Shown: piece by piece, positions 1 through 64,000 of the stretch
How positions within the stretch are numbered: the first letter of the stretch is position 1
Layout of the letters: every line of letters starts with the position of its first letter
Program-made: the position numbers and the translations under genes
Notes under the pieces: generated by a model
Database searches by the model: none
What the model was told of the DNA's origin: nothing
Seen by the model: the letters and a program-made list of their open reading frames with translations, nothing else
NCBI GenBank assembly: GCA_000002445.1
Contig: CP000071.1
Coordinates: 640,001-704,000 of the forward strand
Source of the DNA: Trypanosoma brucei
Lineage: Eukaryota
Direction of reading: 5' to 3'
Length of the DNA stretch: 64,000 nt

Positions 1-2
1 AA

Positions 3-119
3 GAGAGAGAGTTCGAGACGTTAATGTCACATGTGGATTATATGAAGGCGGAGTTTGATGAAGAATATAAAAGGCTTACGAAGGAAAACGCTGCACTTGT
101 AAGTAAGTTGGGTAAGTAG
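3..119 (+). CDS. 3' end of an upstream gene (partial; ...EREFETLMSHVDYMKAEFDEEYKRLTKENAALVSKLGK*); function unknown, heptad-like charged sequence
   Basis: Open frame 3 runs from the window edge to TAG at 117-119; no domain recognised; partial. Confidence 0.3.
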   Translation, partial: EREFETLMSHVDYMKAEFDEEYKRLTKENAALVSKLGK

Positions 120-604
120 TGTAACTGTGCGCTCACCCTTCCCGTTTACTCTTTCGTATATTACTGTTATCGCACCTCTTGAACCAGTGAAATGTGACCG
201 CAACTTGAGGGGGGAGAGAGTAAAGTAGTGAGTAAAAGGAAGAGATCAATTAGATGTGAACAGACTCACGCTGCCCAGCAGCCGCTGCTGGACACGTATT
301 ACTTCAGAGGGTGTAAAAAGTATTTTTATTTTTGTATGTGTAACCCCTTTGGTGTTTACCTTTTTTTTTAAAAAATGCTGCCCTCCTCGGCATTGCACTT
401 CCGTTCGGATGCCACTCTTTTGTCGGTTCCTGTTGTCCAGTAGCCTTTTATCCCCCCCTTTCAGCATCATTTTTTTCTCCCACACGTTGTTATACGGTTG
501 AATTTGTATTACTTCTCGATCACATGGACTCTGAATATGTCTTCCCTTCTCAATAACTTCTCTTTGCATGCCTTTACCCCCAATATCTGTAGTACGTCCC
601 GGCG

Positions 605-1360
605 ATGGCGGCTCTCCACGAGGAAGTGCGGACTCGCTACCACATCGCTGTGTGCACGCGGTTTGTTGAACGAGTTTGCGTAGATACCCCTAGTCCTACA
701 GCGGAGTTTATTTACAAGATGGCTCTTAACGAAAACCTGAAGGATATTACGGATGTATGCACACTTCCTCGTGTGTCTCTTTTGCAGCTTAACTCTCTAC
801 CCTGCTCTTTAGTGTTGCAGGTGAGCAGTTCCAGGGACGTGACTCAGCCGCTGCGGCCCTGTTTGGATGCAAGCGAGGAGGAACCGATCTTGACAGCAGC
901 TTTTCAAAAAAACCTCAAAACACGTCTTCTGCGGCTTGTTCTAAGTGATGGGCACTCTGAGGTACCCGCTGTTGAGTTGTCTACGCTCAGCGTGTTTCGT
1001 TCCATACCAGTTCCCGGGGAAAAGCTACTCGTAAAGGAAGGTGCCGAAATAAAAAATGGTGCTATTATAATGACAGACGATTGTGTTGTGCCCCTCGGTG
1101 GTGGGGTACAACAACTGAAAAAGGAGGTACTCATCCAACAGAGCAGAAGCGACGCGCCACGATTCCAACCCCTGCGGTTTGGTGTTTCCACACCAGCAGG
1201 GGCCCGTGCGGCAGCTGGGCCACTCTCCGATTCTTTCGATAGGGATCGTGGGGGAAATGTTGGGCGTGCGAGGGGAAGAGGATTAGGCTACCGCGGGGGA
1301 AGGGGGTCAGGGTATCGGGGCCAACGACCTCATAACCACCACTATAACCGACCTCAGTAG
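605..1360 (+). CDS. hypothetical protein with C-terminal RGG/RG-rich low-complexity tail (possible RNA-binding)
   Basis: 251-aa ORF; C-terminus GRARGRGLGYRGGRGSGYRGQRP is a typical RGG box; N-terminal globular part not recognised. Confidence 0.45.
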   Translation: MAALHEEVRTRYHIAVCTRFVERVCVDTPSPTAEFIYKMALNENLKDITDVCTLPRVSLLQLNSLPCSLVLQVSSSRDVTQPLRPCLDASEEEPILTAAFQKNLKTRLLRLVLSDGHSEVPAVELSTLSVFRSIPVPGEKLLVKEGAEIKNGAIIMTDDCVVPLGGGVQQLKKEVLIQQSRSDAPRFQPLRFGVSTPAGARAAAGPLSDSFDRDRGGNVGRARGRGLGYRGGRGSGYRGQRPHNHHYNRPQ

Positions 1361-2644
1361 TGATCACCAAACTAATTGAATGCATGATTGCATTTGCGGT
1401 TACCGTGGTGATGCTTGACCTCTATCTGGGAAATGGCGTGTTCGTGAAGGAGACTTTGTCTAGAAACGGATGTGTCGTTCTAAAGAAGGGGAAGGGGGAC
1501 GACCGGCCACATTGCTATGTCTGGGCAGTATCCCCACTGCGGCACTGCGGCAGCCCAGTCCTTGCCATTTTGCATGTTGTTCTTCTCACACATACTTCTG
1601 ACCGTGGCCGAACTGAGGTGGAGGAAGCCACTGGGGCATTTATTGAAGTAGCTGGATTATCCGTTACGTGGTGCTCATCGTCGCTAGATGGAACACAGTA
1701 GCGAAGGTGAAATAATTTGATTCTGAGGGCAAAAGGTTACCCTCGTTACCCTTTGTTTCCGGTTTGGACGTTCTGCGCTTGTTCTCCTCGGTACCCGAAC
1801 TGTAAGAAGCTTTCAAGGGGCTCGCTGCCTTGGAGGAACACAAAACCCGGCAACTAAAGCCTCCCCAGTGTGCGGCGCTTTTGATGGAGAACTGTCAGAT
1901 TATCGATGCGGTCGCTTGACTTCACCATTGTTTGTGGAGGTGTGGGGGTGATGGGCCAATTAAGTCGGTTGGCCGCGCAGCATTACACTACGTTCGCTTA
2001 CAGAAGTGCGACACATACGGGGTGTCGCGCAAGCGTTAGCACATCCATTGAGGTTGTTGGTGTAATGCGTGTATGCTCCTTTCTTGGGTGTATTGCCCCC
2101 AAGTGTTGAGACATGTAGTTTTGTATGACCAAACGCTTACGCATTGGAGGGAGGGGGTGCGACATGTTCTGTGCGATAAGTGGAACGGAGACCGAATAGA
2201 GCCTGGTGCGATGCGTGATCGATGGGATAGTTCTGGTTCTTTCTTTCCCCGATCATACAGTCATCCTGCGGTGGGCAGCAGAGCCAACATGAAGGTTACG
2301 CTCGGACTAGCCCCCTGATGGTATCACCATCTGAACTGTTCCCCAGTCTTTTGGTATGCTTTCCTTTCCTTGCAAGCGCTTTTGCGTTTGCTGCTGTAAC
2401 TGCATACTTTTGTTCGCGTGGGTGATACACACCACATAATTGTTGCCAGCACTCTGTCTTTATCTTCTGTTTGCCCAAGTCGGTGAGCTAAGTGAGGCAA
2501 TTTGTTGCAGGTAAAGTGACAAAAAGGCAAGCAGAAGGGTAGGTGTCTAATAAGGTGAGGTAATTCTAAAATTGGGTTGGGAAGGCTTTATAGGACGAAC
2601 GGGCTAAATAAATACCAACTGAACGGCCGTTTTGTTCCCCCGGA

Positions 2645-3754
2645 ATGAGGGCCGTCATTCTTGTTGGAGGATATGGCACCAGGCTGCGGCCGCTAACCCT
2701 TACCACACCGAAGCCCTTGGTACCATTCTGTAACAAATCCATAACCCTCCGGCAACTGGAAGCACTCCGTGACGTTGGCGTTACACAGGTGGTGTTAGCG
2801 GTGGCTTATCGGTCAGAGGTGATGGCGGAAGTTACCCAGAAATGGGCACGAGAGCTCGGCATTTCCGTCGTATGTTCCCTGGAGGTGGAGCCACTTGGCA
2901 CCGCTGGGCCGCTGGCTCTTGCTCGGGAGTACCTTTTGCAGGACGACAAACCGTTCTTCGTCTTCAACGCCGATGTTATCTGCACTTTTCCGCTTCAGAA
3001 GCTTCTCGATTTCCATCTGAGTCACGGGAGGGAAGGAACCATTGCGGTGACGAAGGTGAAGGATTGGAGAAAATATGGGGTCGTGGTGCACGACGAGGTC
3101 ACGGGTGCAATCAAGCAATTTGTGGAGAAGCCCCCCGAGTTCGTTGGAGACAGGATAAACGCCGGCATATACATATTTAACAAAAGCATCCTTAACCGCA
3201 TCAAGCTAGAGAAGACGTCCATCGAGCGACAAGTGTTTCCAATGATGGCAAGCGATTCACAACTAAGTGCTTTTCACCTTGAGGGGTTTTGGATGGATAT
3301 CGGTGTGCCAAAGGACTACATAGAAGGTATGGGTAAGTATCTTGATTCACTTGCTGGTACGTCGACCGAAGTGGGGTTCAGCTGTGATGAGCGCAGGGTA
3401 TCCGATCGGAGCTACGTGCTCAAGGGCTGTGTGATGATTCACCCCACGGCGAAAATTGGTGAGGGATCCGTTATCGGTCCGCACGTTTCGATCGGACCAG
3501 GTTGCGTCATTGGGCCCTGCTGCCGCATCCAGCGTACCGCCATACTGGATAACAGCACTGTTGGTCGCGGGACTCTAATAGAGTCCAGCATCGTGGGATG
3601 GAATGGAAGGATTGGTTCGTGGTGCAGGATAGTCAACGATACGGTACTTGGTGAGGATGTCCGTGTGGATGATGGAAAGTACCTGAATGGTGTTAAAGTG
3701 CTTCCAAACAAGGAAATTACCCAAAATCACCCCGAACCAGAAGTGGTCATGTAA
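2645..3754 (+). CDS. GDP-mannose pyrophosphorylase (mannose-1-phosphate guanylyltransferase)
   Basis: 369 aa. N-terminal nucleotidyltransferase motif MRAVILVGGYGTRLRPLT..KPLVPF. C-terminal left-handed beta-helix hexapeptide repeats (IGEGSVIGPHVSIGPGCVIGP). Length and motifs typical of eukaryotic GMPP. Confidence 0.9.
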   Translation: MRAVILVGGYGTRLRPLTLTTPKPLVPFCNKSITLRQLEALRDVGVTQVVLAVAYRSEVMAEVTQKWARELGISVVCSLEVEPLGTAGPLALAREYLLQDDKPFFVFNADVICTFPLQKLLDFHLSHGREGTIAVTKVKDWRKYGVVVHDEVTGAIKQFVEKPPEFVGDRINAGIYIFNKSILNRIKLEKTSIERQVFPMMASDSQLSAFHLEGFWMDIGVPKDYIEGMGKYLDSLAGTSTEVGFSCDERRVSDRSYVLKGCVMIHPTAKIGEGSVIGPHVSIGPGCVIGPCCRIQRTAILDNSTVGRGTLIESSIVGWNGRIGSWCRIVNDTVLGEDVRVDDGKYLNGVKVLPNKEITQNHPEPEVVM

Positions 3755-4202
3755 GGGCAGTGCGTGGAAAGTGGTACTTGCCTTTTCGAAAAGCTCCCTG
3801 AAGGCAAAGTTGTCTCTGGATTAACACAAAAGACGACGCCGAAAATATTTACGTCTACTGCGCATCTTCTACATAGACTGTCACCCAATATTTTGGCTTT
3901 CCGTGAGAAGTGCTACCTGAGACGACCCCCGCTGATCGTTTGGAAGCGGTTTCGGCTTTTACCCCTCCATTTCATAACATCCATTTCGTTGTCGGGGGTT
4001 TTATCTTCCATCTTCTTCTTGTCCTCCCGAGCAATCCTTATTTCGGCCGTGAAAGAACGCTCTTCCAAAAAGAGAGGGTCTTCATGGAACGTTTCAGAAC
4101 TCTGGCTCGCCTAACACAAGTTTCTCCGTTAAATATTTACTTTCTATCTGTGCTGTTTAGTAGGTACCACCAACTATTATTTCGTCAAGTGCAGACGGAA
4201 GC

Positions 4203-7200
4203 GTGGGTGGTGGCGAAGGTGCCACCCCGCTTCTCTATCAGCTTCATGAGGTGTTGCAGGAAAAACAAGCAGACCGCCGTCTTCAGCTTCTTTGCTTGTT
4301 TCTGGAACATTTCCTGGCTGAGTGCCCAAATGCCGGCGCCGCGCCATTCAAAAAATACTTTGGCACAGGAGCCACGCTTATCGAGTCGCTTGTTTGTTTG
4401 GTTACGTCGCTTATCGAGTCTGTTCTCTTCGGCGCACATGTGCGTGAGGGTGTCACCATGCTGGCGGAGAGTCCTGGTTTCGCAAAGGCCCTTTCTACAC
4501 TGACACTCCTAGGAACGGAAAGTTTCTACAGCACAACTTTGGAATGGAGAAAGCGCGTTACGGATATTATTCACATGACCTCCGATGAACAACTTCCAGC
4601 ACTACTTATGAGGGTATACGATGTACTCTTGCAAGTGTTGCTTGATGACGGAAGGAAGCAGCCGAACTACCTGGAGCTTGCTTCAACAGCTGTTGCTGTA
4701 ATGTGCTTCGTTCATCGGCTGTTCCTACACTACAGGGAAGAACGGCTGTTGTTGGATGAGTATCGCCGCTGGGTATTTCTCCGCGCAGTTGTTCGTACTT
4801 TTGAGTTCACGCTTTCTAATCACTTCGAAGGAAGTGCAGCACTATCAGATGCATCTCGGGGGGTTATTGCTTTGATGTTTTTACCAGATGCAGATTTGAG
4901 CAGACTTTCAGTGGGCGAAGCTGAGTTCAGCGCGGAGGACGCATCTTTTCAACGGGCGCTTCATTTGGCCCATTCGTTTATGCCCTCTGCGAAAGATTTA
5001 GGTGCGTTTTTGGAATGTTTGGTGTGTTGTATCGAAAGTTTGCTAAGCGTTCGTAGTGTCTTGGGCCACCCGGAAGTGGAAACTACAGACTTCGGGGTTG
5101 TGTTTTCAGTTCTTTTCCCTCTTCAAAGTGCTATGGCTCAGCGCTATGAACACGCAGAGAGGCTGTTTCGGTCTATTTGTTCAATAGCTTCCGCGATACG
5201 CGGGCCGCCTTCGGCCACAACATCGTCGGGAACTGCGAAAGGTGTGGCTAATTTCTTCTCTGCAGTCTTCACACCGTCACAGGTTAACACGATACAGCGG
5301 TTTGTAAGCTCCGTTGGTGCATCTGGATCACCGAAGCGTAGTCCTATCACATGTCGCGAGGCTGTGGAATGCGTAACGAGCTTTTTCGTTTGCGCAACCG
5401 AAGAAATGGCTATAGAGGCATGTGCTCGCCCTCTGTTTGACTTGGTTTGTCTTGATGATGTGGAGGAGGAGCTGGTCCGCTTTGTGCTCTATTCATGCAC
5501 CGAAAATCTCCTATTACTCAAACCGTGTCAACTACAACGTGTAACGCAGTTGCTGCTCACCGCCGTAAAGCGCGGCATTGCCATCTCAGAGACCGTTTCC
5601 TCGGTTGCAGCAGTGCTAAGGAAGGAATCCAAAGCGGTGGTTGAGGTGAAGATTTTTGTGCTAGAGTTTCTTAGCTTTTATTCAACGGCAGTAAGTCATG
5701 CATCTGAGGTAGAAACACTGCATAGCGTCTTCAAGTGGACGCTTGAGGAGGTGACATCGATAAGCGACTGGGTCCAACCGCAGGCAGTTTCATATCTGGC
5801 AGCGGTGACGCAATTCGTGAGATCGGCACTCGCATCCGCACCGTTGGTAGCACTACTGGCAAGGCTTGAATGGCCCCACGAGGTGCTGCTTCTGCTGTTG
5901 CGTGCTCATGGTGATGGTGTAAGGGAAGTAGCAGTCACATTTCGGAATCTCTTTTGTTCAATGGTATTCAACGAGGGGCAGTTTGTGGATGTTCTTATTA
6001 GCGAATTGAGGGCAATGGGCGGCCAGAGCCCCTGGCCTTCACAAATTTCCATCCTGTTGTGTGTATTCGTGTACCTGCTGCAGGATAAACGGGGTGCATG
6101 GGCTGCGATAAGAAGTAACGACATCTACGTGTGCCTTTACCTGCTTCACTACCTGGACCAAAGTACCTGCATTGAGGAGGATGCGCATCTTATTGGAACA
6201 TCGTTGGCATTGTTGTTGTCGCACCTGCGGTGGAGTGAAGCTGGAGGAATTGTCGCACACTATGTTGATGCTGTCAGAACCCCTTGGATGGTCCAACTTC
6301 TGGTTGATCTTGCCACAGGGTTTTACACCACCACAAAAAACTTGATTGCTGCCGATGCTATGCGTGTAGAAACTGTAAAAACGATGACGCCGGGCAGTCG
6401 ACTGTGCTGTGAAGTAGTGGGGGGGTTTTCCATACCTTTGTCCTGCCGCTTCGAGCACACCTTTCCTTTTGGTGTGCTTCTTCGTTGGATAGTGGAACCA
6501 GGAAATCAATCCGGCGATTGGCAGAAAAACTTGATGGAGCTCCTATCTGGCATGCTCCACCGCCGCTGCCTACCTCTCGTTGACGACGCGTTCACCTCTA
6601 CGGTGGTGAAACAAAAACTTTATGAGCTGCTTCCATACGTGGCCGATGTTTCGAGAAGGGATGTGCTCGCATTGCTTTCGTCTTCGAAGGAGTATCTAAC
6701 ACTTGAAGATGTCTCGAACGCTCAAGCCATCTGGGAGAGACTAGCATACGGTAGAATCGGGGAAGGTTTGCAGCATGAATTCCACGATTATATCACATGG
6801 TACGGAAACGGCGCATTGCATGGGGTGCTGCGGGGTGTGCAAAAGGGTTGTTCTCTCAACGACCGCTTCACGACGGCTGTGTGGGTGTATTGGGAATCAT
6901 GCATAGGGACGGATACGGGTTCGATGATTCAGCTTTGGGAGTTGCTCTGGCCGGGCGCTGAGGGCTCTACGAAAGTGTCATTGTCGGTTGACACGATGCA
7001 AAGAAAGGTCATTTTTGCAGTTTCCCCGGCGGACGAAGCGCAACAAGTTGTCACCCTTCCCTTCATTCCGCCAGGCCAGTGGATGCACGTAGTAGTGAGC
7101 TTTTTATGCAACCGATTATTTTCCTCCACTGTGACGGCGTTCTACGATGGAGTTCGCACCCTTCAGACCGATATAACCGTACCTGGGTCCCACACATTCC

Positions 7201-10200
7201 TTCCGTACCCTGGAGGCCCCTCATTTATGGCAAGGATTCTCTCTGAAAGCACCTATGATTTCACTTGCACCGTGGGGTTTTCACACGAAGGGAGCTCTGA
7301 GGGCTGCATGCAGCGTTTTGTGTCGTTTCAGCTGTTTAATGCAGCTTTATCACAATTGGAAGTAATGTCGCTTTTTTGTGTGGACCCGTATTCGCTCACA
7401 GGTCTGAGGGCTGCGAAGAGGTGCCCGCTGGAGTTGCCGCTGCTGAGACCAGAGGCGCTGCGGTACTTAGTTGCTAGCGCTGCCCATGGGGAGCTTCAAG
7501 AACTTACTAGCTCAAGAGCGCTTAATTTCGCTCCGTTTCCTGCAGAATTCCTGATATTATCATTACATGTGCAGAACGCGGAGTTGGTCGAGTGCTCCCA
7601 GTTACAGTCCCTCCACAATAAGAGGTGGGTGGTCCCTGACTCTGCGGGGAGAAATGGAGTGACGAACTTTTTATTACACGGCTCACACAGCGAGCCCGTG
7701 GCTACGGGTGGAAACATAACCAAGGTGCTTATCTCACATAACGTCCCCTGCGAGTGGCTGCGCTGGCTTTGTGTAATCTCCTGTGCATACGATGAGGTTA
7801 CAATGCCTAACACAAAAAACGTGCTTGATAGTGCTGACGCGAAGATGGCTGTTCTGCAGAGAATAGCAGCAACGACACTGAGAATAATTGCCACGTATTA
7901 TTGGAAGGCGGAGGAGGTAAGTGACGGCAATGTGGCAATATTCATCAATTATGTAACTCTGCAAGTGAAGCAACGGCCACAGGTTTATCTGGCTACTACG
8001 GACGGGGTGGACGCAGTTTTTGGTCTTGGTGCAGCGAAGGAATCCACAGGTGAGCACTGCGTCGTGTATAACACAGTACCGGTTGAGGACGTCTTTTTTA
8101 ACTGGAAAGTTACTTCGTTTCTCCCGGAGCAGTGTCAACAACGTATTTTGTTTCATCTTACTGCACTCCTACAAAAGAGCAACCCGTTTAGGGCGGTAAA
8201 TGCCTTACGTTTGCAACATTCCAGTTTTTTTGACGGTTTCATATGCGGACTTGTGAGGGAGTATGTATGGCCCCCGGTACTAGAATCCGCTGTTGCTGTC
8301 ATTGCGCTGTACATTGAGTGCATCGCAGGCGATGCTGTTGCGCTCCGGGAGGTTCTCAACTTATGTGCGTCTATAGTTCCCGTGGAGCGTGATGTGCTAA
8401 CCGTTGCCAAGCGCCTTGTGTCCAAGATACCACTGGTAGCATTCGAGTGCATAGTTGTTGTTGTGCTCAACCACCTGCTGAAAGTGCTCTGTGGCGCTTG
8501 TGTCAGTCTCCACAATGAGGGACTAATGTTTGCTGAGGCCCTGTCGCACGCAATGCCGCAGTGCTGGTTTCACATTTTGACGAGTGAGTGGGCACATCCA
8601 GTTTCCGTAACCATGGCGATGCACCTCTTTACTCTTTGTTACAAACGGAGTGAAACGTTTAGAAGACGCTTCGGAGACGTCATCCCTTTATTGTACGAAA
8701 ACTTGCGTCACCACGCACACCAGAGTGACCTGTTGATTGTCCTAATCAGTGGCTTCTGGGGGAGCGACTGGGACCAACAGAAACCTCCATATGCTTTGCT
8801 AAACCAATTGTATACCACTTCTGAAGGGACAGTGCCGTCCTTCTTGCAACTTGCTATGCATCTGCTTGGTAGGAGTGCTTCGTTGTTGCTGCGACCTGAC
8901 GCGGCGGTGAATTACCCTCACATCACATGCGCTTCATTCTACGCTGCGATGGGCGCAGCTGCCACCGCTGAACATTGTAGGGCACGGTCACAACTAAGGT
9001 GCTACATCTCTGTGGTTGTGTTCTGCGCACGGCTGCGTCGGGGACAGAAGATACCCGACGACGGCGCGAATAGAATTTCGTTCACAAAGAGGGAATCGGC
9101 TGATCACGGGGAGATGAGGCGGACTGTAGTTGCCATTTTGCAGTGGGTTGCGCGCAGATACCCGAGCGACCGCCGCGTCTCGAAGGCTATGTACGTTTCA
9201 CAAAAATCATACAACCCAATGGATATGGCGCTGCTTTGTCTGTTTCCCGCATTGCCTATGGACAAGGATGTGGGGAGCGTTGGGAATATGCCGTTGCCTC
9301 TTCTTGACGTGGTAGAGGGTTTAGGAACCACTGTTGGGCATCGAGATATTTTTGATGGAGGCTACTCTGGCACAGGCGGCTTTGACTTCGATGACTGTGA
9401 CGACGAGAGGGAGGAACTAGTCTGTGATGCGCGGGGCCCTAATACCTCACCGGCTACCGAGGCACGGGACTGTGATTTCGATGCTCTACTGCATCAACCA
9501 GAAAGTGAGCTGTACAATGCTTGTCGTGCGCTATTTGTTGCGCACATCAAGCGATACGCACGTAGTGCCAAATGTCAGCCCTTCGTGACGGGTAGGAAGT
9601 CGGTGCGTTCTCCGCCAAAACTCGTGCTCGCGCTGCAACGGGCGCTTGCTCTCTGCCCAAGCGGCATAGGACTCAGGGCAAGATATATGTTCTGTGTGGC
9701 GGTTTGTTGTTTTTGTCTTAAGGCTCTAACGGATATGCTTCGTGAGGAGCAACCTGGTGAGACCGGCCAGTGCGTCCTTGACAACATGGTAGCCACGGGG
9801 AAGTACCTTGCTGATCGGTTGGTAAGCGGGGCCGCTACCCCCACAATGGCGGTGACGAAGTTTTTGCAGCACTTACTCAAGTTACATCTTAACACCGAGC
9901 AAGTCAAAGATTTGTGTGAATCTCTTTCTGAGTGCTTACTTCTTTTAATGGACTCAGTAAGCTGCGGGAGAGATGCTCGGTCCGCAGCATCGGTGATTGA
10001 TTCTCTGCACGACGAGCACATTGGTGTCTTCGGCTACCGGATTCCGTCTGAAGAGCTTCTTCGGTTGACCACGCATAGGTTGTTAGATATTTCAGAGGTG
10101 TTATTAGCCTCAGACGTGGACAGGCATTCCGTTAATATGGAAAAGTTGGTTGGTTTGTGGCGCACATTTTTGGTTGCCAACAGGGAGGTCCCCTTCTTTC

Positions 10201-13200
10201 GCTTGGTTTGGAATACGGAGGAGAAAGCTGCACGCGTTTTCTACATGCTCACGGAATCCACTGATGGAGGAGTGGGGGATTTGGTTGCATGGGTAATGGC
10301 AGATCATAGTAATTTCAAGCAAAGCTTATGCAAAGACGAATGGACTCAGATGACGTTGAGAAAAACATTTCTCCAGAAGAGGGACCGCCGCTGGGCGGCG
10401 TGTGCGGTGGAGCAGAGGGACCGTGAGTGTGCAGACCTGATGAGCTCTTGCAAAGTGAAGTGCAATGCGATGAACGAAGAGTGGTCGAAACTTACTGATA
10501 CCTCAACTTTTGTGGACACAACGTTGTTGGCACGCAGAATTGAGTGCTGCGATGTACTGCACCGACATTTACAAGTTCAGCTACTCCCCAACTATGGGAT
10601 GGAAGAAAAACCGGGCACTTTGCACCTTCACCCCAGTGGCGCCGTGGGGTATCCTTGTGGCGTGCCTTTTGATTTACTCCACAATTTGACAAATGCACAC
10701 ATACGCTATCCATCGCTTAGGTGTCGTCTTGCCGCAAGTACTGCAAGTGACGATGGCTCCGTCAGTTCCCATTCGCGGGCGAGTGTGCCCGCGGCTCTTC
10801 TTCGTATTGTTGGTTCCCACTTCACCAACCCTGTCCTTTTTGTCGGTAATGTGTATTATCTTCATGGTGATGAGTGCTCAATTAGCGTAATGTCTGTGAC
10901 TCCAAGGGAGGTTGTGATCGTTGGTGATAGCCAGTTTTCGGCGAGCGGTGATTTCTCCATCGGGGTTCTTAATCCCCGGGACGCATGGGGGACTTTATCA
11001 CTGGACAATGGCTCGCCTTCCTGCGATAACCGCAACTTTCTCCCGTGGCTATCAGAAAGGGGTAACACAGAAAAACTGGAAATTGCCCGCCATTCCTGCT
11101 GCTTCCGAACGATATGCGTTGAGTCGCGTGTGCCAAACTCTCCGTCGTTCACATGGCGCTTCTCCACAGGCAGTATACTGAAAGTGCACCAGCGCTTTTT
11201 TCAGCACCGTCCCGTTGCTTTGGAGTTTCAACTGGAAAACGGTGACAGGTGTTTCATCGCGGCTCTTGATGAAAGACTTTGCTTTTCGAGGGCAAAACAG
11301 GAGGAAATCATGTCTGCAGTGTCGCGTGTAGCCCCACAAGCGGATATGGAGACGTATTCCCAAAAGGAGTCTCGGATGTCTGAACTTGGAGAACGATGGA
11401 AGCAGCGCAGAATCAGCAACCGCATGTATTTGCTCCAGCTCAACGACATTGCTGGGAGAACGGTGGCTGACATGGGTCAGTACCCTGTGATGCCGTGGGT
11501 TCTTAGCGACTATGAAAGTTCTACGATCGATTTAAGGGACCCAGGTGTTTATAGGGACTTGGCAAAGCCGATCGGTGCTCTGAATGAGGCGAAGGAGAGG
11601 CAATTACGCGATCGGTACGAGCAATGGTTTGATAAGTCTCAACCCCCATTCCATCACGGAACTCACTACAGCAGCAGTGCAGTGGTAATGTATTATTTAA
11701 TTCGCCTTCAGCCCTTCACGCAGCGCTCTGTTAGGTACCAGGGGGGCCGACTTGACATTGCTGGACGCATTTTTCATAGTGTTTCTGAGGCATGGAACAG
11801 CTGTGGTGGAGTCGGTGATGTGAAGGAGCTTGTCCCTGAATTTTTTTGTCTTCCAGAGATGTTCATGAACAAGAGTAGGATCGACCTTGGCGTGCGCCTT
11901 GACGGTGTGCAGTTGGGGGATGTCGTACTACCTGAATGGTGTGGCGGTGACGTGGAGCGGTTTGTTCATCTGCATGCAGAGGCCTTGGAGAGTGACGTCG
12001 TCAGTGGCAAGCTGCACGAGTGGGTTGACCTCGTATTTGGAAACAAACAGCGCGGAAGGGGAGCAGTGGATGCTATCAACGTCTTTCTGCACCTTTCGTA
12101 TGGTCAAGCCGTTGGAAGAGCCATCGCCGAAGCCTCCAGTGAGGAGGATTGCAAAGCGATTGTGGCAACAGCGGCGAACTTCGGGCAGACACCTCGGCAA
12201 CTTTTCAACCGTGCCCATGCTCGCAGGTTCGACAACCGATACGGGCCAACCCCCCAACAAGCCTTCATAAACGAAGCGGGGAAACTCTTCGTCAGGTGGA
12301 GGTCAGTGTGTTATCCATGGGGTAACAAGCGTTGCTGCACGCCTATAACGTCGTTGCGCATCGTGGACTCTAGTGCTATCGCGTCCACTCGGTTCAGCCT
12401 CATACTTCCAACGACGCCGATGCAGGTTTGCCACTACAGTAATGTCACTAGGGAGCTATCTTGCCATGAATACGGCAAGCCGACGCTTCTATGCGTTCTC
12501 CCTAATGTCTGGCATCAAGGATATGGGGAACTTACAACGATGTGTACTTCATCACTCGGGGGGATCATATGCATAGGGACCACCAATGGAAAGGTGGTTA
12601 TCTGCAGCCGTGTGACATCAACGGCTCCATTTACTATTATGTCGATTCTCAATGCATGCAGAAACGACGATAGCGCGCCTGTGAAACTCTTGAAGATGTG
12701 GAACAGTGGTCACCTTTCTGTTGTATGTGAAGATGGTCCTCGGGGGTCGCTTTGGCACGTTGCGCACTCTGGGGTAATGTTCTGCTTCAAATTTGATATC
12801 AGTGATGTTGTGGACGAGTCCTCTACTATCCGTGACATTACTCGGGACGAGCAAAGCAACTGTTACTTTATTGCTACTCACAATCATATTGTGCAGTTGT
12901 CAAGCACCGGCAGAGTTCTTGGTGTGGCAAGCGTTTCCAAAGCCAGCACGGCCACAACCGCAAGGAAGGGAACAACGGCACCTCCCGCGAACAACGACGC
13001 AGCGGCTGATGGCCCCAAACAGCATTTTTGCGCAGCAGAATACATTAACTTTGAAAGTTATAGTAAAACCAACATCTTGCTTGCAGGACACGAGGATGGA
13101 ACCATTTCTTTTTGGACAGTACGGCCATTGTTAGGATTCGATCAAAATACGTTTGCTACAGAAATCAAAATGTTCCATTCGTTCACAGTGGATGGTGACA

Positions 13201-13307
13201 CAAGAATTACTACAATAACGCATGACGGTGCAGGTTTTAGCGCAGGTACGGCAAGTGGAGAAGTACATACATACAGCGTACCTGACCCATTTGCAGACGA
13301 GGAATGA
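4203..13307 (+). CDS. BEACH-domain / WD40 protein (neurobeachin/LYST-like), 3034 aa
   Basis: BEACH signature block ...PVMPWVLSDYESSTIDLRDPGVYRDLAKPIGALNEAKERQLRDRYEQW...PFHHGTHYSSSAVVMYYLIRLQPFT...; C-terminal WD-like repeats (HEDGTISFW, TTITHDGAGF); giant ARM/HEAT-like N-terminus. Confidence 0.9.
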   Translation: MGGGEGATPLLYQLHEVLQEKQADRRLQLLCLFLEHFLAECPNAGAAPFKKYFGTGATLIESLVCLVTSLIESVLFGAHVREGVTMLAESPGFAKALSTLTLLGTESFYSTTLEWRKRVTDIIHMTSDEQLPALLMRVYDVLLQVLLDDGRKQPNYLELASTAVAVMCFVHRLFLHYREERLLLDEYRRWVFLRAVVRTFEFTLSNHFEGSAALSDASRGVIALMFLPDADLSRLSVGEAEFSAEDASFQRALHLAHSFMPSAKDLGAFLECLVCCIESLLSVRSVLGHPEVETTDFGVVFSVLFPLQSAMAQRYEHAERLFRSICSIASAIRGPPSATTSSGTAKGVANFFSAVFTPSQVNTIQRFVSSVGASGSPKRSPITCREAVECVTSFFVCATEEMAIEACARPLFDLVCLDDVEEELVRFVLYSCTENLLLLKPCQLQRVTQLLLTAVKRGIAISETVSSVAAVLRKESKAVVEVKIFVLEFLSFYSTAVSHASEVETLHSVFKWTLEEVTSISDWVQPQAVSYLAAVTQFVRSALASAPLVALLARLEWPHEVLLLLLRAHGDGVREVAVTFRNLFCSMVFNEGQFVDVLISELRAMGGQSPWPSQISILLCVFVYLLQDKRGAWAAIRSNDIYVCLYLLHYLDQSTCIEEDAHLIGTSLALLLSHLRWSEAGGIVAHYVDAVRTPWMVQLLVDLATGFYTTTKNLIAADAMRVETVKTMTPGSRLCCEVVGGFSIPLSCRFEHTFPFGVLLRWIVEPGNQSGDWQKNLMELLSGMLHRRCLPLVDDAFTSTVVKQKLYELLPYVADVSRRDVLALLSSSKEYLTLEDVSNAQAIWERLAYGRIGEGLQHEFHDYITWYGNGALHGVLRGVQKGCSLNDRFTTAVWVYWESCIGTDTGSMIQLWELLWPGAEGSTKVSLSVDTMQRKVIFAVSPADEAQQVVTLPFIPPGQWMHVVVSFLCNRLFSSTVTAFYDGVRTLQTDITVPGSHTFLPYPGGPSFMARILSESTYDFTCTVGFSHEGSSEGCMQRFVSFQLFNAALSQLEVMSLFCVDPYSLTGLRAAKRCPLELPLLRPEALRYLVASAAHGELQELTSSRALNFAPFPAEFLILSLHVQNAELVECSQLQSLHNKRWVVPDSAGRNGVTNFLLHGSHSEPVATGGNITKVLISHNVPCEWLRWLCVISCAYDEVTMPNTKNVLDSADAKMAVLQRIAATTLRIIATYYWKAEEVSDGNVAIFINYVTLQVKQRPQVYLATTDGVDAVFGLGAAKESTGEHCVVYNTVPVEDVFFNWKVTSFLPEQCQQRILFHLTALLQKSNPFRAVNALRLQHSSFFDGFICGLVREYVWPPVLESAVAVIALYIECIAGDAVALREVLNLCASIVPVERDVLTVAKRLVSKIPLVAFECIVVVVLNHLLKVLCGACVSLHNEGLMFAEALSHAMPQCWFHILTSEWAHPVSVTMAMHLFTLCYKRSETFRRRFGDVIPLLYENLRHHAHQSDLLIVLISGFWGSDWDQQKPPYALLNQLYTTSEGTVPSFLQLAMHLLGRSASLLLRPDAAVNYPHITCASFYAAMGAAATAEHCRARSQLRCYISVVVFCARLRRGQKIPDDGANRISFTKRESADHGEMRRTVVAILQWVARRYPSDRRVSKAMYVSQKSYNPMDMALLCLFPALPMDKDVGSVGNMPLPLLDVVEGLGTTVGHRDIFDGGYSGTGGFDFDDCDDEREELVCDARGPNTSPATEARDCDFDALLHQPESELYNACRALFVAHIKRYARSAKCQPFVTGRKSVRSPPKLVLALQRALALCPSGIGLRARYMFCVAVCCFCLKALTDMLREEQPGETGQCVLDNMVATGKYLADRLVSGAATPTMAVTKFLQHLLKLHLNTEQVKDLCESLSECLLLLMDSVSCGRDARSAASVIDSLHDEHIGVFGYRIPSEELLRLTTHRLLDISEVLLASDVDRHSVNMEKLVGLWRTFLVANREVPFFRLVWNTEEKAARVFYMLTESTDGGVGDLVAWVMADHSNFKQSLCKDEWTQMTLRKTFLQKRDRRWAACAVEQRDRECADLMSSCKVKCNAMNEEWSKLTDTSTFVDTTLLARRIECCDVLHRHLQVQLLPNYGMEEKPGTLHLHPSGAVGYPCGVPFDLLHNLTNAHIRYPSLRCRLAASTASDDGSVSSHSRASVPAALLRIVGSHFTNPVLFVGNVYYLHGDECSISVMSVTPREVVIVGDSQFSASGDFSIGVLNPRDAWGTLSLDNGSPSCDNRNFLPWLSERGNTEKLEIARHSCCFRTICVESRVPNSPSFTWRFSTGSILKVHQRFFQHRPVALEFQLENGDRCFIAALDERLCFSRAKQEEIMSAVSRVAPQADMETYSQKESRMSELGERWKQRRISNRMYLLQLNDIAGRTVADMGQYPVMPWVLSDYESSTIDLRDPGVYRDLAKPIGALNEAKERQLRDRYEQWFDKSQPPFHHGTHYSSSAVVMYYLIRLQPFTQRSVRYQGGRLDIAGRIFHSVSEAWNSCGGVGDVKELVPEFFCLPEMFMNKSRIDLGVRLDGVQLGDVVLPEWCGGDVERFVHLHAEALESDVVSGKLHEWVDLVFGNKQRGRGAVDAINVFLHLSYGQAVGRAIAEASSEEDCKAIVATAANFGQTPRQLFNRAHARRFDNRYGPTPQQAFINEAGKLFVRWRSVCYPWGNKRCCTPITSLRIVDSSAIASTRFSLILPTTPMQVCHYSNVTRELSCHEYGKPTLLCVLPNVWHQGYGELTTMCTSSLGGIICIGTTNGKVVICSRVTSTAPFTIMSILNACRNDDSAPVKLLKMWNSGHLSVVCEDGPRGSLWHVAHSGVMFCFKFDISDVVDESSTIRDITRDEQSNCYFIATHNHIVQLSSTGRVLGVASVSKASTATTARKGTTAPPANNDAAADGPKQHFCAAEYINFESYSKTNILLAGHEDGTISFWTVRPLLGFDQNTFATEIKMFHSFTVDGDTRITTITHDGAGFSAGTASGEVHTYSVPDPFADEE

Positions 13308-13499
13308 TACAAAGAAAATAAATTGCATGTGATAAGTAAAAAAAAAAACAGCACACAACCTACCCCAGAAGAAGTACACTGTAACCGCAACCATTTACCA
13401 CTACAACTAAAAAACTTATTCACCATTAAGAAAATGGTAGTGATACTTCTTACAAAACAACTCGTGAAGGCAGACGGGTACGTTAAATACTTGTGAGGG

Positions 13500-13915
13500 T
13501 GCCAGTGATTATACGTAATGTCTTTGCTACAGGTGATTGTACGATATGACCATACCGACTAAACCAACCGAGATCAATGAGGCATGAAATGTTCCCGCCC
13601 TGTTTTCAATTAAGTGACGGTGTGATTACAGACAGGACGTAAGTGAGTCAATGTCAATATCTCCGTATTACACCATGAGGACTATTGTCCCCCGTGTCTG
13701 ACCGCCGCTTCCACCTCCTCTCTCCCTTCTTTTCTCCTTTCTTGTTTCTTCTCTTTCACTTACACATGATGTCATTTCGTATTCTGCAATACTGACAATA
13801 ACTTGAGCGAGACAAGACATATTTGACTACTGGCAACTGAAACCCGCCACCCTCTCGGATTCTTTGGTCCTCCACTAGTTACTCAACGGTATTTCACTTT
13901 AGCTCAGCGTATATA
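13500..13915 (+). repeat. X element copy 1 (about 416 bp non-coding repeat containing a 64-nt polypyrimidine tract)
   Basis: tgccagtgattatacgtaatgtctttgctacagg ... ctttagctcagcgtata recurs at 17194-17607 and 51294-51710. Confidence 0.85.
13702..13765 (+). promoter_or_regulatory. long polypyrimidine tract (candidate trans-splicing/polyadenylation coupling signal) inside X element
   Basis: ccgccgcttccacctcctctctcccttcttttctcctttcttgtttcttctctttcacttacac; essentially pure pyrimidine for about 64 nt, followed by AG dinucleotides; same tract in all three X copies. Confidence 0.4.
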
Positions 13916-14364
13916 TGAATATAACGTCCACGGAGCTATAAGATGTTCCCATTACCTACCTTTATTGTTATCACGAGGCTCAAAAGAACACACTGAGCGT
14001 GTACCAATGCCCAGTGAGTGGGACAGCCATCGAAGATAAGTGTTTGTTTTACGGCAATGAGGTTCGAATGCGCCTGACGGTTTTTGTCCGACGTGGTGTG
14101 GGAAACGCCTCAAAGAAGTTACTGCACCTACACCTTCATTTTCACGGGTATATATTATCCCTGGTCACTAATTGATGTTTGGTATGTTTAATCTGTCACT
14201 GAACACTACTCACTTGTTTCCCCAGTGTAAGTGTGTTATCTTTCCCGTCTGTGCATTCACATGAATTTTAACTTTTATTACTCATAAATTATGTTTTGCC
14301 TCAATTATATAGACACCGCTTTATACGCAATTTTAAGCAAGGAAGTCCAACAAGGTGAATTATA

Positions 14365-14964
14365 ATGGGTTGTGGAGGTTCAGCTCCTGCTAACAAAGAC
14401 AAGCATGTGGGTGCAGATCCACCAAAACCTTCAGAGCATTCGGAACATTCAAAACCTTCAGATCCTTCAGATCCTGCTGATGCTACTCGATTTAAGCAGT
14501 TTTGCACACTTCCACTACATGACAAGGATAAGCCAGTTGCTGCTGCAGCAATTAGGGTTACCGACCCCAAGTGTATTTCGGATATTTTACCTCCGGAATT
14601 CCTTGAGGGAAAGAAGGTGCATAATGAATTTTGTGCAATTACTCTCTCCTTCGATGATGGAAAGCCGGAGGATGAAGGCCTTTTTGAGAAGTTGAAGGAA
14701 TTGGAAGGTACTTCCATCGAATTGAAACCAACCCATATTGTGATGAATGAAAAAGTCGCCGCCATTGGGGTGTGTAATAATGATGAATTCCCCTGCCAGG
14801 ACGCACACCCGCATATCCTCGTTGCAACTGCTCCAGATGCCACACAGGAAGATATTGATGATGTAACCAAGAAAGGAAAGATTAAGATATTTTGCGCGAG
14901 AAAACTTCCCGATCTGCCACCTGATATCACCATCCCAGGCGAGTTTCGTTTCATGCACTGGTGA
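14365..14964 (+). CDS. acylated 2H-phosphoesterase-like protein, A-type (degenerate H-x-T-x motifs), copy 1 of 4
   Basis: 199 aa. N-terminal MGCGGS has Gly2 and Cys3 for acylation and Ser6, and is followed by a P/S/D/E-rich linker. Clear homolog of gene B over its full length, but motif 1 is FCAITLSFDDG (catalytic His lost) and motif 2 is HPHILVATAP (Thr to Leu). Confidence 0.75.
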   Translation: MGCGGSAPANKDKHVGADPPKPSEHSEHSKPSDPSDPADATRFKQFCTLPLHDKDKPVAAAAIRVTDPKCISDILPPEFLEGKKVHNEFCAITLSFDDGKPEDEGLFEKLKELEGTSIELKPTHIVMNEKVAAIGVCNNDEFPCQDAHPHILVATAPDATQEDIDDVTKKGKIKIFCARKLPDLPPDITIPGEFRFMHW

Positions 14965-16023
14965 GTATTTCCCTGTTCCTTGTGTTTCAATGGTTTCACA
15001 AGAGTACATATGAATTGTTGTAAGTGTGCTGGCAGTTGCTGTTACTCTGATCGATCAAAGAGTTAGTGGTACTGCGCTTCATTACTTTATTACTTTTGCT
15101 ATTTTGTTTTACGAATTTACTTGCCTTTGTCCCTTCTTACTTTCCTTTTGATAACCTTTAGATATTTGCGTGTGGAGGTTTTGGTTTACTGTTATCCACA
15201 TCTGGGGCTATATTCCCTTCATTTGAATTTTATTATTGCGGTATTGACTTTTTCTTTCAAAGAAGATGATGAACATTGGAATAACGAATAGGGACGATAC
15301 GAGGGGAATGAAGAAAAGGCAGAAAAATGATACGGAGAGGAGGGAAAGACAAAATACAAACAACATGTGGGAGAGATATTTTTGCTTTGCTTTGGTTTGA
15401 TATCTGTTTTGTTTGTTTTTTTTCGTTGTGTTCGATGTTTTTTTGATCTTATTTTCCGAGACTTTATTATACAGGATTTGTTTAACTTATGTACTTTATT
15501 ACCTATTGCTTGTGTGCCATTGTTGTGTTACTATGAAACATTTATTGGTGTGGCAGAATAAAATGTGTTTTGGCATTGCTTTCCACAAGTAACCGAAGGG
15601 CACCAAATATTTGCTACGGGAGAGCACTGAAATGAAAGGAAACAACTGAACACACTGAGCGTGTACCAATGCCCAGTGAGTGGGACAGCCATCGAAGATA
15701 AGTGTTTGTTTTACGGCAATGAGGTTCGAATGCGCCTGACGGTTTTTGTCCGACGTGGTGTGGGAAACGCCTCAAAGAAGTTACTGCACCTACACCTTCA
15801 TTTTCACGGGTATATATTATCCCTGGTCACCAATTGATGTTTGGTATGTTTAATCTGTCACTGAACACTACTCACTTGTTTCCCCAGTGTAAGTGTGTTA
15901 TCTTTCCCGTCTGTGCATTCACATGAATTTTAACTTTTATTACTCATAAATTATGTTTTGCCTCAATTATATAGACACCGCTTTATACGCAATTTTAAGC
16001 AAGAAAGTCCAACAAGGTGACTG

Positions 16024-16584
16024 ATGATGGGTTGTGGAGGTTCTAAATTGTCTGCTAAGAGCAAACAAGCGGATGCGGATCCACCAAAGCCTTCAGATCC
16101 TGCTGATGCTCATCGATTTGAGCGGATTTGTACACTTCCACTACATGATGGTGAGAAACCGATGATCTTCGGTGCAATTATGATAAATGATCTTGCCGCG
16201 GTCAGATCCCTTGTGCCTGCAGATTACCTTGAGGGCAAAAATATGCAGGATGAATTTCACATAACTACAATTTATCTTGGGGGGAAACCGCCACAAGACG
16301 ATGAACTTTTCAAAAAGTTACAAACGTTGGAAGGTACTTCCATCCAGGTGGCACCTGTCCGTATCGCGTCCGACGCAAAGGCAACAGCAATTGAAATTCG
16401 TAACAATAACGAATTCCCATGCCAAAATGTACACCCGCACATTACCATTGCTACTGCTCCCGGTGTACCAGCGAAGTATAGCAATGAGCTGCTAAGCAAA
16501 GTAAGCACTGAAACAAGCGACATCAAGGTAATGGAGTTGTCACCTGATGTATCCATTTCAGGTGTGTTTCAGTTTGTGCGGTGA
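16024..16584 (+). CDS. acylated LigT/CNPase-like 2H phosphoesterase, B-type (both H-x-T-x motifs intact); true start probably the second ATG at 16027 (MGCGGSK)
   Basis: 186 aa. MMGCGGSK N-terminus. Motif 1 EFHITTIYLGG matches the canonical 2H pattern h-H-h-T-h-x-[FY]-L-G. Motif 2 HPHITIATAP, about 62 residues later, matches p-H-I-T-h. From LQTLEGTS to the stop it is nucleotide-identical, apart from 3 SNPs, to the 3' end of the 48146..50689 gene. Confidence 0.75.
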   Translation: MMGCGGSKLSAKSKQADADPPKPSDPADAHRFERICTLPLHDGEKPMIFGAIMINDLAAVRSLVPADYLEGKNMQDEFHITTIYLGGKPPQDDELFKKLQTLEGTSIQVAPVRIASDAKATAIEIRNNNEFPCQNVHPHITIATAPGVPAKYSNELLSKVSTETSDIKVMELSPDVSISGVFQFVR

Positions 16585-17193
16585 TGAACACCTCTTTCTT
16601 CATGTTCTTTTCGGTATAACCTACAGAAGTAACGATGAGTACATTAACGGTTGTTGTTTGTTGTGCTCATCGATGAGGCATTAATACCACCCTTTGTTTT
16701 TCCTTTTTTTCTTCTTTGAATCATTAATAAATTTTATCTTGCTTTGTACAAACAATTTTACGTGATTTATTTTGTCCTTAGACGTAGACAATAATTTTGA
16801 TGATAGTGTTTATGTGGACGAATATATTTCTCTCCTTTGCAATTCACGATTGGATCCAAGTATATTGATGGGAACTTGTGACTTAGGGGAAACGAGTGGT
16901 GTGCTGACATGCTCTCGCAGCACTGATATTCCCCCATAATGCTATGCACTCTGAACTGCATGTGTTGTGTCTGTGTGTATGTGTATACATGGTGTGTCGT
17001 ATGTCCTTTTTGTCTCTGTACAACAATAACCTTATACTACGCATCTTGTTACATTCCAACTTTTTCTCTCTAAAAATATACCTAATTTTACAACAAATTA
17101 GGAGGAGGAGGAGTGTGTCTTAACATTGTTTATGTGCCGTATCGTGATGACAGATATTCAGCTGACGCCACACTCATCGGATGTAAGAAAATG

Positions 17194-17607
17194 TGCCAGT
17201 GATTATACGTAATGTCTTTGCTACAGGTGATTGTACGATATGACCATACCGACTAAACCAACCGAGATCAATGAGGCATGAAATGTTCCCGCCCCGTTTT
17301 CAATTAAGTGACGGTGTGATTACAGACAGGACGTAAGTGAGTCAATGTCAATATCTCCGTATTACACCATGAGGACTATTGTCCCCCGTGTCTGACCGCC
17401 GCTTCCACCTCCTCTCTCCCTTCTTTTCTCCTTTCTTGTTTCTTCTCTTTCACTTACACATGATGTCATTTCGTATTCTGCAATACTGACAATAACTTGA
17501 GCGAGACAAGACATATTTGACTACTGGCAACTGAAACCCGCCACCCTCTCGGATTCTTTGGTCCTCCACTAGTTACTCAACGGTATTTCACTTTAGCTCA
17601 GCGTATA
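17194..17607 (+). repeat. X element copy 2
   Basis: Same sequence as 13500-13915 and 51294-51710. Confidence 0.85.
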
Positions 17608-17708
17608 CGTGGTTACCTTGGTGTCGTGCGTGCTTCCTTTCTATGTGTGTGGATTTGTGTTTGTATTCTTCTGTGGTAATAGAGTGAAGTTAAATTAAGG
17701 GGTATTTC

Positions 17709-18335
17709 TTGGTTTTATTATCTTCTTTGTTAGGTCGTAGTGAATTGGAGATGAAGGTGGTGGTCAATGAAATGTCCCAAGTTGTTGAGATTATCACCAA
17801 TGAGGGCGTTATTTCTGTTGAGCTTTATGATACCTTTGCACCCCGTGCTGCCGAGTCGTTTCGCCGATTTGCCGAAAGTGGTCAACTTGATGGTGCTGTT
17901 TTCGACAGAATGGTTCCCACATTCTTGTTAGAGTGCAGACTTTCAGAATTTAGTGTGTATGGTGAACTGGTAGGGAGAGAGGAGAATAATCATTTGCATC
18001 ACACTGGTGCAGGGATTCTCACTTGTTTTGGAACTGTCCTTGAGAGTGGCGCTTTTTTTATTACTCTTGGGCCGCAACCTGAGTTGGATAACGTTTGCAC
18101 CATATTCGGTCGTGTACGGAGTGGTATGCGTGTAGTGGAGAAGATTAGTCGGTCTCGTGTAGCTGAAAAAACGTTTCGTCTTTATACTCCGGTAGTGGTT
18201 GAGCGGTGTTTAACGCGAGTCTTGCCAAAGGAGCGGAGACCTGAATGTGTGGGAGGGGAACAGTTGGACGTCCTGCCGCAGTCTGTGAGTCGACACTGTG
18301 GAACACAGAGTAGTATCTTGAATGATTTGGAGTGA
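17709..18335 (+). CDS. divergent cyclophilin-like (PPIase-fold) protein; true start possibly internal Met at 17751
   Basis: VELYDTFAPRAAESFRRFAESGQLDGAVFDRMVPTFLL matches the cyclophilin N-terminal pattern hELh.D.hP.TA.NF..L......Y.G..FHRhIP.F. The QGGD motif is replaced by ECRLS, so it is probably not an active PPIase. Confidence 0.5.
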   Translation: MVLLSSLLGRSELEMKVVVNEMSQVVEIITNEGVISVELYDTFAPRAAESFRRFAESGQLDGAVFDRMVPTFLLECRLSEFSVYGELVGREENNHLHHTGAGILTCFGTVLESGAFFITLGPQPELDNVCTIFGRVRSGMRVVEKISRSRVAEKTFRLYTPVVVERCLTRVLPKERRPECVGGEQLDVLPQSVSRHCGTQSSILNDLE

Positions 18336-18651
18336 TGAGGACGAATATGCGGGTTTTTACGATCTGGTGAGCCTTTAGAGTCCCTCACCTTTGTTTTGTT
18401 CCCTTTAAGATTGTCTTGGGTAAATTTAAATGGACACCATGTGACTGCCTTGGTTGATGAAAGCAATACCGGTTGTGCTTTCCGTTGTAGAATTACACGA
18501 AACTAATCATTACTTCTCCTTTGTTGCTTTCCGTTTCCTTTATTGCTTGGCTTCTACACCCTCGCCGTTGGAGGTGAGTGAGCAGAGTTGGACACTTCCT
18601 ACATATATATATTTTTGCTTCCTGTTTGCTTCTTCTCTCGTGTGAAGCCAT

Positions 18652-19149
18652 ATGCTAAGTGACGATACCTGTCAACCAGAGGCGGTGCTCTTTGGCATGC
18701 TGGGTGCGGCTGCCTCTTTGGCGCTCTCCAACATTGGGGCCGCTTACGGTACAGCGAAATCTGGCGTTGCCGTTGCTCATCTCGGCATTGTGGAACCATC
18801 ACGTGTAATGCGTGGCATTGTGCCTGTTGTCATGGCAGGTATTCTTGGTATATACGGCCTTATTGTCTCAGTTATTATCAGCAACAACCTCAAGCTGTCG
18901 GGCTACGCAATGTTCTCCGGCTTCATGCACCTTGGCGCTGGTCTTGCCGCCGGCTTTGCTTCTCTGGCGAGTGGTTATGCTATTGGTATTGTGGGTGACA
19001 TTTGTTGTTTTGCATACGCCAAGACAGAAAAGATATTTGTCCCAATGATTTTGATGCTCATTTTTGCTGAGGCGCTTGGGCTCTATGGGCTCATCATGGC
19101 CCTCTTAATGAACAACCGTGCCACATCCTATACGGGTGGTTGCTCTTGA
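18652..19149 (+). CDS. V-type H+-ATPase 16 kDa proteolipid subunit c
   Basis: 165 aa with four TM helices, [10 protein letters not shown] and [11 protein letters not shown] motifs, and a conserved Glu in TM4 ([11 protein letters not shown]); classic Vma3/ATP6V0C. Confidence 0.9.
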
Positions 19150-19960
19150 CCAAGTTAGACGGAGCGAGGGCTAACGGAGAGAATAACCCCCCTAGGAAGA
19201 ATGGGAAAGAAAGAAAGAGAGAAAAGGTTGGATGAAGAATAGTTGCTCTGGTGCCAAACCATGCGACACAGAGTGGAGGGGATTTGAGTGGCGGGCTGAA
19301 GCACGAGAGGTAAAGTTCGTGAAAAGGATGACCAACAACTTGTGAGAATGTATCAATAAAGGTGTTGGTCCCGACAGAAGGTGAAAAAACTGGGTGTATC
19401 TGATTCGGGAACAGCACCGAAAGAAGGGGGAAATGCATTACTTTTGACAGGTTTCCGGGATGGTTAGAGGAAAACAACACTGTAGGAGAGTATTTTTGAG
19501 TGAATTCTGCAAAGTGTGTCATCTTTGTTGGCATGACCGCGTGGCTGCCTGTTTCCCCGTCTGTATCTACTTTTTGTGTGCGTATGTGTACATGTGCTTT
19601 TCTTCACTCCTATGTGCTTGTGCTGACAGTGCTGCTCGCCCCTTCACTTCCCGAGAAAAGGAATGTTGTACACCACTTGCTCGTTACCCAGATGTGTGGC
19701 TAACTTCTTCTTCACTCAATATTTGATGCGAAAGTCTATGCCATATAACGGGAAGTAAAAATTTACGTAGCAGCCCCGTGAGAGAACTTTGCATCGTGTA
19801 GTATATTAGGAGAGGAGGGGACGGGAGGCAATAAATCCGCAAGTTCCTCACAGAGTGGAAAAAAAACAAGGGGAAGGGAAAGCGAGAACGCAAGGACACA
19901 CGTGGGGAAGCGTGCACGGTTTCTCCCACGGTTATTTCACCCTTGTGTACAAGCTGAAAT

Positions 19961-21034
19961 ATGCAGGGCGCGACAGTCAGCGCGCCGAATTTTCGCCCGC
20001 CGACGGAGCTTTTGGATGAAGTACCGCAACCAGAAGGCTCCTCGTGGTGGCTGCAGACAAGTGCCGCACGGCTTCAATCCTTCGAATTACGCATGCTGCA
20101 CGCCATAAAATATAGGCAGGGGTTCGTCGCTGGATTGAACACAATTACGACACTGGGACTGCAACAGAGCGCTGCTAACAGCAGTAAGGAAATCATGGTC
20201 CTGATTCATGGTTTTGCAGGAGGATTAGCCTGTTGGGCACAGAATTGGGAGTTTCTCTCTGAGCATTATATTCTTTGTGCCCTCGATTTACCCGGTTTCG
20301 GCCGAAGTATGCGGCCTAATGTGACTGCAAGAACCCCGAGGGAGGTACTGGATTTTTTCTGTCAGTGCCTTGATGACTGGTTTGGTGAGATGAGGTTCAA
20401 AATTCCTGTCATTTTGGTTGGCCACTCCTTTGGTGCCTATATAGCGGCGCATTATTCCATGCGTCGTGGCCCATCTTGTGTGCGACTGTTAGTGTTTGTG
20501 GATCCGTGGGGTGTAAACAGAAGGGACCAATCTGGATCCAAAAGGGTTCCATTCACGTGGCGCCTCGCCCTCAGTATTGCTAATAGAATGAACCCGCTTA
20601 CACTCGTACGTGCAGCTGGTCCTTTGGGTCCACTTTTCTTCCGGCTAATACGACCGGATTTCGCAAACCGCTGGCGTGGTTATCTGCCGGACCCCGTTAC
20701 CTTCTACGAGTATACATATCACTGCAACGCGCAGCTGCCGCCGCTTGGAGAAGAACTATTTAAGATTTGCTATCATCATGACATTACTGCTAAGGAGCCG
20801 CTGGAAGATGAACTACCATCATCTTTGTCTAAAGATATACCGTTGGTACTGCTGTACGGAAGTGAGACGTGGATGGACGCAGAGCGGGGCACCACCATGG
20901 CCGACAAAATGGAAGGCATGGGTTTCAAGGTGGAAGTAGACACAGTGATGAGTGCAGGCCACCAGGTGTTTACAGATAATCCGTCTGAGTTCAACAACAA
21001 ACTTTTGCTGGCACTTGCTGAGTTGTTGGCCTAA
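19961..21034 (+). CDS. alpha/beta-hydrolase fold protein, ABHD4/ABHD5 (CGI-58)-like
   Basis: VLIHGFAGGLACWAQNWEFL resembles the ABHD5 HGFGGG..W motif; nucleophile elbow GHSFGAY; 357 aa. Confidence 0.7.
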   Translation: MQGATVSAPNFRPPTELLDEVPQPEGSSWWLQTSAARLQSFELRMLHAIKYRQGFVAGLNTITTLGLQQSAANSSKEIMVLIHGFAGGLACWAQNWEFLSEHYILCALDLPGFGRSMRPNVTARTPREVLDFFCQCLDDWFGEMRFKIPVILVGHSFGAYIAAHYSMRRGPSCVRLLVFVDPWGVNRRDQSGSKRVPFTWRLALSIANRMNPLTLVRAAGPLGPLFFRLIRPDFANRWRGYLPDPVTFYEYTYHCNAQLPPLGEELFKICYHHDITAKEPLEDELPSSLSKDIPLVLLYGSETWMDAERGTTMADKMEGMGFKVEVDTVMSAGHQVFTDNPSEFNNKLLLALAELLA

Positions 21035-21501
21035 ACAGGTAGTGACGGTCTCAGAGTAAACTGCGCTTCCCAATGAAGGGGTGAAAAATGCTGTGCACGT
21101 AGATGAAAGGTGCAGCGCGATGAGGCACATTCGATGCAGAAACTTCAACCATGATGTATTGTACTTGATCTACTGCTAGTTTCTGTCATTTTTATCCTTA
21201 GCTTTCCTTTTTTATTATTATTCCCGTTAGTTTTTGTTTTATAGCGGGGTGGTAAAAAAAAAATTGTGTGTGTTCACACCTCTTCCCAGATCATTTTATA
21301 TCATTACTTGCACAGCCGAAGCTAATTTCACAGTTCCGTATTCCATCATTCTTGCTGCCGCCACACCGGAAAAATTGAAGTTGCAAATACACTTATCGTC
21401 TTCTTTTTTTTTCAGCAGCTTCCCCTTACGCAACAAATAGAAGCATAGGGCATACATATATCACTGTTTGTATATAGAAGTTGCAGGGTTTATTGCCTTG
21501 A

Positions 21502-22602
21502 ATGTGGGAAGAAACGTACGTACGCGCCTGCGCGAACCTCGGCGTGCAGCCGCGAAATGAGGTTCTTGCGGCTGTGGGTGGCACTGCGCAGTTATGTGGA
21601 AACACATTTGCGAACTTTGAAAACCGCTTAACCGATGAGGAGCTCGCTGCCCTATGCGAAACCTGCCGTCAGATTTCTCTTGTAGCCGTCGTCCGCCTTC
21701 CCTACAATAACATCACTTGTCGGGGCGCGACCGCTTTGGCAAAAGCTATGAAAGAAGGGTTCAGTACACTACAGTACCTTGACTTGTCCTACAACTCTAT
21801 TAATGAAGAGGGTGCAAACGCTATTGCCGCGGCGGCAACTAATTATGAAATGTTGTCAACACTGTTACTAAATGGCAATCCCATTGGCGGTGGGTCAGGT
21901 CCATGTCTAAAGACTCTTCTGGAAAGCGAGAATACCCAACTGGTGACACTTGACCTCGAACAAACTGACCAGGGCTTAAAGTCGCTCGTCCACATTGCGA
22001 GAGGTTTGGTCCACAACACGACGCTCACTACGTTGAACCTTGGCCGCCCCCTCATGACGAACCCGATGGATGTGAGCTACGTCGTGGAGCATCTTTCTCT
22101 CGCCCTGAAAGAAAACCGAACACTACGGTTTTTGGGGTTGAGCCACTTCAATATGGCAGATTGTGATCTGGCATTATTACTCTCTACGCTGCGCGACTCG
22201 GCGGTAACAACACTCTCACTGAAAGGCAACAAATTATCTCAAGCTTCAGGTGAACCTCTCGCCCAACTACTGGCGCACAGGCCTGACTTTCTTTCGCTGG
22301 ACGTAACGGCGAATCGGCTGCGGGATGTCGGCGCACTCGCAATTGCTGCAGTCATCGCCAATCATCCAGGGTTGCGCGAGCTGCAGATTGGCTTTAACAC
22401 AATCGGTGGAGTCGGCATTTCCGCACTCGCTCAGTCGCTGGCGGCAAATGCCTCAATCACTACATTAAAGCTGTGGGGTAATGATCTCACCGATGAGTCG
22501 GTGAGGGACCTATATGCTATACGAGGCCGATTCGAATCGATGGAAGTTACAGACTTCAGTTTCTATGTTGTGGATGGTTGTCCTATGGTGGCAAGGGAGT
22601 AG
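21502..22602 (+). CDS. leucine-rich repeat protein (ribonuclease-inhibitor/NLRC3-like LRR)
   Basis: Repeating about 28-aa units L..L.L..N.IG..GA.ALA.AL..N..L (LQYLDLSYNSINEEGANAIAAAA, LRELQIGFNTIGGVGISALAQSLAAN, LKLWGNDLTDESV). Confidence 0.7.
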   Translation: MWEETYVRACANLGVQPRNEVLAAVGGTAQLCGNTFANFENRLTDEELAALCETCRQISLVAVVRLPYNNITCRGATALAKAMKEGFSTLQYLDLSYNSINEEGANAIAAAATNYEMLSTLLLNGNPIGGGSGPCLKTLLESENTQLVTLDLEQTDQGLKSLVHIARGLVHNTTLTTLNLGRPLMTNPMDVSYVVEHLSLALKENRTLRFLGLSHFNMADCDLALLLSTLRDSAVTTLSLKGNKLSQASGEPLAQLLAHRPDFLSLDVTANRLRDVGALAIAAVIANHPGLRELQIGFNTIGGVGISALAQSLAANASITTLKLWGNDLTDESVRDLYAIRGRFESMEVTDFSFYVVDGCPMVARE

Positions 22603-23074
22603 CGGGGTGATGTAGTAAAGTGTTGAGGAACAAGTAGATTGGGGACCTTACAGGCTTGAGTTTTGTTCTCCAAAGAAAGAAAAGGAGAAAGGAGTTCAGA
22701 AAAGCGGGTCTCCTCCTTAGTTATGTTCCACCCGTGTGTACATTGCGCTGCGCCATACCTGAAGAGGCGGTAGCGTCCCCTCTGGTTGCGTTTTCTCTTT
22801 ACTTTACCTCTAAAGTTGTCTTGGAGACCTTTGTTCTCGTTTTATTCATTACTGATCGTCACTACACTGTCCCATGTGATCCTATTTCTTTTGTGCCTTT
22901 CTCCTTCCTCCCCTGTGAATACTGCCCCCTGCCATCAACTCAGGCCCCTGGAGCTGCTGGTGCTTTCAATATAGTACTTTCCGTTACCTGGTCGTATATA
23001 TATATATATATCGTTAGAGGAGGCCCCCCGTCTTGTAGTCGTTCTCTCGGTCCATCTATACTTGCCGTCAAAAC

Positions 23075-24613
23075 ATGTGGACTGTTTTTGCTCCAGATCA
23101 AAATCAACTGTATGCGCTGTATATGCATCGCTGCGGTGCGCATGGCGTTGGCAAGCCGAGTAGGGAGATGCTTGCATTACTCACGGAGGATGACAAGGCG
23201 TGGCAATCGCGAGTGACGGAAGAGGCCCATCAGCGCGGCGTAAAGGTAGAAGATCTACAGGAAATAGAGGGCGATACGGTGGAGCGCCAAAGAGAGCGTG
23301 AGTCGGTTACACCACTGGCATTTCATCGCGTGTTTCGGTTGACCCCTTTCATTGCAAATAACGAGAGGGACGGCTCAGCTGCCCGTATACATGTGGGAGC
23401 TCGTGGGTTGTTAGCTATATTAGACGTGGTTCGTGAGTTACCCTTCCTTGAAGTTCTTGACCTTTCGAACCTCACTTCACTGTTCCTCGCGGACACGTAC
23501 CAGTATGACGGTGTGAAGGGGAACGATGTGATCTCTGCGTTGTGCTCAATAGCCGCGACGCATCCGTCACTTCGAGTGATTGATGTACGGGGCCAACCAC
23601 TCGGAACGTTGGCTGCCCATCATTTTCTAGAGCTACTGAAAGAAAATACCCGTATTCAAGAGGTACACTATGATACCGATGCAGTTGCCTGCCACCTCGT
23701 TGCAGCCATTAACAAACAACAGGAAAAAAACGCTGCCACCCCTCGGCAGCCGCCGAAACTTCCGCAGGAACCTTCGGATATGATACGGCGTATGCCTTTT
23801 CTTGATCGTAAGACCGTTAAAGAACAGCAATTGCTGAGGCGCCTTGTGGAGTCGGAGACCGGCATAGGTGATGTGATGTCTGAGGAGGAGGTCAGCACGT
23901 TTGTGCTGTATGCTCGCACGATGTCCACAACGGAAGTTATTACGCGCAGTAGGGGACTACTCGGCGACGGCATTCACCTATTTCTGCTTAAATCTGGTGT
24001 CATCCGCGCCGCAGCTGAAGCGCGTGGCTTCGAGATGCGTCGTGGTGACTTTTTCGGTGATACACACGGTGACATACTCTTTAGTCAAAATCTTCTTCAA
24101 GAGGTTGAGCGTGGCGTGGTGTACGCCATTCCTATTGAACACTGTGGCGCACTGCGTGCTGTTTGGGCACGCCGTGTGGCTGCACACTATAGCACACTAA
24201 AATACAACACATTGCTTCAAGCAGTCGATGTGTGGACGAGGCTACGCACCTGCTGTTGTTCTGTGTCCCGCGTGTTCGAAGAAGGGGAGGAAGTTATTGC
24301 AAAGGGTGATCCCTTCAAGGGGCTGTTCCTCGTCGTCTCGGGTGTTTTTAGTGTTATTGGCTGTGCAGGTGCTCGAGTAGGTGGGAAGGAATTTACCGTC
24401 GGGGATGCCTTCGGTGAGGAGCCGCTATTGACTAGACGTGAATGCAGCTCTGTGACGATTGTTGCTGGCAAAAATGAAAGCAGCGGTGAGAACTGCTGTT
24501 TAGTTGTGGAGGGGTGTGCGGCTCGAATACTCTTCAATTACCTTCGGCCGGTGCTGCTGACGCTCGTCTCGGCATATTCCCAACATGAGGAACTGCAACC
24601 CGTCCAAAAGTGA
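23075..24613 (+). CDS. RNI-type LRR protein with C-terminal cyclic-nucleotide-binding-like domain
   Basis: N-terminal LRRs (LEVLDLSNLTSLFLADT.., LRVIDVRGQPLGTLAAHHFLELLKENTRIQEV). C-terminal cNMP-binding signature (GDFFGDT..., FKGLFLVVSGVFSV...GGKEFTVGDAFGEEPLL). Confidence 0.6.
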   Translation: MWTVFAPDQNQLYALYMHRCGAHGVGKPSREMLALLTEDDKAWQSRVTEEAHQRGVKVEDLQEIEGDTVERQRERESVTPLAFHRVFRLTPFIANNERDGSAARIHVGARGLLAILDVVRELPFLEVLDLSNLTSLFLADTYQYDGVKGNDVISALCSIAATHPSLRVIDVRGQPLGTLAAHHFLELLKENTRIQEVHYDTDAVACHLVAAINKQQEKNAATPRQPPKLPQEPSDMIRRMPFLDRKTVKEQQLLRRLVESETGIGDVMSEEEVSTFVLYARTMSTTEVITRSRGLLGDGIHLFLLKSGVIRAAAEARGFEMRRGDFFGDTHGDILFSQNLLQEVERGVVYAIPIEHCGALRAVWARRVAAHYSTLKYNTLLQAVDVWTRLRTCCCSVSRVFEEGEEVIAKGDPFKGLFLVVSGVFSVIGCAGARVGGKEFTVGDAFGEEPLLTRRECSSVTIVAGKNESSGENCCLVVEGCAARILFNYLRPVLLTLVSAYSQHEELQPVQK

Positions 24614-25113
24614 GGCAAGCGCACCTCTTGATTGGTGTAGCCGGTGACTGTTGGGGCGGGTGGTGAGATGGAAGGGAGGGACATGTATATTTCTCGGCGT
24701 TTTTGTTTTCACTCCATGGATGAATGAAGCGTTTTTGTTGTTTATGCTTCGCTGCCTAAGATGCGTATTACCCCTCCCAGCGCGTGCAGGGGCTCGGGAA
24801 TGAATTACGCGGCGCACGGTTTCTCCGCTGTCCGCTTTTTAATTATCTCTGGAGCCAGTCGTTCTCGTGGTTGCCTGTTTCTGTCGACCGCATTCCCGCT
24901 GACGGCGAAGGGGAATTGGGATATGTGTGGGTGGGTAATCTCGCCACAAGATGCGTATATGTAGCTGTGAAGTCTTTTTTTCAGATTTGGATCGTGAGTA
25001 ATTTGAGAAAATTCCTGGTATTTAACTTTAACCTCTCCCCGTTTGCGAATCTCACGTTTGCCCCTTATCCCGTTTGTACCCCATTTTTTTTTTTGTTGCT
25101 GAGGCCGCACATC

Positions 25114-25812
25114 ATGGCTTGTGGTGCGATTGTGCTCTTACAAGACTCGTGCAGTGCCATTGCCGTACTTGAGGAGGTGCGCAAGCATGTCAGAATGAGG
25201 GGTAACGAAGCTGAGGCGATATGCAGCAACATCAACGACTACGTGTACCATTCTCTAGCCGCACAGGCAACATTTGTGTTAGGTGAAACGGAGGTGCCGC
25301 GCATGTTGGCGCGCGCAGGCGTTGGCGAGTTGCAAGCATACACAATTAACTGTAGTGGTGGTAAAGCGGAGCTGTGTCTTTTCTGCGTGGGCACTTCTTC
25401 CACAGTCTTGCCATGTTTTGTTGCGTTACCCTCGTCGCGTGGTCGCGTATTTTTGGACATGTGTTTGACCTGGGCGTTTCGTGCGCATTATGAGCAGGCG
25501 CGCCAATGCGCCTCACGCTTTAAATTAGCGTTGCTCCAGACAATTGGTGGTGGATGGGCATCACTTCGTCGCGTGGATAAAGCGCTGCGGTGCGCTTTGC
25601 TTCTTCGTGAAACCGCCGCGGAGCTTAATGACGCTGTGACGGAGCGAAAGTCCCGCGTGTTTGTTGGCTGGGCTCTTTTGTGGAGCGGAGATGTGCGGCA
25701 AGCGGTTACCATATTTGAGCAAGAATGCAAGGAGGCGCGATGTGAAGGCGACACCGCGCAGGAACGGAGGTGTGTGGCAGCTTTACATTACGTGCGTCAC
25801 AACGCGTTCTAA
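25114..25812 (+). CDS. hypothetical protein (232 aa from MACGAIVLLQD...); the longer ORF from 24784 is probably a 5' over-extension
   Basis: An ATG directly follows a poly-T/pyrimidine tract plus AG (25083-25113), the typical trans-splice acceptor context; no domain recognised. Confidence 0.35.
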   Translation: MACGAIVLLQDSCSAIAVLEEVRKHVRMRGNEAEAICSNINDYVYHSLAAQATFVLGETEVPRMLARAGVGELQAYTINCSGGKAELCLFCVGTSSTVLPCFVALPSSRGRVFLDMCLTWAFRAHYEQARQCASRFKLALLQTIGGGWASLRRVDKALRCALLLRETAAELNDAVTERKSRVFVGWALLWSGDVRQAVTIFEQECKEARCEGDTAQERRCVAALHYVRHNAF

Positions 25813-26461
25813 GCACAGGTGAAGGAAGCAGGGGCAGCGTGGAGAGTCCTTCACTCTTCGCCTAACAGCGAATGTTGTTGCGGTGAGAGCACTAATGACG
25901 CCTCAGAGGGACATTGGAAGCACAGTTGCTTTCTAGCGAGGTGGTGGTGGTGATGCTGGTAAATGTTAAGAAGCGGAGAGGGAGAGAGTTGCTCGTGCAT
26001 GTTGCCAGTGGTAATGTTCCACTGTCATCGGTCGTGAAGTCTTGCATTTCTTTGGCCGAACGTGATCTCAGTGGGATAATGGTTGTTATGGAGAGATATG
26101 CACTTGGTTGCGGCTGCCGTATTGGTTGTCTTCAGTGTACTCTCGTTGCTGATGTCTGCACGGCGGGTAGCTCAATATGATAACTGATGTGTGAGGAAGA
26201 GAGGAGATAAGTTAAGCGCTGAGACCTTTTCTGTTCGAGGTAATTCTCCTCTATTATTTTGTTCGACTCTTTGATTGCAAGTGCTAGCTCAGTAGGACAG
26301 CATCTTCCTCAAAGGAATCAAGAGAAACGCGGTGAAGGCGCGCGGGACGGCGTGAAACGACACCTAGTTGCACTTCCTAAAGTGCCGACCTCCGTGTGTG
26401 TTTAGTCTCAAATAAACCGAGTAAACGACCGAGAAACGGCAGAGCTGGTATTTGCACGTAA

Positions 26462-26827
26462 ATGACATGTAATGTGACGCCAGAGCAGGAGCTACAAGTG
26501 CTGCAGATGATATTGAAACTTTGTGCTGCAGGTGCTGAAGAGTCTGGTGAAAAGTTTCGCCTTAAAGTTCGAAAGGCTCTGCAAGAGTCAGCAAATGACG
26601 AGGCAGCCATTGAAGCAGTAGCATCACTGTTACGTCACTACGGAAAGGTGCTGAAGAAGCTCGATGGCTCTTACGAAAAGGAACGTGAGTTGAAGCGGCT
26701 CCGATCCGAACGTGGGGCTTTGCGAGCATCTCGGTTTGTGGATGATCAAGCGGAGAGCGGGGACGAGGACGAGGACGAAGATGTAAGTGGGGATGAGGAG
26801 GTCGAGGACGTCGAGGTGGAAACATAG
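26462..26827 (+). CDS. small acidic hypothetical protein (121 aa, D/E-rich C-terminus)
   Basis: ORF with coiled/acidic tail ...SGDEDEDEDVSGDEEVEDVEVET; no recognisable domain. Confidence 0.3.
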   Translation: MTCNVTPEQELQVLQMILKLCAAGAEESGEKFRLKVRKALQESANDEAAIEAVASLLRHYGKVLKKLDGSYEKERELKRLRSERGALRASRFVDDQAESGDEDEDEDVSGDEEVEDVEVET

Positions 26828-27834
26828 AAATGTGAGTGGTAATGAAATGGTGAAATGGGTGTGAAGGGATATTGAAGATAGGACGCAGAGGCGCTTGCAG
26901 TGGGCGACCCACAGCTACGTTCCCCCGTGACCAACATTCTTTCACTTTTGCTTTAAAGAAGGAATGCGTTACATATTAGAGGCTCTTATCGATGTACAGA
27001 AAAAGGGGTATCACTTGCAACTTATCATTGGCCCGTACGGTGGAAACGAAGCCTACTGTGAAATTGGAGAAACGTTAAGTGCGTGTGCGTACGCCGCACG
27101 CCGCACGAGTGGTTGTGTGTCATGCAGAGACTCGAAAAACAACTCGTGTAGGTTCCGGTAGTGGCGGCAATAAGCTACTTCTCCTCTGATAGGCAGTGTT
27201 TTCCCGTCGTCGGACCACCTTAATACCCCAGATGTGCATCACCAATTTCTTCTGTTCGCTAAACTGGAGATACCTTACGAAAGGCAAATTCTGTTCACCT
27301 GCGCTAAACAGTACTTGTAATGATGCTGACCCCACTTTGAGGCGGTGAGGGGAGTGAGAGCAATACGTCCTGCATTTGTGTGCAGTTTCCCCTCTCGTAT
27401 ATCAGTCTATGGATAGTTGCGGGGTGCACTCTCTTTGGACTCACATGCCGATGCAGCACTCCCCAGCTGTTGTTGTTGTTTCGCATCCCCGTCGCATGGC
27501 GCGCCAACGTTTTTGTTTGCTTGTCATCAACGTGGGTCTCTTCCATTTCATTGGCGGAGGAACGATACGATTCTCGTATAAACTAATATGCTCTTCGTTC
27601 TTTTATTTCTCGTATTATCATTATTATTATTATTGATTTTTTGGAGACACAACTCGCTGTAGTAAAGAAGTAACTGAGGAAAAGGAAGAAAGAGGAAGCG
27701 TATACTTCTTTTGGGGCGTCCTGACTACTTTCCGTTTGCCCATCAACTAGCAAAAAAAAATATTGAAGCATCCATTGATTATCATTGTTTGCTCGTTAGG
27801 CAATTGCGTCGGAAGTTTGTGAAGTCGACCGCCT

Positions 27835-30800
27835 GTGCATATGACCCCCAATAAAACACCTGTGGGTGACATCAAGCTAGACGATAACACTGAGACCAAT
27901 TATCCGATCAATACGTCTGGCGGGGAGCCAACTGAGAATCACGCAGACACCGACCTCGACACACAATACAAGATACATGAGTATGATACTCGACATGCAG
28001 AGTTGAAGCAACGGCTGATGCAAATATGGGGTGATGATGTTGAGTATGTTGCTCGGGGTGAGGAGAATGCGAATTGGCTTCAGAAGATAACGTACACATG
28101 GGTAAAGAAGTACATCCGCACGGCCGTCAAAGAAGAGTTAACGTTGGAGGGCCTTCCCACAGCTCAAAGTGATCACAGAGCACATAAATGCGGTCGGCAA
28201 CTTTCAGCCGTAACGGCCGAAAGCTACTACCGCCGCCATCTGTGGGATCCCATTGTGGGGGCTGGGGTTTCGAGGAGAGGAGATTCTCAGAGCCGTGGGA
28301 CGCTACGATGGGTTGGTGTACTTCAGTCAGGCCGATACAAAGAGGTAATGGCCGCAGTGACCTGGCAAACACCACCCCTGCAGCGGCTTTCCGAGCACGA
28401 GAATGGTGTGTCACCTTTCTTTAGCGGCGCGGTACACGGTGAAGTGCTTTTTCCTCCGGAAGCAAGTAACAACTCCACAATGGAGAAACCGGAGGATTTG
28501 CAGCTGCTCGGTTGTGGGTCGGTCTCAGCTAACGTTGTGGATCAACTCGCATTCCCTGGGCGAATATCAGCTGCACGCAACCTTTTCAATGCAAAACGGG
28601 GAATCATACTATGGCAGTTTCCTCTCAGAGTCCTTGGTGACCTGCTAACCCTCACTGTTCCGTTGATTTTAAAGGAATACGTCCGATACCTCGATGCCCC
28701 TTCACACACGTGGGGGAGAGGCATGCTTCTTGCCTTCGGCCTATTCGTGGCTCACTGTGTGCAATCCGTTGTGTTACACTGGTTCTACCACATGGGCATA
28801 AAGGGCGGACTGTGCTGGCGGAGCGCCCTGTCGGCTGTCATACTGGAGAAGTGTTTCGTTATATCTCCCAAGGCGTTAGCTCTTCCAGAGATGAACACAG
28901 GGCGTATCCTTAACATGCTGACTACTGATGTGGAGCGTGCCAACGAGTTCGTGCAGTTATGCTTGTACCTATGGAGCTCACCCGTCATATTCATTGCGTC
29001 GACATTTCTCTTGTACAGTTTGGTTGGGTGGAGCGCACTGGTTACTGTTGTGGTTCTCCCACTAACATTGACCCTAAATGGATACATCGTACGGCAAGCC
29101 ATGAAAATACAGCGGAAAATTATGAAAGTTGCCGACTCTCGCGTGAAGGCCACTAACGAATTTATTTCTGGTATTCGCATTGTGAAATTCATGGCATGGG
29201 AACCTTCCTTCATCGCGGCCATTGAGAAGCAAAGGGACACGGAGCTGAGGTACCTCAGGCGGCTGCAGCGGTGCCACACACTTACGTCCTTCCTTAACAA
29301 TGCGATGCCACCGCTTACGATCGCCATCGTGTTTGTTACGTACCATCTTCTCGGTAACAAGCTCACACCTGAAGTCGTTTTCCCAACACTGATGCTTCTT
29401 TCAGTGATACGCATGCCATTCCTGTTGCTCCCCATGACGTTGAGGACCGTCACGCAGTTTGTCATTTCAATGAAACGTGTTTCTGTCTTCCTCGAGTGCG
29501 AGAACACCGTGAAGGGTGTGGGTGACGTTACTGAACTTCTTGCCACACAGAAGAACGCCCCTCCGTGCTGGTGCGAAGCCGCTGCCGTGTTTGACAACGC
29601 GGAGGTAACAGCGCTCTTTCCAGTAAAACTACCGCGTATTCCCACCGTCGTTACCTCACTTTGTGGTCGTATAATGGCGCGGCTATGCTGCTGTGGAGCA
29701 TGCCAACCTAAACGGCATTCACTTTCACCTCTGGAGGTGATTGACAGCGAGGATGAGGGAGAAGGCTCCGCACAAGCAGGGAACGAAAAGCCTCCGGGGC
29801 GACCCGGAGGTAACCAGAAACAACCGTCGCCTGAAGAAACTCCACGAGGCGTCAATAAAAAGGTTGGAGAAGCGCGCTACCAGCTAAGGCCGAAAAAACT
29901 CCTTAGAGACATTAGCATTGAGGTGCCAAAGGGAAAACTTACTGTTGTGCTTGGTGCCACGGGAAGTGGTAAGTCAACACTACTAGAGACGCTGTTGGGT
30001 AACTTTGAGGTGACGCATGGCAGTGTGTTAGCAGCGAAGAGCTTTGCATACGTTCCACAACAACCGTGGATCATGAATGCAACGCTACGCGACAACATCC
30101 TTTTTTTTACTCCGGAAAACGAAGAACGACTGCATAAAGCCGTGCGTGTGTGCCAACTGGAGGCAGATTTGCAGCAGCTCCCTGCCGGGATGGAAACAGA
30201 AATTGGAGAAAAAGGAATCAACCTGAGCGGCGGTCAAAAGGCGCGGGTAAGTCTTGCTCGCGCAGTATACGCTGACCGCGACTTTTATATACTGGATGAT
30301 CCTCTTTCCGCACTCGATGCGCATGTGGGCGAACTAATCGTACGGGATTTGATTCTGGGCCATTTGGCATGTAAGACTCGGGTGCTGGCGACACATCAGT
30401 TGCATGTCTTACCACACGCTGATTTTGTGGTTGCCATGGAGGATGGCACCGTGAAATTCGCTGGGGAGAGCAAGGACTTTATGCGATCACCTTTATGCAA
30501 AAAGCTTGCTGCTGAGGGCTGTGAGAGAAAACACGAGGGATCAAGTGACAGGGAGGTAGACGAAAGTGATATACTGGATGGCAAGCCGGTACACTCGAAT
30601 GGCAACGAGCCCACGCAAGATGGTGGAAATGAGGGTGGTGAAAAGAAGAATACGGAGGCTGTGGATGGACGGCTCACCCTGATGGAAGAGAAAGCTGTTG
30701 GGTCTGTGCCGTGGAAAACATACAAGAGGTATGTTGGTGCATGTGGCGGCGGATGCAAAGCTTTGTTGGTTATTTTTACCTACTTCTTCACAGAGTTACT

Positions 30801-32586
30801 TACCGTAGCAGCTAATCTGTGGTTGTCTATGTGGTCTACTAATAAGTTCAAACTTGATGAAACAACGAATTTGTACGTGTACTTGGGCATTGTTATCGCT
30901 GGGACTATTTCCGTACCACTGCGCTACACAACGACGTTTGGTTCGATGCGCCACGGATCACGTACCCTCCACAGGTTTCTTCTACGATCTATTTCCACTG
31001 GAAAAATGTCATTCTTCGATACGACACCTCTGGGCCGCATTGTAAACCGATTCAGCCGTGATATTGACCGGCTTGACAACTCACTTCCAATGACGTTCAT
31101 ATTTTTGATGCAGGTGACATTTTCGATTATATCGGCGATAGCGGTGTATATCGGATCACAACCCTACGTCCTTGTTGCCCTAATCCCAGTCTGCTACGTA
31201 TACTATAGGCTAACTTTGTTCTACAGTGCTTCCAACAGGGAAATCCGGCGTGTTGGAAGCACCGCAAAGGCGCCCTTAATGTCATTAGTGGGTGAAGCGC
31301 TTGTCGGCTCTAGCACGATATCGGCATATGGTTGTCAGACTGCGATTATGAAGAAAGCACTAGCGTACATCGACCTTGTCTACGCCTCCTCACTTCTAGA
31401 GAATGCAGCAAATCGGTGGATTGGCTTGCGTGTGGAGTTTCTGAATACTGTGGTTATTCTGGTCATCGCTCTTACTGGTGTCATTGGAGCGATGTTGGGT
31501 GTTGATTCACACGACATTGCCCTCGTGTCTCTCAGTCTTACAATGGCGCTGATGACAACAGCTGCTCTGAACTGGCTCGTGCGTATGTGCGGTTCGATGG
31601 AGGCTGATATGAATAGCGTTGAGCGTATCCTATACTATACAGACAACATTGAAAACGAGGACATGCCTGAACTAGACGAGCTCGTTCGGGCGGCGAAGAA
31701 AGCGGAGGAAACGACACCGAGACCAAAAGCGTCAAGTGCCACGACGACTGCGGTACATGTGCCAGTAAATGGTCCAGTCGAAAGAAACGTAGTACCAGGC
31801 TGGGTGGAGTTTCGTGATGTGGACCTGCGCTACCGTGACGGGTTGCCGCTTGTGTTGAACAAAGTCTCTTTTCGTGTGAACCCTGGGCAGAAGGTGGGCA
31901 TCGTTGGCCGCACTGGGAGTGGCAAGTCGACCCTGCTGCTCACTTTTATGAGGATGATTGATACGTGTGGTGGTGAGATTATTGTTTCTGGCCGCCCAAT
32001 AGCATCGTATGGACTGCGCGAGTTGCGTCAGCTGTTCTCAATGATCCCACAAGATCCGGTGCTGTTCGATGGGACGGTGGCATCCAACCTCGATCCCTTC
32101 AGCCAGGCTACACCAGAAGAGGTGTGGCGCGCACTGGAGTTGGTGGGAATGCGTGGACACGTGGCTGCGGAGAGTGGTGGTATTGAAGCTCGTGTGCAGG
32201 AGGGAGGTTTGAACTACAGCGTTGGCCAACGTCAGCTTCTTTGCCTTGCCCGTGCCCTACTGAAGCGTGACAGTGCCTTCATTCTCATGGACGAGGCAAC
32301 CGCTAATATTGATCACGCACTTGACAAGCAGATCCAGAACACCGTGAGGACTGCCTTCGCTAACCATACTGTTATAACAATTGCCCACAGACTTCACACT
32401 GTGGCGCAGTATGATAAGATCATTGTCATGGATAATGGCGTGGTTGCCGAGTGTGGTGCCCCCCGTGACCTTGCCTTGAGCACCTCTTCGAAGTTCAGGG
32501 AGCTGCTCAACTCTCTAGGGACTAATGAAGTGAAAAATTTCATGGCAGTTGTGGAAGGGGCCGCTGCTTCACGTAGCAGCGGGTAG
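27835..32586 (+). CDS. MRPA: ABCC-family multidrug-resistance-associated ABC transporter (MRPA/PGPA-like)
   Basis: 1583 aa with the order TMD, NBD, TMD, NBD. NBD1 has Walker A GATGSGKST, signature LSGGQKARVSLARA and Walker B FYILDDPLSALD. NBD2 has GRTGSGKST, YSVGQRQLLCLARALL and ILMDEATANID. N-terminal MRP-type extension. Confidence 0.9.
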   Translation: MHMTPNKTPVGDIKLDDNTETNYPINTSGGEPTENHADTDLDTQYKIHEYDTRHAELKQRLMQIWGDDVEYVARGEENANWLQKITYTWVKKYIRTAVKEELTLEGLPTAQSDHRAHKCGRQLSAVTAESYYRRHLWDPIVGAGVSRRGDSQSRGTLRWVGVLQSGRYKEVMAAVTWQTPPLQRLSEHENGVSPFFSGAVHGEVLFPPEASNNSTMEKPEDLQLLGCGSVSANVVDQLAFPGRISAARNLFNAKRGIILWQFPLRVLGDLLTLTVPLILKEYVRYLDAPSHTWGRGMLLAFGLFVAHCVQSVVLHWFYHMGIKGGLCWRSALSAVILEKCFVISPKALALPEMNTGRILNMLTTDVERANEFVQLCLYLWSSPVIFIASTFLLYSLVGWSALVTVVVLPLTLTLNGYIVRQAMKIQRKIMKVADSRVKATNEFISGIRIVKFMAWEPSFIAAIEKQRDTELRYLRRLQRCHTLTSFLNNAMPPLTIAIVFVTYHLLGNKLTPEVVFPTLMLLSVIRMPFLLLPMTLRTVTQFVISMKRVSVFLECENTVKGVGDVTELLATQKNAPPCWCEAAAVFDNAEVTALFPVKLPRIPTVVTSLCGRIMARLCCCGACQPKRHSLSPLEVIDSEDEGEGSAQAGNEKPPGRPGGNQKQPSPEETPRGVNKKVGEARYQLRPKKLLRDISIEVPKGKLTVVLGATGSGKSTLLETLLGNFEVTHGSVLAAKSFAYVPQQPWIMNATLRDNILFFTPENEERLHKAVRVCQLEADLQQLPAGMETEIGEKGINLSGGQKARVSLARAVYADRDFYILDDPLSALDAHVGELIVRDLILGHLACKTRVLATHQLHVLPHADFVVAMEDGTVKFAGESKDFMRSPLCKKLAAEGCERKHEGSSDREVDESDILDGKPVHSNGNEPTQDGGNEGGEKKNTEAVDGRLTLMEEKAVGSVPWKTYKRYVGACGGGCKALLVIFTYFFTELLTVAANLWLSMWSTNKFKLDETTNLYVYLGIVIAGTISVPLRYTTTFGSMRHGSRTLHRFLLRSISTGKMSFFDTTPLGRIVNRFSRDIDRLDNSLPMTFIFLMQVTFSIISAIAVYIGSQPYVLVALIPVCYVYYRLTLFYSASNREIRRVGSTAKAPLMSLVGEALVGSSTISAYGCQTAIMKKALAYIDLVYASSLLENAANRWIGLRVEFLNTVVILVIALTGVIGAMLGVDSHDIALVSLSLTMALMTTAALNWLVRMCGSMEADMNSVERILYYTDNIENEDMPELDELVRAAKKAEETTPRPKASSATTTAVHVPVNGPVERNVVPGWVEFRDVDLRYRDGLPLVLNKVSFRVNPGQKVGIVGRTGSGKSTLLLTFMRMIDTCGGEIIVSGRPIASYGLRELRQLFSMIPQDPVLFDGTVASNLDPFSQATPEEVWRALELVGMRGHVAAESGGIEARVQEGGLNYSVGQRQLLCLARALLKRDSAFILMDEATANIDHALDKQIQNTVRTAFANHTVITIAHRLHTVAQYDKIIVMDNGVVAECGAPRDLALSTSSKFRELLNSLGTNEVKNFMAVVEGAAASRSSG

Positions 32587-34369
32587 CACATGATTAACTT
32601 CTCCTTTCTTATACTCCTTTTGGACGTAAAGGTGGGGCATGTGCATCTAATTTCCACCCGAATGTTCTCTCTACACCTGTCTGTGTATGCGTGTGCTTTG
32701 AACTCCTGATTCAAATGAGTGTGGAACCAAGGAGTCCCATCCAACTCTTTGCTGGTCAGTGTGTCCGGCGTTTCGTCCTCCACAGATATTTCTTACTCCT
32801 TCTTGCTCATTGCTTATATTTAGGTTCATATTTCCTGTGTTGGGTGGCATTACGTGTTTGCCTGTACTGTACCAGGGTGTGCAGAGACGAATGGGGCTTC
32901 TGTTGATAGCGCTCTCGGTGCGGAGATGAGTCCGCACCTGTTATATTTCCTCTTATATTATGTGTAGCACGTAGAACAGACGAATGATTCAACGTATTGT
33001 TATAATGGTTTCCATGACTTGTTGTATTCCTGATTATTATTATTATTATTATTTTTAGATTAACCTTGACGTGTGCATGCGCCTCTGTCGTTCTCCCGGG
33101 CCTGCAGTGCATTAGCTTCTGCACCCTCCGTTTTTTTCTTTTTAGCGCACAGATCTTCCAATGTCACGCCGTTTCCGCCTATTTTTTTTTTTTAACTGCC
33201 GCCGCCACTACTGTTATATATATATATATATTTCTCGTGGCCGCAGGTCATGTGTGTGAACGTAACGATGTTAAAATTTTTTTCTGCTACAGGAAACTTA
33301 GCGAGACATTTAAAAATATATATGTATATATTTTGACACACACGGCAAGAAAGTCGGTTGTCGCGTAAAGCGTTGGTCACCACTAGCGGACGGATGAAAA
33401 GGACGGAAGCAGGCTTTACAAACTGCCGCTCCAGCTGACTTTTATGTTTTTCATTTCCCCTTTCCTTCCCCCTTGTCCCTTCTTCAGCTTTCTATTGTTT
33501 CAATGAACTCTTTTTTTTTTCTTTTTTTTTCAGTTTTCCTCCCCTGACTCTCCTTCTCTTCTTCCCATTCGCAACATATCAGTGTGGTTTTAACAACCGC
33601 GAAGATGAGGCGATGTGCTTGTAAGATGACGGCGTCATGGTTACTTATCTACAGGCACGGTGCACGGCGTCCATTCGGCAATGCCCCCAACCGCGTTCGT
33701 CCCGTTGAAACCCCGTGTGATTTCTCCAGTTGGCAAAGTAGTCGCGAGGTGAGTGGTTTTTTGGTCATCGTGGCGGTTTTTGCAGTACCTGTGTGGTTCA
33801 TTGTTCTTTCTGGAACACAGGAGGAACGTAAAAGAGAAGTTGTGCTTGAGTGGGCGCGGAAGCAGGCGGAGCGACATGGACACGAGAGCAATAATAGTGG
33901 TGCTGAAGAAAAGGTGTGAGGAGGAGCAACTGCTAGCTTGTATTCTTATGCGTGTTGTTGTGACTTCGCGCGAATGGAAACACTCTGGCTGTTTTCCTTT
34001 TCTGATGTTGGAGTGGCTCGTATTCGCAGTGTTGTGGGAGCCATAACGACCCCCCCCCCCCCATGCCTCGGGGAGTTGCCTCTCCCCTCATATTCCTTCG
34101 TTGTCCCTCTGCACTGTTTTTACGCATCGTGGTTTTTGGCTGTTGTCAATTATAACTGATCCTAATTTCTTCCCGCTTCTCACTCCTTTACCGTTTTCAA
34201 TCCACTCTTTGCATACAGTTGGAGACAGGGCGGTGGCGTTTAACCTTGCACTTCACCTTCTTATTTAGGTGGGTTCTTCCAGCCGTCACCACCCGTGGGC
34301 TGAAGGCCACAGAGGCTGCATCTCGACGCAGGAAGAAACGCAACGATTAACGCTAGTTGGAAGCACCGA

Positions 34370-34867
34370 GTGATGCGACGCCGTGGGTCCACACTTTTCT
34401 GTGAGGGTGCAGTTTTAACGTGGAGGCGCTCTTTTGCTCGGGGCCGGCCGTACACACCACTCGGTACTGTACAGGACTTCACATCTTCTCCACACCACGC
34501 ACAACTCGCGGAGAAGCAGCGCGAGTTGGACCGGATGTGTGGCCGGCCGCCCTCACATCTTTACGAAGGGCCCACCATCACAACCCCTCACGGGGCCCGG
34601 CCACTCTTCGAGCGAGACATGCGCGACGACCCGCGAAATGACGAGCTGCCGGAGCATTACGTGGCGGCGCAGCAGCGGATGGCGGTGTTACAAAGTGACA
34701 GCTATGGAGAATCAATACGTGGAGTGGTGGCACCGCCGCCTCCTCTGGGGGAGTTTGATGCGGTAAGGGCATATCAAACGCCGCGGGTGGAACTTGGGAC
34801 GGTTTGGTGGACTGCCATGGCGACGATTGTATTGATATTTTTGCTGATGGTGAGATATGGACATTAA
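34370..34867 (+). CDS. hypothetical protein with C-terminal TM segment (tail-anchored-like)
   Basis: 165-aa ORF ending in a hydrophobic WWTAMATIVLIFLLMV stretch; weak support, GC-rich region with overlapping alternative frames. Confidence 0.25.
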   Translation: MMRRRGSTLFCEGAVLTWRRSFARGRPYTPLGTVQDFTSSPHHAQLAEKQRELDRMCGRPPSHLYEGPTITTPHGARPLFERDMRDDPRNDELPEHYVAAQQRMAVLQSDSYGESIRGVVAPPPPLGEFDAVRAYQTPRVELGTVWWTAMATIVLIFLLMVRYGH

Positions 34868-35665
34868 GCGGGGGTGTCTGCGGAATAAAGCGCATGAAGG
34901 TGTTTGGCTGCCCTACTATGTACACACATTTGTGGATATGTGCTGTACCGTATTATCTTTCTTTGCGTTATGCTGTAACTTGCTACTGTTAAACGGGGCC
35001 CCACTGTTGCTATTGTGCAAGCGCCTGCTAACGCGTTTCGCCTTTTGACCATCGGTTGTCTTAATCTGCATTCTGCGGTTTGTTTCTCCCCCTGTGAGGT
35101 GTAGCAAACATTGACGCCGCAACTGTGGTCTTTGGCGTGTTACGCAAAGAAAAATGACTCGAATACCTGGGGTCATCACATCATTGTCGCAAGGCAAATG
35201 TTTATCGTTCGCATCTGCCGTTCATTACTCTACCACAACTACTCCCGTGCTCCAGAGTAAATTGACTCTAAGCCAGAAGCGGCTCCGCCCGAAACGGAAG
35301 CCAAAACTTGGGCCCTCCGTGCCACTCTGCATTCTGATCCTACTAGGCGCATCATACATGACGTACACCACGCGAAAGTCGTCCAACGACGACAGGATGT
35401 TTCGGTGAGACGCAACAGTGAGTGGATAGTCCGTTTCGTTAATTCGGTTGACACGGGTGGTTTAAAGGAATGGAGGGTAAAAGCTGTAGGATGGTCGTAA
35501 GCAGGCTGTAGCATGATGAGGGCTCATATATATATATATATATATGTTGTATGCATATTGTATATATTCGTCGAATATTGGTGCCCCATTGCCCCATCCG
35601 CCTTTTTTCTCTCCTCTTGCATTTTGTGTTTGGGTGAGATATTGCCCTGGTTTTAGTAGTAACCG

Positions 35666-36235
35666 ATGAGGCAATGCAGCAGAACAATAAACGGATTGGG
35701 GGTATCTTGTTTCAGCCCGTGTATGTGGAAGGAATGCACTTCACGTAGAGGCAAACACACGATTGCAAAAGGAAAGCAGGTGATTACAGAAGAAAGGGAA
35801 GTGAGGAGAGAACCAACAGCTTCCAAGGCTAATTTGCCTCTCCGGGAAGCGTCTTACATAACTCGCAGCGTGAAGCGGTTTCTCACCACATCGTCCAGAG
35901 ACCGGTGGAACCGACGAGATGTGATTTGTCCAAGACAATACGCACGGGAGTATCGAAATCGTTTCCAGAAGGTAAATGATGCCTTTCACAGTGCCGGAAA
36001 GAAGGGAAGAATGTACTCATTTGAAGCTATAACGCTTCAGTTCAGTGGTGTGGAGTGGTCCTACTTAATTCTCCCTGCAACCTTGGCACTGTTTGTCATT
36101 GTTTTTATCGGTATTGTTGAGAGAAGGCGGCGGGGAGGGGAACTGTTGGTGCTTCAGCAGCAGGTGGAAGCATGGGCTGCAGAGAGAAGCAGAAGCGACC
36201 CGTACCTAGAAACAGTTGGGAGTACAAGAGGATGA
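35666..36235 (+). CDS. hypothetical protein with one predicted TM segment
   Basis: 189-aa ORF with TM LILPATLALFVIVFIGIV followed by RRRRG; no domain recognised. Confidence 0.25.
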   Translation: MRQCSRTINGLGVSCFSPCMWKECTSRRGKHTIAKGKQVITEEREVRREPTASKANLPLREASYITRSVKRFLTTSSRDRWNRRDVICPRQYAREYRNRFQKVNDAFHSAGKKGRMYSFEAITLQFSGVEWSYLILPATLALFVIVFIGIVERRRRGGELLVLQQQVEAWAAERSRSDPYLETVGSTRG

Positions 36236-36673
36236 TACTCTCGTCTGCTTGTTTACTCACTCACTCACATCTTTAAAAACACTTTCCTTTTTTGTCTCTT
36301 CTTGGACTTTCAACCTTACCCATAACTTTCTGTTCGTAATATTTATCCTTTTTTTTTGCTCCCACGGTTTCAACAGTCATAAGCGGTGCGGAAGGGAGAA
36401 GTTTAAGAAGAATTAGATAGCAAAAAGGAAGGAGTGAAAGTTTGCATTAGCAAACAGGCAAACAAAATAGACGATTAGGTCCAATTTTTACGCGTAAAGC
36501 AGTACGGGAAAGAGGAAATTTGAAAAGGGAATAAGAGTTATCGACGGTAGTGGCAAAAGCACAGGCGGCGCGACGACACACGCTTACATATACATATTTA
36601 TTTATTTATTTGCAAACGGTGAAAAATCTAAAAGAGGGCAGGAGAGAAGAATAAAAAGAAGAGGAAGGGGATT

Positions 36674-37243
36674 ATGTCACAGCAGGTTGGAGAGGTTCCT
36701 TCACCGTATGCCCACTCCACGCTGGACGAACCCGTCCTTGAGACCATCAAGCGGGACTTCTTTGCTATTGGACGAAAGCTGCTTGCCGTTCTCATCCCTC
36801 CGTTGGGATCGAAGAGTGACTTGCGGGACTGGGAGCTCTGGGGACCCTTGTTGTTCTCCTTAACACTTGCCATTATATTGGCTTTATCCGCTGGGGAGCA
36901 TCAGGGGGGGCTCATATTCTCTGCTGTGTTTGTGCTCGTTTGGGTGGGTGCCGCGCTCGTAACACTCAACGCGAAATTTCTAGGCAGTCCCATCTCCTTT
37001 TTCCAAACGGTATGTGTGATGGGTTACTGCATGGCACCACTTTGTGTTGGTGCTATCATTGGTGTGTTGATTCCAAGCTTTTGGGTTTCATTGGTTGTTT
37101 CGTCCTTTGTGTGGGTTTGGTGCTGCTGGGCCGCGCTGTGCTCCTTCCGCGGTTGTGTCTCGCCTGATCGCGAAATGCTAGTTGTATACCCTGTTGGTCT
37201 CTTTTATCTTTTCATGACCTGGATGGTGATGGTTGGATCTTAG
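36674..37243 (+). CDS. Yip1-domain family membrane protein (YIPF6-like)
   Basis: RDWELWGPLLFSLTLAI motif typical of the Yip1 domain, followed by 4-5 TM helices; 189 aa. Confidence 0.65.
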   Translation: MSQQVGEVPSPYAHSTLDEPVLETIKRDFFAIGRKLLAVLIPPLGSKSDLRDWELWGPLLFSLTLAIILALSAGEHQGGLIFSAVFVLVWVGAALVTLNAKFLGSPISFFQTVCVMGYCMAPLCVGAIIGVLIPSFWVSLVVSSFVWVWCCWAALCSFRGCVSPDREMLVVYPVGLFYLFMTWMVMVGS

Positions 37244-37936
37244 CTGGTGATTGTGTGCGTGTGTCTGTGTCTCTGTGTAACGAAGGTGATTGAATCACGT
37301 AGGGGATCGAGACGAAAGAAGAAAACAAAGGGGATAGAAGCTGGGGAGAATGTGTAAGGATGGAGGGGGAGAGGGGGGAAATGGTACCAAAATAAAATGT
37401 TGCTATACGGAATGTGAGAAAAGGGATGTTCTCTTTTCCTTTGTCCTCTTTACTTCGCTATTGCTTGCGAACACCTCTACTTCGCTAAATGCCCTCATCT
37501 GGTCATTCATTTCGTTGACTTAACCTCAGTAACCATATATCATTTTTGTATTCGTGTGCTACCTCTCACCAAAGAGTTGTTGTTGGTGCGGTTTCTACTT
37601 TGCTTCCTTTTTGTGCTTTCGGTTTTTTTGAACATGTATTGCACTGAATATAAATTCCCTTGTTTCCGACACACACACACAATTAAACTCGTGCTGCTAC
37701 ACCTACGCGAGTGCAACGGTGTGCATCCACCCCAGTTTTACAGAAGAATGTATGAGTGGGTTGGTTCTGTTGTTATATTCTCACCTACTATTATTTTCGC
37801 TCCTATACACGACCCCTATTTGGAAGGTGGAGAGAAGTGGCGCATAAATAATATCGTTCAAGGAGCCAGTATCTCTGTGGCTGTAAAAAAGAAGAGAAAA
37901 AGTCCAACATACCCCTTATTCCGAGTCAAAGGCGTA

Positions 37937-38743
37937 ATGGAAGCTCCCGCTGCAGTTGTCACCGGGGCAGCGAAGCGCATCGGGCGGGCGATTGCCGTGA
38001 AGCTCCACCAAACAGGCTACCGTGTTGTGATTCACTACCACAATTCTGCTGAAGCTGCGGTGAGCCTCGCAGACGAGCTGAACAAGGAGCGCAGCAACAC
38101 AGCTGTGGTGTGTCAGGCTGACCTCACAAACAGTAATGTGTTGCCTGCGAGCTGCGAGGAAATTATAAACAGCTGTTTCCGTGCCTTCGGCCGCTGCGAC
38201 GTGCTGGTCAACAATGCCTCAGCATTCTATCCGACACCACTCGTTCAAGGGGACCATGAGGATAATTCAAATGGAAAAACAGTCGAAACGCAGGTGGCAG
38301 AGCTGATTGGCACAAACGCCATCGCACCGTTCCTACTAACAATGTCGTTCGCCCAAAGGCAAAAGGGTACAAACCCGAACTGTACGTCGTCGAATCTTTC
38401 CATTGTGAATCTCTGCGATGCCATGGTGGATCAGCCATGCATGGCCTTCTCCCTGTACAACATGGGTAAACACGCATTGGTTGGTCTGACGCAGTCGGCA
38501 GCGCTGGAGTTGGCCCCTTACGGCATTCGTGTTAACGGTGTGGCACCCGGCGTGTCCCTCCTTCCAGTTGCTATGGGAGAGGAGGAAAAGGATAAATGGC
38601 GGCGAAAGGTTCCTTTGGGACGACGTGAGGCATCAGCAGAACAAATCGCAGATGCTGTCATATTTTTGGTATCTGGAAGCGCGCAGTACATCACCGGTTC
38701 CATCATCAAAGTGGACGGTGGGTTAAGCCTTGTGCATGCCTAA
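37937..38743 (+). CDS. PTR1: pteridine reductase 1 (short-chain dehydrogenase/reductase)
   Basis: 268 aa from MEAPAAVVTGAAKRIGRAIA (Rossmann TGxxxRIG). Catalytic Y-x3-K in NMGKHALVGLTQSAALELAPYGIRVNGVAPG. Matches trypanosomatid PTR1 almost residue for residue as I recall it. The ORF-track extension back to 37556 is an over-call. Confidence 0.9.
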   Translation: MEAPAAVVTGAAKRIGRAIAVKLHQTGYRVVIHYHNSAEAAVSLADELNKERSNTAVVCQADLTNSNVLPASCEEIINSCFRAFGRCDVLVNNASAFYPTPLVQGDHEDNSNGKTVETQVAELIGTNAIAPFLLTMSFAQRQKGTNPNCTSSNLSIVNLCDAMVDQPCMAFSLYNMGKHALVGLTQSAALELAPYGIRVNGVAPGVSLLPVAMGEEEKDKWRRKVPLGRREASAEQIADAVIFLVSGSAQYITGSIIKVDGGLSLVHA

Positions 38744-38808
38744 CAAAAAAGAATTTAAATGTCGTAAGGGAGAGTCATGTGTAAACGTTTATAGCTGACT
38801 CTTACATG

Positions 38809-38809
38809 C

Positions 38810-38854
<45 letters not shown>
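38809..38854. repeat. (TA)10 followed by (GT)13 compound microsatellite
   Basis: tatatatatatatatatatgtgtgtgtgtgtgtgtgtgtgtgtgt. Confidence 0.9.
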
Positions 38855-38857
<3 letters not shown>

Positions 38858-39739
38858 TCCCTCGTTCGCAGACGTGGAAGGCCCCGCAACCTACGTTGGA
38901 ATACTTGGTGCGTTTGTACGATGGGTGGCAACACAGTGTGCCATAATAATTATTATACTAACCATTATCATTGTTGTGCTGTTTCTTTTGTCGGCTATAC
39001 TCTTATCTCTTAGCGTAATGCCCATTGGGGTGGTTTGTGTTGGATGGGCAACCAGTGGCTGCGGGTAACTGTTTTGTTACATGTTCTGCTGCCACAGTCG
39101 GAACACCTTTTTTAAAATTTTCCTCACAGGCACAGTTACACAACGCAAAGTGGGGAGCGTGGTACATCCGAGGAAAATCATGATTGTGTATCTGCGGGTG
39201 CATGACATTGCATTTACCAGTGCTGTAGTGCAGATCGTAGTGCTCATTCTTCGCACTTGAGGCTGTGTGCTTTGTTTGAGCTACTCGCAGCGCGAACCGA
39301 AAGGAAAACAATGGTGTCTGCCCTTGCGTTCAGCAGAATGATATAAATAGCCCATAATGTGGTTTCTTTTTATTTTGATTTCTTCAACCTTATGTTCGTG
39401 TTAATACCTGTTTCTTCTTTGTACCCAACGAGTTTACCAGGAACCGTGGTGGTGAAATCAGGAGGTGGGCGTTGGAGGGTTCCGCTTATTTTCCTGCTCA
39501 TTCCCCTTGCAGTGGCCCTGTGCTCTGTTTATTAACCCGTATTGTCGCGACACCAGTTTGGAGGGTGTCTCGGTCCCGAGGAGCGCTCACGCATGCTTTC
39601 CACGGTGCGCGATCGTTGTTTTGATTTTATTTTTTCCCCCTTTTTTCTGTTCTCTTTCGCTACTCTTCGTACCCTCCCCTTCTTTTAAAGTAAACACACT
39701 ACTTGAGTGTAGCGTAAATTGTTAGTCTAGGGGAACGTT

Positions 39740-42700
39740 GTGGCTCACGCCATGGATACAACCAATGGCGGTGGGAACTGTAACGTTCGGGGCCTTGGGG
39801 GAAGTCTCATTCGGCTGTTGGAACTTTACCCTGTTAAGCAAGTAGCTGCCGATGAGGGAACCACGGAAACGGAGCAGGGTATGAGCAAAGAAGAAGTTAA
39901 CTCACCGTCACCGGTGAAATCGCAGAGGGAAGGGAACATGAAAAGGAATCGTGTGGTGAATTCCCATCCGCCCAAACAAGATGTACTAGATTGTGCCGAA
40001 GTGGGTCAGTACCTGATTGCGACGGGAAGTAAGGACAAGGTGTCGGCAATGCAAGCAAACGTTCTTGAGGTCAGATCGGCGCTCAGTGCTCCGTCTCCTG
40101 TGGCCATACCGAACGCGAATCAGTGTCCCTCGAACGTTCTCCTGACTCCTCTAGTACCTACCGGCGAGTATGTACCGTCCTATGACACGAAGGAGCAAAT
40201 AAAATATTCACTCGTCGGCGAGCCGGGCACTAGGTGCCAATCTCCTTTGCCTCTCTTCCGCGGGAGCCGTGTCGACGACCAGGTGCGGGAAGCAACGATG
40301 TTCTTCAGTAACCTCCTCGCAGCTCGGCAACACGAGTGTGCCGATCAGGAAATGGGGCCGCTTCATGGCGGCTCTGGTGCGCCGTATCAGCTGCCAGCGT
40401 TTTATGACATCTTGAGCCGAACCATCGGTACCTCCCGTAGTCGCGAGGCCGGCCAAGAATCGAGGGAAGCGGGTGGTTATCTTCCTCTAATTTCACCAGT
40501 TCATGCCGGTGCAACCTCCTCTGGGCGCCTGTTTAGAGGTGTGCGCCACAGTAGTGCTCGGTTGAGGTCAAATACGCCACTCGGCAATGACTTTTGTGTT
40601 GGTGGAGTATGCGGACTGATGGGTAGAAGACTGATAGGTGTGCCCGTGCATGACCGCAGGCTTAACGCGCATTTGATGTCATCGTGGGAAAAGGGCGTTA
40701 AGGCAAGGTTACCCGCGAGAAAGGCGTTCAAGGCCATAAAGTCCTCATGTTGGTGGCGGCTGGCGGGCTCACGTGAAGGATTGTTGCTGGCTGCGCGGCT
40801 CGTCAACCTCGATGCTGATGTTTACGAAAGTTTGCTGACACGCTGGGTGGATGGAATCCGCCACTCCTATACCCGGTTTGTGACCGTGAATGTTGATGCT
40901 TTTGTCTCAGAGGACATTGGCCAAAATTTAATTACTGGGCCAAGGGGGAGAAAGTTGGGACCTGTATTGCCCTTTAGTGGTTCTGAGGCGGTGATGAACT
41001 CGTTGTTCCCAGGTGACGTCGAATTGAGTGATATGTTGGGTGTGGCTCGACAACTAGGTTATTTGCAAATGGGAGGGGCCCTTTGCGAAGATGATGTGGC
41101 GCGAGTGTTGCAATGTGACACAAGAACTATCCAACGGGAGCTGCGTCGGCTCATGCTCCAGCGAAGTGGAGGGACCGTGCAGCCACTCGGTGTATTACCC
41201 ATATTTGAAGGGAAGGGATGCCGTTTATACGAACCTAATACCGCTATCAGACAGATTTCGAGGGCAATTCTGCGTGCGAGACGGAGGGCTGCAGCGGAGG
41301 AGGCCAAGAAGAAGGGCAGGAAAATTAGATTCAGCCTGCTTCCGGACGTTACGACGTGCTCTAGGGTTCTGCAGCGCCGTCTTCAAAAGATCGCCGCCAG
41401 CAGGCCAGGGGATGTTCAGGCTCTACTTGAGCAACTGGGGGTGCTTGCCGACGCCGTTAATAGCGGAGGATTAGAGAGTATAAAAAGCTGCCCCGAAGTG
41501 TTGAGTCGTCTCCAGGAAATTATTGCGGACATGCCCCCCGATGTGCAAGCTTCACTTCAGCAGCTGGGGTTCCTCACTGACGATAGCGGTAGGATTTCGG
41601 TGAGTTCTGACGGGCGGCCTCGTGTTTCCCGGGGCCGTTCCAGGAAGGCAGCAAACGTTGTGCCTAGCAACGTTCACAAATTTTTGAAGAAGCTGGACAA
41701 TATTTCTCGAACTATCACTGGTGGTGGCCCCCCGGAGTCGGATGGCTCCGCTGAACTTCTGCAGCGCGGTCTTCAAGAGATCGCCGCCAGCAGGCCAGGG
41801 GATGTTCAGGCTCTACTTGAGCAACTGGGGGTGCTTGCCGACGCCGTTAATAGCGGAGGATTAGAGAGTATAAAAAGCTGCCCCGAAGCGTTGAGTCGTC
41901 TCCAGGAGATTGCTGCCAGCATGCCTCCCGACGTACGAGCTTCACTTCAGCAGCTGGGGTTCCTTCCAGATGGTGACGGCGTAATTGGCGTTGAAAATTT
42001 GTGTGAAGTGGCGAAAAGACAGCAGGAACTAAGTTCTGGTGCTCCTCACCCGTCGGAGGGAATGCGGGGTGCGACAACTGAGGGGTTGAAGAGTCCAACA
42101 GAAGGCGCCTCGTTCAGTGTATCTGCACGCCGCAAAATTCGAAGGAGGACACCAAAAGTAGTGAAAATGGCAGCAGCAGACGAGAAGGGACCTATTGTAC
42201 ACAACGTGCCTCCATCTTCTGTGAAGGACCAAGGCGAAGGTCCCGCTGCCAGGGATAAATCGGCACTCTCCGCCTCCTCTCCGTTAGGTGACGAAGCAAC
42301 TGCCTGGCCCGGAAACCACGCGGCATTCGCCGTCGATGAGTCGGAGGCCGATGCAAAAGACCAGAGTTGGGAAGATACCGCATTTGGGACCAAAAAGGGG
42401 CTGTTGAAGAAGAGACGACGGTTGAGAAGTAAGACGTCCAGCGAGCTCGAGACCCTCACCGATGACGATGCAGAGAGGGCACTCTTTGCGGACAAGCATG
42501 CCAGTTTCGGCAAGCGGTCGTCCCCTGGAAGGTTTAGAGGGCGTACATCGCCCATGGGGGTTTTGGGAATTGAAAGTTTTCCAACTAGTGGAGATGCTGA
42601 TGATCCATTATCGGGCTTCGTTGCATCTCAGCTGAAGGAAAGCTATTCGGGGCCTCAGGAGGGTGAAGAAACAGACGATTACGAGTATACTCCGCGCGAG

Positions 42701-44239
42701 AGGAGCAGGATGAATCGATCAAGAGCACAGCCTGTGTTTTCTGAATGGGACACCGAACAACTACCCCCACAGTTGCCTTCTGGTGCCAAGGATCCCAGGC
42801 TCTTATCGCAGACGGCGAGCATATTGGTGTTTCCTAACAGCGGGAGGAGAGGAAGCAGAGCAGCATCCGTTGCGTCGCGAACGGCATGTAGTGATACTGA
42901 AAGTGTTCGAGGCGTGGAGGACCCGTGGGAGCTCAGCAGCATGTTCAGCAACGATGATAATGAACTTGCGCTGTTTCTCGCAACATTCCCTGATGAGGAA
43001 CGCCACGTACAATTGCGTCGGGAGGCGCACCGTGTCTTGGATGACATCAATGCCGGAAGCAAAGTTCTGGAGGAGTACGCGATAAAATTGAAGGTGCGGC
43101 CCTCGAGCATGGGCCCGTCTGCCGGAGCCGGAGGTGGAATGCAGCCGTGCGAGCAAGAGTGGACTGAACGGGACGAGCAGATGGAGAAGCGTATGCTTGA
43201 GTGCAGAGTGGACATTCAGAGCATGGTGGAGCGCTTCAAGGCAGAGGCGCAGGAGGAGTATGCCGACCTCTGGCGTACGCTTCAGGAGCTTCGGAAACGA
43301 GTGGAGGTCCAAGAAGCTTTGCTTGAGGAGACCAAGTTGGATATAAACCGTCTTTCGTATCCTATGGAGGGTGAAGACACTGATGCCTTCGCACTGAGGC
43401 TGACGCGCGAGGTGAATGCATTTGCCGAACAAAACAAACTGGACCCGCAGCAGCTGAAAGATTTGACAACCGCGAAGCAGGACCGTGAAGCCGCCGTGCG
43501 CAGCTTTCTAGAAAGCTTTGCGCGAACGCGCGGCCGACGGGGAGGTGTAAGTGTTGGGTGCCAATGCACACCAAAAGATCTGGGGTACATCGACACGGAA
43601 GTACTAGAACTTAACAAACAAATGGAGGATCTACAATACCATGCACGTGGCCTGCTTAATTCGATTAAGCTTGTTGTTATATCTATGGGGAATGTACTAA
43701 GTTTCCACTCCGCACTTGAGCTGGAGTCGACATGCAAGCGTTGCTTTTGTATCTTCGAGGAACCCCGGACCTTATGGCCCTGTGGACATTCGTTTTGCTT
43801 GCATTGCCTTACGCAGATGATCTCCAAGGGAGGCGAACTTATATGCGATGAATGTGGGACGCTCTGCCTGGTTGGTTACACACCGAACTTTGCCATTGAA
43901 ATGGTGGCCGGCTACCAACTTATGTGGATCAACTCCGCTGAGGACGATGTGAGCGAGGATTCCTTGTGTAGTTCACCTTCCCCCAAAAGCAGCCTCACGA
44001 GCAGTAACAGTAAAGGCAGTAAACCCTCATCTCATGCAGGGCAAAAGCGTCGTACAGTTGAGAAGGTGCTGGCGGGTCTGCTAAAGGACCTTCTTAGTAC
44101 ACAGGGCTCAGGCAAAGCCACAAGGAAGACAGAGCGGAAGTCAAAGAAGCCCTCCAAGTCAACCTCTGGCGAGTTACCTCTACCGCCGTTGAAAGGGGGC
44201 CTTCCACCGTCGGCGGCAACTAAGGTTCAGTGTGCTTGA
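39740..44239 (+). CDS. large RING-finger (C3HC4) protein with coiled-coil and an internal 130-aa repeat; putative E3 ubiquitin ligase
   Basis: C-terminal CKRCFCIFEEPRTLWPCGHSFCLHCLTQMISKGGELICDECGTLC is a RING-HC. Long coiled-coil before it. Two copies of LQ(R/K)IAASRPGDVQALLEQLGVLADAVNSGGLESIKSCPE.LSRLQEI..MPPDV.ASLQQLGFL. Confidence 0.75.
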   Translation: MAHAMDTTNGGGNCNVRGLGGSLIRLLELYPVKQVAADEGTTETEQGMSKEEVNSPSPVKSQREGNMKRNRVVNSHPPKQDVLDCAEVGQYLIATGSKDKVSAMQANVLEVRSALSAPSPVAIPNANQCPSNVLLTPLVPTGEYVPSYDTKEQIKYSLVGEPGTRCQSPLPLFRGSRVDDQVREATMFFSNLLAARQHECADQEMGPLHGGSGAPYQLPAFYDILSRTIGTSRSREAGQESREAGGYLPLISPVHAGATSSGRLFRGVRHSSARLRSNTPLGNDFCVGGVCGLMGRRLIGVPVHDRRLNAHLMSSWEKGVKARLPARKAFKAIKSSCWWRLAGSREGLLLAARLVNLDADVYESLLTRWVDGIRHSYTRFVTVNVDAFVSEDIGQNLITGPRGRKLGPVLPFSGSEAVMNSLFPGDVELSDMLGVARQLGYLQMGGALCEDDVARVLQCDTRTIQRELRRLMLQRSGGTVQPLGVLPIFEGKGCRLYEPNTAIRQISRAILRARRRAAAEEAKKKGRKIRFSLLPDVTTCSRVLQRRLQKIAASRPGDVQALLEQLGVLADAVNSGGLESIKSCPEVLSRLQEIIADMPPDVQASLQQLGFLTDDSGRISVSSDGRPRVSRGRSRKAANVVPSNVHKFLKKLDNISRTITGGGPPESDGSAELLQRGLQEIAASRPGDVQALLEQLGVLADAVNSGGLESIKSCPEALSRLQEIAASMPPDVRASLQQLGFLPDGDGVIGVENLCEVAKRQQELSSGAPHPSEGMRGATTEGLKSPTEGASFSVSARRKIRRRTPKVVKMAAADEKGPIVHNVPPSSVKDQGEGPAARDKSALSASSPLGDEATAWPGNHAAFAVDESEADAKDQSWEDTAFGTKKGLLKKRRRLRSKTSSELETLTDDDAERALFADKHASFGKRSSPGRFRGRTSPMGVLGIESFPTSGDADDPLSGFVASQLKESYSGPQEGEETDDYEYTPRERSRMNRSRAQPVFSEWDTEQLPPQLPSGAKDPRLLSQTASILVFPNSGRRGSRAASVASRTACSDTESVRGVEDPWELSSMFSNDDNELALFLATFPDEERHVQLRREAHRVLDDINAGSKVLEEYAIKLKVRPSSMGPSAGAGGGMQPCEQEWTERDEQMEKRMLECRVDIQSMVERFKAEAQEEYADLWRTLQELRKRVEVQEALLEETKLDINRLSYPMEGEDTDAFALRLTREVNAFAEQNKLDPQQLKDLTTAKQDREAAVRSFLESFARTRGRRGGVSVGCQCTPKDLGYIDTEVLELNKQMEDLQYHARGLLNSIKLVVISMGNVLSFHSALELESTCKRCFCIFEEPRTLWPCGHSFCLHCLTQMISKGGELICDECGTLCLVGYTPNFAIEMVAGYQLMWINSAEDDVSEDSLCSSPSPKSSLTSSNSKGSKPSSHAGQKRRTVEKVLAGLLKDLLSTQGSGKATRKTERKSKKPSKSTSGELPLPPLKGGLPPSAATKVQCA
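41371..41967 (+). repeat. Intragenic tandem duplication with 390-bp period: about 207 bp at 41371-41577 is near-identical to 41761-41967
   Basis: gcagcgc(c/g)gtcttcaa(a/g)agatcgccgccagcaggccaggggatgttcaggctctacttgagcaactgggggtgcttgccgacgccgttaatagcggaggattagagagtataaaaagctgccccgaag... present twice. Confidence 0.85.
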
Positions 44240-44927
44240 AAAAGCTGTGACGTGCGACATATGTTCCCAGAAGTGTGGTATGCCGGACCAAGGTGTTAGA
44301 CTATCGAGACTTTTAACTTTTTTTCTTACTCCTTCATACCTCTGTTCCTACTTGCCAAAGTCGAATCCCTGTTTGCTGGATTGCCCCACCCGCGCAAAGA
44401 GGGGTACGCGGCAAAAGGGCAAAAATCGCTTGCTGGTGACCAATGAGATGAATGTAATTGACTGCCGGATGATAGCGCAGGCGCCGCCCTTGAGATGACG
44501 GTAAAACATGGACATCCACGTGTCTGTGCCTTTGTAACGTCGCGCTTTGCTGTCTGGGCAGGCATTGTGACCGCCTGCAGTTGTCTAGTTGTTGATATGT
44601 TTCCAGTATTCAGGGTACGCGTTTTTATCCATTTCCCCCGTCATTTGTTTGTTTTTCTCTATTCGTTCTTGCAACTGTTCCCCTCGCAAGTATCTTCCCT
44701 GCTGATTTGGAAGCCGGTGACCTATTTCGGTGCACTGGGTAGCGTGAAGACAACGATGCGGTGACCAGTATACATGTATATATGGATCTGTAGAAGATGT
44801 AAATTTGAAAAGGATGCATTTTTTTCTTTTTGATCAAAACATTACCCATTACTTTGCTTGGTTGGTTGTCCTTTCACTTTGTTCACCATTTTCTCCCACT
44901 TTTTATCAGTTGTTTGAAGGAAGTACA

Positions 44928-45950
44928 ATGAAATTCAAAGCAACAGTACGAGATCGCCGGATGTTAGTGGCCCTGTGTGAGGCATGCCGCCGCTCGGAGA
45001 ACGGTGGTGTCGTTTTAAAGCTTCACGCATCACGGATTCGTGTTTTCACGCGCACTCGGGCCGGGAGCGACATACAGGTTGTTGCTGTTTGCCGCACAGA
45101 TGTTGTTTTTGGTGAATTCAAGGCGCAGCTTGCTGGAAGGAACTCTAGATCCAAGGCTGCGGCAGAGGACGATGCAGATGATGGCGATGCGATATACTGT
45201 GAAATAGCGGACACAAGACGGCTGACACACGTGTTACGGCAGTCGGAACGTTGCCAATTAATCTCCATCAAACTGTCGACCAACCAAAAACGTCGACCGG
45301 TACTTCGAGTGTCTCTGGGAGACACGCAGACAAACCTCGACGTAAGTCACGACGTCCCCGTGGAGGTGTTAGGGTCCAATGAGGCAAGAAGCCTTAGTGC
45401 TCCCTCGCTAAGCTGTGCCGCGAGGCCGCTGGTGCTAGACGGACTTCTTGAACTGGCAACATTTGTGGATAGGGCCCGGTGCGCCTCCTGTGAGCAGGTT
45501 ACATTCTCCGCGTGGAAAAACAAAAGCAGCAGCAAAGGTAGTAAGGACTGCAACAATGCTGGTTCACCTGTCTACACTCTCCTCATTGAAGCAGAATGCT
45601 TTCTCGGTAGTTTTGCTCTTGAATACAATTCCCTAACAGTGGCGAAGGAGGGCGAGGAAGAGGAAGAGGAAGAGGAGGAGGAGGAGGAGGAAGAGAAAGA
45701 AGGAGCCGAGGGGGCTCCAGGAACACCTGGCGACACCGAAAGCTTTGTGGAAGCGCAAGGAAGTAAACAGGGGCCTCTTTTAGCCAGCGTTACGGTAGAG
45801 GCGAGGGCGCTCGCACGGTTTTTGCCCATTCGTGATTTGACAGTGGATTTCGTATGGTTGTACCTCGATCACCAAAAGGCAATTGTCATGTACATCTGTG
45901 CCTCCGGATGCACAAAGCTTTTGGGTTGCATACCGGCTGTAACAAATTGA
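44928..45950 (+). CDS. HUS1: HUS1-like checkpoint clamp (9-1-1 complex) subunit with an inserted poly-Glu acidic stretch
   Basis: [14 protein letters not shown]... start matches the HUS1 N-terminus MKF(R/K)A..VD. [42 protein letters not shown] parallels HUS1 [47 protein letters not shown] parallels HDIPIKVI. Start chosen at the ATG after the pyrimidine tract. Confidence 0.55.
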   Translation: [340 protein letters not shown]

Positions 45951-46482
45951 AAATCCAATGAATGGACACATTCAACCTCTTGTTGGCTAACAAGTGGCTT
46001 TACGGGAGCCCTTTTGCAAACTTTTGAGTCCCCGTTAATCACGTCCTCACACTCGTCTTGCGACTCCAACTGGGAATCACGTTGTACCACATTTGCTTTA
46101 CGAGTTGGTTGGGGGAAGGCGGCCGCCACACAATATCCCCTCTTTCGTGTTACTTAGTGAAGGGAAATTCGAGGTGCATTGTCCTGATTCCCAAATTTGC
46201 GCGTACGTGGTGTCGTGACCGTACTTCCCCCTTTTCCTTTGCCCCTCTTAAACTCTCCTGATTTACTTCCCTCTATTTATTATCGAGCCCCTCATCTGTA
46301 GTCCTATCCAATTTTTGGTGTGACATTTGTACCGCAGAAATTTCCCTCTGCCTGAATTTTGCTACGTCGTTTTCTTTTTTTTTCTTATTTTCAATCTCCG
46401 ACGTCTCACCATCCTGTGAACCTCTACTTGCACCCACACACGTTTCCATGCAACAGGTCGCGGTCGCATAAACCTTAAGGGA

Positions 46483-47904
46483 ATGCGGCGGGCTTCGCAT
46501 GTTTGCACGTCGTGTGAACTGCTGGGTTTCCAGAAGCAATTTCTCATGCTCTCCAACCGCGGTAATAGCAGTGGTGATAATGACGTCATCGATACAAGTG
46601 GCGGCAAGTTCCGCAACGGCAATGGGGATGGAAAAGACGACGATGTTGTGACACCATGGAATGTTTCTGCCACCGGAGTGCGGGGTGTCAACTATGATCG
46701 TGTGTTGGTGCGATTTAAGTCCCAACCTATCGGTGAGCCACTGTTAAAAAGGATGCAGGATGTTTGTGTTGAAAGAGTGAAATGCAATAATAGCGAAAGA
46801 GGACACAATGCGGAAAGGAGTGCAGTGGGTGAAGAGGTGCAGCCATTGCATCACTTCTTCAGGCGTGGCATAGCCTTTTCGCACAGAGATTTTGACATCG
46901 CACTGACCAACGTGCAGGAAGCCTTAAGATCGGGAACTCAGGGAGCGTATTTATACACTGGTCGCGGTCCGAGTACGCGGACAATGCATCTTGGACACGT
47001 GATACCCTTTATGCTTACGCGCTACCTGCAGGATGCGCTCGGGCTGCCGCTAGTCATCCAAATCACCGACGATGAGAAGTTTTTTTTTCGCGATGTACCG
47101 TTGCATGACAACCGATGCTCGGACGGAATTGATATTGTAACCGAAAACATAAAGGATATTATTGCATTTGGCTTTGACCCTAAACGGACGTTTATTTTCC
47201 GGAACACCTCCTACATGGGTAGCATGTATCCTACCGTTGTTCGCCTGCAGCGCACAATGACACTCAGTGCCGTGAAGAATACGCTGGGATTGATCGATAA
47301 TGACAATATCGGGAAAGCCTCCTTCGCTGCTACTCAAGCAGCGCCTTGCTTCAGTAGCTCCTTTCCGTGCATCCTTGGAGAACAAGATTTTGAAAAGCCT
47401 CTACAGTGTATTGTGCCATGTGCCATTGATCAGGATCCGTACTTCGTTCTGGCGCGGGCATCGGCATCCCGCATGAAGTATCGAGCTCCCGCACTACTGC
47501 ATACAAAATTCCTTCCAGCTTTGAAGGGGATGAGACTAAAGATGAGTAGTAGTGCCGAGGAGAGCGGTGTGATAACATTGCACGACTCACCGGAGCAAGT
47601 ACAAAAGAAGATGAAGAAGGCTTTCTCCGGCGGTAGTGGGACACTGGACGACATGAAGACGAAAGGCGTGGATTTGGAGGCCGATGTGGCCTACCAATTC
47701 ATTCGGTTTTTCTCTCCGGACGACGAGATGGTTGGGGAGGTATCGGCAAAGTATGTGGTTGGTGAGATGAACAGCTGTTATGTGAAGAGCTTAGCCGCAG
47801 ATGTTGTCGTCCGGCATGTGCTGCGCAACTGGCAAGCGAAGCGAAAGCTGGTGACAGATGAGGAGGTTCGGCGGTTTACGGAGGTGCGCAACATTATGGC
47901 GTAG
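46483..47904 (+). CDS. tryptophanyl-tRNA synthetase (class I), with N-terminal extension consistent with the mitochondrial isoform
   Basis: HIGH-type motif TGRGPSTRTMHLGHVIPF; KMSKS-type motif KMSSSAEESG; about 90-aa Arg/Ser-rich N-terminal presequence-like extension. Confidence 0.85.
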   Translation: MRRASHVCTSCELLGFQKQFLMLSNRGNSSGDNDVIDTSGGKFRNGNGDGKDDDVVTPWNVSATGVRGVNYDRVLVRFKSQPIGEPLLKRMQDVCVERVKCNNSERGHNAERSAVGEEVQPLHHFFRRGIAFSHRDFDIALTNVQEALRSGTQGAYLYTGRGPSTRTMHLGHVIPFMLTRYLQDALGLPLVIQITDDEKFFFRDVPLHDNRCSDGIDIVTENIKDIIAFGFDPKRTFIFRNTSYMGSMYPTVVRLQRTMTLSAVKNTLGLIDNDNIGKASFAATQAAPCFSSSFPCILGEQDFEKPLQCIVPCAIDQDPYFVLARASASRMKYRAPALLHTKFLPALKGMRLKMSSSAEESGVITLHDSPEQVQKKMKKAFSGGSGTLDDMKTKGVDLEADVAYQFIRFFSPDDEMVGEVSAKYVVGEMNSCYVKSLAADVVVRHVLRNWQAKRKLVTDEEVRRFTEVRNIMA

Positions 47905-48145
47905 GGAGGTTTCGGGGGCGGAAAGGTAGTACAACACCGAGGTCGGTGGGTTCTGAATTTCCCGCATGTTTTTATCGTTTTTTTTTAAATTTGTTGGCCC
48001 GCCATCTTGCTCGGAGTTTTTAAAAAAAAAGTCAAAAGTTTGCGTGTGTGAGCCGGAACGCCCCTCCATTTTTTTTTTGCGGATAGTATCCCCCTGATCG
48101 ATAGGAATCGATAATTTTTGTGCGCAGGTTAATCATAGAGAGGTA

Positions 48146-50689
48146 ATGGACGCGCAAGTTGGAGTTGTTCAGCAACCGGTGACCACTAGTTCAACGATTT
48201 GGGTTGGGGAATGTCAATGTCCAAAATGGAAAAAATCTACCCACCGTGCGGTTGAGCAAAACCTGACGACTTCACTAGAATGCGGTGGAGAAAGAGATGC
48301 ACTCCTTGATGTTGCTTGCGGAAGTGGCATTGACATAGATTCTTTCCTTAGAGAGAAGTGGATTCGTGTAGCATTTACTTCTAGTTTCGGAAGTAACAGT
48401 AGGGTCCGCGTGCGGGCGAGAAGGGTGAGGATAGGTAGCCATGAGTTTGTCGTGGTGGAACGGAACGTTTTTGGGTGTGATGACTCGGTATATCGAAAGG
48501 ATAACAAACTTTGGGAGGGTTTGCCCCGTGGGCAGGCCTGCGTATTTGTCGAATCGGGCGACAGGGCTGGGTTTATACCCATAGGTAGACTTCAAGGCCT
48601 GCGGAAGTTCAATTCCTTCGACGGACCATATGGTATTAGGGGAAGGCAACCCGTTAGTGCTGTTGCGATGGAGGCCATCGACGGGGACTGTGGTCATATC
48701 TCTGCGTTCGTGCACACTGGAGAGCGGTATTGGCTTGTTGGGAACAAAGATACTCACCTATTAGTAAGCTTCAGTGTACCAGAGAAAGATATATTCTCCA
48801 ACACCGCCGAAGGTGGTGCCATAACGAATGAGGGGGACAAGCCACTTCAGGGGGCTAACTATTCACCTCCGTCGCTAGCGGTGCGGATAGCAAGGCTCTG
48901 GGGTCAAACGCTTCGAGCACTTCCCGATGAAAAATCATTCGGTTTGCATGAGTTTTTGTCTTCAAACAGGTACACGGCTTGCTTCGACGCTGTGCTACAG
49001 GACTGTGGACACCTTGTCGACTACGGTGAAGATGAACTTCTACAGTTTTACGCTCTGACCCAAAGTGGTGAATCGCTAGCAGAGGGCTTGTGCGTGGATC
49101 CAGTTAGCGCTATAGTAAACCTGCAGTCCTTTGGTCTTCGTGTAGTCCCCTTCCATAGTGAGCAATGCTCATCAGTACCTGAAATTCTGGATCTTGGAAC
49201 GGACGAGTATTCGCAGTACGGGGGCCAGGTTGCGCGTCGTCTGAACTGCAGAGGAGCGGTTATGTACGGCTTGGACGCCCAGGGCATTGTGGTTCGGTTG
49301 TGGAAGTTACCTTCGCACGCATACGTGGTTGAGCGTGCGGCACAGGAGGCCATTGTGACGCATCGCCTGAGCGGTACCGTCTTGCGCGACAAGTTGCGGA
49401 GGAAGTTAGACCGCTTGCCGAAAGAAATACGACGATGTGTCACTGAATGGAGTTCAGCCCGTCTTGAGCCATTGTTGAACCTTGCAGCGTGGTTGCACAT
49501 TATGGGGAAAGTAACACCGGAGGTTGGCCTCGATGGATTGCAGGAGGTCCGTCGCAGTTGGATAACACTTCAACAGCAACTTGTGAAGCACACAAAGGAC
49601 ATGCGTGAGCACTTACAACTGTACGAGCCCCCAGTGGCCGAGGCAGCTATCAATAACCCGGACGTCATCATGTGTGTGGGGCCACAAGGTTGTGGCAAGT
49701 CCACGTTTTGTCGCGCTTTCTGTGTCTTACTCCAGAAGGTAGGTCAGAAGCCTCGTTGGATCAACCAGGACGAAGTGGGTGGTCGAAATGAGTTTATCGA
49801 GGCCATCCGACGTGCCAAGGAATCCGACTGTACACATATTCTTATAGATAAAATGAATCTTGACGATGCGGCACGAAATGCTGACTACGCCTCTTTCAAC
49901 CTAAAAACGATAACCGTCGCTTGGGTACATCCTTGTGATGTAGACGTTATGGTAAGTACGTGCCTAGAAAGAGTATGCCATCGCGGCAATGCACATCGCA
50001 CATTCAGAGGAACCGTCTCCCCGGGGAAAAAGAGGAAAATGATGACAATTATCCGTGGGTGTGTACAGCGATGCGAACCACCAACAACAGGGATTGTTAT
50101 TGAGGCCAATGTCTTGGACCCCCCGGCCATAACCATAGAATCTGTGTGGAAAGGTCTCTGCCGACACACAATGTCTGAACTTCCAGATATTAAAGATCTT
50201 TCCGTTGCCGACGCGTTGGAAATTGCTCGTAGGTACGAATTACTCTTGTCACACTCATCGCGTCCCTTCAATTGCGGCATCATAAAGGTTGTGAATTCAG
50301 AACTTCTTGTCGCCCTTGTGCCTGCAGATTACCTTGAGGGCAAAAAAATGCGCAAGGAACTCGACATCAGCACAATCTATCTTGGTGACAGATCCCATTT
50401 CGATCTTACGCTTCTGTCAGAGTTACAAACGTTGGAAGGTACTTCCATCCAGGTGGCACCTGTCCGTATCGCGTCCGACGCAAAGGCAACAGCAATTGAA
50501 ATTCGTAACAATAACGAATTCCCATGCCAAAATGCACACCCACACATTACCATTGCTACTGCTCCCGGTGTACCAGCGAAGTATAGCAATGAGCTGCTAA
50601 GCAAAGTAAGCACTGAAACAAGCGACATCAAGGTAATGGAGGTGTCACCTGATGTATCCATTTCAGGTGTGTTTCAGTTTGTGCGGTGA
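48146..50689 (+). CDS. multidomain protein: about 480-aa N-terminal domain, then polynucleotide-kinase-like P-loop, then C-terminal LigT/CNPase-like 2H domain. The architecture resembles CNPase and the kinase-CPD module of Trl1-type tRNA ligase
   Basis: Walker A VIMCVGPQGCGKSTF at about aa 510, with downstream D-x-x-N-L-D (HILIDKMNLDD). The C-terminal 150 aa are homologous to genes A and B: motif 2 HPHITIATAP is intact, motif 1 is ELDISTIYLGD (His to Asp). The last about 260 nt and the 3' flank are identical to gene B. Confidence 0.7.
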   Translation: MDAQVGVVQQPVTTSSTIWVGECQCPKWKKSTHRAVEQNLTTSLECGGERDALLDVACGSGIDIDSFLREKWIRVAFTSSFGSNSRVRVRARRVRIGSHEFVVVERNVFGCDDSVYRKDNKLWEGLPRGQACVFVESGDRAGFIPIGRLQGLRKFNSFDGPYGIRGRQPVSAVAMEAIDGDCGHISAFVHTGERYWLVGNKDTHLLVSFSVPEKDIFSNTAEGGAITNEGDKPLQGANYSPPSLAVRIARLWGQTLRALPDEKSFGLHEFLSSNRYTACFDAVLQDCGHLVDYGEDELLQFYALTQSGESLAEGLCVDPVSAIVNLQSFGLRVVPFHSEQCSSVPEILDLGTDEYSQYGGQVARRLNCRGAVMYGLDAQGIVVRLWKLPSHAYVVERAAQEAIVTHRLSGTVLRDKLRRKLDRLPKEIRRCVTEWSSARLEPLLNLAAWLHIMGKVTPEVGLDGLQEVRRSWITLQQQLVKHTKDMREHLQLYEPPVAEAAINNPDVIMCVGPQGCGKSTFCRAFCVLLQKVGQKPRWINQDEVGGRNEFIEAIRRAKESDCTHILIDKMNLDDAARNADYASFNLKTITVAWVHPCDVDVMVSTCLERVCHRGNAHRTFRGTVSPGKKRKMMTIIRGCVQRCEPPTTGIVIEANVLDPPAITIESVWKGLCRHTMSELPDIKDLSVADALEIARRYELLLSHSSRPFNCGIIKVVNSELLVALVPADYLEGKKMRKELDISTIYLGDRSHFDLTLLSELQTLEGTSIQVAPVRIASDAKATAIEIRNNNEFPCQNAHPHITIATAPGVPAKYSNELLSKVSTETSDIKVMEVSPDVSISGVFQFVR

Positions 50690-51293
50690 TGAACACCTCT
50701 TTCTTCATGTTCTTTTCGGTATAACCTACAGAAGTAACGATGAGTACATTAACGGTTGTTGTTTGTTGTGCTCATCGATGAGGCATTAATACCACCCTTT
50801 GTTTTTCCTTTTTTTCTTCTTTGAATCATTAATAAATTTTATCTTGCTTTGTACAAACAATTTTACGTGATTTATTTTGTCCTTAGACGTAGACAATAAT
50901 TTTGATGATAGTGTTTATGTGGACGAATATATTTCTTTGCAATTCACGATTGGATCCAAGTATATTGATGGGAACTTGTGACTTAGGGGAAACGAGTGGT
51001 GTGCTGACATGCTCTCGCAGCACTGATATTCCCCCATAATGCTATGCACTCTGAACTGCATGTGTTGTGTCTGTGTGTATGTGTATACATGGTGTGTCGT
51101 ATGTCCTTTTTGTCTCTATACAACAATAACCTTATACTACGCATCTTGTTACATTCCAACTTTTTCTCTCTAAAAATATACCTAATTTTACAACAAATTA
51201 GGAGGAGGAGGAGTGTGTCTTAACATTGTTTATGTGCCGTATCGTGATGACAGATATTCAGCTGACGCCACACTCATCGGATGTAAGAAGATG

Positions 51294-51710
51294 TGCCAGT
51301 GATTATACGTAATGTCTTTGCTACAGGTGATTGTACGATATGACCATACCGACTAAACCAACCGAGATCAATGAGGCATGAAATGTTCCCGCCCCGTTTT
51401 CAATTAAGTGACGGTGTGATTACAGACAGGATGTAAGTGAGTCAATGTCAATATCTCCGTATTACACCATGAGGACTATTGTCCCCCGTGTCTGACCGCC
51501 GCTTCCACCTCCTCTCTCCCTTCTTTTCTCCTTTCTTGTTTCTTCTCTTTCACTTACACATGATGTCATTTCGTATTCTGCAATACTGACAATAACTTGA
51601 GCGAGACAAGACATATTTGACTACTGGCAACTGAAACCCGCCACCCTCTCGGATTCTTTGGTCCTCCACTAGTTACTCAACGGTATTTCACTTTAGCTCA
51701 GCGTATATAT
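51294..51710 (+). repeat. X element copy 3
   Basis: Same sequence as 13500-13915. Confidence 0.85.
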
Positions 51711-52158
51711 GAATATAACGTCCACGGAGCTATAAGATGTTCCCATTACCTACCTTTATTGTTATCACGAGGCTCAAAAGAACACACTGAGCGTGTACCA
51801 ATGCCCAGTGAGTGGGACAGCCATCGAAGATAAGTGTTTGTTTTACGGCAATGAGGTTCGAATGCGCCTGACGGTTTTTGTCCGACGTGGTGTGGGAAAC
51901 GCCTCAAAGAAGTTACTGCACCTACACCTTCATTTTCACGGGTATATATTATCCCTGGTCACTAATTGATGTTTGGTATGTTTAATCTGTCACTGAACAC
52001 TACTCACTTGTTTCCCCAGTGTAAGTGTGTCATCTTTCCCGTCTGTGCATTCACATGAATTTTAACTTTTATTACTCATAAATTATGTTTTGCCTCAATT
52101 ATATAGACACCGCTTTATACGCAATTTTAAGCAAGGAAGTCCAACAAGGTGAATTATA

Positions 52159-52758
52159 ATGGGTTGTGGAGGTTCAGCTCCTGCTAACAAAGACAGGCAT
52201 GTGGGTGCAGATCCACCAAAACCTTCAGAGCATTCGGAACATTCAAAACCTTCAGATCCTTCAGATCCTGCTGATGCTACTCGTATTCACAAAATCTGTA
52301 CACTTCCACTACATGACAAGGATAAGCCAGTTGCTGCTGCAGCAATTAGGGTTACCGACCCCAAGTGTATTTCGGATATTTTACCTCCGGAATTCCTTGA
52401 GGGAAAGAAGGTGCATAATGAATTTTGTGCAATTACTCTCTCCTTCGATGATGGAAAGCCGGAGGATGAAGGCCTTTTTGAGAAGTTGAAGGAATTGGAA
52501 GGTACTTCCATCGAATTGAAACCAACCCATATTGTGATGAATGAAAAAGTCGCCGCCATTGGGGTGTGTAATAATGATGAATTCCCCTGCCAGGACGCAC
52601 ACCCGCATATCCTCGTTGCAACTGCTCCAGATGCCACACAGGAGGATATTGATGATGTAACCAAGAAAGGAAAGATTGAGATATTTTGCGCGAGAAAACT
52701 TCCCGATCTGCCACCTGATATCACCATCCCAGGTGAGTTTCGTTTCATGCACTGGTGA
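52159..52758 (+). CDS. acylated 2H-phosphoesterase-like protein, A-type, copy 2
   Basis: 199 aa; differs from copy 1 at a few residues (ATRIHKICTLP vs ATRFKQFCTLP; KGKIEIF vs KGKIKIF). Confidence 0.75.
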   Translation: MGCGGSAPANKDRHVGADPPKPSEHSEHSKPSDPSDPADATRIHKICTLPLHDKDKPVAAAAIRVTDPKCISDILPPEFLEGKKVHNEFCAITLSFDDGKPEDEGLFEKLKELEGTSIELKPTHIVMNEKVAAIGVCNNDEFPCQDAHPHILVATAPDATQEDIDDVTKKGKIEIFCARKLPDLPPDITIPGEFRFMHW

Positions 52759-53821
52759 GTATTTCCCTGTTCCTTGTGTTTCAATGGTTTCACAAGAGTA
52801 CATATGAATTGTTGTAAGTGTGCTGGCAGTTGCTGTTACTCTGATCGATCAAAGAGTTAGTGGTACTGCGCTTCATTACTTTATTACTTTTGCTATTTTG
52901 TTTTACGAATTTACTTGCCTTTGTCCCTTCTTACTTTCCTTTTGATAACCTTTAGATATTTGCGTGTGGAGGTTTTGGTTTACTGTTATACACATCTGGG
53001 GCTATATTCCCTTCATTTGAATTTTATTATTGCGGTATTGACTTTTTCTTTCAAAGAAGATGATGAACGTTGGAATAACGAATAGGGACGATACGAGGGG
53101 AATGAAGAAAAGGCAGAAAAATGATACGGAGAGGAGGGAAAGACAAAATACAAACAATATGTGGGAGAGATATTTTTGCTTTGCTTTGGTTTGATATCTG
53201 TTTTGTTTGTTTTTTTTTCGTTGTGTTCGATGTTTTTTTGATCTTATTTTCCGAGACTTTATTATACAGGATTTGTTTAACTTATGTACTTTATTACCTA
53301 TTGCTTGTGTGCCATTGTTGTGTTACTATGAAACATTTATTGGTGTGGCAGAGTAAAATGTGTTTTGGCATTGCTTTCCACAAGTAACCGAAGGGCACCA
53401 AATATTTGCTACGGGAGAGCACTGAAATGAAAGGAAACAACTAAACACACTGAGCGTGTACCAATGCCCAGTGAGTGGGACAGCCATCGAAGATAAGTGT
53501 TTGTTTTACGGCAATGAGGTTCGAATGCGCCTGACGGTTTTTGTCCGACGTGGTGTGGGAAACGCCTCAAAGAAGTTACTGCACCTACACCTTCATTTTC
53601 ACGGGTATATATTATCCCTTGTCACTAATTGATGTTTGGTATGTTTAATCTGTCACTGAACACTACTCACTTGTTTCCCCAGTGTAAGTGTGTCATCTTT
53701 CCCGTCTGTGCATTCACATGAATTTTAACTTTTATTACTCATAAATTATGTTTTGCCTCAATTATATAGACACCGCTTTATACGCAATTTTAAGCAAGGA
53801 AGTCCAACAAGGTGAATTATA

Positions 53822-54421
53822 ATGGGTTGTGGAGGTTCAGCTCCTGCTAACAAAAACAGGCATGTGGGTGCAGATCCACCAAAACCTTCAGAGCATTCGG
53901 AACATTCAAAACCTTCAGATCCTTCAGATCCTGCTGATGCTACTCGTATTCACAAAATCTGTACACTTCCACTACATGACAAGGATAAGCCAGTTGCTGC
54001 TGCAGCAATTAGGGTTACCGACCCCAAGTGTATTTCGGATATTTTACCTCCGGAATTCCTTGAGGGAAAGAAGGTGCATAATGAATTTTGTGCAATTACT
54101 CTCTCCTTCGATGATGGAAAGCCGGAGGATGAAGGCCTTTTTGAGAAGTTGAAGGAATTGGAAGGTACTTCCATCGAATTGAAACCAACCCATATTGTGA
54201 TGAATGAAAAAGTCGCCGCCATTGGGGTGTGTAACAATGATGAATTCCCCTGCCAGGACGCACACCCGCATATCCTCGTTGCAACTGCTCCAGATGCCAC
54301 ACAGGAGGATATTGATGATGTAACCAAGAAAGGAAAGATTAAGATATTTTGCGCGAGAAAACTTCCCGATCTGCCACCTGATATCACTATCCCAGGTGAG
54401 TTTCGTTTCATGCACTGGTGA
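53822..54421 (+). CDS. acylated 2H-phosphoesterase-like protein, A-type, copy 3
   Basis: 199 aa; ANKNRHVG variant, KGKIKIF. Confidence 0.75.
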   Translation: MGCGGSAPANKNRHVGADPPKPSEHSEHSKPSDPSDPADATRIHKICTLPLHDKDKPVAAAAIRVTDPKCISDILPPEFLEGKKVHNEFCAITLSFDDGKPEDEGLFEKLKELEGTSIELKPTHIVMNEKVAAIGVCNNDEFPCQDAHPHILVATAPDATQEDIDDVTKKGKIKIFCARKLPDLPPDITIPGEFRFMHW

Positions 54422-55484
54422 GTATTTCCCTGTTCCTTGTGTTTCAATGGTTTCACAAGAGTACATATGAATTGTTGTAGGTGTGCTGGCAGTTGCTGTT
54501 ACTCTGATCGATCAAAGAGTTAGTGGTACTGCGCTTCATTACTTTATTACTTTTGCTATTTTGTTTTACGAATTTACTTGCCTTTGTCCCTTCTTACTTT
54601 CCTTTTGATAACCTTTAGATATTTGCGTGTGGAGGTTTTGGTTTACTGTTATACACATCTGGGGCTATATTCCCTTCATTTGAATTTTATTATTGCGGTA
54701 TTGACTTTTTCTTTCAAAGAAGATGATGAACGTTGGAATAACGAATAGGGACGATACGAGGGGAATGAAGAAAAGGCAGAAAAATGATACGGAGGGGAGG
54801 GAAAGACAAAATACAAACAATATGTGGGAGAGATATTTTTGCTTTGCTTTGGTTTGATATCTGTTTTGTTTGTTTTTTTTTCGTTGTGTTCGATGTTTTT
54901 TTGATCTTATTTTCCGAGACTTTATTATACAGGATTTGTTTAACTTATGTACTTTATTACCTATTGCTTGTGTGCCATTGTTGTGTTACTATGAAACATT
55001 TATTGGTGTGGCAGAATAAAATGTGTTTTGGCATTGCTTTCCACAAGTAACCGAAGGGCACCAAATATTTGCTACGGGAGAGCACTGAAATGAAAGGAAA
55101 CAACTAAACACACTGAGCGTGTACCAATGCCCAGTGAGTGGGACAGCCATCGAAGATAAGTGTTTGTTTTACGGCAATGAGGTTCGAATGCGCCTGACGG
55201 TTTTTGTCCGACGTGGTGTGGGAAACGCCTCAAAGAAGTTACTGCACCTACACCTTCATTTTCACGGGTATATATTATCCCTGGTCACTAATTGATGTTT
55301 GGTATGTTTAATCTGTCACTGAACACTACTCACTTGTTTCCCCAGTGTAAGTGTGTCATCTTTCCCGTCTGTGCATTCACATGAATTTTAACTTTTATTA
55401 CTCATAAATTATGTTTTGCCTCAATTATATAGACACCGCTTTATACGCAATTTTAAGCAAGGAAGTCCAACAAGGTGAATTATA

Positions 55485-56084
55485 ATGGGTTGTGGAGGTT
55501 CAGCTCCTGCTAACAAAGACAGGCATGTGGGTGCAGATCCACCAAAACCTTCAGAGCATTCGGAACATTCAAAACCTTCAGATCCTTCAGATCCTGCTGA
55601 TGCTACTCGTATTCACAAAATCTGTACACTTCCACTACATGACAAGGATAAGCCAGTTGCTGCTGCAGCAATTAGGGTTACCGACCCCAAGTGTATTTCG
55701 GATATTTTACCTCCGGAATTCCTTGAGGGAAAGAAGGTGCATAATGAATTTTGTGCAATTACTCTCTCCTTCGATGATGGAAAGCCGGAGGATGAAGGCC
55801 TTTTTGAGAAGTTGAAGGAATTGGAAGGTACTTCCATCGAATTGAAACCAACCCATATTGTGATGAATGAAAAAGTCGCCGCCATTGGGGTGTGTAATAA
55901 TGATGAATTCCCCTGCCAGGACGCACACCCGCATATCCTCGTTGCAACTGCTCCAGATGCCACACAGGAGGATATTGATGATGTAACCAAGAAAGGAAAG
56001 ATTGAGATATTTTGCGCGAGAAAACTTCCCGATCTGCCACCTGATATCACCATCCCAGGTGAGTTTCGTTTCATGCACTGGTGA
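55485..56084 (+). CDS. acylated 2H-phosphoesterase-like protein, A-type, copy 4
   Basis: 199 aa; identical to copy 2. Confidence 0.75.
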   Translation: MGCGGSAPANKDRHVGADPPKPSEHSEHSKPSDPSDPADATRIHKICTLPLHDKDKPVAAAAIRVTDPKCISDILPPEFLEGKKVHNEFCAITLSFDDGKPEDEGLFEKLKELEGTSIELKPTHIVMNEKVAAIGVCNNDEFPCQDAHPHILVATAPDATQEDIDDVTKKGKIEIFCARKLPDLPPDITIPGEFRFMHW

Positions 56085-57134
56085 GTATTTCCCTGTTCCT
56101 TGTGTTTCAATGGTTTCACAAGAGTACATATGAATTGTTGTAAGTGTGCTGGCAGTTGCTGTTACTCTGATCGATCAAAGAGTTAGTGGTACTGCGCTTC
56201 ATTACTTTATTACTTTTGCTATTTTGTTTTACGAATTTACTTGCCTTTGTCCCTTCTTACTTTCCTTTTGATAACCTTTAGATATTTGCGTGTGGAGGTT
56301 TTGGTTTACTGTTATCCACATCTGGGGCTATATTCCCTTCATTTGAATTTTATTATTGCGGTATTGACTTTTTCTTTCAAAGAAGATGATGAACGTTGGA
56401 ATAACGAATAGGGACGATACGAGGGGAATGAAGAAAAGGCAGAAAAATGATACGGAGAGGAGGGAAAGACAAAATACAAACAATATGTGGGAGAGATATT
56501 TTTGCTTTGCTTTGGTTTGATATCTGTTTTGTTTGTTTTTTTTTCGTTGTGTTCGATGTTTTTTTGATCTTATTTTCCGAGACTTTATTATACAGGATTT
56601 GTTTAACTTATGTACTTTATTACCTATTGCTTGTGTGCCATTGTTGTGTTACTATGAAACATTTATTGGTGTGGCAGAATAAAATGTGTTTTGGCATTGC
56701 TTTCCACAAGTAACCGAAGGGCACCAAATATTTGCTATGGGATAGCAATTTAAATGCAGGGAAGGTGAAGGAGGGCAATAATTGGACAATGTAATTTTTT
56801 TTTACTGTTATGTGTTCGATTTGGGTAGGAAAATGTGATTGTGGGAGCTTGTCCTGGGGTGATGGAGGTATTTTTCATTTTTTTGTGATGGTAATGATTT
56901 TTTTTTTTTTGGTCGGCCCTTTGTGTCAACTAGCATCTTCTTTGGAGTAGGTGCATATGTGCGTGCAGCTGCTTTTTAGTGAGCACCTCGTGTTTTAAGT
57001 GTCTTTTTTTATTATACCTTTTTGCTATTACCTTCTTGTTTTTTGCTTTTGAAACGTTTTTGATAATACACTAAAAGAGTAGACAGAAAACAGTAGTTGG
57101 TATATAGAAGAACTTATTAGTCGCTTCTCGAGTT

Positions 57135-57848
57135 GTGATTCTTGTTTGTAGAATTTTTTTTTGGTTTTCTCCTCCTGTGTTGTTGGTTATGTTGATGTTT
57201 CATCTTAACGCCAATAGGCACCTTCTCCAGCCTCCCACGAAGAATCGGCGGGGGGAGGTGGTTTCTCAGACTCAAAGGAATCGTGTGTGTCCCGCTGCTA
57301 TCCGCGCTTACAGATTTTTATCTGATGATATTTCCTCGCAGCTTAACATATGTTGTGCTGTTCTGCAAGTTCCCTTTTCGGGGATCCCCGGCGCCCCTCC
57401 GTCTACAGTAGTGACGAAGGAGTCGGTTCACCCATCGTCAATGCTCGTCGTTTGGAATGATACAACGGCTGCCGAGATCGCCATGTCGTTGCTTCGTGAA
57501 GTACGAGGTGATGTCGATAGTGCTTTTGCTGCTGCAGAGAGTGCTACAAAGGCGGAAGGGGCTGATGAAGTGGTGGGTGCAGCAAACCCCGAAGATAATT
57601 TGGGCGCGTCTCGTGACGATTCCGCCACAGCGGTTTATGTAATCAAGTTGTCCGTGGGCGCCGTGAGCGCTGATGGCAACGCGACGCTGTCACCAATTGC
57701 GTCTGTGGAACTGCGGCAAGTGATTAGGGGGGAGCCGCTGGTCTTTCCCTCGCGACGCGCCGGCATGCCAGCTGTTGATGTACCCATTTCAACTCTCCCG
57801 TACCGTTTGGGTGATCCCATATTCTTTACGTGCAAACGGCTGCGTTGA
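57135..57848 (+). CDS. hypothetical protein (start uncertain; Ala/Ser-rich)
   Basis: 237-aa ORF; the 5' part is pyrimidine-rich and probably UTR; no domain recognised. Confidence 0.2.
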   Translation: MILVCRIFFWFSPPVLLVMLMFHLNANRHLLQPPTKNRRGEVVSQTQRNRVCPAAIRAYRFLSDDISSQLNICCAVLQVPFSGIPGAPPSTVVTKESVHPSSMLVVWNDTTAAEIAMSLLREVRGDVDSAFAAAESATKAEGADEVVGAANPEDNLGASRDDSATAVYVIKLSVGAVSADGNATLSPIASVELRQVIRGEPLVFPSRRAGMPAVDVPISTLPYRLGDPIFFTCKRLR

Positions 57849-58274
57849 ATCTGCCTTTTACTCCTTCCTACACTTAGAGAAGGATGTTGTGTACATGTAC
57901 TATTATTGTGGACTGCTGCGCATGTAAATCGCTGTACTACAGAGCAGGTCCGTAATACTCTAAGGGGAAGCACTTTACTTTTTCCTCGTTGTCCAAGGCA
58001 ATTAACCACTGACTTCGCACTCGTGGAACCCCCTCAAAGGTTGTACATATTATGACGACATGGTCGGTCGCTCATTCTCTCTTTTCTCATTTGGTGCCTC
58101 TTGTCTGGCGTACTAATAGTAGTAGTTTTCCTGAATAGCTGCGCAGGGGCATCCATCACTTCGAGTTTGACGCTTGCGTATAATCCAGCACCCCGTGGCT
58201 TGCTTTAGCTGTCCCCGCGGCAACTGGTAGTGAAAGGAAGGATATATATATATATATATATATCAAAGAAGTAA

Positions 58275-58940
58275 ATGGATGATGTGAAGAGGAAGTCCGC
58301 GATGTTGATGACGAAGGGTATCATTGAGCTTAGGCAGAGTCCACCCGCTTTGGTCTGTACCATTCGGCGTTTCAAGCATCCGATGAGTGGCAAAGAGGTT
58401 ACGTTGTATCCGGTTCCAAACATCGCCGCCCCTCATTACTTTCGCCGCGTTTTGGACGCGCACCATCTGACAAATAATTTTGATAAGGTCCTTTGTGAGG
58501 ATGGTAGGCTGCCGTTTCAGGCTGGCACTGCGCTGGCCAGAAGGCACGAAGTGTTCAAGCGGCTGCTGCCCTTCTTATCCCTTCGCCCAGTTGTTGTAAA
58601 TGGGGATAAGTTTGATGGCATCGTTGAGCGTGATCCCTTGGAGTCTCGCATGGCCTACCAGATGCTGTTGGACGGGGCCGATCCGCCAGTTGACCCACGC
58701 GCGCGCCGTGCCATTGAGCGTATAGAAGGTTACGCAGATGCTACAAAAACAGTTTGCCCATGGGGAGTCTATCACCTGGTGTATATGACGTACAGACTGC
58801 GAACTCTTGGTTACACCGTGGAGAGCGAGGAAGAGTTAGAGGTTGTGGGGATGAAGGAAGTTATGGTCCTCGGTTGTTTCATGGGCATCACTACCTTCTG
58901 GATGATGTACGCCTTATACAGAATGTTGTTCGGCTTTTAG
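58275..58940 (+). CDS. hypothetical protein with C-terminal TM anchor
   Basis: 221 aa; ATG follows a (TA)n tract; C-terminal hydrophobic MVLGCFMGITTFWMMYALYRMLFGF; no domain recognised. Confidence 0.35.
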   Translation: MDDVKRKSAMLMTKGIIELRQSPPALVCTIRRFKHPMSGKEVTLYPVPNIAAPHYFRRVLDAHHLTNNFDKVLCEDGRLPFQAGTALARRHEVFKRLLPFLSLRPVVVNGDKFDGIVERDPLESRMAYQMLLDGADPPVDPRARRAIERIEGYADATKTVCPWGVYHLVYMTYRLRTLGYTVESEEELEVVGMKEVMVLGCFMGITTFWMMYALYRMLFGF

Positions 58941-59387
58941 TTGCTCTGTGAGCTGCGCAAGCACCTAATGGTGAAAAGATGTTGCATCGTTGCCAGCAAG
59001 AGTTTGGCGCACGAACCAACAGAATCTGGAAAAGGAGTAATACGTGCCACATGAGTTTCGTGGTGGCGCGTCACCCCTTTTCCGTTGCCATAAGATCGTA
59101 TCGTGTTGCCTGGATTGCTCCCCCTCATATGAATTTGAGTGTTTCATTACACAGTGGTATCATCTGTTATTGCTATCGTCGTAGTTTCTCACAACTTTAG
59201 ATGTGCTCGTTTGAGGCGACAACCAAGTGCCTTGTGGGAGGTTCTTCCATTTTTCCACCCCCCCACACGGAGTTGCGGCACAAGCTCATTGAAAGGGGTG
59301 AAAGAAAAAAGGAAAGGAGAGGTACAGTGGAGGATAAAATTGTGTTTAAAATGGCCCCCTTCACTTTTCTTCCTGTCTTCATGCCTT

Positions 59388-59414
59388 TATATATATATAT
59401 ATATATATATATAT
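59388..59414. repeat. (TA)13 microsatellite
   Basis: tatatatatatatatatatatatatat. Confidence 0.9.
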
Positions 59415-59548
59415 TCCTAGCACACTAATTGATCCCTTCACTTCTTCCCTCTACTTAGCAACTTTAGGAAAGGTAGAACGTGAAGCAGAGAGAAGCACCA
59501 AGTTATTCCTCAGAGGGTTTTCTCACCCGGTGTAGCATAAATTAAGAG

Positions 59549-59878
59549 ATGCCTCCCAAGTATGACAATGTCCAGCGGCTCCTCGATGCTGAAAGAAGGC
59601 GGAATGAAGTTATTGCCAATGCGAAAGCTCAGAAGCAGGCGAAGGTGAAGCAGGCTAAAGTTGATGCCGAACGCGAAGTTGCTGCTTTCCACGCGGAGAA
59701 GGAACGCGAATATGAAGCATACCGCCAGCAGCAGGAGGCACTTACCGAGAAAGAAAAGGAACAATTGCGATCTGATACGGATGTCTGGTTACAACAGCTC
59801 AACGCCATGGCGGCCAATCGCATGCAGGCGGTTGAAACTATGATGACTGGTTTGATACTGCGATGTCAGGACAACTGA
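59549..59878 (+). CDS. V-type H+-ATPase subunit G
   Basis: 109 aa. N-terminal QRLLDAERRRNEVIANAKAQKQAKVKQAKVDAEREVAAFHAEKEREYEAY matches the Vma10/ATP6V1G pattern (IQQLLQAEKRA...AR..K..RLKQAK.EA..EI..YR..RE.EF). Confidence 0.7.
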   Translation: MPPKYDNVQRLLDAERRRNEVIANAKAQKQAKVKQAKVDAEREVAAFHAEKEREYEAYRQQQEALTEKEKEQLRSDTDVWLQQLNAMAANRMQAVETMMTGLILRCQDN

Positions 59879-61685
59879 TGGGTGTAGGAGCAAGATAAAA
59901 GGGAAAGGCAGTTGAATGAACGGATTTGTGGTGTCGGTTAGGCTCAGGGAGGGGGAAGAAGTAAAATAAAATGAAAGGGAGAAGGTAATGGTGAGAATGA
60001 TGGTGTGTATAAGGAAGAGGGAGGGTGAAAAGTGAAGGAAGGAAAAATGAAGAAGGAACTGTAAGGGAGATGAAGAGGTGAGAATTGGAAGAGATTATGT
60101 CGAAAAGGAGGAGAAAACGGGCTTGAGAGGTAGGTTGAGGTTCTAGCATCCAGTGAAGGAACAAATTTGTTAATTTGCTTTTCCCCCAATCTCATATCAT
60201 CGCACTTTGTAAACCTTCTCTGCCGCTTACGCGGTTGAAGGGAGACAGAACGGGGTGACACCAAGAAAGGAGACATTTCTTCTTTCATTTTTTGTGTGTT
60301 TGTTTGTGTGGACGATGCGAGGGGGGGGGACAAAAAAAAAAAAGCGACTTAAACCTGGGGGCTGGGCGTGTAATCGTGCCGCAGTGGCCTTCTCCTGAAA
60401 CCAGTATCTCCCGTTCGCCCACAAAATGTCTCTTTTTATCATTTCCTGCACGATCACATTTGCATACTTTGGCTTCTACCAAATGCGTTTGCCCCGCACC
60501 AGTTTCTTTCTTTTTGTTTTTTTTCGTTATTTTGTTGGCGCTGTTGATCTTATTTTTGTGTGTTTGTGCTTCTCCCCCTCTCCTCTCTCTTTCCCTCTTT
60601 TGAATGATGCGATGTGTTTTGTGTCTTTGCTTCAACCCATAACATTGCTTTCATTCAACATCCTTGTTCCTATATACGGACATGGCACCTTTGTGCCCCT
60701 TCTTTTCCATTCTCTTTCCAAAAAAAGACAAAACAATAAAAATGTGCAACTCCCTGTTCCTGTGTTGGTTGAATTGTGGGACAGTTCTTGCTATTCATTC
60801 AAAATATTACGTTTCTTTAAACTGAGGGGAGCGACGTTGCCGTCATTTGCATCAGTCCCTTACCCTCCTCCTCTCTTCCATGTTGTTAGACTTTCATGGA
60901 GTAATGAAGCTCAAATATTCTTATTACGCATGTGTCTCCGGTACGTTTCATATGTTTTTCGTTTCTCTCCGTCTTTTTCTTTTCTTTTTTCTCCCTTTTC
61001 TTTTTCCCCATGCGGGTGTGACATGGCTTTGTCGCGTTGAAGGAACGTTAAGCATTGAGCCATTCAGTAGTCCACTACACTGGCTGTACCAATTATTATT
61101 TTTCTTTTGATTCATACATTTACAAATACATAAGGGAGAAATTAATAATTTAAAAAAAATAATTGATCAACAGTAAGAAAATAAGGATAAGTTAAATTAA
61201 CAAAAAGTGTGGAGGAGACAGCTTTTCTCCCCCTCCCTTGTGGTGCATCTGTGCGCCTGTGGACGGTCTTTACACATTTTTTTGCCGCGGGGAAATATCT
61301 CCCCTTATTGTTCTTTGTTTGCAGCCAACAATTAATATAATTCATTTGGTGCTATTTTAGTCGTATTAGTTGGCAAACTTCTTCACCTTCGGAGAAAGCA
61401 GCACGAAAAGGGAAGAGTCCCGGCGGGAGATTTACCCTCCTGTATTTTTCTTCAGAAAAAAAAAGAGAACAGGTCTGTCTGATAACGAATACGGTTGCAG
61501 GGGTAAGTAAAGAAGTATATATACATAGAAAGAGCAGTTTTGAGGTGAAGCTCATCTGGAACAGGGCAAAGTGGATAGCACCACACAATTAAGATAGAGT
61601 GTTTTAGTTATTTGTCGCTGGTGCCACTTTTGTCGGTCTTCACAATCTTTATTTTGAGCAGTTACTCACTGCCTTAAGTAACACC

Positions 61686-62390
61686 ATGAGCTCTGCTGAG
61701 CGGCATGCGGTTATGCTTCAGGATTGGCTCTTCGCGTGGGAAATCATCGCATCTTTCAGCTCCCCACGAACAGTGTGTGACCTTGAGACCTTATCACGTG
61801 ATGTTCATAAGGTGATACGTGACAGTTCCACTGGCACACGCCTTATGCAGAGGTATTGGAACGTGCAATACCACCGACTCGTATGGGGAGATGAAGACCT
61901 TGATATCGGGAAACGTACACTTCATTTCTCCCTACCGCGCGCCTCCGGGCGAAAGAACTGGAAGAAGTTGTATCGGGAAGAGTATCCGCTTTGGCTCGCT
62001 CGCACCTTTCAGGGGATGGGCTCGCGTAACAATGATATCAATGAAGCAAAGGTGCGATTTCAGGTGGAGCCGGCGAATGAACTGCTAAGTGGAGAGGCGA
62101 TGGAAAGCCTGGAACTTACGCAGGAGGAAACTGTCGCACGGCGTGTAGCAAAAGGTTTTGTCCGTGTGGAAGAAGGAAGCGGTAGTGGGCCCAACTCAGT
62201 GGATCGCAGGGGCAGGCGGAAGAGTGGTGGCAGTCAAAACCGCAAAGAGAAGCTGGTGGCCAAAGATCCGGCGGAGGGTCTTCAGCGTGAGGACTACAAA
62301 AATGACCGGCGCCTTCAGAAGCACAGGACAAAACATAATAAAGGCAAGGGGGGCACATGGGACGGGTACGCAGATGGTGAGTTTGATTAG
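61686..62390 (+). CDS. hypothetical protein, possible F-box-like N-terminus, basic C-terminus
   Basis: LQDWLFAWEIIASFSSPRTVCDLETLSRDVHKVIRD loosely fits the F-box hydrophobic pattern; K/R-rich tail; weak. Confidence 0.3.
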   Translation: MSSAERHAVMLQDWLFAWEIIASFSSPRTVCDLETLSRDVHKVIRDSSTGTRLMQRYWNVQYHRLVWGDEDLDIGKRTLHFSLPRASGRKNWKKLYREEYPLWLARTFQGMGSRNNDINEAKVRFQVEPANELLSGEAMESLELTQEETVARRVAKGFVRVEEGSGSGPNSVDRRGRRKSGGSQNRKEKLVAKDPAEGLQREDYKNDRRLQKHRTKHNKGKGGTWDGYADGEFD

Positions 62391-62782
62391 TGTATGCAGG
62401 AATATGATAGTGTTGATGCGTTTTTTCTCCCTTGGATGGTCCACTTCCGCACGCGAATCCCCGCCCCACTCCCTCCCTCTTTCTTTTTCTTTTTTTGTAT
62501 CTTACAGTGAAGTGTTTATCGTATCATTTGCCCCCCCCCCATACACACGCACACACCTGATAGTTTTCGTTTTTACTTTTCTGACTGGAAGTTGTGACAA
62601 CTGCCTTTAATATTGAGGCGGGTATTAAGACGGAATGAGTTAAGTATCCACTGAAGGCCGGTACAAACCAGGTAACGGCTCCTCAGGCAGTGTTTTTTTT
62701 TTTTTGTCTTTTGTTGTTGTTGTTTTGTTGGCGGTGCCTGCATTGACTGAAGGCGTCGAAGTAACTCGCAAAGGAAAAAGAT

Positions 62783-62810
62783 GGAGGAGGAGGAGGAGGA
62801 GGAGGAGGAG
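62783..62810. repeat. (GGA)9 trinucleotide repeat
   Basis: ggaggaggaggaggaggaggaggaggag. Confidence 0.9.
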
Positions 62811-63249
62811 TGATTGTTCTTATTATATGCTAGCGAAGGTATCGGACTAACTGACAAGGGGCTTCCACACAACATAATTTTTTTTCTTTGGTGGTTAAAA
62901 GTTCTGTGTGCTGTGGGCTTATTCGCGATCGACAAACTACAATGGTTTGGGGTGTACGAGTTGATGGAAAGTTATACATGGCTATCACCAACTTTTCCCT
63001 CACACTGAGCCGTTTCCGCCCATGCATTCCTCTCACGTCTTACCATGCGTGCTTATCTACGTCTATTCCTCTTTGATACTGTGAACCAATGTTACCATGA
63101 AGATAAAAGATATATATATATATATAGTACGCAGGAAAGCAGGGGAACGAAAAAGAAACCCCGGATAAAGTGGTGAAGATAAAGTTGGTTATTTATTATT
63201 ATTTTTTTTTATTTTTTTTGTGTGTGGGAACCCACATTAGTGCGTTGGG

Positions 63250-63636
63250 GTGTTACCAAGCAAACGTAGAAAAAAAGGGCTGATGAACCGGTTCTGCCGG
63301 CCATTCGCCGCAGCAACTTCATTACGTGTCGGTTCATCTGAACGCTGCAGCAGTCGAGCAGCGCTTATGGTATCGACACGTGGAAAATATGTGAGGCAAC
63401 CCAGTCCTCAGTGGGACCCCGTACATGAAGATATAAATGCACATGTGAAGAAGCGGATTCCGGGCGAAACCCGGGTGGACCGCGTGCGGCGATTTGCCCG
63501 GGAGTGGCGTAATGTAGAATTGGAGCTTGGGGTCTACAAGGACTCACGAGGTCGTGAAATTAAGTACCGCAAAACGTTTGTTTACCGTTACACGTACCCC
63601 AACGCATTCGATGAGTTTTGGTGGCCGTGCAAGTGA
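63250..63636 (+). CDS. hypothetical protein (128 aa)
   Basis: ORF only; no domain recognised. Confidence 0.25.
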   Translation: MLPSKRRKKGLMNRFCRPFAAATSLRVGSSERCSSRAALMVSTRGKYVRQPSPQWDPVHEDINAHVKKRIPGETRVDRVRRFAREWRNVELELGVYKDSRGREIKYRKTFVYRYTYPNAFDEFWWPCK

Positions 63637-64000
63637 TGAAGCAAAAGAAAGTATTTATATACATATACATATATGTGTGTGTGTAGAAAATACTTCGTTG
63701 CAACTTGAGCAACGGAGTGTTGTTGTGGAGGGGAGAGGAAGTGATCGCAATTGGAGAAGCTCAGGAAAGAGGAAAGTCGCGTGTGTTCTGATTTAAAAAA
63801 AAAAAAATAGAACAAACCTATATCAGAGATAGTAGTGTACAATTGTAGGAGTGAAAGTTGTAGTTACAGCTGTAGGCATTGTGGGGAGAAGGGGTTTTAC
63901 ATTCGATATAGTTTCAGTGTGTTGATCCGATGCGAATGTGGCGCGGAAAGAATAAGAAAGGGAGCGGGAAGGATAAGATTATTGCTTCGAGCATGCGCAT

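Follow-up and report, generated by a model that had tools for sequence, protein, structure and literature searches.

Direct repeats composed of a snoRNA cluster and 2H/CPD-derived genes flank the MRPA-PTR1 block of Trypanosoma brucei chromosome 8

The window analyzed here is a 64,000-nucleotide stretch of chromosome 8 of T. b. brucei TREU927 (contig CP000071.1), and all positions are those of the window. Its central part is a unique block whose genes were identified by Pfam matches and source names as those for a cyclophilin, V-ATPase c, ABHD, an LRR protein, a cNMP-binding protein, MRPA, Yip1, PTR1, RING, HUS1, TrpRS and the 5' part of a PNK-2H protein (Table 1). This gene order is kept in T. 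vivax and T. melophagium. The inventory agrees with that of a preliminary description of the region, except that a second LRR gene had been placed at 23075-24613, where Pfam matches a cyclic-nucleotide-binding domain only. The unique interval measures 32.7 kb, compared with the 33 kb given previously.

Two direct blocks flank this interval, close to the 13500-17607 and 50429-56736 first proposed, and the topology claimed for them is correct: direct repeats, of 1.3-2.6 kb, bracket MRPA and PTR1. The left block lies between a BEACH gene (4458-13307) and the cyclophilin gene (17751-18335) and has the order A - U - U' (partial) - x - T - I - A, in which T is a CPD-coding 3' end and I a spacer; the right block has the order T - I - A - U - U - U, with its high-identity portion starting at 50421. 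Self-BLAST of the window placed all repeat copies in direct orientation and found no inverted repeats. Positions 13499-16097 are 98.2% identical to 51293-53892 across 2.6 kb, 16316-17607 are 99.1% identical to 50421-51707 across 1.29 kb, and the right tandem units are 99.3-99.5% identical among themselves. Chance cannot be the origin of multi-kb matches at 97-99%. The blocks are nevertheless composite and not collinear, the left-hand order (A U U' / T I A) resembling a circularly permuted form of the right-hand one (T I A U U U). The direct orientation and high identity described earlier were upheld, but the blocks do not form one collinear pair: the left/right register is offset by 34,100/34,105 bp and by 37,794/39,457/41,120 bp. 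Between 16098 and 16315, moreover, the left block matches the right one barely or not at all.

Table 1. Features of the repeat blocks and the enclosed segment (positions in the window).
Feature	Position	Strand	Basis or remarks
Left repeat block	13499-17607	+	Self-BLAST; collinear with the IVM-t1 assembly
Module A copy 1	13499-13913	+	415 bp, three conserved C/D-like blocks
Conserved blocks of module A copy 1	13506-13582, 13618-13708, 13766-13856	+	Conservation, box motifs
Left unit U	13987-15641	+	TB8Cs3H1 and 199-aa ORF
199-aa ORF of left U	14365-14964	+	AAZ12974; cluster look-up, alignment
TB8Cs3H1 copies	14057-14119; 15719-15781; 51851-51913; 53514-53576; 55177-55239	+	Rfam RF01550
Partial unit U'	15648-16097	+	93-95% identical to U; second TB8Cs3H1, 5' end of 186-aa ORF
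Tb927.8.2080 (AAZ12975)	16024-16584	+	186 aa, stand-alone CPD (2H); Pfam tRNA_lig_CPD 2.2e-11
74-nt unconverted patch	left 16242-16315, right 50347-50420	+	34 of 74 positions differ
Left T-I-A segment, after patch	16316-17607	+	CPD-coding 3' end, 0.6-kb spacer, module A copy 2
Module A copy 2	17193-17607	+	End of left block
Unique block between repeats	17608-50312	+	All genes on + strand
MRPA	27841-32586	+	Pfam, source names
Yip1	36674-37243	+	Pfam, source names
PTR1	37937-38743	+	Pfam, source names
Tb927.8.2250	48146-50689	+	847-aa PNK-2H; Pfam: DUF7920, tRNA-ligase-type kinase, CPD
Right repeat block	50313-56763	+	Self-BLAST
Module A copy 3	51293-51707	+	After T - I
Right tandem array, three U units	51781-56763	+	Starts 51781, 53444, 55107; period 1663 bp
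199-aa ORFs of right U units	52159-52758, 53822-54421, 55485-56084	+	AAZ12993-5

Each U or U' unit carries one of five copies of the H/ACA snoRNA TB8Cs3H1 (80.5 bits), which also occurs in the repeat copies of IVM-t1 and DAL972, as well as in T. vivax and T. melophagium. The three blocks of module A carry C-box-like and D-box motifs, are 75-78% identical to T. melophagium sequence (E 1e-10 to 4e-17) and have partial matches in T. vivax and T. grayi; no Rfam entry matched them. Their conservation, their box motifs and the name of the cluster suggest that they are probably the C/D snoRNAs TB8Cs3C1-C3. TB8Cs3C1-C3 are known rRNA methylation guides, and the cluster members have been named (PMC9283944).

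The 199-aa protein of the U units (AAZ12974 in the left unit, which is Tb927.8.2070 by inferred numbering) aligns as a degenerate 2H-phosphoesterase paralogue. Only 12 relatives were found among 1.8 billion representatives: the protein's own cluster and 11 kinetoplastid sequences of CPD type, which are either short CPD proteins or the C-termini of full-length PNK-2H proteins. Tb927.8.2080 (gene ID from PMC7952579) keeps both H-x-T motifs, and alignments showed it to be a mosaic: its N-terminus is U-like, its middle part is its own, and its C-terminus shares 99% identity with Tb927.8.2250. The right repeat block starts within the 3' end of Tb927.8.2250, at 50313. Tb927.8.2250 was ruled out as the characterised TbTrl1, which is a different 870-aa protein.

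The permuted order of the left block, with two A copies at its bounds, and the U/PNK-2H chimera Tb927.8.2080 at the U'-x-T joint are what would be expected if the left block were the scar of a past amplification, i.e., a tandem duplication or re-integrated circle from the PNK-2H/snoRNA region that recorded an ancient crossover. However, T. vivax and T. melophagium both carry A - H1 - A immediately before the cyclophilin gene, which makes this arrangement ancestral, so that no integration event is required for the terminal A copies. Region x has no match to U and weakly matches PNK-2H, and stand-alone CPD genes are present in T. congolense and in T. grayi, where one adjoins the snoRNA cluster. 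Because of these stand-alone genes, Tb927.8.2080 may be an old gene with conversion-overwritten ends, and an amplification scar appears unlikely.

The repeat architecture is reproduced in the independent chromosome-level assembly of T. b. equiperdum IVM-t1, and so is not an artefact of the TREU927 assembly. Outside a 74-nt patch, the comparison of these two assemblies (plus DAL972, for the U unit alone) gave 18 sites that group the copies by strain and none that group them by position: 13 and none in the U units, and five and none in T-I-A. Left/right differences within a strain number 19-24, versus 34-40 for the same position across strains. In the patch, which covers the first 2H catalytic motif, 32 sites group by position and none by strain. 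The left and right blocks have thus exchanged sequence since the TREU927/IVM-t1 split, at least by gene conversion, and are recombinationally active. Consensus polishing could have homogenised the IVM-t1 copies; however, homogenisation is also needed to account for the TREU927-specific states common to the four U copies of that strain.

The right site has only one U unit in the IVM-t1 and DAL972 assemblies, compared with three in TREU927, and the 32.7-kb block is single-copy in both TREU927 and IVM-t1. In T. melophagium the corresponding block is likewise enclosed by a homologous snoRNA repeat; in T. vivax the block is present without the right-hand repeat. The DAL972 reference lacks 41.1 kb (window 13987-55107), including MRPA and PTR1, and the T. 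equiperdum OVI scaffold is circularly permuted, both of which are best explained as repeat-induced assembly errors. Alternatively, T. b. gambiense DAL972 could truly have lost the 41.1 kb on one homologue via a crossover between two U or two A copies, leaving BEACH - A - one U - downstream sequence. Its chromosome 8 is continuous across BEACH-A-U-219aa, with no Ns, the flanking genes have consecutive accessions (CBH13222-13224), none of the 10 enclosed genes looked up has a DAL972 member, and Richardson 2016 found as 'MRPA' only the chromosome 4 paralogue Tbg972.4.2470. However, the assembly is 8x Sanger/Phrap with contig order taken against TREU927, and the join falls within about 950 bp (A and 5' U) free of left/right-diagnostic sites, where collapse would occur. 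A length of about 950 bp is estimated to exceed a typical Sanger read. In addition, the heterozygous 'SNPs' seen in all strains in Tbg972.4.2470 look like mis-mapped reads of a true MRPA, and, since essential genes are expected within the segment, its loss could be hemizygous at most. A genuine deletion is therefore highly improbable.

The explanation that, as a whole, likely accounts best for these observations is that the blocks represent a single composite repeat family, located at two chromosomal sites and comprised of the snoRNA cluster TB8Cs3, small 2H/CPD protein genes from the Tb927.8.2250 C-terminus, and the Tb927.8.2250 3' end with its downstream spacer. The snoRNA cluster also lies upstream of cyclophilin in T. 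vivax and T. melophagium, so this would be the ancestral site; the CPD-derived genes and the repeat site that follows PNK-2H would be later additions. Either site may have been the donor, and the right snoRNA copy may be ancestral or gained twice. Repeated mutual conversion across 34-41 kb would have kept the copies 97-99.5% identical, concerted evolution of the kind commonly seen in snoRNA clusters and tandem arrays of trypanosomes. The repetition and near-identity of the repeats would then follow from their own gene content.

As the repeats are direct, a crossover in place of a non-crossover would be predicted to yield either a 34-41 kb deletion and a circle, or a tandem duplication of MRPA-PTR1. 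V-ATPase c, TrpRS and PTR1, all expected to be essential, would be lost on deletion of the block, so the deletion product should be lethal if homozygous and only duplication could be tolerated; the latter could increase MRPA/PTR1 dosage. The preliminary description had gone further and proposed an H-locus-like cassette, in which the repeats excise or tandemly duplicate the block under arsenical or antifolate pressure. The repeats are 98-99% identical across 1.3-2.6 kb, flank both genes and demonstrably interact, a homologous snoRNA repeat also flanks the block in T. melophagium, and PCR at four other loci, on T. brucei chromosomes 2, 3, 6 and 7, detected repeat-mediated rearrangements (Ubeda et al. 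2014, PMC4028189). However, such a cassette is very unlikely, given the single-copy block in TREU927 and IVM-t1, the T. vivax block without a right-hand repeat, and a gene content that itself explains the repeats. Furthermore, T. b. rhodesiense lines selected for two years with melarsoprol/pentamidine did not overexpress TbMRPA, resistance being due to AT1 and AQP2/3 loss or alteration. No crossover products were found in the assemblies compared (TREU927 and IVM-t1 are single-copy; DAL972 and OVI are likely errors), which cannot show rare ones; 'no amplification' here means none in assemblies, together with statements in the literature. What stands of the earlier interpretation is the topology and the recombining repeats; it lacked crossover products, and had missed that the repeats are functional genes (the TB8Cs3 cluster and a CPD-derived protein array). 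The amplification mechanism is a reasonable prediction, not a finding, and as such products are undocumented, any potential for amplification would be incidental to the architecture rather than a demonstrated function.

The Leishmania H locus (MRPA/PGPA and PTR1, chromosome 23) likewise has homologous direct repeats around MRPA, a Yip1-type gene and PTR1. The T. brucei gene order differs from it, the T. brucei block is larger and contains genes expected to be essential, and its repeats are a snoRNA cluster with protein-gene units, not short intergenic repeat elements. Leishmania amplicons are observed, selectable and replicating, whereas no amplification of MRPA-PTR1 or any other locus is documented in T. 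brucei. The AQP2/AQP3 chimera and TbAT1 deletion are also drug-relevant rearrangements by homologous recombination of neighbouring paralogous sequences, but they are loss-of-function events in adjacent genes, whereas the MRPA-PTR1 proposal is an unobserved dosage gain over a 34-kb block. The H locus and the genome-wide system of repeat-mediated amplification of Ubeda et al. 2014 (PMC4028189) share with the present locus a circle or tandem duplication predicted via homologous recombination. That study, in which the general repeat-amplification idea is already published, catalogued 773 T. brucei repeats together with 1,848 potential amplicons and found rearrangements by PCR, yet amplification was not observed. 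The present locus resembles its entries in being a long direct repeat pair on a core chromosome with a predicted rearrangement; the chromosome 8 MRPA-PTR1 locus is mentioned neither in its text nor in the supplements consulted.

T. brucei tandem arrays and segmental duplications (Jackson 2007, PMC1855330; Jackson et al. 2010, PMC2854126) provide a further comparison, with near-identical paralogues, mosaic conversion tracts, copy-number differences between strains (here three versus one U units) and repeat collapse in assemblies. The U array and its gene IDs are absent from the main text of both papers, and conversion here spans two sites across a 32.7-kb unique block, not only one array. The tandem snoRNA clusters of trypanosomatids, to which TB8Cs3 belongs, share with these repeats an Rfam-recognised H/ACA snoRNA, conserved C/D-like blocks, tandem reiteration, conservation across Trypanosoma and concerted evolution. 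The T. brucei cluster differs in that only three of its six units include module A, the unit has been enlarged to 1.66 kb by gaining a CPD-derived ORF, and the cluster occupies two sites 34-38 kb apart.

By exact protein matches the window belongs to chromosome 8 of T. b. brucei TREU927. Self-BLAST of the window recovered the direct repeats that the preliminary description had reported on either side of MRPA and PTR1, at the places and in the orientation it gave, as collinear matches of 2.6 kb (98.2% identity) and 1.29 kb (99.1% identity). The same analysis ruled out the pair of simple collinear blocks that had been described: each block is a composite. The components are a 415-bp module (A), a tandem unit (U) or part of one (U'), the stretch between U' and T (x), and the end of the PNK-2H gene, Tb927.8.2250, with a spacer (T-I). 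These run in the order A-U-U'-x-T-I-A on the left and T-I-A-U-U-U on the right, with register offsets of 34,100/34,105 bp and 37,794/39,457/41,120 bp, and are separated by a unique stretch of 32.7 kb. No inverted repeats were found around the MRPA-PTR1 block by self-comparison of the window.

T. b. equiperdum IVM-t1, an independent assembly at chromosome level, has the same module order on both sides, but with a single right-hand U against three in TREU927. One unit is likewise present in T. b. gambiense DAL972 (locus L003, 6826-8482; the IVM-t1 unit is at L016, 13641-15297), and the difference reflects either true copy-number variation or collapse of the array in the IVM-t1 and DAL972 assemblies. 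The left U gene of IVM-t1 is annotated as 212 aa and carries a 9-nt deletion as well as a 1-nt gap.

All of the genes under discussion are on the forward strand. Pfam matches and source names agreed with the gene list in the preliminary description, except for its second LRR gene, in which Pfam finds only a cyclic-nucleotide-binding domain and which the sources name likewise. The RING-finger gene contains an internal direct repeat of ~210-220 bp (91-94% identity, 390-bp spacing).

Positions of genes and repeat modules in the window
Feature	Position	Strand	Basis or remarks
BEACH protein	4458-13307	+	Pfam and source names
Left block	13499-17607		A-U-U'-x-T-I-A
Module A	starts 13499, 17193, 51293	+	415 bp
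Unit U	one full and one partial (U') in left block; three in right block	+	1662/1663 bp; each full U with a 199-aa ORF
U protein ORFs	14365-14964; 52159-52758; 53822-54421; 55485-56084	+	199 aa
Tb927.8.2080	16024-16584	+	186 aa
74-nt patch	16242-16315 / 50347-50420		left / right copy
T-I	both blocks	+	last ~380 coding nt of PNK-2H gene and 0.6-kb spacer
Cyclophilin	17751-18335	+	Pfam and source names
V-ATPase c	18652-19149	+	Pfam and source names
ABHD	19961-21034	+	Pfam and source names
LRR protein	21502-22602	+	Pfam and source names
Cyclic-nucleotide-binding protein	23075-24613	+	sole Pfam match a cNMP-binding domain; source names agree
MRPA	27841-32586	+	Pfam ABC_membrane/ABC_tran; exact match to 'multidrug resistance protein A'
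Yip1	36674-37243	+	Pfam and source names
PTR1	37937-38743	+	Pfam SDR; exact match to PTR1 crystal-structure chains 2VZ0
RING protein	39752-44239	+	Pfam and source names
Repeat within RING gene	41367-41589 / 41757-41979		direct
HUS1	44805-45950	+	Pfam and source names
TrpRS	46483-47904	+	Pfam and source names
Tb927.8.2250 (PNK-2H)	48146-50689	+	847 aa; DUF7920, tRNA_lig_kinase and tRNA_lig_CPD (Pfam)
Right block	50313-56763		T-I-A-U-U-U
Right-hand U array	51781-56763		three units in TREU927

The H/ACA snoRNA TB8Cs3H1 (RF01550) was identified by Rfam in five copies, one per U or U' unit, at 80.5 bits (threshold, 45 bits); its orthologues in T. melophagium and T. vivax score 64-68 bits. Module A comprises three blocks of 77-91 nt that are collinear with T. 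melophagium sequence at 75-78%, align partially with T. vivax and T. grayi, and carry C-box-like (GTGATTA/ATGATGT) and D-box (CTGA) motifs. No C/D family was matched in module A at E≤1 in Rfam, which holds no model for TB8Cs3C1-C3. The TB8Cs3 cluster includes the C/D snoRNAs C1-C3, which guide 2'-O-methylation of rRNA (PMC9283944). The Rfam match to H1, the conserved box-bearing blocks of module A and the known presence of C1-C3 in the cluster together suggest that A and H1 represent TB8Cs3, with the A blocks as putative C1-C3. The snoRNA unit repeats every 1662/1663 bp in T. brucei; the tandem period is 673 bp in T. melophagium and about 1126 bp in T. vivax.

The 199-aa protein encoded by each full U (AAZ12974 and AAZ12993-5) matched no Pfam family at E≤0.001. 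Among 1.8 billion representative sequences its only relatives were kinetoplastid proteins of the 2H phosphoesterase (CPD) type, namely PNK-2H proteins, through their C-terminal CPD domains (phmmer E 1e-11 to 1e-19), and a few short CPD proteins; U is 42% identical to Tb927.8.2080. In the alignment, C-A-I-T and H-I-L-V occupy the positions of the two H-x-T motifs. As both catalytic motifs are thus degenerate, U is a CPD derivative and unlikely to be an active 2H enzyme. Searches of 5.8 and 1.8 billion proteins confined the U proteins to the T. brucei group. No basis was found for the name 'Proteasome maturation protein 39A', which one source gives to a member. The MGCGGS start of these proteins resembles a signal for N-myristoylation/palmitoylation and leads into a linker rich in Pro, Ser and His.

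Tb927.8.2080, in the left block, is a stand-alone CPD protein (PF08302, 2.2e-11) of mosaic construction, with a U-like N-terminus, a middle of its own and a C-terminus 99% identical to that of Tb927.8.2250. It retains both 2H motifs, as H-I-T-T and H-I-T-I. The first motif has the form H-[IV]-T-[TN] in Tb927.8.2080 and in the PNK-2H orthologues of T. congolense, T. vivax, T. melophagium and T. cruzi; in Tb927.8.2250 of both TREU927 and IVM-t1 it is D-I-S-T, at the site of a 74-nt patch in which the two genes diverge. CPD activity may have shifted from Tb927.8.2250 to its stand-alone paralogue. Identification of Tb927.8.2250 as the tRNA ligase Trl1 was dropped: Pfam finds no ligase domain in it, and the characterised TbTrl1 is a different protein, of 870 aa, with KLAG/TKH motifs and HVTV at 739 and 802. 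The earlier label 'PNK-2H' is accordingly apt.

The relationship between the two blocks was examined by aligning each module across TREU927, IVM-t1 and DAL972 and scoring sites as grouping the copies by strain or by position. The U units contained 13 strain-grouping sites and the T-I-A segment after the patch contained five, with no position-grouping site in either. Left and right U copies of one strain differ at 19-24 positions, and copies that share a position but not a strain at 34-40. These counts amount to concerted evolution through gene conversion over 34-41 kb, which upholds that part of the preliminary recombination proposal in which the repeats find each other. Within the 74-nt patch the pattern is reversed, with no strain-grouping and 32 position-grouping sites, and left and right differ at 34 of 74 positions. 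Homology ends 34 nt from the patch, so a heterology barrier can fully account for it; selection is also possible, but was set aside as the sole explanation given that the barrier suffices. A pair of frameshifts was ruled out, the difference being a run of substitutions.

Comparison with other species bears on the age of this arrangement. A single T. vivax contig has the order BEACH - (A, H1, A) - cyclophilin ... PTR1 ... TrpRS - PNK-2H - ~220-aa genes, and on it no left CPD remnant, no right snoRNA and no repeat common to both sides were found. T. melophagium has a homologous snoRNA unit both upstream of cyclophilin, in tandem, and 1.2 kb downstream of PNK-2H. These repeats of 0.5-0.57 kb (L021 6802-7899, L015 13609-14259) are homologous to module A and TB8Cs3H1 and bracket the cyclophilin-to-PNK-2H block; the two sites, direct copies of 99.7% identity, share contig JAJSEB010000027.1, where they lie at about 28.6 kb and 68.4 kb with 39.7 kb between them. 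The T. grayi contig (JMRU01000934.1, L017 1-980) starts in A-type C/D sequence and continues with a stand-alone 178-aa CPD gene and then ~220-aa genes. In T. congolense, a stand-alone 182-aa CPD protein (P0068) and the species' own full-length PNK-2H have almost identical C-termini, which suggests concerted evolution there too.

From the comparison of these four species, the snoRNA cluster upstream of cyclophilin is ancestral, and the second site and the CPD-derived genes are lineage-variable; the right-hand snoRNA copy either goes back a long way or was acquired on two occasions. The left block has an A copy at each end; Campbell-type circle integration was considered as the source of these copies and dropped, as A - H1 - A also lies upstream of cyclophilin in T. 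vivax and T. melophagium. The short CPD proteins returned by the HMMER search were considered as mere assembly fragments, an explanation dropped for T. grayi, where the gene directly follows snoRNA sequence, and for T. congolense, where the protein has its own N-terminus. The T. cruzi sequences P0070, P0073 and P0074 probably are fragments, and P0071 and P0072 could fall on either side. DGF-1 genes adjoin the syntenic block in two species: in T. cruzi (PRFC01000152.1, L022) on both sides of a TrpRS fragment and PNK-2H, and in T. melophagium (L021 943-5838) with one copy that precedes the snoRNA cluster, in the place taken by the BEACH gene in T. brucei and T. vivax.

Junctions, circles and duplications were sought in assemblies only. 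TREU927 and IVM-t1 have the unrearranged order with one copy of the block each. DAL972 chromosome 8 (FN554971.1, 498293-518958) reads BEACH - A - one U - downstream genes with no Ns, and so is without 41.1 kb corresponding to 13987-55107 of the window; the flanking genes have consecutive accessions. A look-up of ten enclosed genes (PTR1, MRPA, cyclophilin, RING, LRR, cNMP-binding protein, PNK-2H, TrpRS, ABHD and Yip1) gave no recorded DAL972 protein for any of them. The missing segment contains genes expected to be indispensable. The join falls within about 950 bp that have no left- or right-diagnostic sites, and the assembly is 8x Sanger/Phrap with contigs ordered against TREU927. For these reasons it is concluded that the gap is most probably an assembly omission, with a hemizygous deletion as the possible alternative.

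At least one resistance-genomics study was affected by this gap. Because the DAL972 reference to which they mapped reads lacks the MRPA segment, Richardson et al. 2016 scored as 'MRPA' the chromosome 4 paralogue Tbg972.4.2470, in which identical heterozygous calls were made in every strain; we infer that these calls are mis-mapped reads from the true MRPA.

A second candidate product, T. equiperdum OVI scaffold CZPT02000952.1 (34,478 bp), is circularly permuted, running from window position ~21420 to 50385, through ten Ns, and then from 15972 to 21411. As evidence for circles or tandem junctions it was rejected: the ten Ns are a scaffold gap within the repeat, beyond which the sequence resumes in the left-specific U', as expected of a scaffolding artefact. 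The T-I-A copy of OVI combines left-block flanks with the right-type 74-nt patch, which could be short-read bubble collapse or real conversion.

In the best-supported account, the repeats owe their existence to being genes of a tandem-repeat family and are kept alike by conversion. A crossover between the blocks would yield either a 34-41 kb deletion and a circle, or a tandem duplication. Deletion would take out genes of the MRPA-PTR1 block that are expected to be essential; duplication is conceivable. The preliminary description had proposed the block as a substrate for H-locus-type amplification, and long direct repeats do flank this block with MRPA (an ABCC transporter) and PTR1. However, the block is single-copy in TREU927 and IVM-t1, and T. 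b. rhodesiense lines under melarsoprol or pentamidine selection showed no overexpression of TbMRPA. Ubeda et al. 2014 (PMC4028189) catalogued 773 T. brucei repeats and the 1,848 amplicons that these could yield, and recovered PCR products of rearrangement at four loci (chromosomes 2, 3, 6 and 7); they emphasised that gene amplification has not been described in T. brucei, perhaps because circles fail to replicate. That such amplification actually occurs at appreciable frequency is therefore improbable.

A further reading is that the TB8Cs3 bracketing is old or recurrently evolved, is kept for occasional reversible duplication, and has left a genuine crossover product in the DAL972 haplotype. 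Its presence in both T. brucei and T. melophagium, the parallel with the repeat-flanked H locus of Leishmania and the right-block-like order in T. grayi speak for old or recurrent bracketing, but the reading as a whole is given little chance of being correct. Neither the genes nor the snoRNA nor repeat-bracketed loci as a class are new. The MRPA-PTR1 bracket, its snoRNA nature, the long-range concerted evolution and the T. melophagium counterpart were not found in the literature; searches on copy-number change of Tb927.8.2160 and on the array gene IDs returned nothing relevant, and Mulindwa 2021 mentions neither chromosome 8 nor MRPA.

The main value of these observations lies in the reference-genome error they expose and in the recurrent bracketing of the MRPA-PTR1 block. 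Whether or not crossovers occur, T. b. gambiense reads mapped to DAL972 will miss or mis-call at least ten genes, including MRPA, PTR1 and TrpRS, and concerted evolution across more than 34 kb is clear in a trypanosome core chromosome. Recognition of snoRNA clusters as long-range homology should also be useful in reading copy-number and structural-variant calls. Should crossovers between the repeats occur, they would offer T. brucei a ready means of increasing MRPA and PTR1 dosage, with a bearing on arsenical and antifolate tolerance and against the view of T. brucei as a non-amplifying parasite.

Follow-up and report, generated by a model that had tools for sequence, protein, structure and literature searches.

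Tb927.8.2080 of Trypanosoma brucei encodes a small CNPase/Trl1-CPD-type 2H domain with both HxT motifs intact, joined by recombination to a POMP39 N-terminus

Introduction

Enzymes that open 2′,3′-cyclic phosphates can be built into larger proteins or tethered to membranes, as in the tripartite ligase-kinase-CPD proteins of the Trl1 type and in the prenylated vertebrate CNPase. A short gene on chromosome 8 of Trypanosoma brucei brucei TREU927 raises the question of whether such an enzyme can also exist as a single small domain carrying a lipid anchor at its other end, and, if so, how it was assembled. The gene lies in a stretch of 64,000 nucleotides, here called the window, which was analysed as a whole. 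An original prediction, made from the sequence of the window, had described a 186-aa product starting with MMGCGGSK, and this product is indeed present as an open reading frame (Table 1) that ends in a TGA stop codon (16582-16584). Its sequence agrees at every residue (100% identity) with XP_847041/Q581X4 of T. brucei TREU927, and the locus tag Tb927.8.2080 was assigned by matching the gene order in a published supplement to the ORFs of the window. The further claims that the protein stands alone and is uncharacterised also hold, as Pfam finds a CPD domain only within its 186 aa, and a literature search gave no functional study of Tb927.8.2080, with searches for MGCGGS and DUF7920 likewise returning no match. 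The CPD domain itself is already labelled in databases through automatic annotation.

We consider it probable that Tb927.8.2080 encodes a small, catalytically complete cyclic phosphodiesterase of the CNPase/Trl1-CPD-type branch of the 2H superfamily, born by recombination within a local gene family. If it is both active and acylated, an early-branching eukaryote would possess a CNPase-like enzyme that has no kinase domain and is tethered to a membrane, with N-terminal acylation in place of the C-terminal prenylation of CNPase. The locus is also a compact natural experiment within 64 kb, made up of a parent domain with a decayed first motif (in Tb927.8.2250), four pseudo-enzyme copies (POMP39) and one recombinant with a full active site.

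Table 1. Positions of the gene, its paralogues, its motifs and the segments from which it is composed
Feature	Position in window	Strand	Remarks
Tb927.8.2080 ORF	16024..16584	+	186 aa from first ATG, 185 aa from second ATG (16027); stop codon included
Second ATG and codons G-C-G-G-S-K, predicted signal for N-myristoylation (Gly2) and S-palmitoylation (Cys3)	16027..16047	+	shared with POMP39
First 2H motif, H79-I-T81	16258..16266	+	invariant in family alignment; aligns to FHVT (C. albicans Trl1 CPD) and FHIT (LigT)
Second 2H motif, H139-I-T141, followed by conserved A-K-Y-S-N-E-L-L	16438..16446	+	from sequence and family alignments
POMP39-1 (Tb927.8.2070), 199 aa, MGCGGS start, degenerate CPD paralogue	14365..14964	+	42% identity to Tb927.8.2080, E 5e-55
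Three tandem POMP39 copies	52159-52758, 53822-54421, 55485-56084	+	1663-bp repeat unit; names POMP39-2 and POMP39-4 from published tables
Tb927.8.2250, 847 aa, DUF7920 + tRNA-ligase-type kinase + CPD	48146..50689	+	Pfam; 3′ half in common with Tb927.8.2080
POMP39-derived segment, a partial repeat unit: intergenic region, 5′ UTR, codons 1-25	15648..16097	+	95% identity to 13986-14435 and 51780-52229 (self-BLAST)
Segment in common with Tb927.8.2250 3′ end: CPD from ~codon 62 and ~1 kb of 3′ flank	16208..17607	+	against 50313-51707, 96.9% identity (self-BLAST)
415-bp direct repeat	13499..13913, partner 17193-17607	+	99.76% identity; brackets the POMP39-1/Tb927.8.2080 pair

A CPD domain with a complete active site

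The two catalytic motifs proposed for the protein, EFHITTIYLGG (H79, T81) and HPHITIATAP (H139, T141), are both intact, although their spacing was slightly overestimated, as H79 and H139 are 60 residues apart rather than the approximately 62 first given. With hydrophobic residues ahead of each, F-H79-I-T81-T and P-H139-I-T141-I conform to the motif pattern of the 2H superfamily. Within that superfamily, the assignment is to the tRNA-ligase CPDs. Pfam PF08302 (tRNA_lig_CPD) matches residues 68-181 with an E-value of 2.2e-11 and a score of 44.2 bits, where the gathering threshold is 23, and is the sole family above its curated cutoff, while the LigT profiles PF02834 and PF13563 reach 13.1 and 12.4 bits, under their cutoffs of 23.3 and 27, and the CNPase family is not among the matches of the Pfam scan.

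Word-indexed homologue searches gave few relatives, and the family was instead supplied by an exhaustive profile search across 1.8 billion representatives, which recovered 125 relatives. Ten long relatives from this search were scanned with Pfam, where all ten match via a C-terminal CPD domain and all ten have a DUF7920...CPD architecture. In a 12-sequence alignment of the CPD, the invariant columns are the H, T, H and T of both motifs, together with D74, G137 and the Y-S-N of the YSNELL stretch. In the family profile, both motifs of Tb927.8.2080 fall on the HxT motifs of archaeal LigT as well as on those of the KIN-CPD of C. albicans Trl1. When the PDB was searched with the single sequence, no match was found, and the family profile gave marginal matches there (E 0.008-0.7, with Trl1 chains at E 0.17).

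The fold was modelled with AlphaFold. An earlier model built from 3 sequences (pLDDT 66) was superseded by a domain model of residues 44-186 from a 15-sequence alignment, with a pLDDT of 94.4 and a pTM of 0.88, in which each HxT lies on a β-strand. The predicted structure is a bilobed α+β fold with the two HxT strands towards one cleft, the arrangement expected of a 2H enzyme. A fold search had been proposed as the check on the assignment, and Foldseek matches the model to CNPase with E-values down to 3e-5 and a probability of 1.00. Together with the Pfam match, this puts the observation well outside what chance would give. The original prediction had invoked a pattern common to LigT, CNPase and the tRNA-ligase CPD; its CNPase/Trl1-CPD part is borne out by PF08302, by Foldseek and by the motif alignment, and the LigT profiles fall short of their cutoffs. 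We regard it as solid that Tb927.8.2080 contains a 2H phosphoesterase domain of the CNPase/Trl1-CPD type in which both HxT motifs are intact.

How the protein compares with the known systems depends on whether the domain or the architecture is considered. The catalytic domain of vertebrate CNPase (PDB 2xmi, 1woj) has only about 10% sequence identity to Tb927.8.2080, and the full-length CNPase begins with a P-loop kinase-like domain and is anchored by a prenyl group at its C-terminus, whereas Tb927.8.2080 is without such a kinase-like domain and its predicted anchor is an acyl group at the N-terminus. The CPD of fungal/plant-type Trl1 (PF08302; C. albicans KIN-CPD, 6tzo and 6u00) aligns at both HxT motifs, but the tripartite ligase-kinase-CPD organisation that defines Trl1 is not found, as Tb927.8.2080 is without ligase and kinase domains. 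LigT and the 2′-5′ RNA ligase (PDB 1vgj, 1iuh) reach half the structural score of CNPase. The nearest relatives are the CPDs of DUF7920-kinase-CPD proteins, not those of canonical Trl1. If Tb927.8.2080 works as other members of its family do, the two HxT histidines, lying on neighbouring strands contributed by the two lobes, would serve as general acid and general base. In such a mechanism, a 2′,3′-cyclic phosphate, either at an RNA 3′ end or in a 2′,3′-cNMP, would be opened to a 2′-phosphate.

Start codons and predicted acylation

The start of the gene in TREU927 contains two adjacent ATGs, ctgATGATGGGT. From the first, the protein reads M-M-G, while from the second it reads M-G-C-G-G-S-K, which fits the acylation rules at Gly2 and Ser6. 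By substrate rules, G2-C3-G4-G5-S6-K7 is a good context for both N-myristoyltransferase and palmitoylation. A protein that starts Met-Met-Gly would retain its first Met and could not serve N-myristoyltransferase as a substrate. The second AUG lies in the more favourable surroundings of the two (A at -3, G at +4), making leaky scanning plausible.

The four POMP39 paralogues read ataATGGGT at the position equivalent to the double ATG, and the orthologue in T. b. equiperdum reads tacATGGGT, so that both have a single ATG, with the acylation signal kept in the T. b. equiperdum gene; the upstream ATG of TREU927 is thus derived. The annotated T. congolense orthologue starts with MCLKNAG and is without Gly2. 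On the sequence of its N-terminus, acylation of Tb927.8.2080 is plausible, and in TREU927 it would need use of the second AUG. A protein started there would be expected to carry a myristate on Gly2 and a palmitate on Cys3, anchoring the enzyme to a membrane on its cytoplasmic side, the placement also expected of its POMP39 siblings. Membrane association of this shared N-terminus gains indirect support from the POMP39 name and from the ‘ring’ class given to Tb927.8.2070 by TrypTag.

Expression

Transcription of Tb927.8.2080 is shown, with the transcript being regulated in published RNA-seq. The product appears in one published proteome with 31% coverage and at an abundance approximately 20-fold below that of POMP39-1, but the protein detection is only tentative, because the peptides may be common to Tb927.8.2250. 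The difficulty lies in how little of the gene is its own: only about 220 nt (16098-16317) are unique, since Tb927.8.2250 has almost the same C-terminal 89 residues and POMP39 almost the same 5′ UTR. As a result, published RNA-seq and proteomic values for Tb927.8.2080, Tb927.8.2250 and POMP39 need careful reading, as they may mix signals.

A mosaic gene and its conversion partner

A tblastn search places six related genes in the window, namely four 199-aa copies, Tb927.8.2080 and the C-terminus of an 847-aa ORF, and among these six only Tb927.8.2080 has a complete active site. Its parts follow different relatives. The N-terminus (MGCGGS..DPPKPS) and the 5′ UTR are common to POMP39 and Tb927.8.2080, with the 5′ region 95% identical, and per-codon counts show that codons 1-60 track POMP39. 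Codons ~62-76 and ~98-186 instead track Tb927.8.2250, at 28-30/30 nt per 10-codon window. Between these two stretches, codons ~77-97, which contain the first HxT motif, form a divergent island that matches both paralogues poorly. Past the island, identity to the 3′ end of Tb927.8.2250, a gene 34 kb downstream, is 97-100% across codons ~98-186, which encode the C-terminal ~89 residues, and across approximately 1 kb of the 3′ flank. Tb927.8.2080 and Tb927.8.2250 show concerted evolution; orthologues of Tb927.8.2250 with its DUF7920-kinase-CPD make-up are found in kinetoplastids and other eukaryotes.

The flanking sequence repeats this arrangement at a larger scale. The 415-bp repeat that brackets POMP39-1 and Tb927.8.2080 is also found 3′ of Tb927.8.2250, at 51293-51707, and self-BLAST pairs the interval 13499-16097 with the repeat region of POMP39 (51293-53892) at an identity of 98%. 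The placement of these copies suggests that the pair was relocated from the array beside Tb927.8.2250. Strain comparison adds a second line of evidence, as TREU927 reads LQTLEG in both Tb927.8.2080 and Tb927.8.2250 where T. b. equiperdum reads LQMLEG in both, and such paired, strain-specific variants imply ongoing gene conversion. These comparisons show that Tb927.8.2080 is a recombinant, its 5′ end being that of a POMP39 gene and its 3′ end the CPD part of Tb927.8.2250, and that gene conversion has homogenised it. A POMP39 gene gave the promoter-distal 5′ region, the 5′ UTR and the first ~25-60 codons, which bring the MGCGGS acylation signal and a linker rich in Pro and Ser, while Tb927.8.2250 gave the CPD domain from ~codon 62 and its ~1 kb of 3′ flank. 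Gene conversion holds the 3′ halves of Tb927.8.2080 and Tb927.8.2250 near-identical. We infer that the mosaic and its repeats are the outcome expected if a POMP39 5′ end and the Tb927.8.2250 CPD underwent unequal exchange and the product was then relocated.

A gene formed in this manner could be a neutral by-product, a recent chimera that unequal recombination made from the POMP39 array and Tb927.8.2250 and that serves no function under selection, its active site being a relic propped up by conversion. The sharp mosaic junctions and the flanking 415-bp direct repeat are what such an origin would leave behind, and the low abundance relative to POMP39-1 is in keeping with it, as is the start-codon change in TREU927, which may disable acylation. 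The same can be said of the linker. The T. b. equiperdum orthologue (L001 5990-6594, CM010679.1) has 197 aa, one ATG and an extra EHSEYSKPSDPS linker repeat absent from TREU927, so that with 186 aa in one strain and 197 aa in the other, the N-terminal linker is indel-polymorphic between strains. The narrow distribution also fits, with the orthogroup confined to T. brucei and T. congolense: in a published OrthoFinder table, group OG0000712 places Tb927.8.2070,.2080,.2260,.2270 and.2280 together with a single T. congolense gene, which adjoins the Tb927.8.2250 orthologue, and has no T. vivax or T. cruzi member.

The first HxT motif speaks against a purely passive origin. Tb927.8.2250 has D-I-S-T at this position, so conversion from Tb927.8.2250 cannot account for the intact motif 1 of Tb927.8.2080, nor can it maintain it. 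When the motif-1 segment is compared with T. congolense, Tb927.8.2080 is the best conserved of the three versions, with 19/32 identities against 12/32 for Tb927.8.2250 and ~9/32 for POMP39, all counted by eye. Moreover, two strains that were assembled independently both keep an intact ORF with two intact motifs, T. b. equiperdum having the same synteny at the locus, and the gene is both transcribed and regulated. We judge a neutral by-product to be unlikely. As read from the sequence, the intact motif 1 argues weakly for selection on catalysis.

The long paralogue Tb927.8.2250

In Tb927.8.2250, Pfam finds DUF7920 (PF25536, E 3e-112), then a tRNA-ligase-type kinase, and then the CPD; about 700 of its N-terminal residues are missing from Tb927.8.2080. 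For the DUF7920 region, no relative in the PDB was detectable by sequence. An AIDGDCG stretch within DUF7920 bears, by eye only, a loose likeness to motif I of nucleotidyltransferases (KxDG), although the Lys is missing from it. At motif 1 of the CPD, Tb927.8.2250 of TREU927 reads E-L-D-I-S-T where Tb927.8.2080 reads E-F-H-I-T-T, D-I-S thus standing in place of H-I-T, and D-I-S-T is also found in T. b. equiperdum. The orthologues in T. congolense and other trypanosomes retain HxT.

These observations bring in a second alternative, in which Tb927.8.2080 supplies the 2′,3′-cyclic phosphodiesterase step in trans for RNA-end healing by the DUF7920-kinase-CPD protein. The D-I-S-T reading in two T. 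brucei strains, set beside the HxT kept in other trypanosomes, and the presence of only one complete CPD of the family in the window would both fit such an arrangement. It would not be without parallel, since yeast Trl1 can function when its ligase module and its kinase-CPD module are on different polypeptides. Against it, TrypTag places Tb927.8.2250 in the endocytic/cytoplasm class, there is no obvious need for a lipid anchor in such a pathway, and Tb927.8.2250 is not the TbTrl1 of Lopes (2016), which was described with both HxT motifs. We consider such a partnership speculative and improbable.

The possibility that Tb927.8.2250 is the tRNA-splicing ligase TbTrl1 was considered and rejected. 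TbTrl1 was described as a protein of 870 aa with the ligase motifs KLAG/TKH/EGYVV/LKAK, a pair of HVTV motifs and, at position 400, GxGKT (Lopes, 2016); the TbTrl1 motifs are absent from the 847-aa ORF, in which DUF7920 replaces the ligase domain. With it fell the proposal that a CPD lost from tRNA splicing is made good by Tb927.8.2080, as Tb927.8.2250 is not TbTrl1. The published HxT motifs of TbTrl1, at 739-742 and 802-805 (PMC4931112), nearly coincide with the D-I-S-T at 740 and the H-I-T-I at 800 of Tb927.8.2250, while the published positions of the ligase and kinase motifs (PMC4931112) do not fit the Tb927.8.2250 ORF. Proteins from other trypanosomes that look like stand-alone CPDs (P0013, P0014, P0016 and P0018) were considered as orthologues of the acylated form and rejected as well, as they carry the linker of the long protein; the T. 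cruzi members among such apparently stand-alone CPDs are flagged as pseudogenic.

A broader scenario can be drawn for the T. brucei lineage, in which CPD activity moved from Tb927.8.2250, with its His to Asp change, to a lipid-anchored Tb927.8.2080. The enzyme would then heal 2′,3′-cyclic-phosphate ends, or clear 2′,3′-cNMP, on a membrane surface, for example that of the mitochondrial outer membrane or of the flagellar pocket, with the POMP39 proteins as abundant pseudo-enzymes at the same site. We offer this as speculation and think it quite improbable in this full form.

The POMP39 proteins

POMP39-1 to -4 correspond to Tb927.8.2070,.2260,.2270 and.2280. In all four copies, the positions of the 2H motifs read C-A-I and H-I-L and the YSNELL stretch is absent, so that 3/4 of the catalytic residues are replaced, and Pfam tRNA_lig_CPD, at E 0.061, no longer recognises the domain. 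Judged by sequence, POMP39-1 to -4 are degenerate CPD (2H) domains, and they appear never to have been described before as pseudo-phosphodiesterases. Tb927.8.2080 is in the same orthogroup as POMP39 and has the same N-terminus, but differs in possessing the HxT motifs and in being the rarer protein by the one proteome cited above. The family relation provides a handle on POMP39 ancestry, together with a testable idea about the DUF7920-kinase-CPD proteins.

A role for Tb927.8.2080 as a membrane-associated scaffold or binding protein in which catalysis is irrelevant, as might be drawn from its POMP39-like N-terminus and 5′ UTR, its overall identity to POMP39 and the persistence of abundant POMP39 copies without catalytic residues, is very unlikely, since Tb927.8.2080 retains all four catalytic residues and the YSNELL that are replaced in POMP39.

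The POMP39 product name refers to the mitochondrial outer-membrane proteome (published tables), while the TrypTag source table lists Tb927.8.2070 in the flagellar-pocket ‘ring’ class, and the two localisation labels of POMP39-1 thus differ. The POMP39 array itself spans 51781-56763, with three copies of its repeat unit at 99.3-99.5% identity. Long antisense ORFs lie over each copy of the array, which are shadows of the repeat and not independent evidence of genes.

Surrounding sequence

The neighbours of Tb927.8.2080 include a 3034-aa BEACH-domain ORF (4203-13307), a cyclophilin (17709-18335) and V-ATPase subunit c (18652-19149). All ORFs of at least 250 aa in the window are on the + strand, with an antisense shadow at 28785-29855 as the sole exception, and this near-uniform orientation is compatible with a single polycistronic transcription unit. 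Further downstream, in an interval (41367-41964) where Tandem Repeats Finder reports no array, a 208-bp internal repeat is present as two copies that are 93.75% identical (41367-41574 and 41757-41964), both lying within a 1499-aa ORF (39740-44239).

Follow-up and report, generated by a model that had tools for sequence, protein, structure and literature searches.

How does a short gene come to share its 3′ end with a much larger gene 34 kb away, and why does the shared sequence begin abruptly inside a coding domain? The question is raised by a 64,000-nt stretch of Trypanosoma brucei TREU927 chromosome 8 (the window, whose numbering is used throughout), in which gene B and a gene encoding an 847-aa protein carry near-identical 3′ ends. 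An earlier note had read gene B as a snapshot of domain shuffling by ectopic recombination within a tandem array, joining an A-like 5′ half to the 3′ end of the 847-aa gene.

Extent and edges of the shared tract

16316–17607, + strand: shared tract at locus 1, comprising the last 89 codons and stop codon of gene B, its 3′ UTR/spacer and copy 2 of an element, X
50421–51707, + strand: partner tract at locus 2, made up of the final 89 codons of the 847-aa gene, followed by its 3′ UTR and X copy 3

Self-BLAST and global pairwise alignment pair these two segments at 99.5% identity over 1287 aligned bases, with the partner beginning at 50421 rather than near 50429, as the earlier note had placed it. 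Six substitutions separate the copies, three in the coding sequence (16430, 16437 and 16537) and three downstream (17018, 17190 and 17332), together with a single 5-nt CTCTC indel (16830–16834). Thus, near-identity through the end of X is real, but the reported count of three SNPs fits only the coding part; the roughly 1020 nt of UTR, spacer and X hold three further SNPs and the indel. The tract takes in the final 269 nt of the gene B coding region. Its two copies lie in the same orientation, separated by 34 kb and about 20 unrelated genes, which makes the exchange a dispersed one and not an event within a tandem array.

Both edges are sharp. Scanned by maximum chi-square, the gap-free coding alignment has its left breakpoint at 16316, with the observed value reached in 0 of 2000 permutations. 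Immediately to the left, positions 16246–16315 are only 52.9% identical to the 847-aa gene (33 differences in 70 nt; Fisher test against the tract, p = 1.5e-40). Further left lies a 38-nt island, 16208–16245, at which 37 of 38 positions match, and upstream of 16208 the two loci cannot be aligned. The right edge, 17607/17608, is as sharp as the left. At the protein level, identity just 5′ of the breakpoint is lower than the figure of about 60% given previously, the 27-residue stretches quoted there agreeing at 11 positions (41%). The breakpoint falls in codon 98 of gene B, between the two HxT motifs (codons 79–82 and 139–142), as had been proposed.

Gene B and its putative relatives

16024–16584, + strand: gene B (XP_847041), 186 aa as annotated, a 100% match to the TREU927 protein
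16130–16315, + strand: B-specific core with HxT motif 1, delimited by sliding-window identity and gene-specific sites
15648–16015, + strand: A-type spacer upstream of B, with about 100% identity to the sequence that opens each A unit
14365–14964, + strand: gene A1, 199 aa, POMP39 family, with an MGCGGS N-terminus and degenerate 2H motifs
52159–52758: gene A2, a copy of A1
53822–54421: gene A3, a copy of A1
55485–56084: gene A4, a copy of A1
48146–50689, + strand: 847-aa gene, coding for DUF7920, a P-loop kinase of tRNA-ligase type and a CPD domain (Pfam)

On the evidence of its sequence and predicted structure, gene B is a stand-alone 2H/CPD phosphoesterase, putatively active, of the Trl1-CPD/CNPase clade. 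Translation probably begins at the second ATG, 16027. The protein scores 44.2 bits against Pfam PF08302 (tRNA_lig_CPD; cut-off 23), and both HxT motifs are intact: HITT at codons 79–82 (nt 16258–16269) and HITI at codons 139–142 (nt 16438–16449). Its AlphaFold model (pLDDT 83) finds as its best Foldseek matches the KIN-CPD structure of Candida albicans Trl1, 6U05 (E = 2.3e-6), and CNPase structures (E ~3e-6). Enzymes of the Trl1 CPD/CNPase type open a 2′,3′-cyclic phosphate to a 2′-phosphate, and CNPase is also lipid-anchored. Unlike Trl1, gene B encodes a stand-alone protein of 185 aa with an N-terminal MGC acylation-type motif. The MGCGGS sequence with which both the A and B proteins begin (Met-Gly-Cys, with Ser at position 6) is a predicted dual-acylation-type N-terminus. 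In gene A the motifs read CAIT and HILV, motif 1 being lost and motif 2 lacking its Thr. POMP stands for ‘present in the outer mitochondrial membrane proteome’.

The 847-aa gene was identified as Tb927.8.2250 through XP_847058, supported by the TrpRS2 gene upstream, which we take to be Tb927.8.2240; the gene ID and name are quoted in PMC10998879. Its CPD domain has DIST at motif 1 (50363–50374) and HITI at motif 2 (50543–50554). DIST occurs in TREU927 and in equiperdum, and H-V/I-T-T/N in all other orthologues aligned. Neither the 847-aa protein nor the gene A product, then, has the two HxT/S motifs of 2H phosphoesterases. The kinase domain of the 847-aa protein matches PF08303 at 25.8 bits (threshold 22.7) and includes GPQGCGKS at residues 512–519. 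We considered whether the gene encodes the Trl1 tRNA ligase, and rejected this: in Pfam its N-terminus matches DUF7920 and no Trl1 ligase domain, and TbTrl1 is a different protein, of 870 aa, with HVTV at 739–742 and 802–805 (PMC4931112). Compared with Trl1, the 847-aa protein has DUF7920 in place of the ligase domain and D for H at motif 1. A model of DUF7920 gave weak matches to a Naegleria RNA ligase (E = 2e-3, TM ~0.35), and a PDB sequence search with the whole protein returned the P-loop kinase only.

Gene B as a mosaic

Sliding identity plots across the three gene types, a check that the earlier note had suggested, show the B unit to be A-type in its flank, specific to B in its core and of the 847-aa-gene type at its 3′ end. 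A1 passes into the B unit through the same junction that links A2 to A3 and A3 to A4. The N-terminal coding DNA that follows is a patchwork: 16068–16128 is about 85% A-like, and codons 3–15 about 62%. Sliding-window identity in the core is 38–70% to A and, outside the island at 16208–16245, 33–72% to the 847-aa gene, and about 190 nt of it match neither; at the protein level its nearest relatives are the T. congolense homologues.

Gene B is therefore a three-part or multi-patch mosaic, not a two-parent chimera. The resemblance of its N-terminus to A holds for the protein but at the DNA level extends only to the patches just described, and A-type identity lies mainly in the non-coding spacer. 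It had also been claimed that the integrity of motif 1 segregates with the 5′ donor and that of motif 2 with the shared 3′ tract; motif 1 does differ in integrity and motif 2 is common to B and the 847-aa gene, but the core bearing motif 1 is not of A type.

snoRNA genes and the locus-1 block

13499–17607, + strand: locus-1 block (X, spacer, A1 unit, B unit, X), in the interval from a BEACH-domain gene to a cyclophilin gene
13499–13913: X copy 1, 415 bp
17193–17607, + strand: X copy 2, 415 bp, which ends the tract
51293–51707: X copy 3, 415 bp
15719–15781, + strand: H/ACA snoRNA TB8Cs3H1 upstream of B (Rfam RF01550, 80.5 bits against a gathering threshold of 45, E = 5e-17)
14057–14119, 51851–51913, 53514–53576 and 55177–55239: other TB8Cs3H1 copies (RF01550), making five in all
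17316–17395, + strand: C/D-box snoRNA-like gene ‘a’ of X, GTGATTA ... CTGA; also at 13622–13701 and 51416–51495
17460–17534, + strand: C/D-box snoRNA-like gene ‘b’ of X, ATGATGT ... CTGA ... CTGA; also at 13766–13840 and 51560–51634

The earlier note had overlooked that the tract and the A-type flank hold snoRNA genes of the known TB8Cs3 cluster. Pairwise, the X copies are identical at 413–414 of 415 positions, and in self-BLAST the segment 13499–16097 matches 51293–53892 at 98.2% identity. The locus-1 TB8Cs3 snoRNA/POMP39-like cluster, whose flanking genes are named here from the equiperdum annotation, is probably a derived duplicate of the locus adjoining Tb927.8.2250.

We favour X as a snoRNA-bearing spacer with putative C/D genes. 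The boxes and 3′ guide of gene ‘a’ are kept in T. cruzi (L002, about 13890–13923) and at the start of the T. grayi sequence (L006), and the guide-plus-box segments of gene ‘b’, TTCTGCAATAC and TTTGACTACTGGCAACTGA, are kept in both species. In T. cruzi these snoRNA-like genes follow the 847-aa orthologue, and in T. grayi they precede a stand-alone CPD gene. Neither matched an Rfam family, even at E up to 1, and neither TB8Cs3H1 nor X was seen in the T. vivax locus. That X might be a transposon remnant is disfavoured by the C/D boxes and by its conservation at the syntenic position of both T. cruzi and T. grayi. Reported Nm sites relevant to an assignment of the X genes to TB8Cs3C1–C3 are SSU 46 and 1603, 5.8S 75, and LSU-alpha 1608, 1620 and 1621. 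Mixed C/D and H/ACA clusters repeated in the genome are the norm in trypanosomatids (TB8Cs3 comprises C1–C3 and H1); unlike the usual snoRNA clusters, the repeats here are interleaved with the protein genes A and B, and one repeat lies 34 kb away.

The same breakpoint in a second strain

At the DNA level we compared two strains, TREU927 and T. b. equiperdum IVM-t1, and at the protein level T. congolense. IVM-t1 has the same two-locus architecture and the same breakpoint. In a four-way alignment, the tract contains 5 sites at which the paralogues agree within each strain and the strains differ, and 0 gene-specific sites; the adjacent core contains 103 sites that distinguish B from the 847-aa gene and are kept in both strains. 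In the same site list, B and the 847-aa gene differ by 6 SNPs within TREU927, fewer than the 10 that separate B from B between strains. IVM-t1 is a hybrid of MiSeq and low-coverage PacBio data polished with Pilon, in which multi-mapping reads could falsely homogenise near-identical repeats; its two tract copies still differ by 3 SNPs and a 3-nt indel. The absence of gene-specific sites alongside strain-specific sites shared between paralogues points to repeated homogenisation and, with the recurrence of the boundary in equiperdum, argues against the single snapshot envisaged before. The 5′ patches also vary by strain, the equiperdum B carrying an A-type 36-nt insertion and a KQF patch that are not in the TREU927 B.

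In a tree of the 3′ segment, B and the 847-aa gene of T. brucei group together (100/100), and the small and large T. congolense genes are identical. In the 5′ segment tree, T. brucei B is nearest to T. congolense, with weak bootstrap (53/100), and the T. brucei 847-aa gene stands apart on a long branch. T. congolense is annotated with one large gene and one small gene (182 aa) that have the same CPD sequence, both with HITT; judged from the protein sequences, this near-identity could also reflect a recent independent duplication instead of conversion. No stand-alone copy was found in the T. vivax locus. A homologue search with the T. grayi stand-alone protein returned no large gene from that species, and neither this short query nor gene B drew out a full-length large-gene protein of any kind. 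The motif-1 segment of the T. brucei 847-aa gene is not of an ancestral large-gene type, an idea that we rejected: with 22–33% identity to other orthologues, against 35–40% for B, it is less similar to every one of them than B is, and is simply fast-evolving.

Two further records show breaks in this region. In that of T. b. gambiense DAL972, A1 jumps to A4 and about 40 kb are missing; in T. equiperdum OVI, the genes of the interval are on a 34.5-kb contig, consistent with an assembly break at the repeats.

Competing explanations

Recurrent non-allelic (ectopic) gene conversion with a stable boundary is, in our judgement, the probable explanation of the tract, the mechanism itself being deduced from the sharp edges and the strain-specific variants that the paralogues share; in its broader form, an origin of the junction by ectopic recombination or conversion had already been put forward, and these data support it. 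Its most serious competitor is a one-off chimerisation, or a single recent segmental duplication, in which an A-type 5′ end was joined to the 3′ end, UTR and X of the 847-aa gene, with no later exchange, leaving a young tract. Three features would fit such an event: the A1-to-B junction is identical to those between A units in the other array, the locus-1 block begins and ends exactly at the outer limits of two X copies, and divergence in the tract is low. Even so, we regard it as unlikely: it does not provide for some 190 nt of B core that resemble neither proposed parent, for 5′ patches that vary between strains, or for 5 strain-specific sites common to both paralogues against 0 gene-specific ones, and the homology blocks that it would have produced together are unequal (98.2% versus 99.5%).

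A misjoined or collapsed repeat, with the tract not truly present at both loci, is very improbable; the repeat family does disturb assemblies, as the stretch of about 40 kb lacking from DAL972 and the 34.5-kb OVI contig illustrate, but in TREU927 the copies differ at 6 positions and an indel, each has unique flanks on both sides, the separately assembled IVM-t1 shows the same two-locus arrangement with variants of its own, and in T. congolense, too, a large gene and a small one are annotated whose CPD sequences are the same. The idea that purifying selection on the C-lobe of the protein and on the snoRNAs is enough by itself, with no DNA exchange, has a negligible chance of being correct. Conserved protein sequence, GVPAKYSNELL among it, does lie in the tract, as do two snoRNA-like genes. 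However, synonymous positions and about 600 nt of 3′ UTR/spacer are equally near-identical in the alignment, which protein-level selection does not explain, and identity between the A paralogue and B in the coding part of the tract is just 33–72%.

A proposed model of recurrent exchange

Under recurrent conversion, gene B would be an old stand-alone paralogue of the 2H/CPD domain of Tb927.8.2250, situated 34 kb upstream of the parent locus in a 4.1-kb dispersed copy of the TB8Cs3/POMP39-like cluster. The two loci share an orientation, and homologous recombination would repeatedly copy sequence from one to the other, keeping the last 269 coding nt, the 3′ UTR and the snoRNA-bearing X near-identical in B and the 847-aa gene; the upstream spacer and parts of the N-terminal coding region of B would likewise be homogenised with the A genes. 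The founding transfer would have run from the 847-aa-gene locus to B, and we infer that this locus was the original donor because of the positions of the X snoRNA-like genes in T. cruzi and T. grayi. Exchange would halt reproducibly at 16315/16316, where the 70-nt, 53%-identical segment with motif 1 may block heteroduplex extension. Selection may also help to keep the motif-1 segment distinct, given a catalytic His in B and an Asp in the 847-aa gene.

A stronger version of the last point, that the boundary is held by selection on a division of labour between the 847-aa protein and B, seems to us quite unlikely. In T. brucei, the 847-aa protein would have lost its first CPD His (H to D), with a fast-evolving N-lobe, and an intact 2H active site would remain in the predicted lipid-anchored B alone. 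Through recurrent conversion, the C-lobe and the adjacent snoRNA genes would then have a shared ‘repair template’, and conversion across motif 1 would be counter-selected, as it would inactivate B or reactivate the 847-aa protein. T. congolense, with the whole domain homogenised and HITT in both copies, would represent the undivided state.

Relation to known systems and significance

A survey of the T. brucei core chromosomes found ectopic conversion to be ‘very rare’, implicating two arrays and significant regions of about 110–200 bp (Jackson 2007, BMC Evol Biol 7:54; PMC1855330). As in the cases described there, the paralogues here are homogenised over part of their length, regions of one gene have conflicting phylogenetic affinities and the homogenised stretch is limited by structural heterogeneity. 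Unlike them, the exchange pairs a single domain within a multi-domain gene with a stand-alone paralogue located 34 kb from it, and spans 1.3 kb, snoRNA genes included. The main text of that survey makes no mention of this locus or array, and nothing on the locus appears in the preprint on the T. brucei pangenome or in the genome paper for T. b. gambiense. The tract also resembles the segmental conversion that forms mosaic VSG genes in T. brucei, in which partial gene copying depends on homology and breakpoints fall inside the coding region. VSG mosaics, by contrast, generate diversity from subtelomeric archives under immune selection, whereas B and the 847-aa gene are homogenised, housekeeping-type genes of a core chromosome.

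The tract adds a new case of a process already known, of a sort that is ordinary in the T. brucei genome, and leaves current understanding in place. Its interest is as what would be a clean, kilobase-scale ectopic conversion between non-equivalent genes, a class of event that the sole systematic survey deemed very rare, and as part of a repeat family able to break or collapse assemblies. For the biology of the parasite, the finding that in T. brucei both catalytic CPD histidines occur only in the small, predicted acylated paralogue offers a hypothesis for work on RNA end-healing and POMP39.

Repeat architecture of the two loci

The repeats lie in two loci of the same orientation, with 34 kb between them. 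Locus 2 comprises the large 847-aa gene, its 3′ UTR, the 415-bp element X, a 73-nt spacer and three 1.66-kb units, each with an A gene (a POMP39-family paralogue). Locus 1 comprises X, the spacer, the A1 unit, the unit of the stand-alone 2H phosphoesterase gene B and a further X, and has a BEACH-domain gene on one side and a cyclophilin gene on the other.

Features of the two loci (window positions)
13499–13913, X copy 1
14365, start of A1, 199 aa (XP_847040)
16024–16584, forward strand, gene B; translation 100% identical to XP_847041 of T. b. brucei TREU927
17193–17607, X copy 2
48146–50689, forward strand, large gene, 847-aa ORF (XP_847058)
51293–51707, X copy 3
52159, 53822 and 55485, starts of A2, A3 and A4, 199 aa each (XP_847059-61)

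Positions 13499–16097 and 51293–53892 are 98.2% identical, and the A1-to-B, A2-to-A3 and A3-to-A4 junctions are all identical. The segments of B were assigned by three-way sliding comparison with A and the large gene: the upstream flank (15648 to ~16015) matches the A unit at ~100%, codons 3–15 are ~62% and positions 16068–16128 ~85% identical to A, ~16130–16315 is unlike both A (38–70%) and, except for a 38-nt island, the large gene, and the sequence from 16316 onward is of large-gene type. B is thus a multi-patch mosaic surrounding a core private to itself. The earlier note had read it as a hybrid of an A-like 5′ half and the large-gene 3′ end; the 3′ assignment stands, but the core matches neither proposed parent.

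The shared tract and its edges

Self-BLAST and global alignment pair 16316–17607 with 50421–51707, reproducing the near-identity of the two loci, with six substitutions (three in the coding sequence, two of them non-synonymous) and one 5-nt CTCTC indel rather than the three SNPs first counted. Directly 5′ of the tract, 16246–16315 is 52.9% identical to the large gene, the island at 16208–16245 (encoding LVPADYLEGK) has one mismatch, and sequence further upstream is unalignable; the 27-residue stretches quoted for this side as ~60% identical are 41% identical. A max-chi-square scan places the left breakpoint at 16316 (observed value reached in 0 of 2,000 permutations), and the right edge, 17607/17608, is as abrupt. 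The left breakpoint lies at codon 98, between the motifs HITT (codons 79–82) and HITI (codons 139–142), as had been proposed.

The earlier note was also correct that motif-1 integrity goes with the 5′ segment and that motif 2 is common to both copies: B has HITT where the large gene has DIST (50363–50374, residues 740–743), in both TREU927 and T. b. equiperdum. All other trypanosomatid orthologues aligned have H-V/I-T-T/N at this site, which is catalytic motif 1 of the 2H domain; the A motifs are CAIT and HILV. Evolution within the family is fastest in the 5′ segment around DIST of the T. brucei large gene.

Homogenisation in a second strain

T. b. equiperdum IVM-t1 (GCA_003543875.1) has both loci, with architecture and breakpoint as in TREU927. 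When the four tract copies of these two strains are aligned, no site is gene-specific, five are strain-specific with the paralogues agreeing, and all remaining differences are singletons; in the adjacent core, 103 sites are gene-specific. Divergence between paralogues within TREU927 (6 SNPs) is lower than that between the B genes of TREU927 and equiperdum (10 SNPs), and on the 5′ side an A-type 36-nt SEHSEYSKPSDP insertion and a KQF patch are present in equiperdum B and absent from TREU927 B. The concerted sites, the order of divergences and the differing 5′ patches together point to exchange after the strains separated, so that homogenisation, as read from these alignments, is recurrent and its left boundary stable. 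IVM-t1 is a Pilon-polished hybrid of MiSeq and low-coverage PacBio data (PMC6395869); polishing could inflate likeness between repeats, although the assembly still distinguishes the two copies.

The A array itself differs between assemblies: three units follow the large gene in TREU927 (51781–56763) and one in the IVM-t1 assembly (L004 13641–15288), where the locus-1 A copy (L003 8353–8991) is annotated as 212 aa with a divergent C-terminus, suggestive of a frameshift. In T. b. gambiense DAL972 chromosome 8 (FN554971.1), a single A unit joins the locus-1 left flank straight to the locus-2 right flank, so the record lacks ~40 kb (window 15634–55107) and with it ~20 genes in addition to B, the large gene and TrpRS2; the 90% clusters of three interval genes contain no DAL972 protein. 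Either the assembly collapsed across the A repeats or the gap is a genuine A-to-A deletion. In T. equiperdum OVI (proteins SCU68286, SCU68290 and SCU68302), the interval genes share a contig of 34,478 bp, a length similar to the 33.7 kb that separates X copies 2 and 3, and the A gene lies on a 1.4-kb contig; the assembly thus seems to break at these repeats. Elsewhere in the window, a 208-bp direct repeat (41367–41574 and 41757–41964, 93.8% identical) lies inside a 1499-aa ORF (39740–44239), and recurs in T. b. equiperdum (L004 3217–3424 and 3607–3814).

Probable gene conversion and its alternatives

Recurrent non-allelic gene conversion between dispersed repeats in the same orientation is the best explanation of these patterns. 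Conversion would stop where divergence grows too high, and the boundary may be set in part by selection acting on motif 1 and its surroundings. The block structure would fit one chimerisation event or a lone recent duplication of the block, but such an event fails on the private core of B, the concerted sites and the strain-specific 5′ patches, and we consider it improbable. Selection alone cannot explain why non-coding sequence is identical too. An assembly artefact is unlikely, because the two copies differ, each has unique flanks and a second assembly, IVM-t1, contains both loci.

Ancestry

X lies downstream of the T. cruzi large-gene orthologue, which is flanked by DGF-1 genes. The T. grayi order is X, a stand-alone 178-aa CPD gene in the position of the T. 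brucei A array, and orthologues of window genes 57135 and 58275. From these arrangements the order large gene, 3′ UTR, X of locus 2 is taken to be ancestral; on that reading both locus-1 X copies and the 3′ flank of B are derived, which gives the direction of the founding transfer. In T. congolense, the large-gene orthologue is CCC92006; CCC92007, the next accession and thus probably the adjoining gene, encodes 182 aa with a whole 2H domain 94–100% identical to that of CCC92006. In T. vivax, the interval from the large gene to the next conserved gene contains no stand-alone copy, and a profile search of 1.84 billion representatives returned no further A-type cluster.

The 3′-segment tree groups the B and large proteins of T. 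brucei (100/100), and the T. congolense counterparts are identical. In the 5′-segment tree, the nearest neighbours of T. brucei B are the two T. congolense proteins (52% identity; 53/100), and the T. brucei large protein lies on a long branch, 22–33% identical to orthologues versus 35–40% for B.

Encoded proteins and snoRNA genes

B matches Pfam tRNA_lig_CPD (44.2 bits); both HxT motifs are present, and the N-terminus reads MGCGGS. The best superpositions of its AlphaFold model (pLDDT 83) are on 6U05, a kinase-CPD structure of C. albicans Trl1, and on CNPase. The annotated start has an extra Met (MMGCGGS; codons at 16024–16029), and N-myristoylation would need the second ATG (16027); the equiperdum annotation begins at MGCGGS.

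In the large protein, DUF7920 is joined to a P-loop kinase of tRNA-ligase type and a CPD domain. The DUF7920 model (48323–49375; pLDDT 75, pTM 0.80) has Naegleria gruberi RNA ligase as its 12 best PDB matches, which are weak and consistent (E = 2e-3 to 4e-2, TM ~0.35). Its conserved E-x-I-D-G segment, as aligned, lacks a lysine at the ligase KxDG position. The large gene may represent another Trl1-like 'heal-and-seal' architecture, one whose ligase module is divergent or inactive. Directly upstream (46483–47904) is the mitochondrial TrpRS2 gene, Tb927.8.2240. The large gene is taken to be Tb927.8.2250, which has been termed 'a tRNA ligase phosphodiesterase' (PMC10998879). The large protein is not TbTrl1, which has 870 aa and HVTV at 739–742 and 802–805 (PMC4931112); TbTrl1 mutants K107A, K403A and H802A appear in a 2026 preprint.

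POMP stands for 'present in the outer mitochondrial membrane proteome'. The near-identical equiperdum A protein RHW71046.1 is annotated 'Proteasome maturation protein 39A', which looks like a mistaken expansion of POMP39A; the protein is unrelated to proteasome maturation factors. POMP39-1 has been cited as bloodstream-form-specific (PMC7861527).

The H/ACA snoRNA TB8Cs3H1 (Rfam, 80.5 bits; gathering score 45) lies at the start of each A unit and at 15719–15781, within the A-type flank of B; the earlier note had listed none of the snoRNA genes. X carries two C/D-box snoRNA-like genes (17316–17395 and 17460–17534 in copy 2), whose boxes and guide-like segments are kept ~1.4 kb downstream of the T. 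cruzi large-gene orthologue (L002, ~13890–14045) and at the very start of the T. grayi contig (L006 1–116). TB8Cs3C1-C3 are known methylation guides (PMC9283944), and mixed C/D and H/ACA clusters repeated in the genome, as here, are the norm in trypanosomes (PMC3273796). A further C/D-box-like candidate in the shared 3′ UTR (16797–16907, 111 nt; TTGATGA ... CTGA) has no conserved counterpart in T. cruzi or T. grayi and could be a chance occurrence.

Concerted evolution is well known for duplicated genes of T. brucei, and Jackson (2007, PMC1855330) found ectopic conversion to be very rare, implicating two arrays with tracts of 110–200 bp. Unlike those cases, a domain of a multi-domain gene here exchanges with a stand-alone paralogue, snoRNA genes included. 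The process is known and this locus is absent from the main text of that study, so it is a new and unusually clean example, of modest significance.

Follow-up and report, generated by a model that had tools for sequence, protein, structure and literature searches.

Within a 64,000-nucleotide stretch of Trypanosoma brucei DNA (GCA_000002445.1, CP000071.1:640001-704000; hereinafter the window), an open reading frame running from ATG to stop at 48146..50689 (+) encodes a protein of 847 amino acids, exactly as had been proposed in an earlier sequence-only reading. Its product is 100% identical to XP_847058.1 (UniProt Q57XG4), which corresponds to Tb927.8.2250. The gene is preceded by a conserved block of three genes and followed by a tandem array of POMP39 genes (Table 1). 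Our literature search retrieved no studies of Tb927.8.2250 beyond proteomic lists and no paper mentioning DUF7920, the Pfam family to which its N-terminal domain belongs; TrypTag records its localization as 'endocytic, cytoplasm(weak)', and it appears in Alba4 stress-granule proximity data (PMC10998879).

Table 1. Features of Tb927.8.2250 and its surroundings, with coordinates counted from the first nucleotide of the window.
Feature	Residues	Coordinates	Strand	Remarks
186-aa chimeric gene (P0177)		16024..16584	+	POMP39-type MGCGGS N-terminus and CPD, both HxT motifs intact (EFHITT, HPHITIA)
Fourth 199-aa POMP39 copy		14365-14964		
Upstream syntenic block		39740..47904	+	RING-finger protein 39740-44239, Hus1 44805-45950, Trp-tRNA synthetase 46483-47904
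Disordered N-terminus	1-47	48146..48286	+	pLDDT < 50, no conservation
Ligase-like domain	68-482	48347..49591	+	DUF7920 (residues 68-400) followed by a helical C-terminal sub-domain; fold of the Trl1-LIG/Rnl1 type, predicted to have no catalytic activity
Decayed motif I, EAIDGDCGH	176-184	48671..48697	+	Ala177 for AMP-accepting Lys (CthTrl1 K148); Asp179 for Asn150; Gly180 kept
Decayed motif III, TACFDAV	277-283	48974..48994	+	Asp281 for Glu (CthTrl1 E218)
Decayed motif IV, CRGAVMY	368-374	49247..49267	+	Arg369 for metal-binding Glu (CthTrl1 E300); Gly370 kept
Motif V, LWKLP	385-389	49298..49312	+	Lys387 kept (K323 equivalent); Pro389 for second Lys (K325 equivalent)
2'-PO4-site Gln400	400	49343-49345	+	Replaces Arg (R337 equivalent)
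Kinase domain	496-650	49631..50095	+	Trl1-type P-loop polynucleotide kinase, catalytic residues all intact
P-loop, GPQGCGKST	512-520	49679..49705	+	Lys518, Ser519; Lys in 104/104
Kinase catalytic Asp542 (NQDE)	542	49769..49771	+	Equivalent to Candida Trl1 Asp445; Asp in 103/104
Kinase lid, RVCHRGNAHR (RxxxR)	609-618	49970..49999	+	Arg609 = Candida R528, Arg613 = Sce R511, His617 = Sce H515
CPD-like domain	706-847	50261..50686	+	2H-fold cyclic phosphodiesterase-like
Decayed proximal HxT, D-I-S	740-742	50363..50371	+	His to Asp, Thr to Ser; codon GAC 50363-50365
Intact distal HxT, H-I-T	800-802	50543..50551	+	His in 77/77
Tract shared with 186-aa gene (16208-17607)		50313..51707	+	~99.5% identical outside patch 50347-50420
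Three tandem 199-aa POMP39 genes		52159..56084	+	52159-52758, 53822-54421, 55485-56084; period 1663 bp; MGCGGS start

Searches against Pfam divide the protein into three domains: DUF7920 (PF25536; 375.3 bits against a gathering threshold of 27 bits, E = 2.9e-112, covering profile positions 4-315 of 315), tRNA_lig_kinase (25.8 bits, cut-off 22.7, residues 508-645), and tRNA_lig_CPD (35.6 bits, cut-off 23, residues 767-842). As all of these matches pass their cut-offs, chance resemblance does not account for the domain features. The order ligase-polynucleotide kinase-2H CPD is that of the Trl1-type tripartite tRNA ligase. In a single-sequence search of the PDB, Tb927.8.2250 recovered only generic P-loop matches; a 10-sequence profile reached the Trl1 KIN-CPD alone, and a 50-sequence family profile was needed for the ligase-domain match. 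With the latter, Candida Trl1 KIN-CPD (E = 9e-24) and Trl1 LIG-KIN (9r3w, E = 1e-21) were recovered, and motifs III, IV, and V of the family fell on Trl1 TAVAELC, EGFVIR, and FKYK; 10 of the 50 family members additionally match Pfam RNA_lig_T4_1. A full-length AlphaFold2 model built from the 50 sequences (pLDDT 86.5) gave concordant Foldseek results (9r3w, E = 2.7e-15 over 682 columns; 6u05, E = 1e-12). Profile searches of the kind suggested earlier for the N-terminal domain and the P-loop region, together with structure searches, thus placed Trl1 first for all three domains, and neither an unrelated N-terminal fold nor a non-PNK kinase family emerged. The upstream ligase-type domain surmised earlier is borne out in its fold, by both profile-versus-PDB alignment and Foldseek, while its supposed size of about 480 residues shrinks to ~330-420 (residue 68 to ~482). 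Similarly, the kinase-CPD cassette had been likened to both Trl1 and CNPase: the Trl1 comparison holds, and the CNPase comparison does not, given the ligase-like domain and a CNPase match (2e-5) far weaker than that to Trl1.

From these alignments, DUF7920 is classified here as a Trl1-type ligase domain, and Tb927.8.2250 as a full-length paralogue of the tripartite Trl1 within a large and uncharacterised sister family. DUF7920-KIN-CPD is the dominant architecture, found in 90 of the sequences examined. Most members, including those of Bodo saltans, aphelids (e.g., Amoeboaphelidium), and many metagenomic/uncultured eukaryote or giant-virus sequences, keep the full complement of Trl1 catalytic residues across the three domains, and are for this reason presumably active heal-and-seal enzymes. 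A broad-profile homologue search returned only 12 kinetoplastid proteins, and taxonomy was taken from cluster look-ups.

We mapped the ligase-like domain of Tb927.8.2250 onto CthTrl1 by combining the profile alignment with published residue assignments (PMC6379707). The best K-x-[DN]-G candidate, AIDGDCGHISAF (residues 177-188), does lack the Lys, as had been noted earlier: Ala177 occupies the ligase-Lys position, and the catalytic nucleophile of the Rnl1/Trl1 branch of the covalent lysine nucleotidyltransferase superfamily is missing. The family consensus at this site, eKENGEcaH, corresponds to motif I of Trl1 (TLKENG; PMC6379707), with AIDGDCGH as its decayed counterpart; the Lys is present in 126 of 132 other family members and replaced by A, L, or T in all Trypanosoma. 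Across motifs III, IV, V, and the 2'-PO4 site, 4/7 residues are replaced (Asp281, Arg369, Pro389, and Gln400) and Gly370, Lys387, and His289 are kept. Elsewhere in the family these sites largely retain the canonical residue (motif III Glu, 123/137; motif IV Glu, 125/138; motif V second Lys, 119/138; the R337-equivalent Arg, 119/136). The residues changed here at motifs I, III, IV, V, and the 2'-PO4 Arg are essential in yeast Trl1 (PMC6379707), and Tb927.8.2250 would accordingly be incapable of self-adenylylation or RNA sealing. Nevertheless, the domain is confidently folded and is not itself decaying, since its identity among Trypanosoma (47-50%) equals that of the KIN and CPD domains. Since several residues that contact ATP or phosphate are kept (Arg128, Lys154, Phe155, Gly180, Lys387, and His289), it may have a non-canonical nucleotide-dependent activity.

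The kinase domain presents a different picture. The predicted P-loop VGPQGCGKST is present with its Lys518, and together with the catalytic Asp and the RxxxR..H lid it completes the Trl1 kinase signature (GxGK[ST] for the P-loop). Asp542 was assigned by aligning QDe with QND of Trl1, the chain 6tzo (a D445N mutant) having N at this position. Arg609, Arg613, and His617 of the lid, whose residues are essential in Trl1 (PMC7145591), are 100% conserved; overall, the kinase catalytic residues are 97-100% conserved in the family, and Lys518/Ser519, Asp542, Arg609, Arg613, and His617 are invariant in the trypanosomatid orthologues. This is the only domain of Tb927.8.2250 that still looks like a working enzyme, and it is predicted to phosphorylate 5'-OH RNA ends.

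The C-terminal domain has the 2H fold with only the distal of the two H-x-[ST] motifs: HPHITIA is intact, as anticipated, and the segment ELDISTIYLGD, already remarked upon for its want of a His, reads Asp740-Ile-Ser742 in place of H-x-T. The proximal His is found in all other Trypanosoma and in 70/74 other family members; T. congolense, T. vivax, T. theileri, T. melophagium, T. cruzi, and T. rangeli each carry both HxT motifs. Among the sequences compared, His740Asp is confined to T. brucei and T. b. equiperdum and thus specific to this lineage; a sequencing error was rejected, as the independent T. b. equiperdum assembly carries the same change. Because Trl1 with the proximal HxT His mutated to Ala is merely sick or temperature-sensitive in Candida, yeast, and plant (PMC7145591), the T. 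brucei CPD may still function; its activity is probably reduced, though not necessarily to zero.

Sequences related to this CPD recur in the window. The 186-aa gene matches Pfam tRNA_lig_CPD (E 2.2e-11) across both of its HxT motifs and shares with Tb927.8.2250 a tract that runs ~1 kb past the stop codon of the latter, and which we read as a signature of gene conversion. The 74-bp patch (50347-50420) interrupting this tract covers motif 1 and differs from the 186-aa gene at 34/74 positions; recent copying of the patch from the 199-aa genes was considered and rejected, identity being just 55%. The 199-aa POMP39 proteins (Tb927.8.2260 is POMP39-2) show 35% identity to the CPD domain (E 8e-34), with C-A-I at motif 1 and H-I-L at motif 2. 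The POMP39 genes are accordingly classed, by sequence, as degenerate CPD-domain spin-offs, which would explain the origin of these T. brucei membrane proteins.

Synteny separates the trypanosomatid homologues: P0042 is an orthologue of Tb927.8.2250, with RING-Hus1-TrpRS-DUF7920 in the same order, and the L. tarentolae P0010 type is a paralogue. Members of the syntenic lineage that includes Tb927.8.2250 (hereinafter clade A) have N150D, E218D, K325R/P, and R337Q in common and no longer carry E300; the split of this clade from clade B is drawn from a distance tree without support values, the shared substitutions, and synteny in one species each. On this combined basis, the Leishmania, Porcisia, and P0012 sequences were rejected as orthologues and assigned to the paralogous clade. 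Clade A members outside Trypanosoma show neither an HxT motif nor a Pfam match to the CPD, and this domain is gone outright from the Leishmania-like and Angomonas orthologues. Across the syntenic orthologues of clade A, only the kinase is conserved throughout.

The sequence-only reading had left two options: either the gene encodes the tRNA ligase of trypanosomes and the motifs of that enzyme are unusual, or it encodes a paralogue of the ligase in which two domains are short of catalytic residues through loss. Published TbTrl1, to which tRNA exon joining and tRNA-Tyr splicing have been assigned (PMC4931112; bioRxiv 10.64898/2026.08.16.745097), has 870 aa and is marked by KLAG (K107), AAVSCECI, EGYVV, LKAK, GxGKT at 400-404, RxxxR at 524-528, and HVTV at 739 and 802 (PMC4931112; the signature motifs are also described in bioRxiv 10.64898/2026.08.16.745097). 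Tb927.8.2250 resembles it in domain order and nearly in length (847 versus 870 aa), and some databases label the T. melophagium orthologue 'tRNA ligase'. However, comparison of the published motif strings and their positions found none of the strings KLAG, AAVSCECI, EGYVV, LKAK, or HVTV in the protein or in the six-frame translation of the 64-kb window, the P-loop lies at 512-520 here, and the motif I Lys is absent. We therefore give next to no credence to the identity of the two; Tb927.8.2250 is a separate gene, and the paralogue option was the right one, the ligase motifs and the proximal CPD His both being replaced. Moreover, K107A, K403A, and H802A of TbTrl1 are loss-of-function mutations, and neither the kinase mutant K403A nor the CPD mutant H802A rescues TbTrl1 RNAi (bioRxiv 10.64898/2026.08.16.745097), which argues that Tb927.8.2250 is no backup for tRNA splicing. 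Equally hard to credit is a P-loop of the adenylate-kinase type or of some unrelated NTPase joined to an unrelated N-terminal fold: the weak AAA, ABC, and SRP54 matches of single-sequence searches are generic and confined to the P-loop, against curated Pfam cut-offs passed by the Trl1 kinase and CPD and the first rank of Trl1 in profile and structure comparisons of three domains.

The best reading, to which we assign a probability of about 0.6, is that Tb927.8.2250 is a Trl1-like paralogue active only as a kinase, its ligase domain being a pseudo-ligase. A heal-and-seal enzyme still active in all three functions, its ligase domain using another nucleophile or set of residues and Asp740 replacing His as the general acid, would accommodate the folded ligase-like domain, as conserved as the kinase, its retained ATP/phosphate contacts, and the partial function of proximal-His CPD mutants. 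It is nonetheless highly improbable, as five residues essential in yeast Trl1-LIG, including the AMP-carrying Lys, have changed together, some syntenic orthologues lack any CPD motifs, and the motif I replacement varies among A, L, and T in Trypanosoma, which suggests relaxed constraint instead of a new catalytic solution. At the other extreme, with two of three domains decayed and the protein found near Alba4 RNA granules, it might be wholly a pseudo-enzyme, catalytic in none of its three domains and acting as a regulator or as a scaffold that binds RNA, with a P-loop that serves only nucleotide-dependent conformational control. We consider this unlikely: the kinase catalytic residues are invariant across trypanosomatid orthologues and ~100 other family members even as the neighbouring domains decay, a pattern expected if selection maintains kinase catalysis. 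That catalysis might be directed at a non-RNA substrate (DNA ends, a nucleotide, or a small molecule), in which case descent from an RNA-repair enzyme would have no bearing on what the protein does today, and for which the endocytic TrypTag signal and the weaker structural neighbourhood of APS, gluconate, nucleoside-monophosphate, and Sep-tRNA kinases could be invoked; yet the top matches in sequence and structure are by far Trl1 and the Mucorales RNA 5'-kinases, down to the lid RxxxR-G-x-x-H specific to them, and the flanking domains are RNA-end-binding folds, making such a substrate improbable.

Under the kinase-only reading, the clade A lineage would have become specialised by keeping the kinase active site invariant while the ligase domain turned into a pseudo-enzyme (A, D, R, P, and Q at the key sites in T. 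brucei) and the CPD became dispensable, being lost outright in some members and weakened by His740Asp in T. brucei. The folded ligase-like domain could then serve as an RNA-end- or nucleotide-binding module for the kinase. A plausible role would be to add 5'-phosphates to cytoplasmic RNAs once these have been cleaved, for instance to license 5'-3' decay; the localization and Alba4 stress-granule proximity fit action on cytoplasmic RNA, and the decay-licensing role itself is speculation. A more elaborate scheme, which we regard as unlikely, has the ligase domain retained to recognise broken RNA ends (by 5'-phosphate, 2'-phosphate, or nucleotide) and to direct the intact kinase to cleaved RNAs in cytoplasmic or stress granules, in a trypanosomatid-specific mark-for-decay or surveillance function, with the CPD function in T. 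brucei passed to the membrane-anchored 186-aa MGCGGS spin-off, which has both HxT motifs and whose ~99.5% identity to Tb927.8.2250 gene conversion would maintain. If true, a soluble kinase and an acylated CPD would divide RNA-end healing between them, and POMP39 would represent further non-catalytic derivatives.

More generally, the identity proposed for DUF7920 would bring to light a large and so far unstudied family of tripartite RNA-repair enzymes, probably active, that occurs in protists and possibly also in giant viruses. The trypanosomatid series, with the ligase dead, the CPD optional, and the kinase kept, offers a candidate case of stepwise pseudo-enzyme evolution and would make a role of the Trl1 kinase outside tRNA splicing testable. 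As humans are not known to have it, Trl1 is being pursued as a target for antifungal and anti-trypanosomal drugs, and the existence of another Trl1-like protein in T. brucei would bear on target selectivity and on how kinase- or CPD-directed inhibitors are read.

Among known systems, vertebrate CNPase combines a PNK-like P-loop with a 2H domain; unlike Tb927.8.2250, it has no ligase domain and keeps both HxT His residues. The GTP-dependent RNA 5'-kinases of Mucorales (PDB 9drz, 9d8a) are single-domain proteins of 160-180 aa, whereas the kinase of Tb927.8.2250 sits between ligase-like and CPD-like domains. Tripartite 'RNA ligase' proteins of giant viruses (Homavirus, Cafeteria roenbergensis virus, Marseillevirus, Tupanvirus, and Bodo saltans virus; 738-891 aa) are full-length structural matches of similar size (Foldseek E down to 1.6e-39 over ~800 columns). 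The closest parallel is Trl1 of fungi, plants, and kinetoplastids, including TbTrl1, which agrees with it in all three domains and in their order. The kinase shares the Trl1-specific P-loop, the Asp, and the RxxxRGxxH lid, and the CPD shares the 2H fold with a distal HxT; in the wider DUF7920 family, K-E-N-G of Trl1 motif I recurs as well, as does the His/Arg pair binding the 2'-PO4 mimic. Against this, Tb927.8.2250 shows only 13-17% pairwise identity to the fungal Trl1 structures, its ligase domain falls in a separate Pfam family, it does not substitute in vivo for kinase or CPD mutants of TbTrl1, the product of a separate gene (bioRxiv 10.64898/2026.08.16.745097), and the Trypanosoma proteins, in contrast to most of DUF7920, have not kept the full set of catalytic residues.

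The 847-aa ORF, located exactly where the sequence-only reading had placed it, encodes a product 100% identical to XP_847058.1/Q57XG4, that is, Tb927.8.2250 of Trypanosoma brucei TREU927 chromosome 8, a catalogued yet uncharacterised gene. That reading had suspected a very divergent ligase in its N-terminal domain, and profile and structure comparisons bear this out. An exhaustive profile search with the domain matched 513 cluster representatives, 311 of them with E <= 1e-10, and alignment to the profile showed that the Lys-less motif-I-like string picked out earlier, AIDGDCGHISAF, which begins at Ala177, occupies a site that is near-invariantly e-K-E-N-G-E-c-a-H across the family; motif I of Chaetomium Trl1 is TLKENG (PMC6379707). 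A 50-sequence family profile matched the Trl1 ligase-kinase (LIG-KIN) structure 9r3w (E = 1e-21) in an alignment beginning within the N-domain, which sets the family's 'TacfEaif', 'NsEGaVvy' and 'yKeK' on Trl1 motifs III (TAVAELC), IV (DVEGFVIR) and V (FKYK), a subsequent 'H' on His227, and 'RavRE' on Arg334/Arg337. The Pfam models RNA_lig_T4_1 and RNA_ligase matched 10/50 and 4/50 family members, respectively. A confident full-length AlphaFold model, built on the 50-sequence alignment (pLDDT 86.5, pTM 0.77), retrieved Trl1 LIG-KIN at Foldseek rank 1 (E = 2.7e-15, 682 columns) and Trl1 KIN-CPD, with the cyclic phosphodiesterase, at rank 2 (E = 1e-12). The profile, Pfam and Foldseek matches thus identify DUF7920, of which the literature searched contained no mention, as a divergent Trl1/Rnl1-type ligase domain, and Tb927.8.2250 is, end to end, a full-length Trl1 paralogue.

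Coordinates of Tb927.8.2250, its domains and neighbouring genes (window positions unless residues are stated)
Feature	Position	Strand	Basis
Tb927.8.2250 ORF, 847 aa	ATG at 48146, stop ends 50689	+	
DUF7920	residues 68-400		Pfam, E = 2.9e-112
tRNA_lig_kinase	residues 508-645		Pfam, 25.8 bits (cut-off 22.7)
tRNA_lig_CPD	residues 767-842		Pfam, 35.6 bits (cut-off 23)
Trp-tRNA synthetase	46483-47904	+	
POMP39 genes, 199 aa, four copies	14365-14964, 52159-52758, 53822-54421, 55485-56084	+	CPD profile scan
Chimeric gene P0177, 186 aa	16024-16584 (flanks 15400-17607)	+	CPD profile scan

The catalytic residues show that Tb927.8.2250, as a paralogue of Trl1 type, keeps its kinase motifs intact, whereas its ligase active site has decayed and its CPD site has half decayed. 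The P-loop VGPQGCGKST (Lys518), the His-less 2H motif 1 (ELDISTIYLGD, with Asp740-Ile-Ser742) and the intact motif 2 (HPHITIA, with His800-Ile-Thr802) are all present as first read.

Active-site residues (family counts are for members other than the trypanosomatid set; Cth, Chaetomium; Cal, Candida; Sce, S. cerevisiae Trl1)
Domain	Residue	Family	T. brucei
Ligase	Cth K148 (motif I)	Lys 126/132	Ala177
Ligase	Cth N150	Asn 114/132	Asp179
Ligase	Cth E218 (motif III)	Glu 123/137	Asp281
Ligase	Cth E300 (motif IV)	Glu 125/138	Arg369
Ligase	Cth K325 (motif V)	Lys 119/138	Pro389
Ligase	Cth R337 (2'-PO4 site)	Arg 119/136	Gln400
Kinase	P-loop Lys	104/104	Lys518
Kinase	P-loop Ser/Thr	104/104	Ser519
Kinase	Cal D445	Asp 103/104	Asp542
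Kinase	Cal R528	Arg 100/100	Arg609
Kinase	Sce R511	Arg 99/99	Arg613
Kinase	Sce H515	His 97/97	His617
CPD	proximal His	70/74	Asp740
CPD	proximal Thr	70/75	Ser742
CPD	distal His	77/77	His800
CPD	distal Thr	76/77	Thr802

In yeast Trl1, K148, E218, E300, K323, K325 and R337 are each essential (PMC6379707). The T. brucei ligase domain keeps Arg128, Lys154 and Phe155 (Cth R99, K120 and F121, which contact the gamma-phosphate and adenine of ATP), together with Gly180, Gly370, Lys387 (K323), His289 (H227) and Arg397. For the kinase, yeast cannot do without either Sce R511 or Sce H515, and mutations of the P-loop Lys and Thr are lethal in Candida Trl1 (PMC7145591). Replacing the distal His by Ala is lethal for Trl1 of Candida, yeast and plants, but the equivalent replacement of the proximal His gives only a sick or temperature-sensitive phenotype (PMC7145591); the T. 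brucei CPD is therefore regarded as weakened rather than dead.

Two alternatives had been offered for this protein, a trypanosome tRNA ligase with unusual motifs or a paralogue that has lost catalytic residues in two domains, and only the latter stands. The published tRNA ligase, TbTrl1, is described as an 870-aa protein with KLAG (K107), TKH, AAVSCECI, EGYVV, LKAK, GxGKT at 400-404, RxxxR at 524-528 and two HVTV motifs (739 and 802) (PMC4931112), and alleles carrying K107A, K403A or H802A lose function (bioRxiv 10.64898/2026.08.16.745097). Judged by this published description, Tb927.8.2250 is a different gene, as the TbTrl1 signature strings are absent from the protein and from every frame of the window. 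Kinase-dead or CPD-dead TbTrl1 alleles do not rescue TbTrl1 depletion (bioRxiv 10.64898/2026.08.16.745097), and hence Tb927.8.2250 does not act as a back-up for the healing steps of tRNA-Tyr splicing.

A distance tree of the N-domain divides the trypanosomatid sequences into two clades. Clade A comprises Trypanosoma, Angomonas deanei (P0024) and P0042, a protein from a chromosome of a distant trypanosomatid in GCA_017916325.1 (L003, CM030418.1) that repeats the arrangement of window 39740-50689, in which genes for a RING-finger protein, Hus1 and Trp-tRNA synthetase precede the DUF7920 gene in that order; this clade is the true orthologue group of Tb927.8.2250. The P0042 orthologue is enlarged to 1291 aa, with DUF7920 and the kinase as its sole recognisable parts. 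The Trp-tRNA synthetase upstream of Tb927.8.2250 in the window, possibly the mitochondrial TrpRS2, has an N-terminal extension of ~150 aa ahead of its class I catalytic domain, the Pfam match starting at residue 157. Clade B, with L. tarentolae and Porcisia proteins encoded at a locus unrelated to the window's, consists of paralogues, and none was seen among Trypanosoma sequences in the best 150 hits. Clade A has in common N150D, K325R/P, R337Q, the loss of E300 and, for the most part, E218D, so that its common ancestor already had a compromised ligase domain. The motif I Lys, kept in clade A outside Trypanosoma, was lost later within it, and the variety of its replacements (A, L or T) suggests relaxed constraint. 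The non-Trypanosoma members have also lost both HxT motifs and the Pfam CPD signal. Proximal H-[VI]-T is present in T. congolense, T. vivax, T. theileri, T. melophagium, T. cruzi and T. rangeli, and T. b. equiperdum has the same His740Asp change as T. brucei (codon GAC, 50363-50365). The residues invariant across all clade A sequences are kinase ones only; this pattern and the identity of DUF7920 appear undescribed so far. Among Trypanosoma species the ligase-like domain (47-50% identity) is conserved to the same degree as the kinase (48-56%) and CPD (42-54%), and its predicted fold is confident; on this conservation and the model, it is presumably kept for some non-catalytic purpose.

Across the wider family the dominant architecture is DUF7920-KIN-CPD (90 sequences), and in a 50-member sample Pfam recognised DUF7920 in 50/50, tRNA_lig_CPD in 43/50 and tRNA_lig_kinase in 34/50. 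Named members include Bodo saltans, with every catalytic residue intact, Angomonas and two Amoeboaphelidium species, the majority of the rest being metagenomic sequences. Foldseek against BFVD found giant-virus look-alikes of 740-890 aa that match the entire three-domain model, in Homavirus (E = 1.6e-39), Cafeteria roenbergensis virus (CroV), Marseillevirus LCMAC202, Tupanvirus and Bodo saltans virus; many of the metagenomic members may be viral. The clade B protein P0012 (Logan contig, 1183 aa), with all catalytic residues intact, carries an RRM domain (PF00076) within the ligase domain directly after motif I (alignment A1 columns ~245-400).

A CPD profile run across the window picked up five further CPD-derived ORFs, whose homologues were found by protein search solely in the T. 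brucei lineage. Four are POMP39 genes of the outer-mitochondrial-membrane proteome, including Tb927.8.2260 (POMP39-2); the copies at 52159, 53822 and 55485 form a perfect tandem array with a period of 1663 bp. Their products share 35% identity with the Tb927.8.2250 CPD domain (E = 8e-34), have lost 3/4 HxT residues and are, judging from these comparisons, degenerate derivatives of a Trl1-like CPD (2H) domain; their MGCGGS start is a probable dual-acylation signal. The fifth, P0177, is a chimera: its 5' flank and its N-terminus, which reads MGCGGS, are of POMP39 type (about 99% identical), and the CPD domain fused to them preserves both HxT motifs. Its tract 16208-17607 matches 50313-51707, the 3' end of Tb927.8.2250 plus about 1 kb of flank, and is identical or about 99.5% identical outside a 74-bp patch (50347-50420) in which 34/74 bases differ and which encodes motif 1, EFHITT (intact) in P0177 and ELDIST in Tb927.8.2250. 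This mosaic identity points to gene conversion flanking a patch kept distinct. GC is 0.40-0.43 in the POMP39-type regions (12000-18000 and 50000-58000) versus about 0.50 elsewhere, consistent with repeated, recently exchanged segments.

TrypTag localises Tb927.8.2250 as 'endocytic, cytoplasm (weak)', and its product was found close to Alba4 in the stress granules that form on starvation (PMC10998879). With its present residues the protein would be capable of neither self-adenylylation nor sealing and is predicted to be a 5'-OH polynucleotide kinase, in which the ligase-like domain might serve as a module binding RNA ends or nucleotide and the CPD would have residual activity or nil. Speculatively, it might phosphorylate cleaved cytoplasmic RNAs, for example permitting their 5'-3' exonucleolytic decay, by analogy with the yeast Trl1 kinase, for which non-splicing roles are known.
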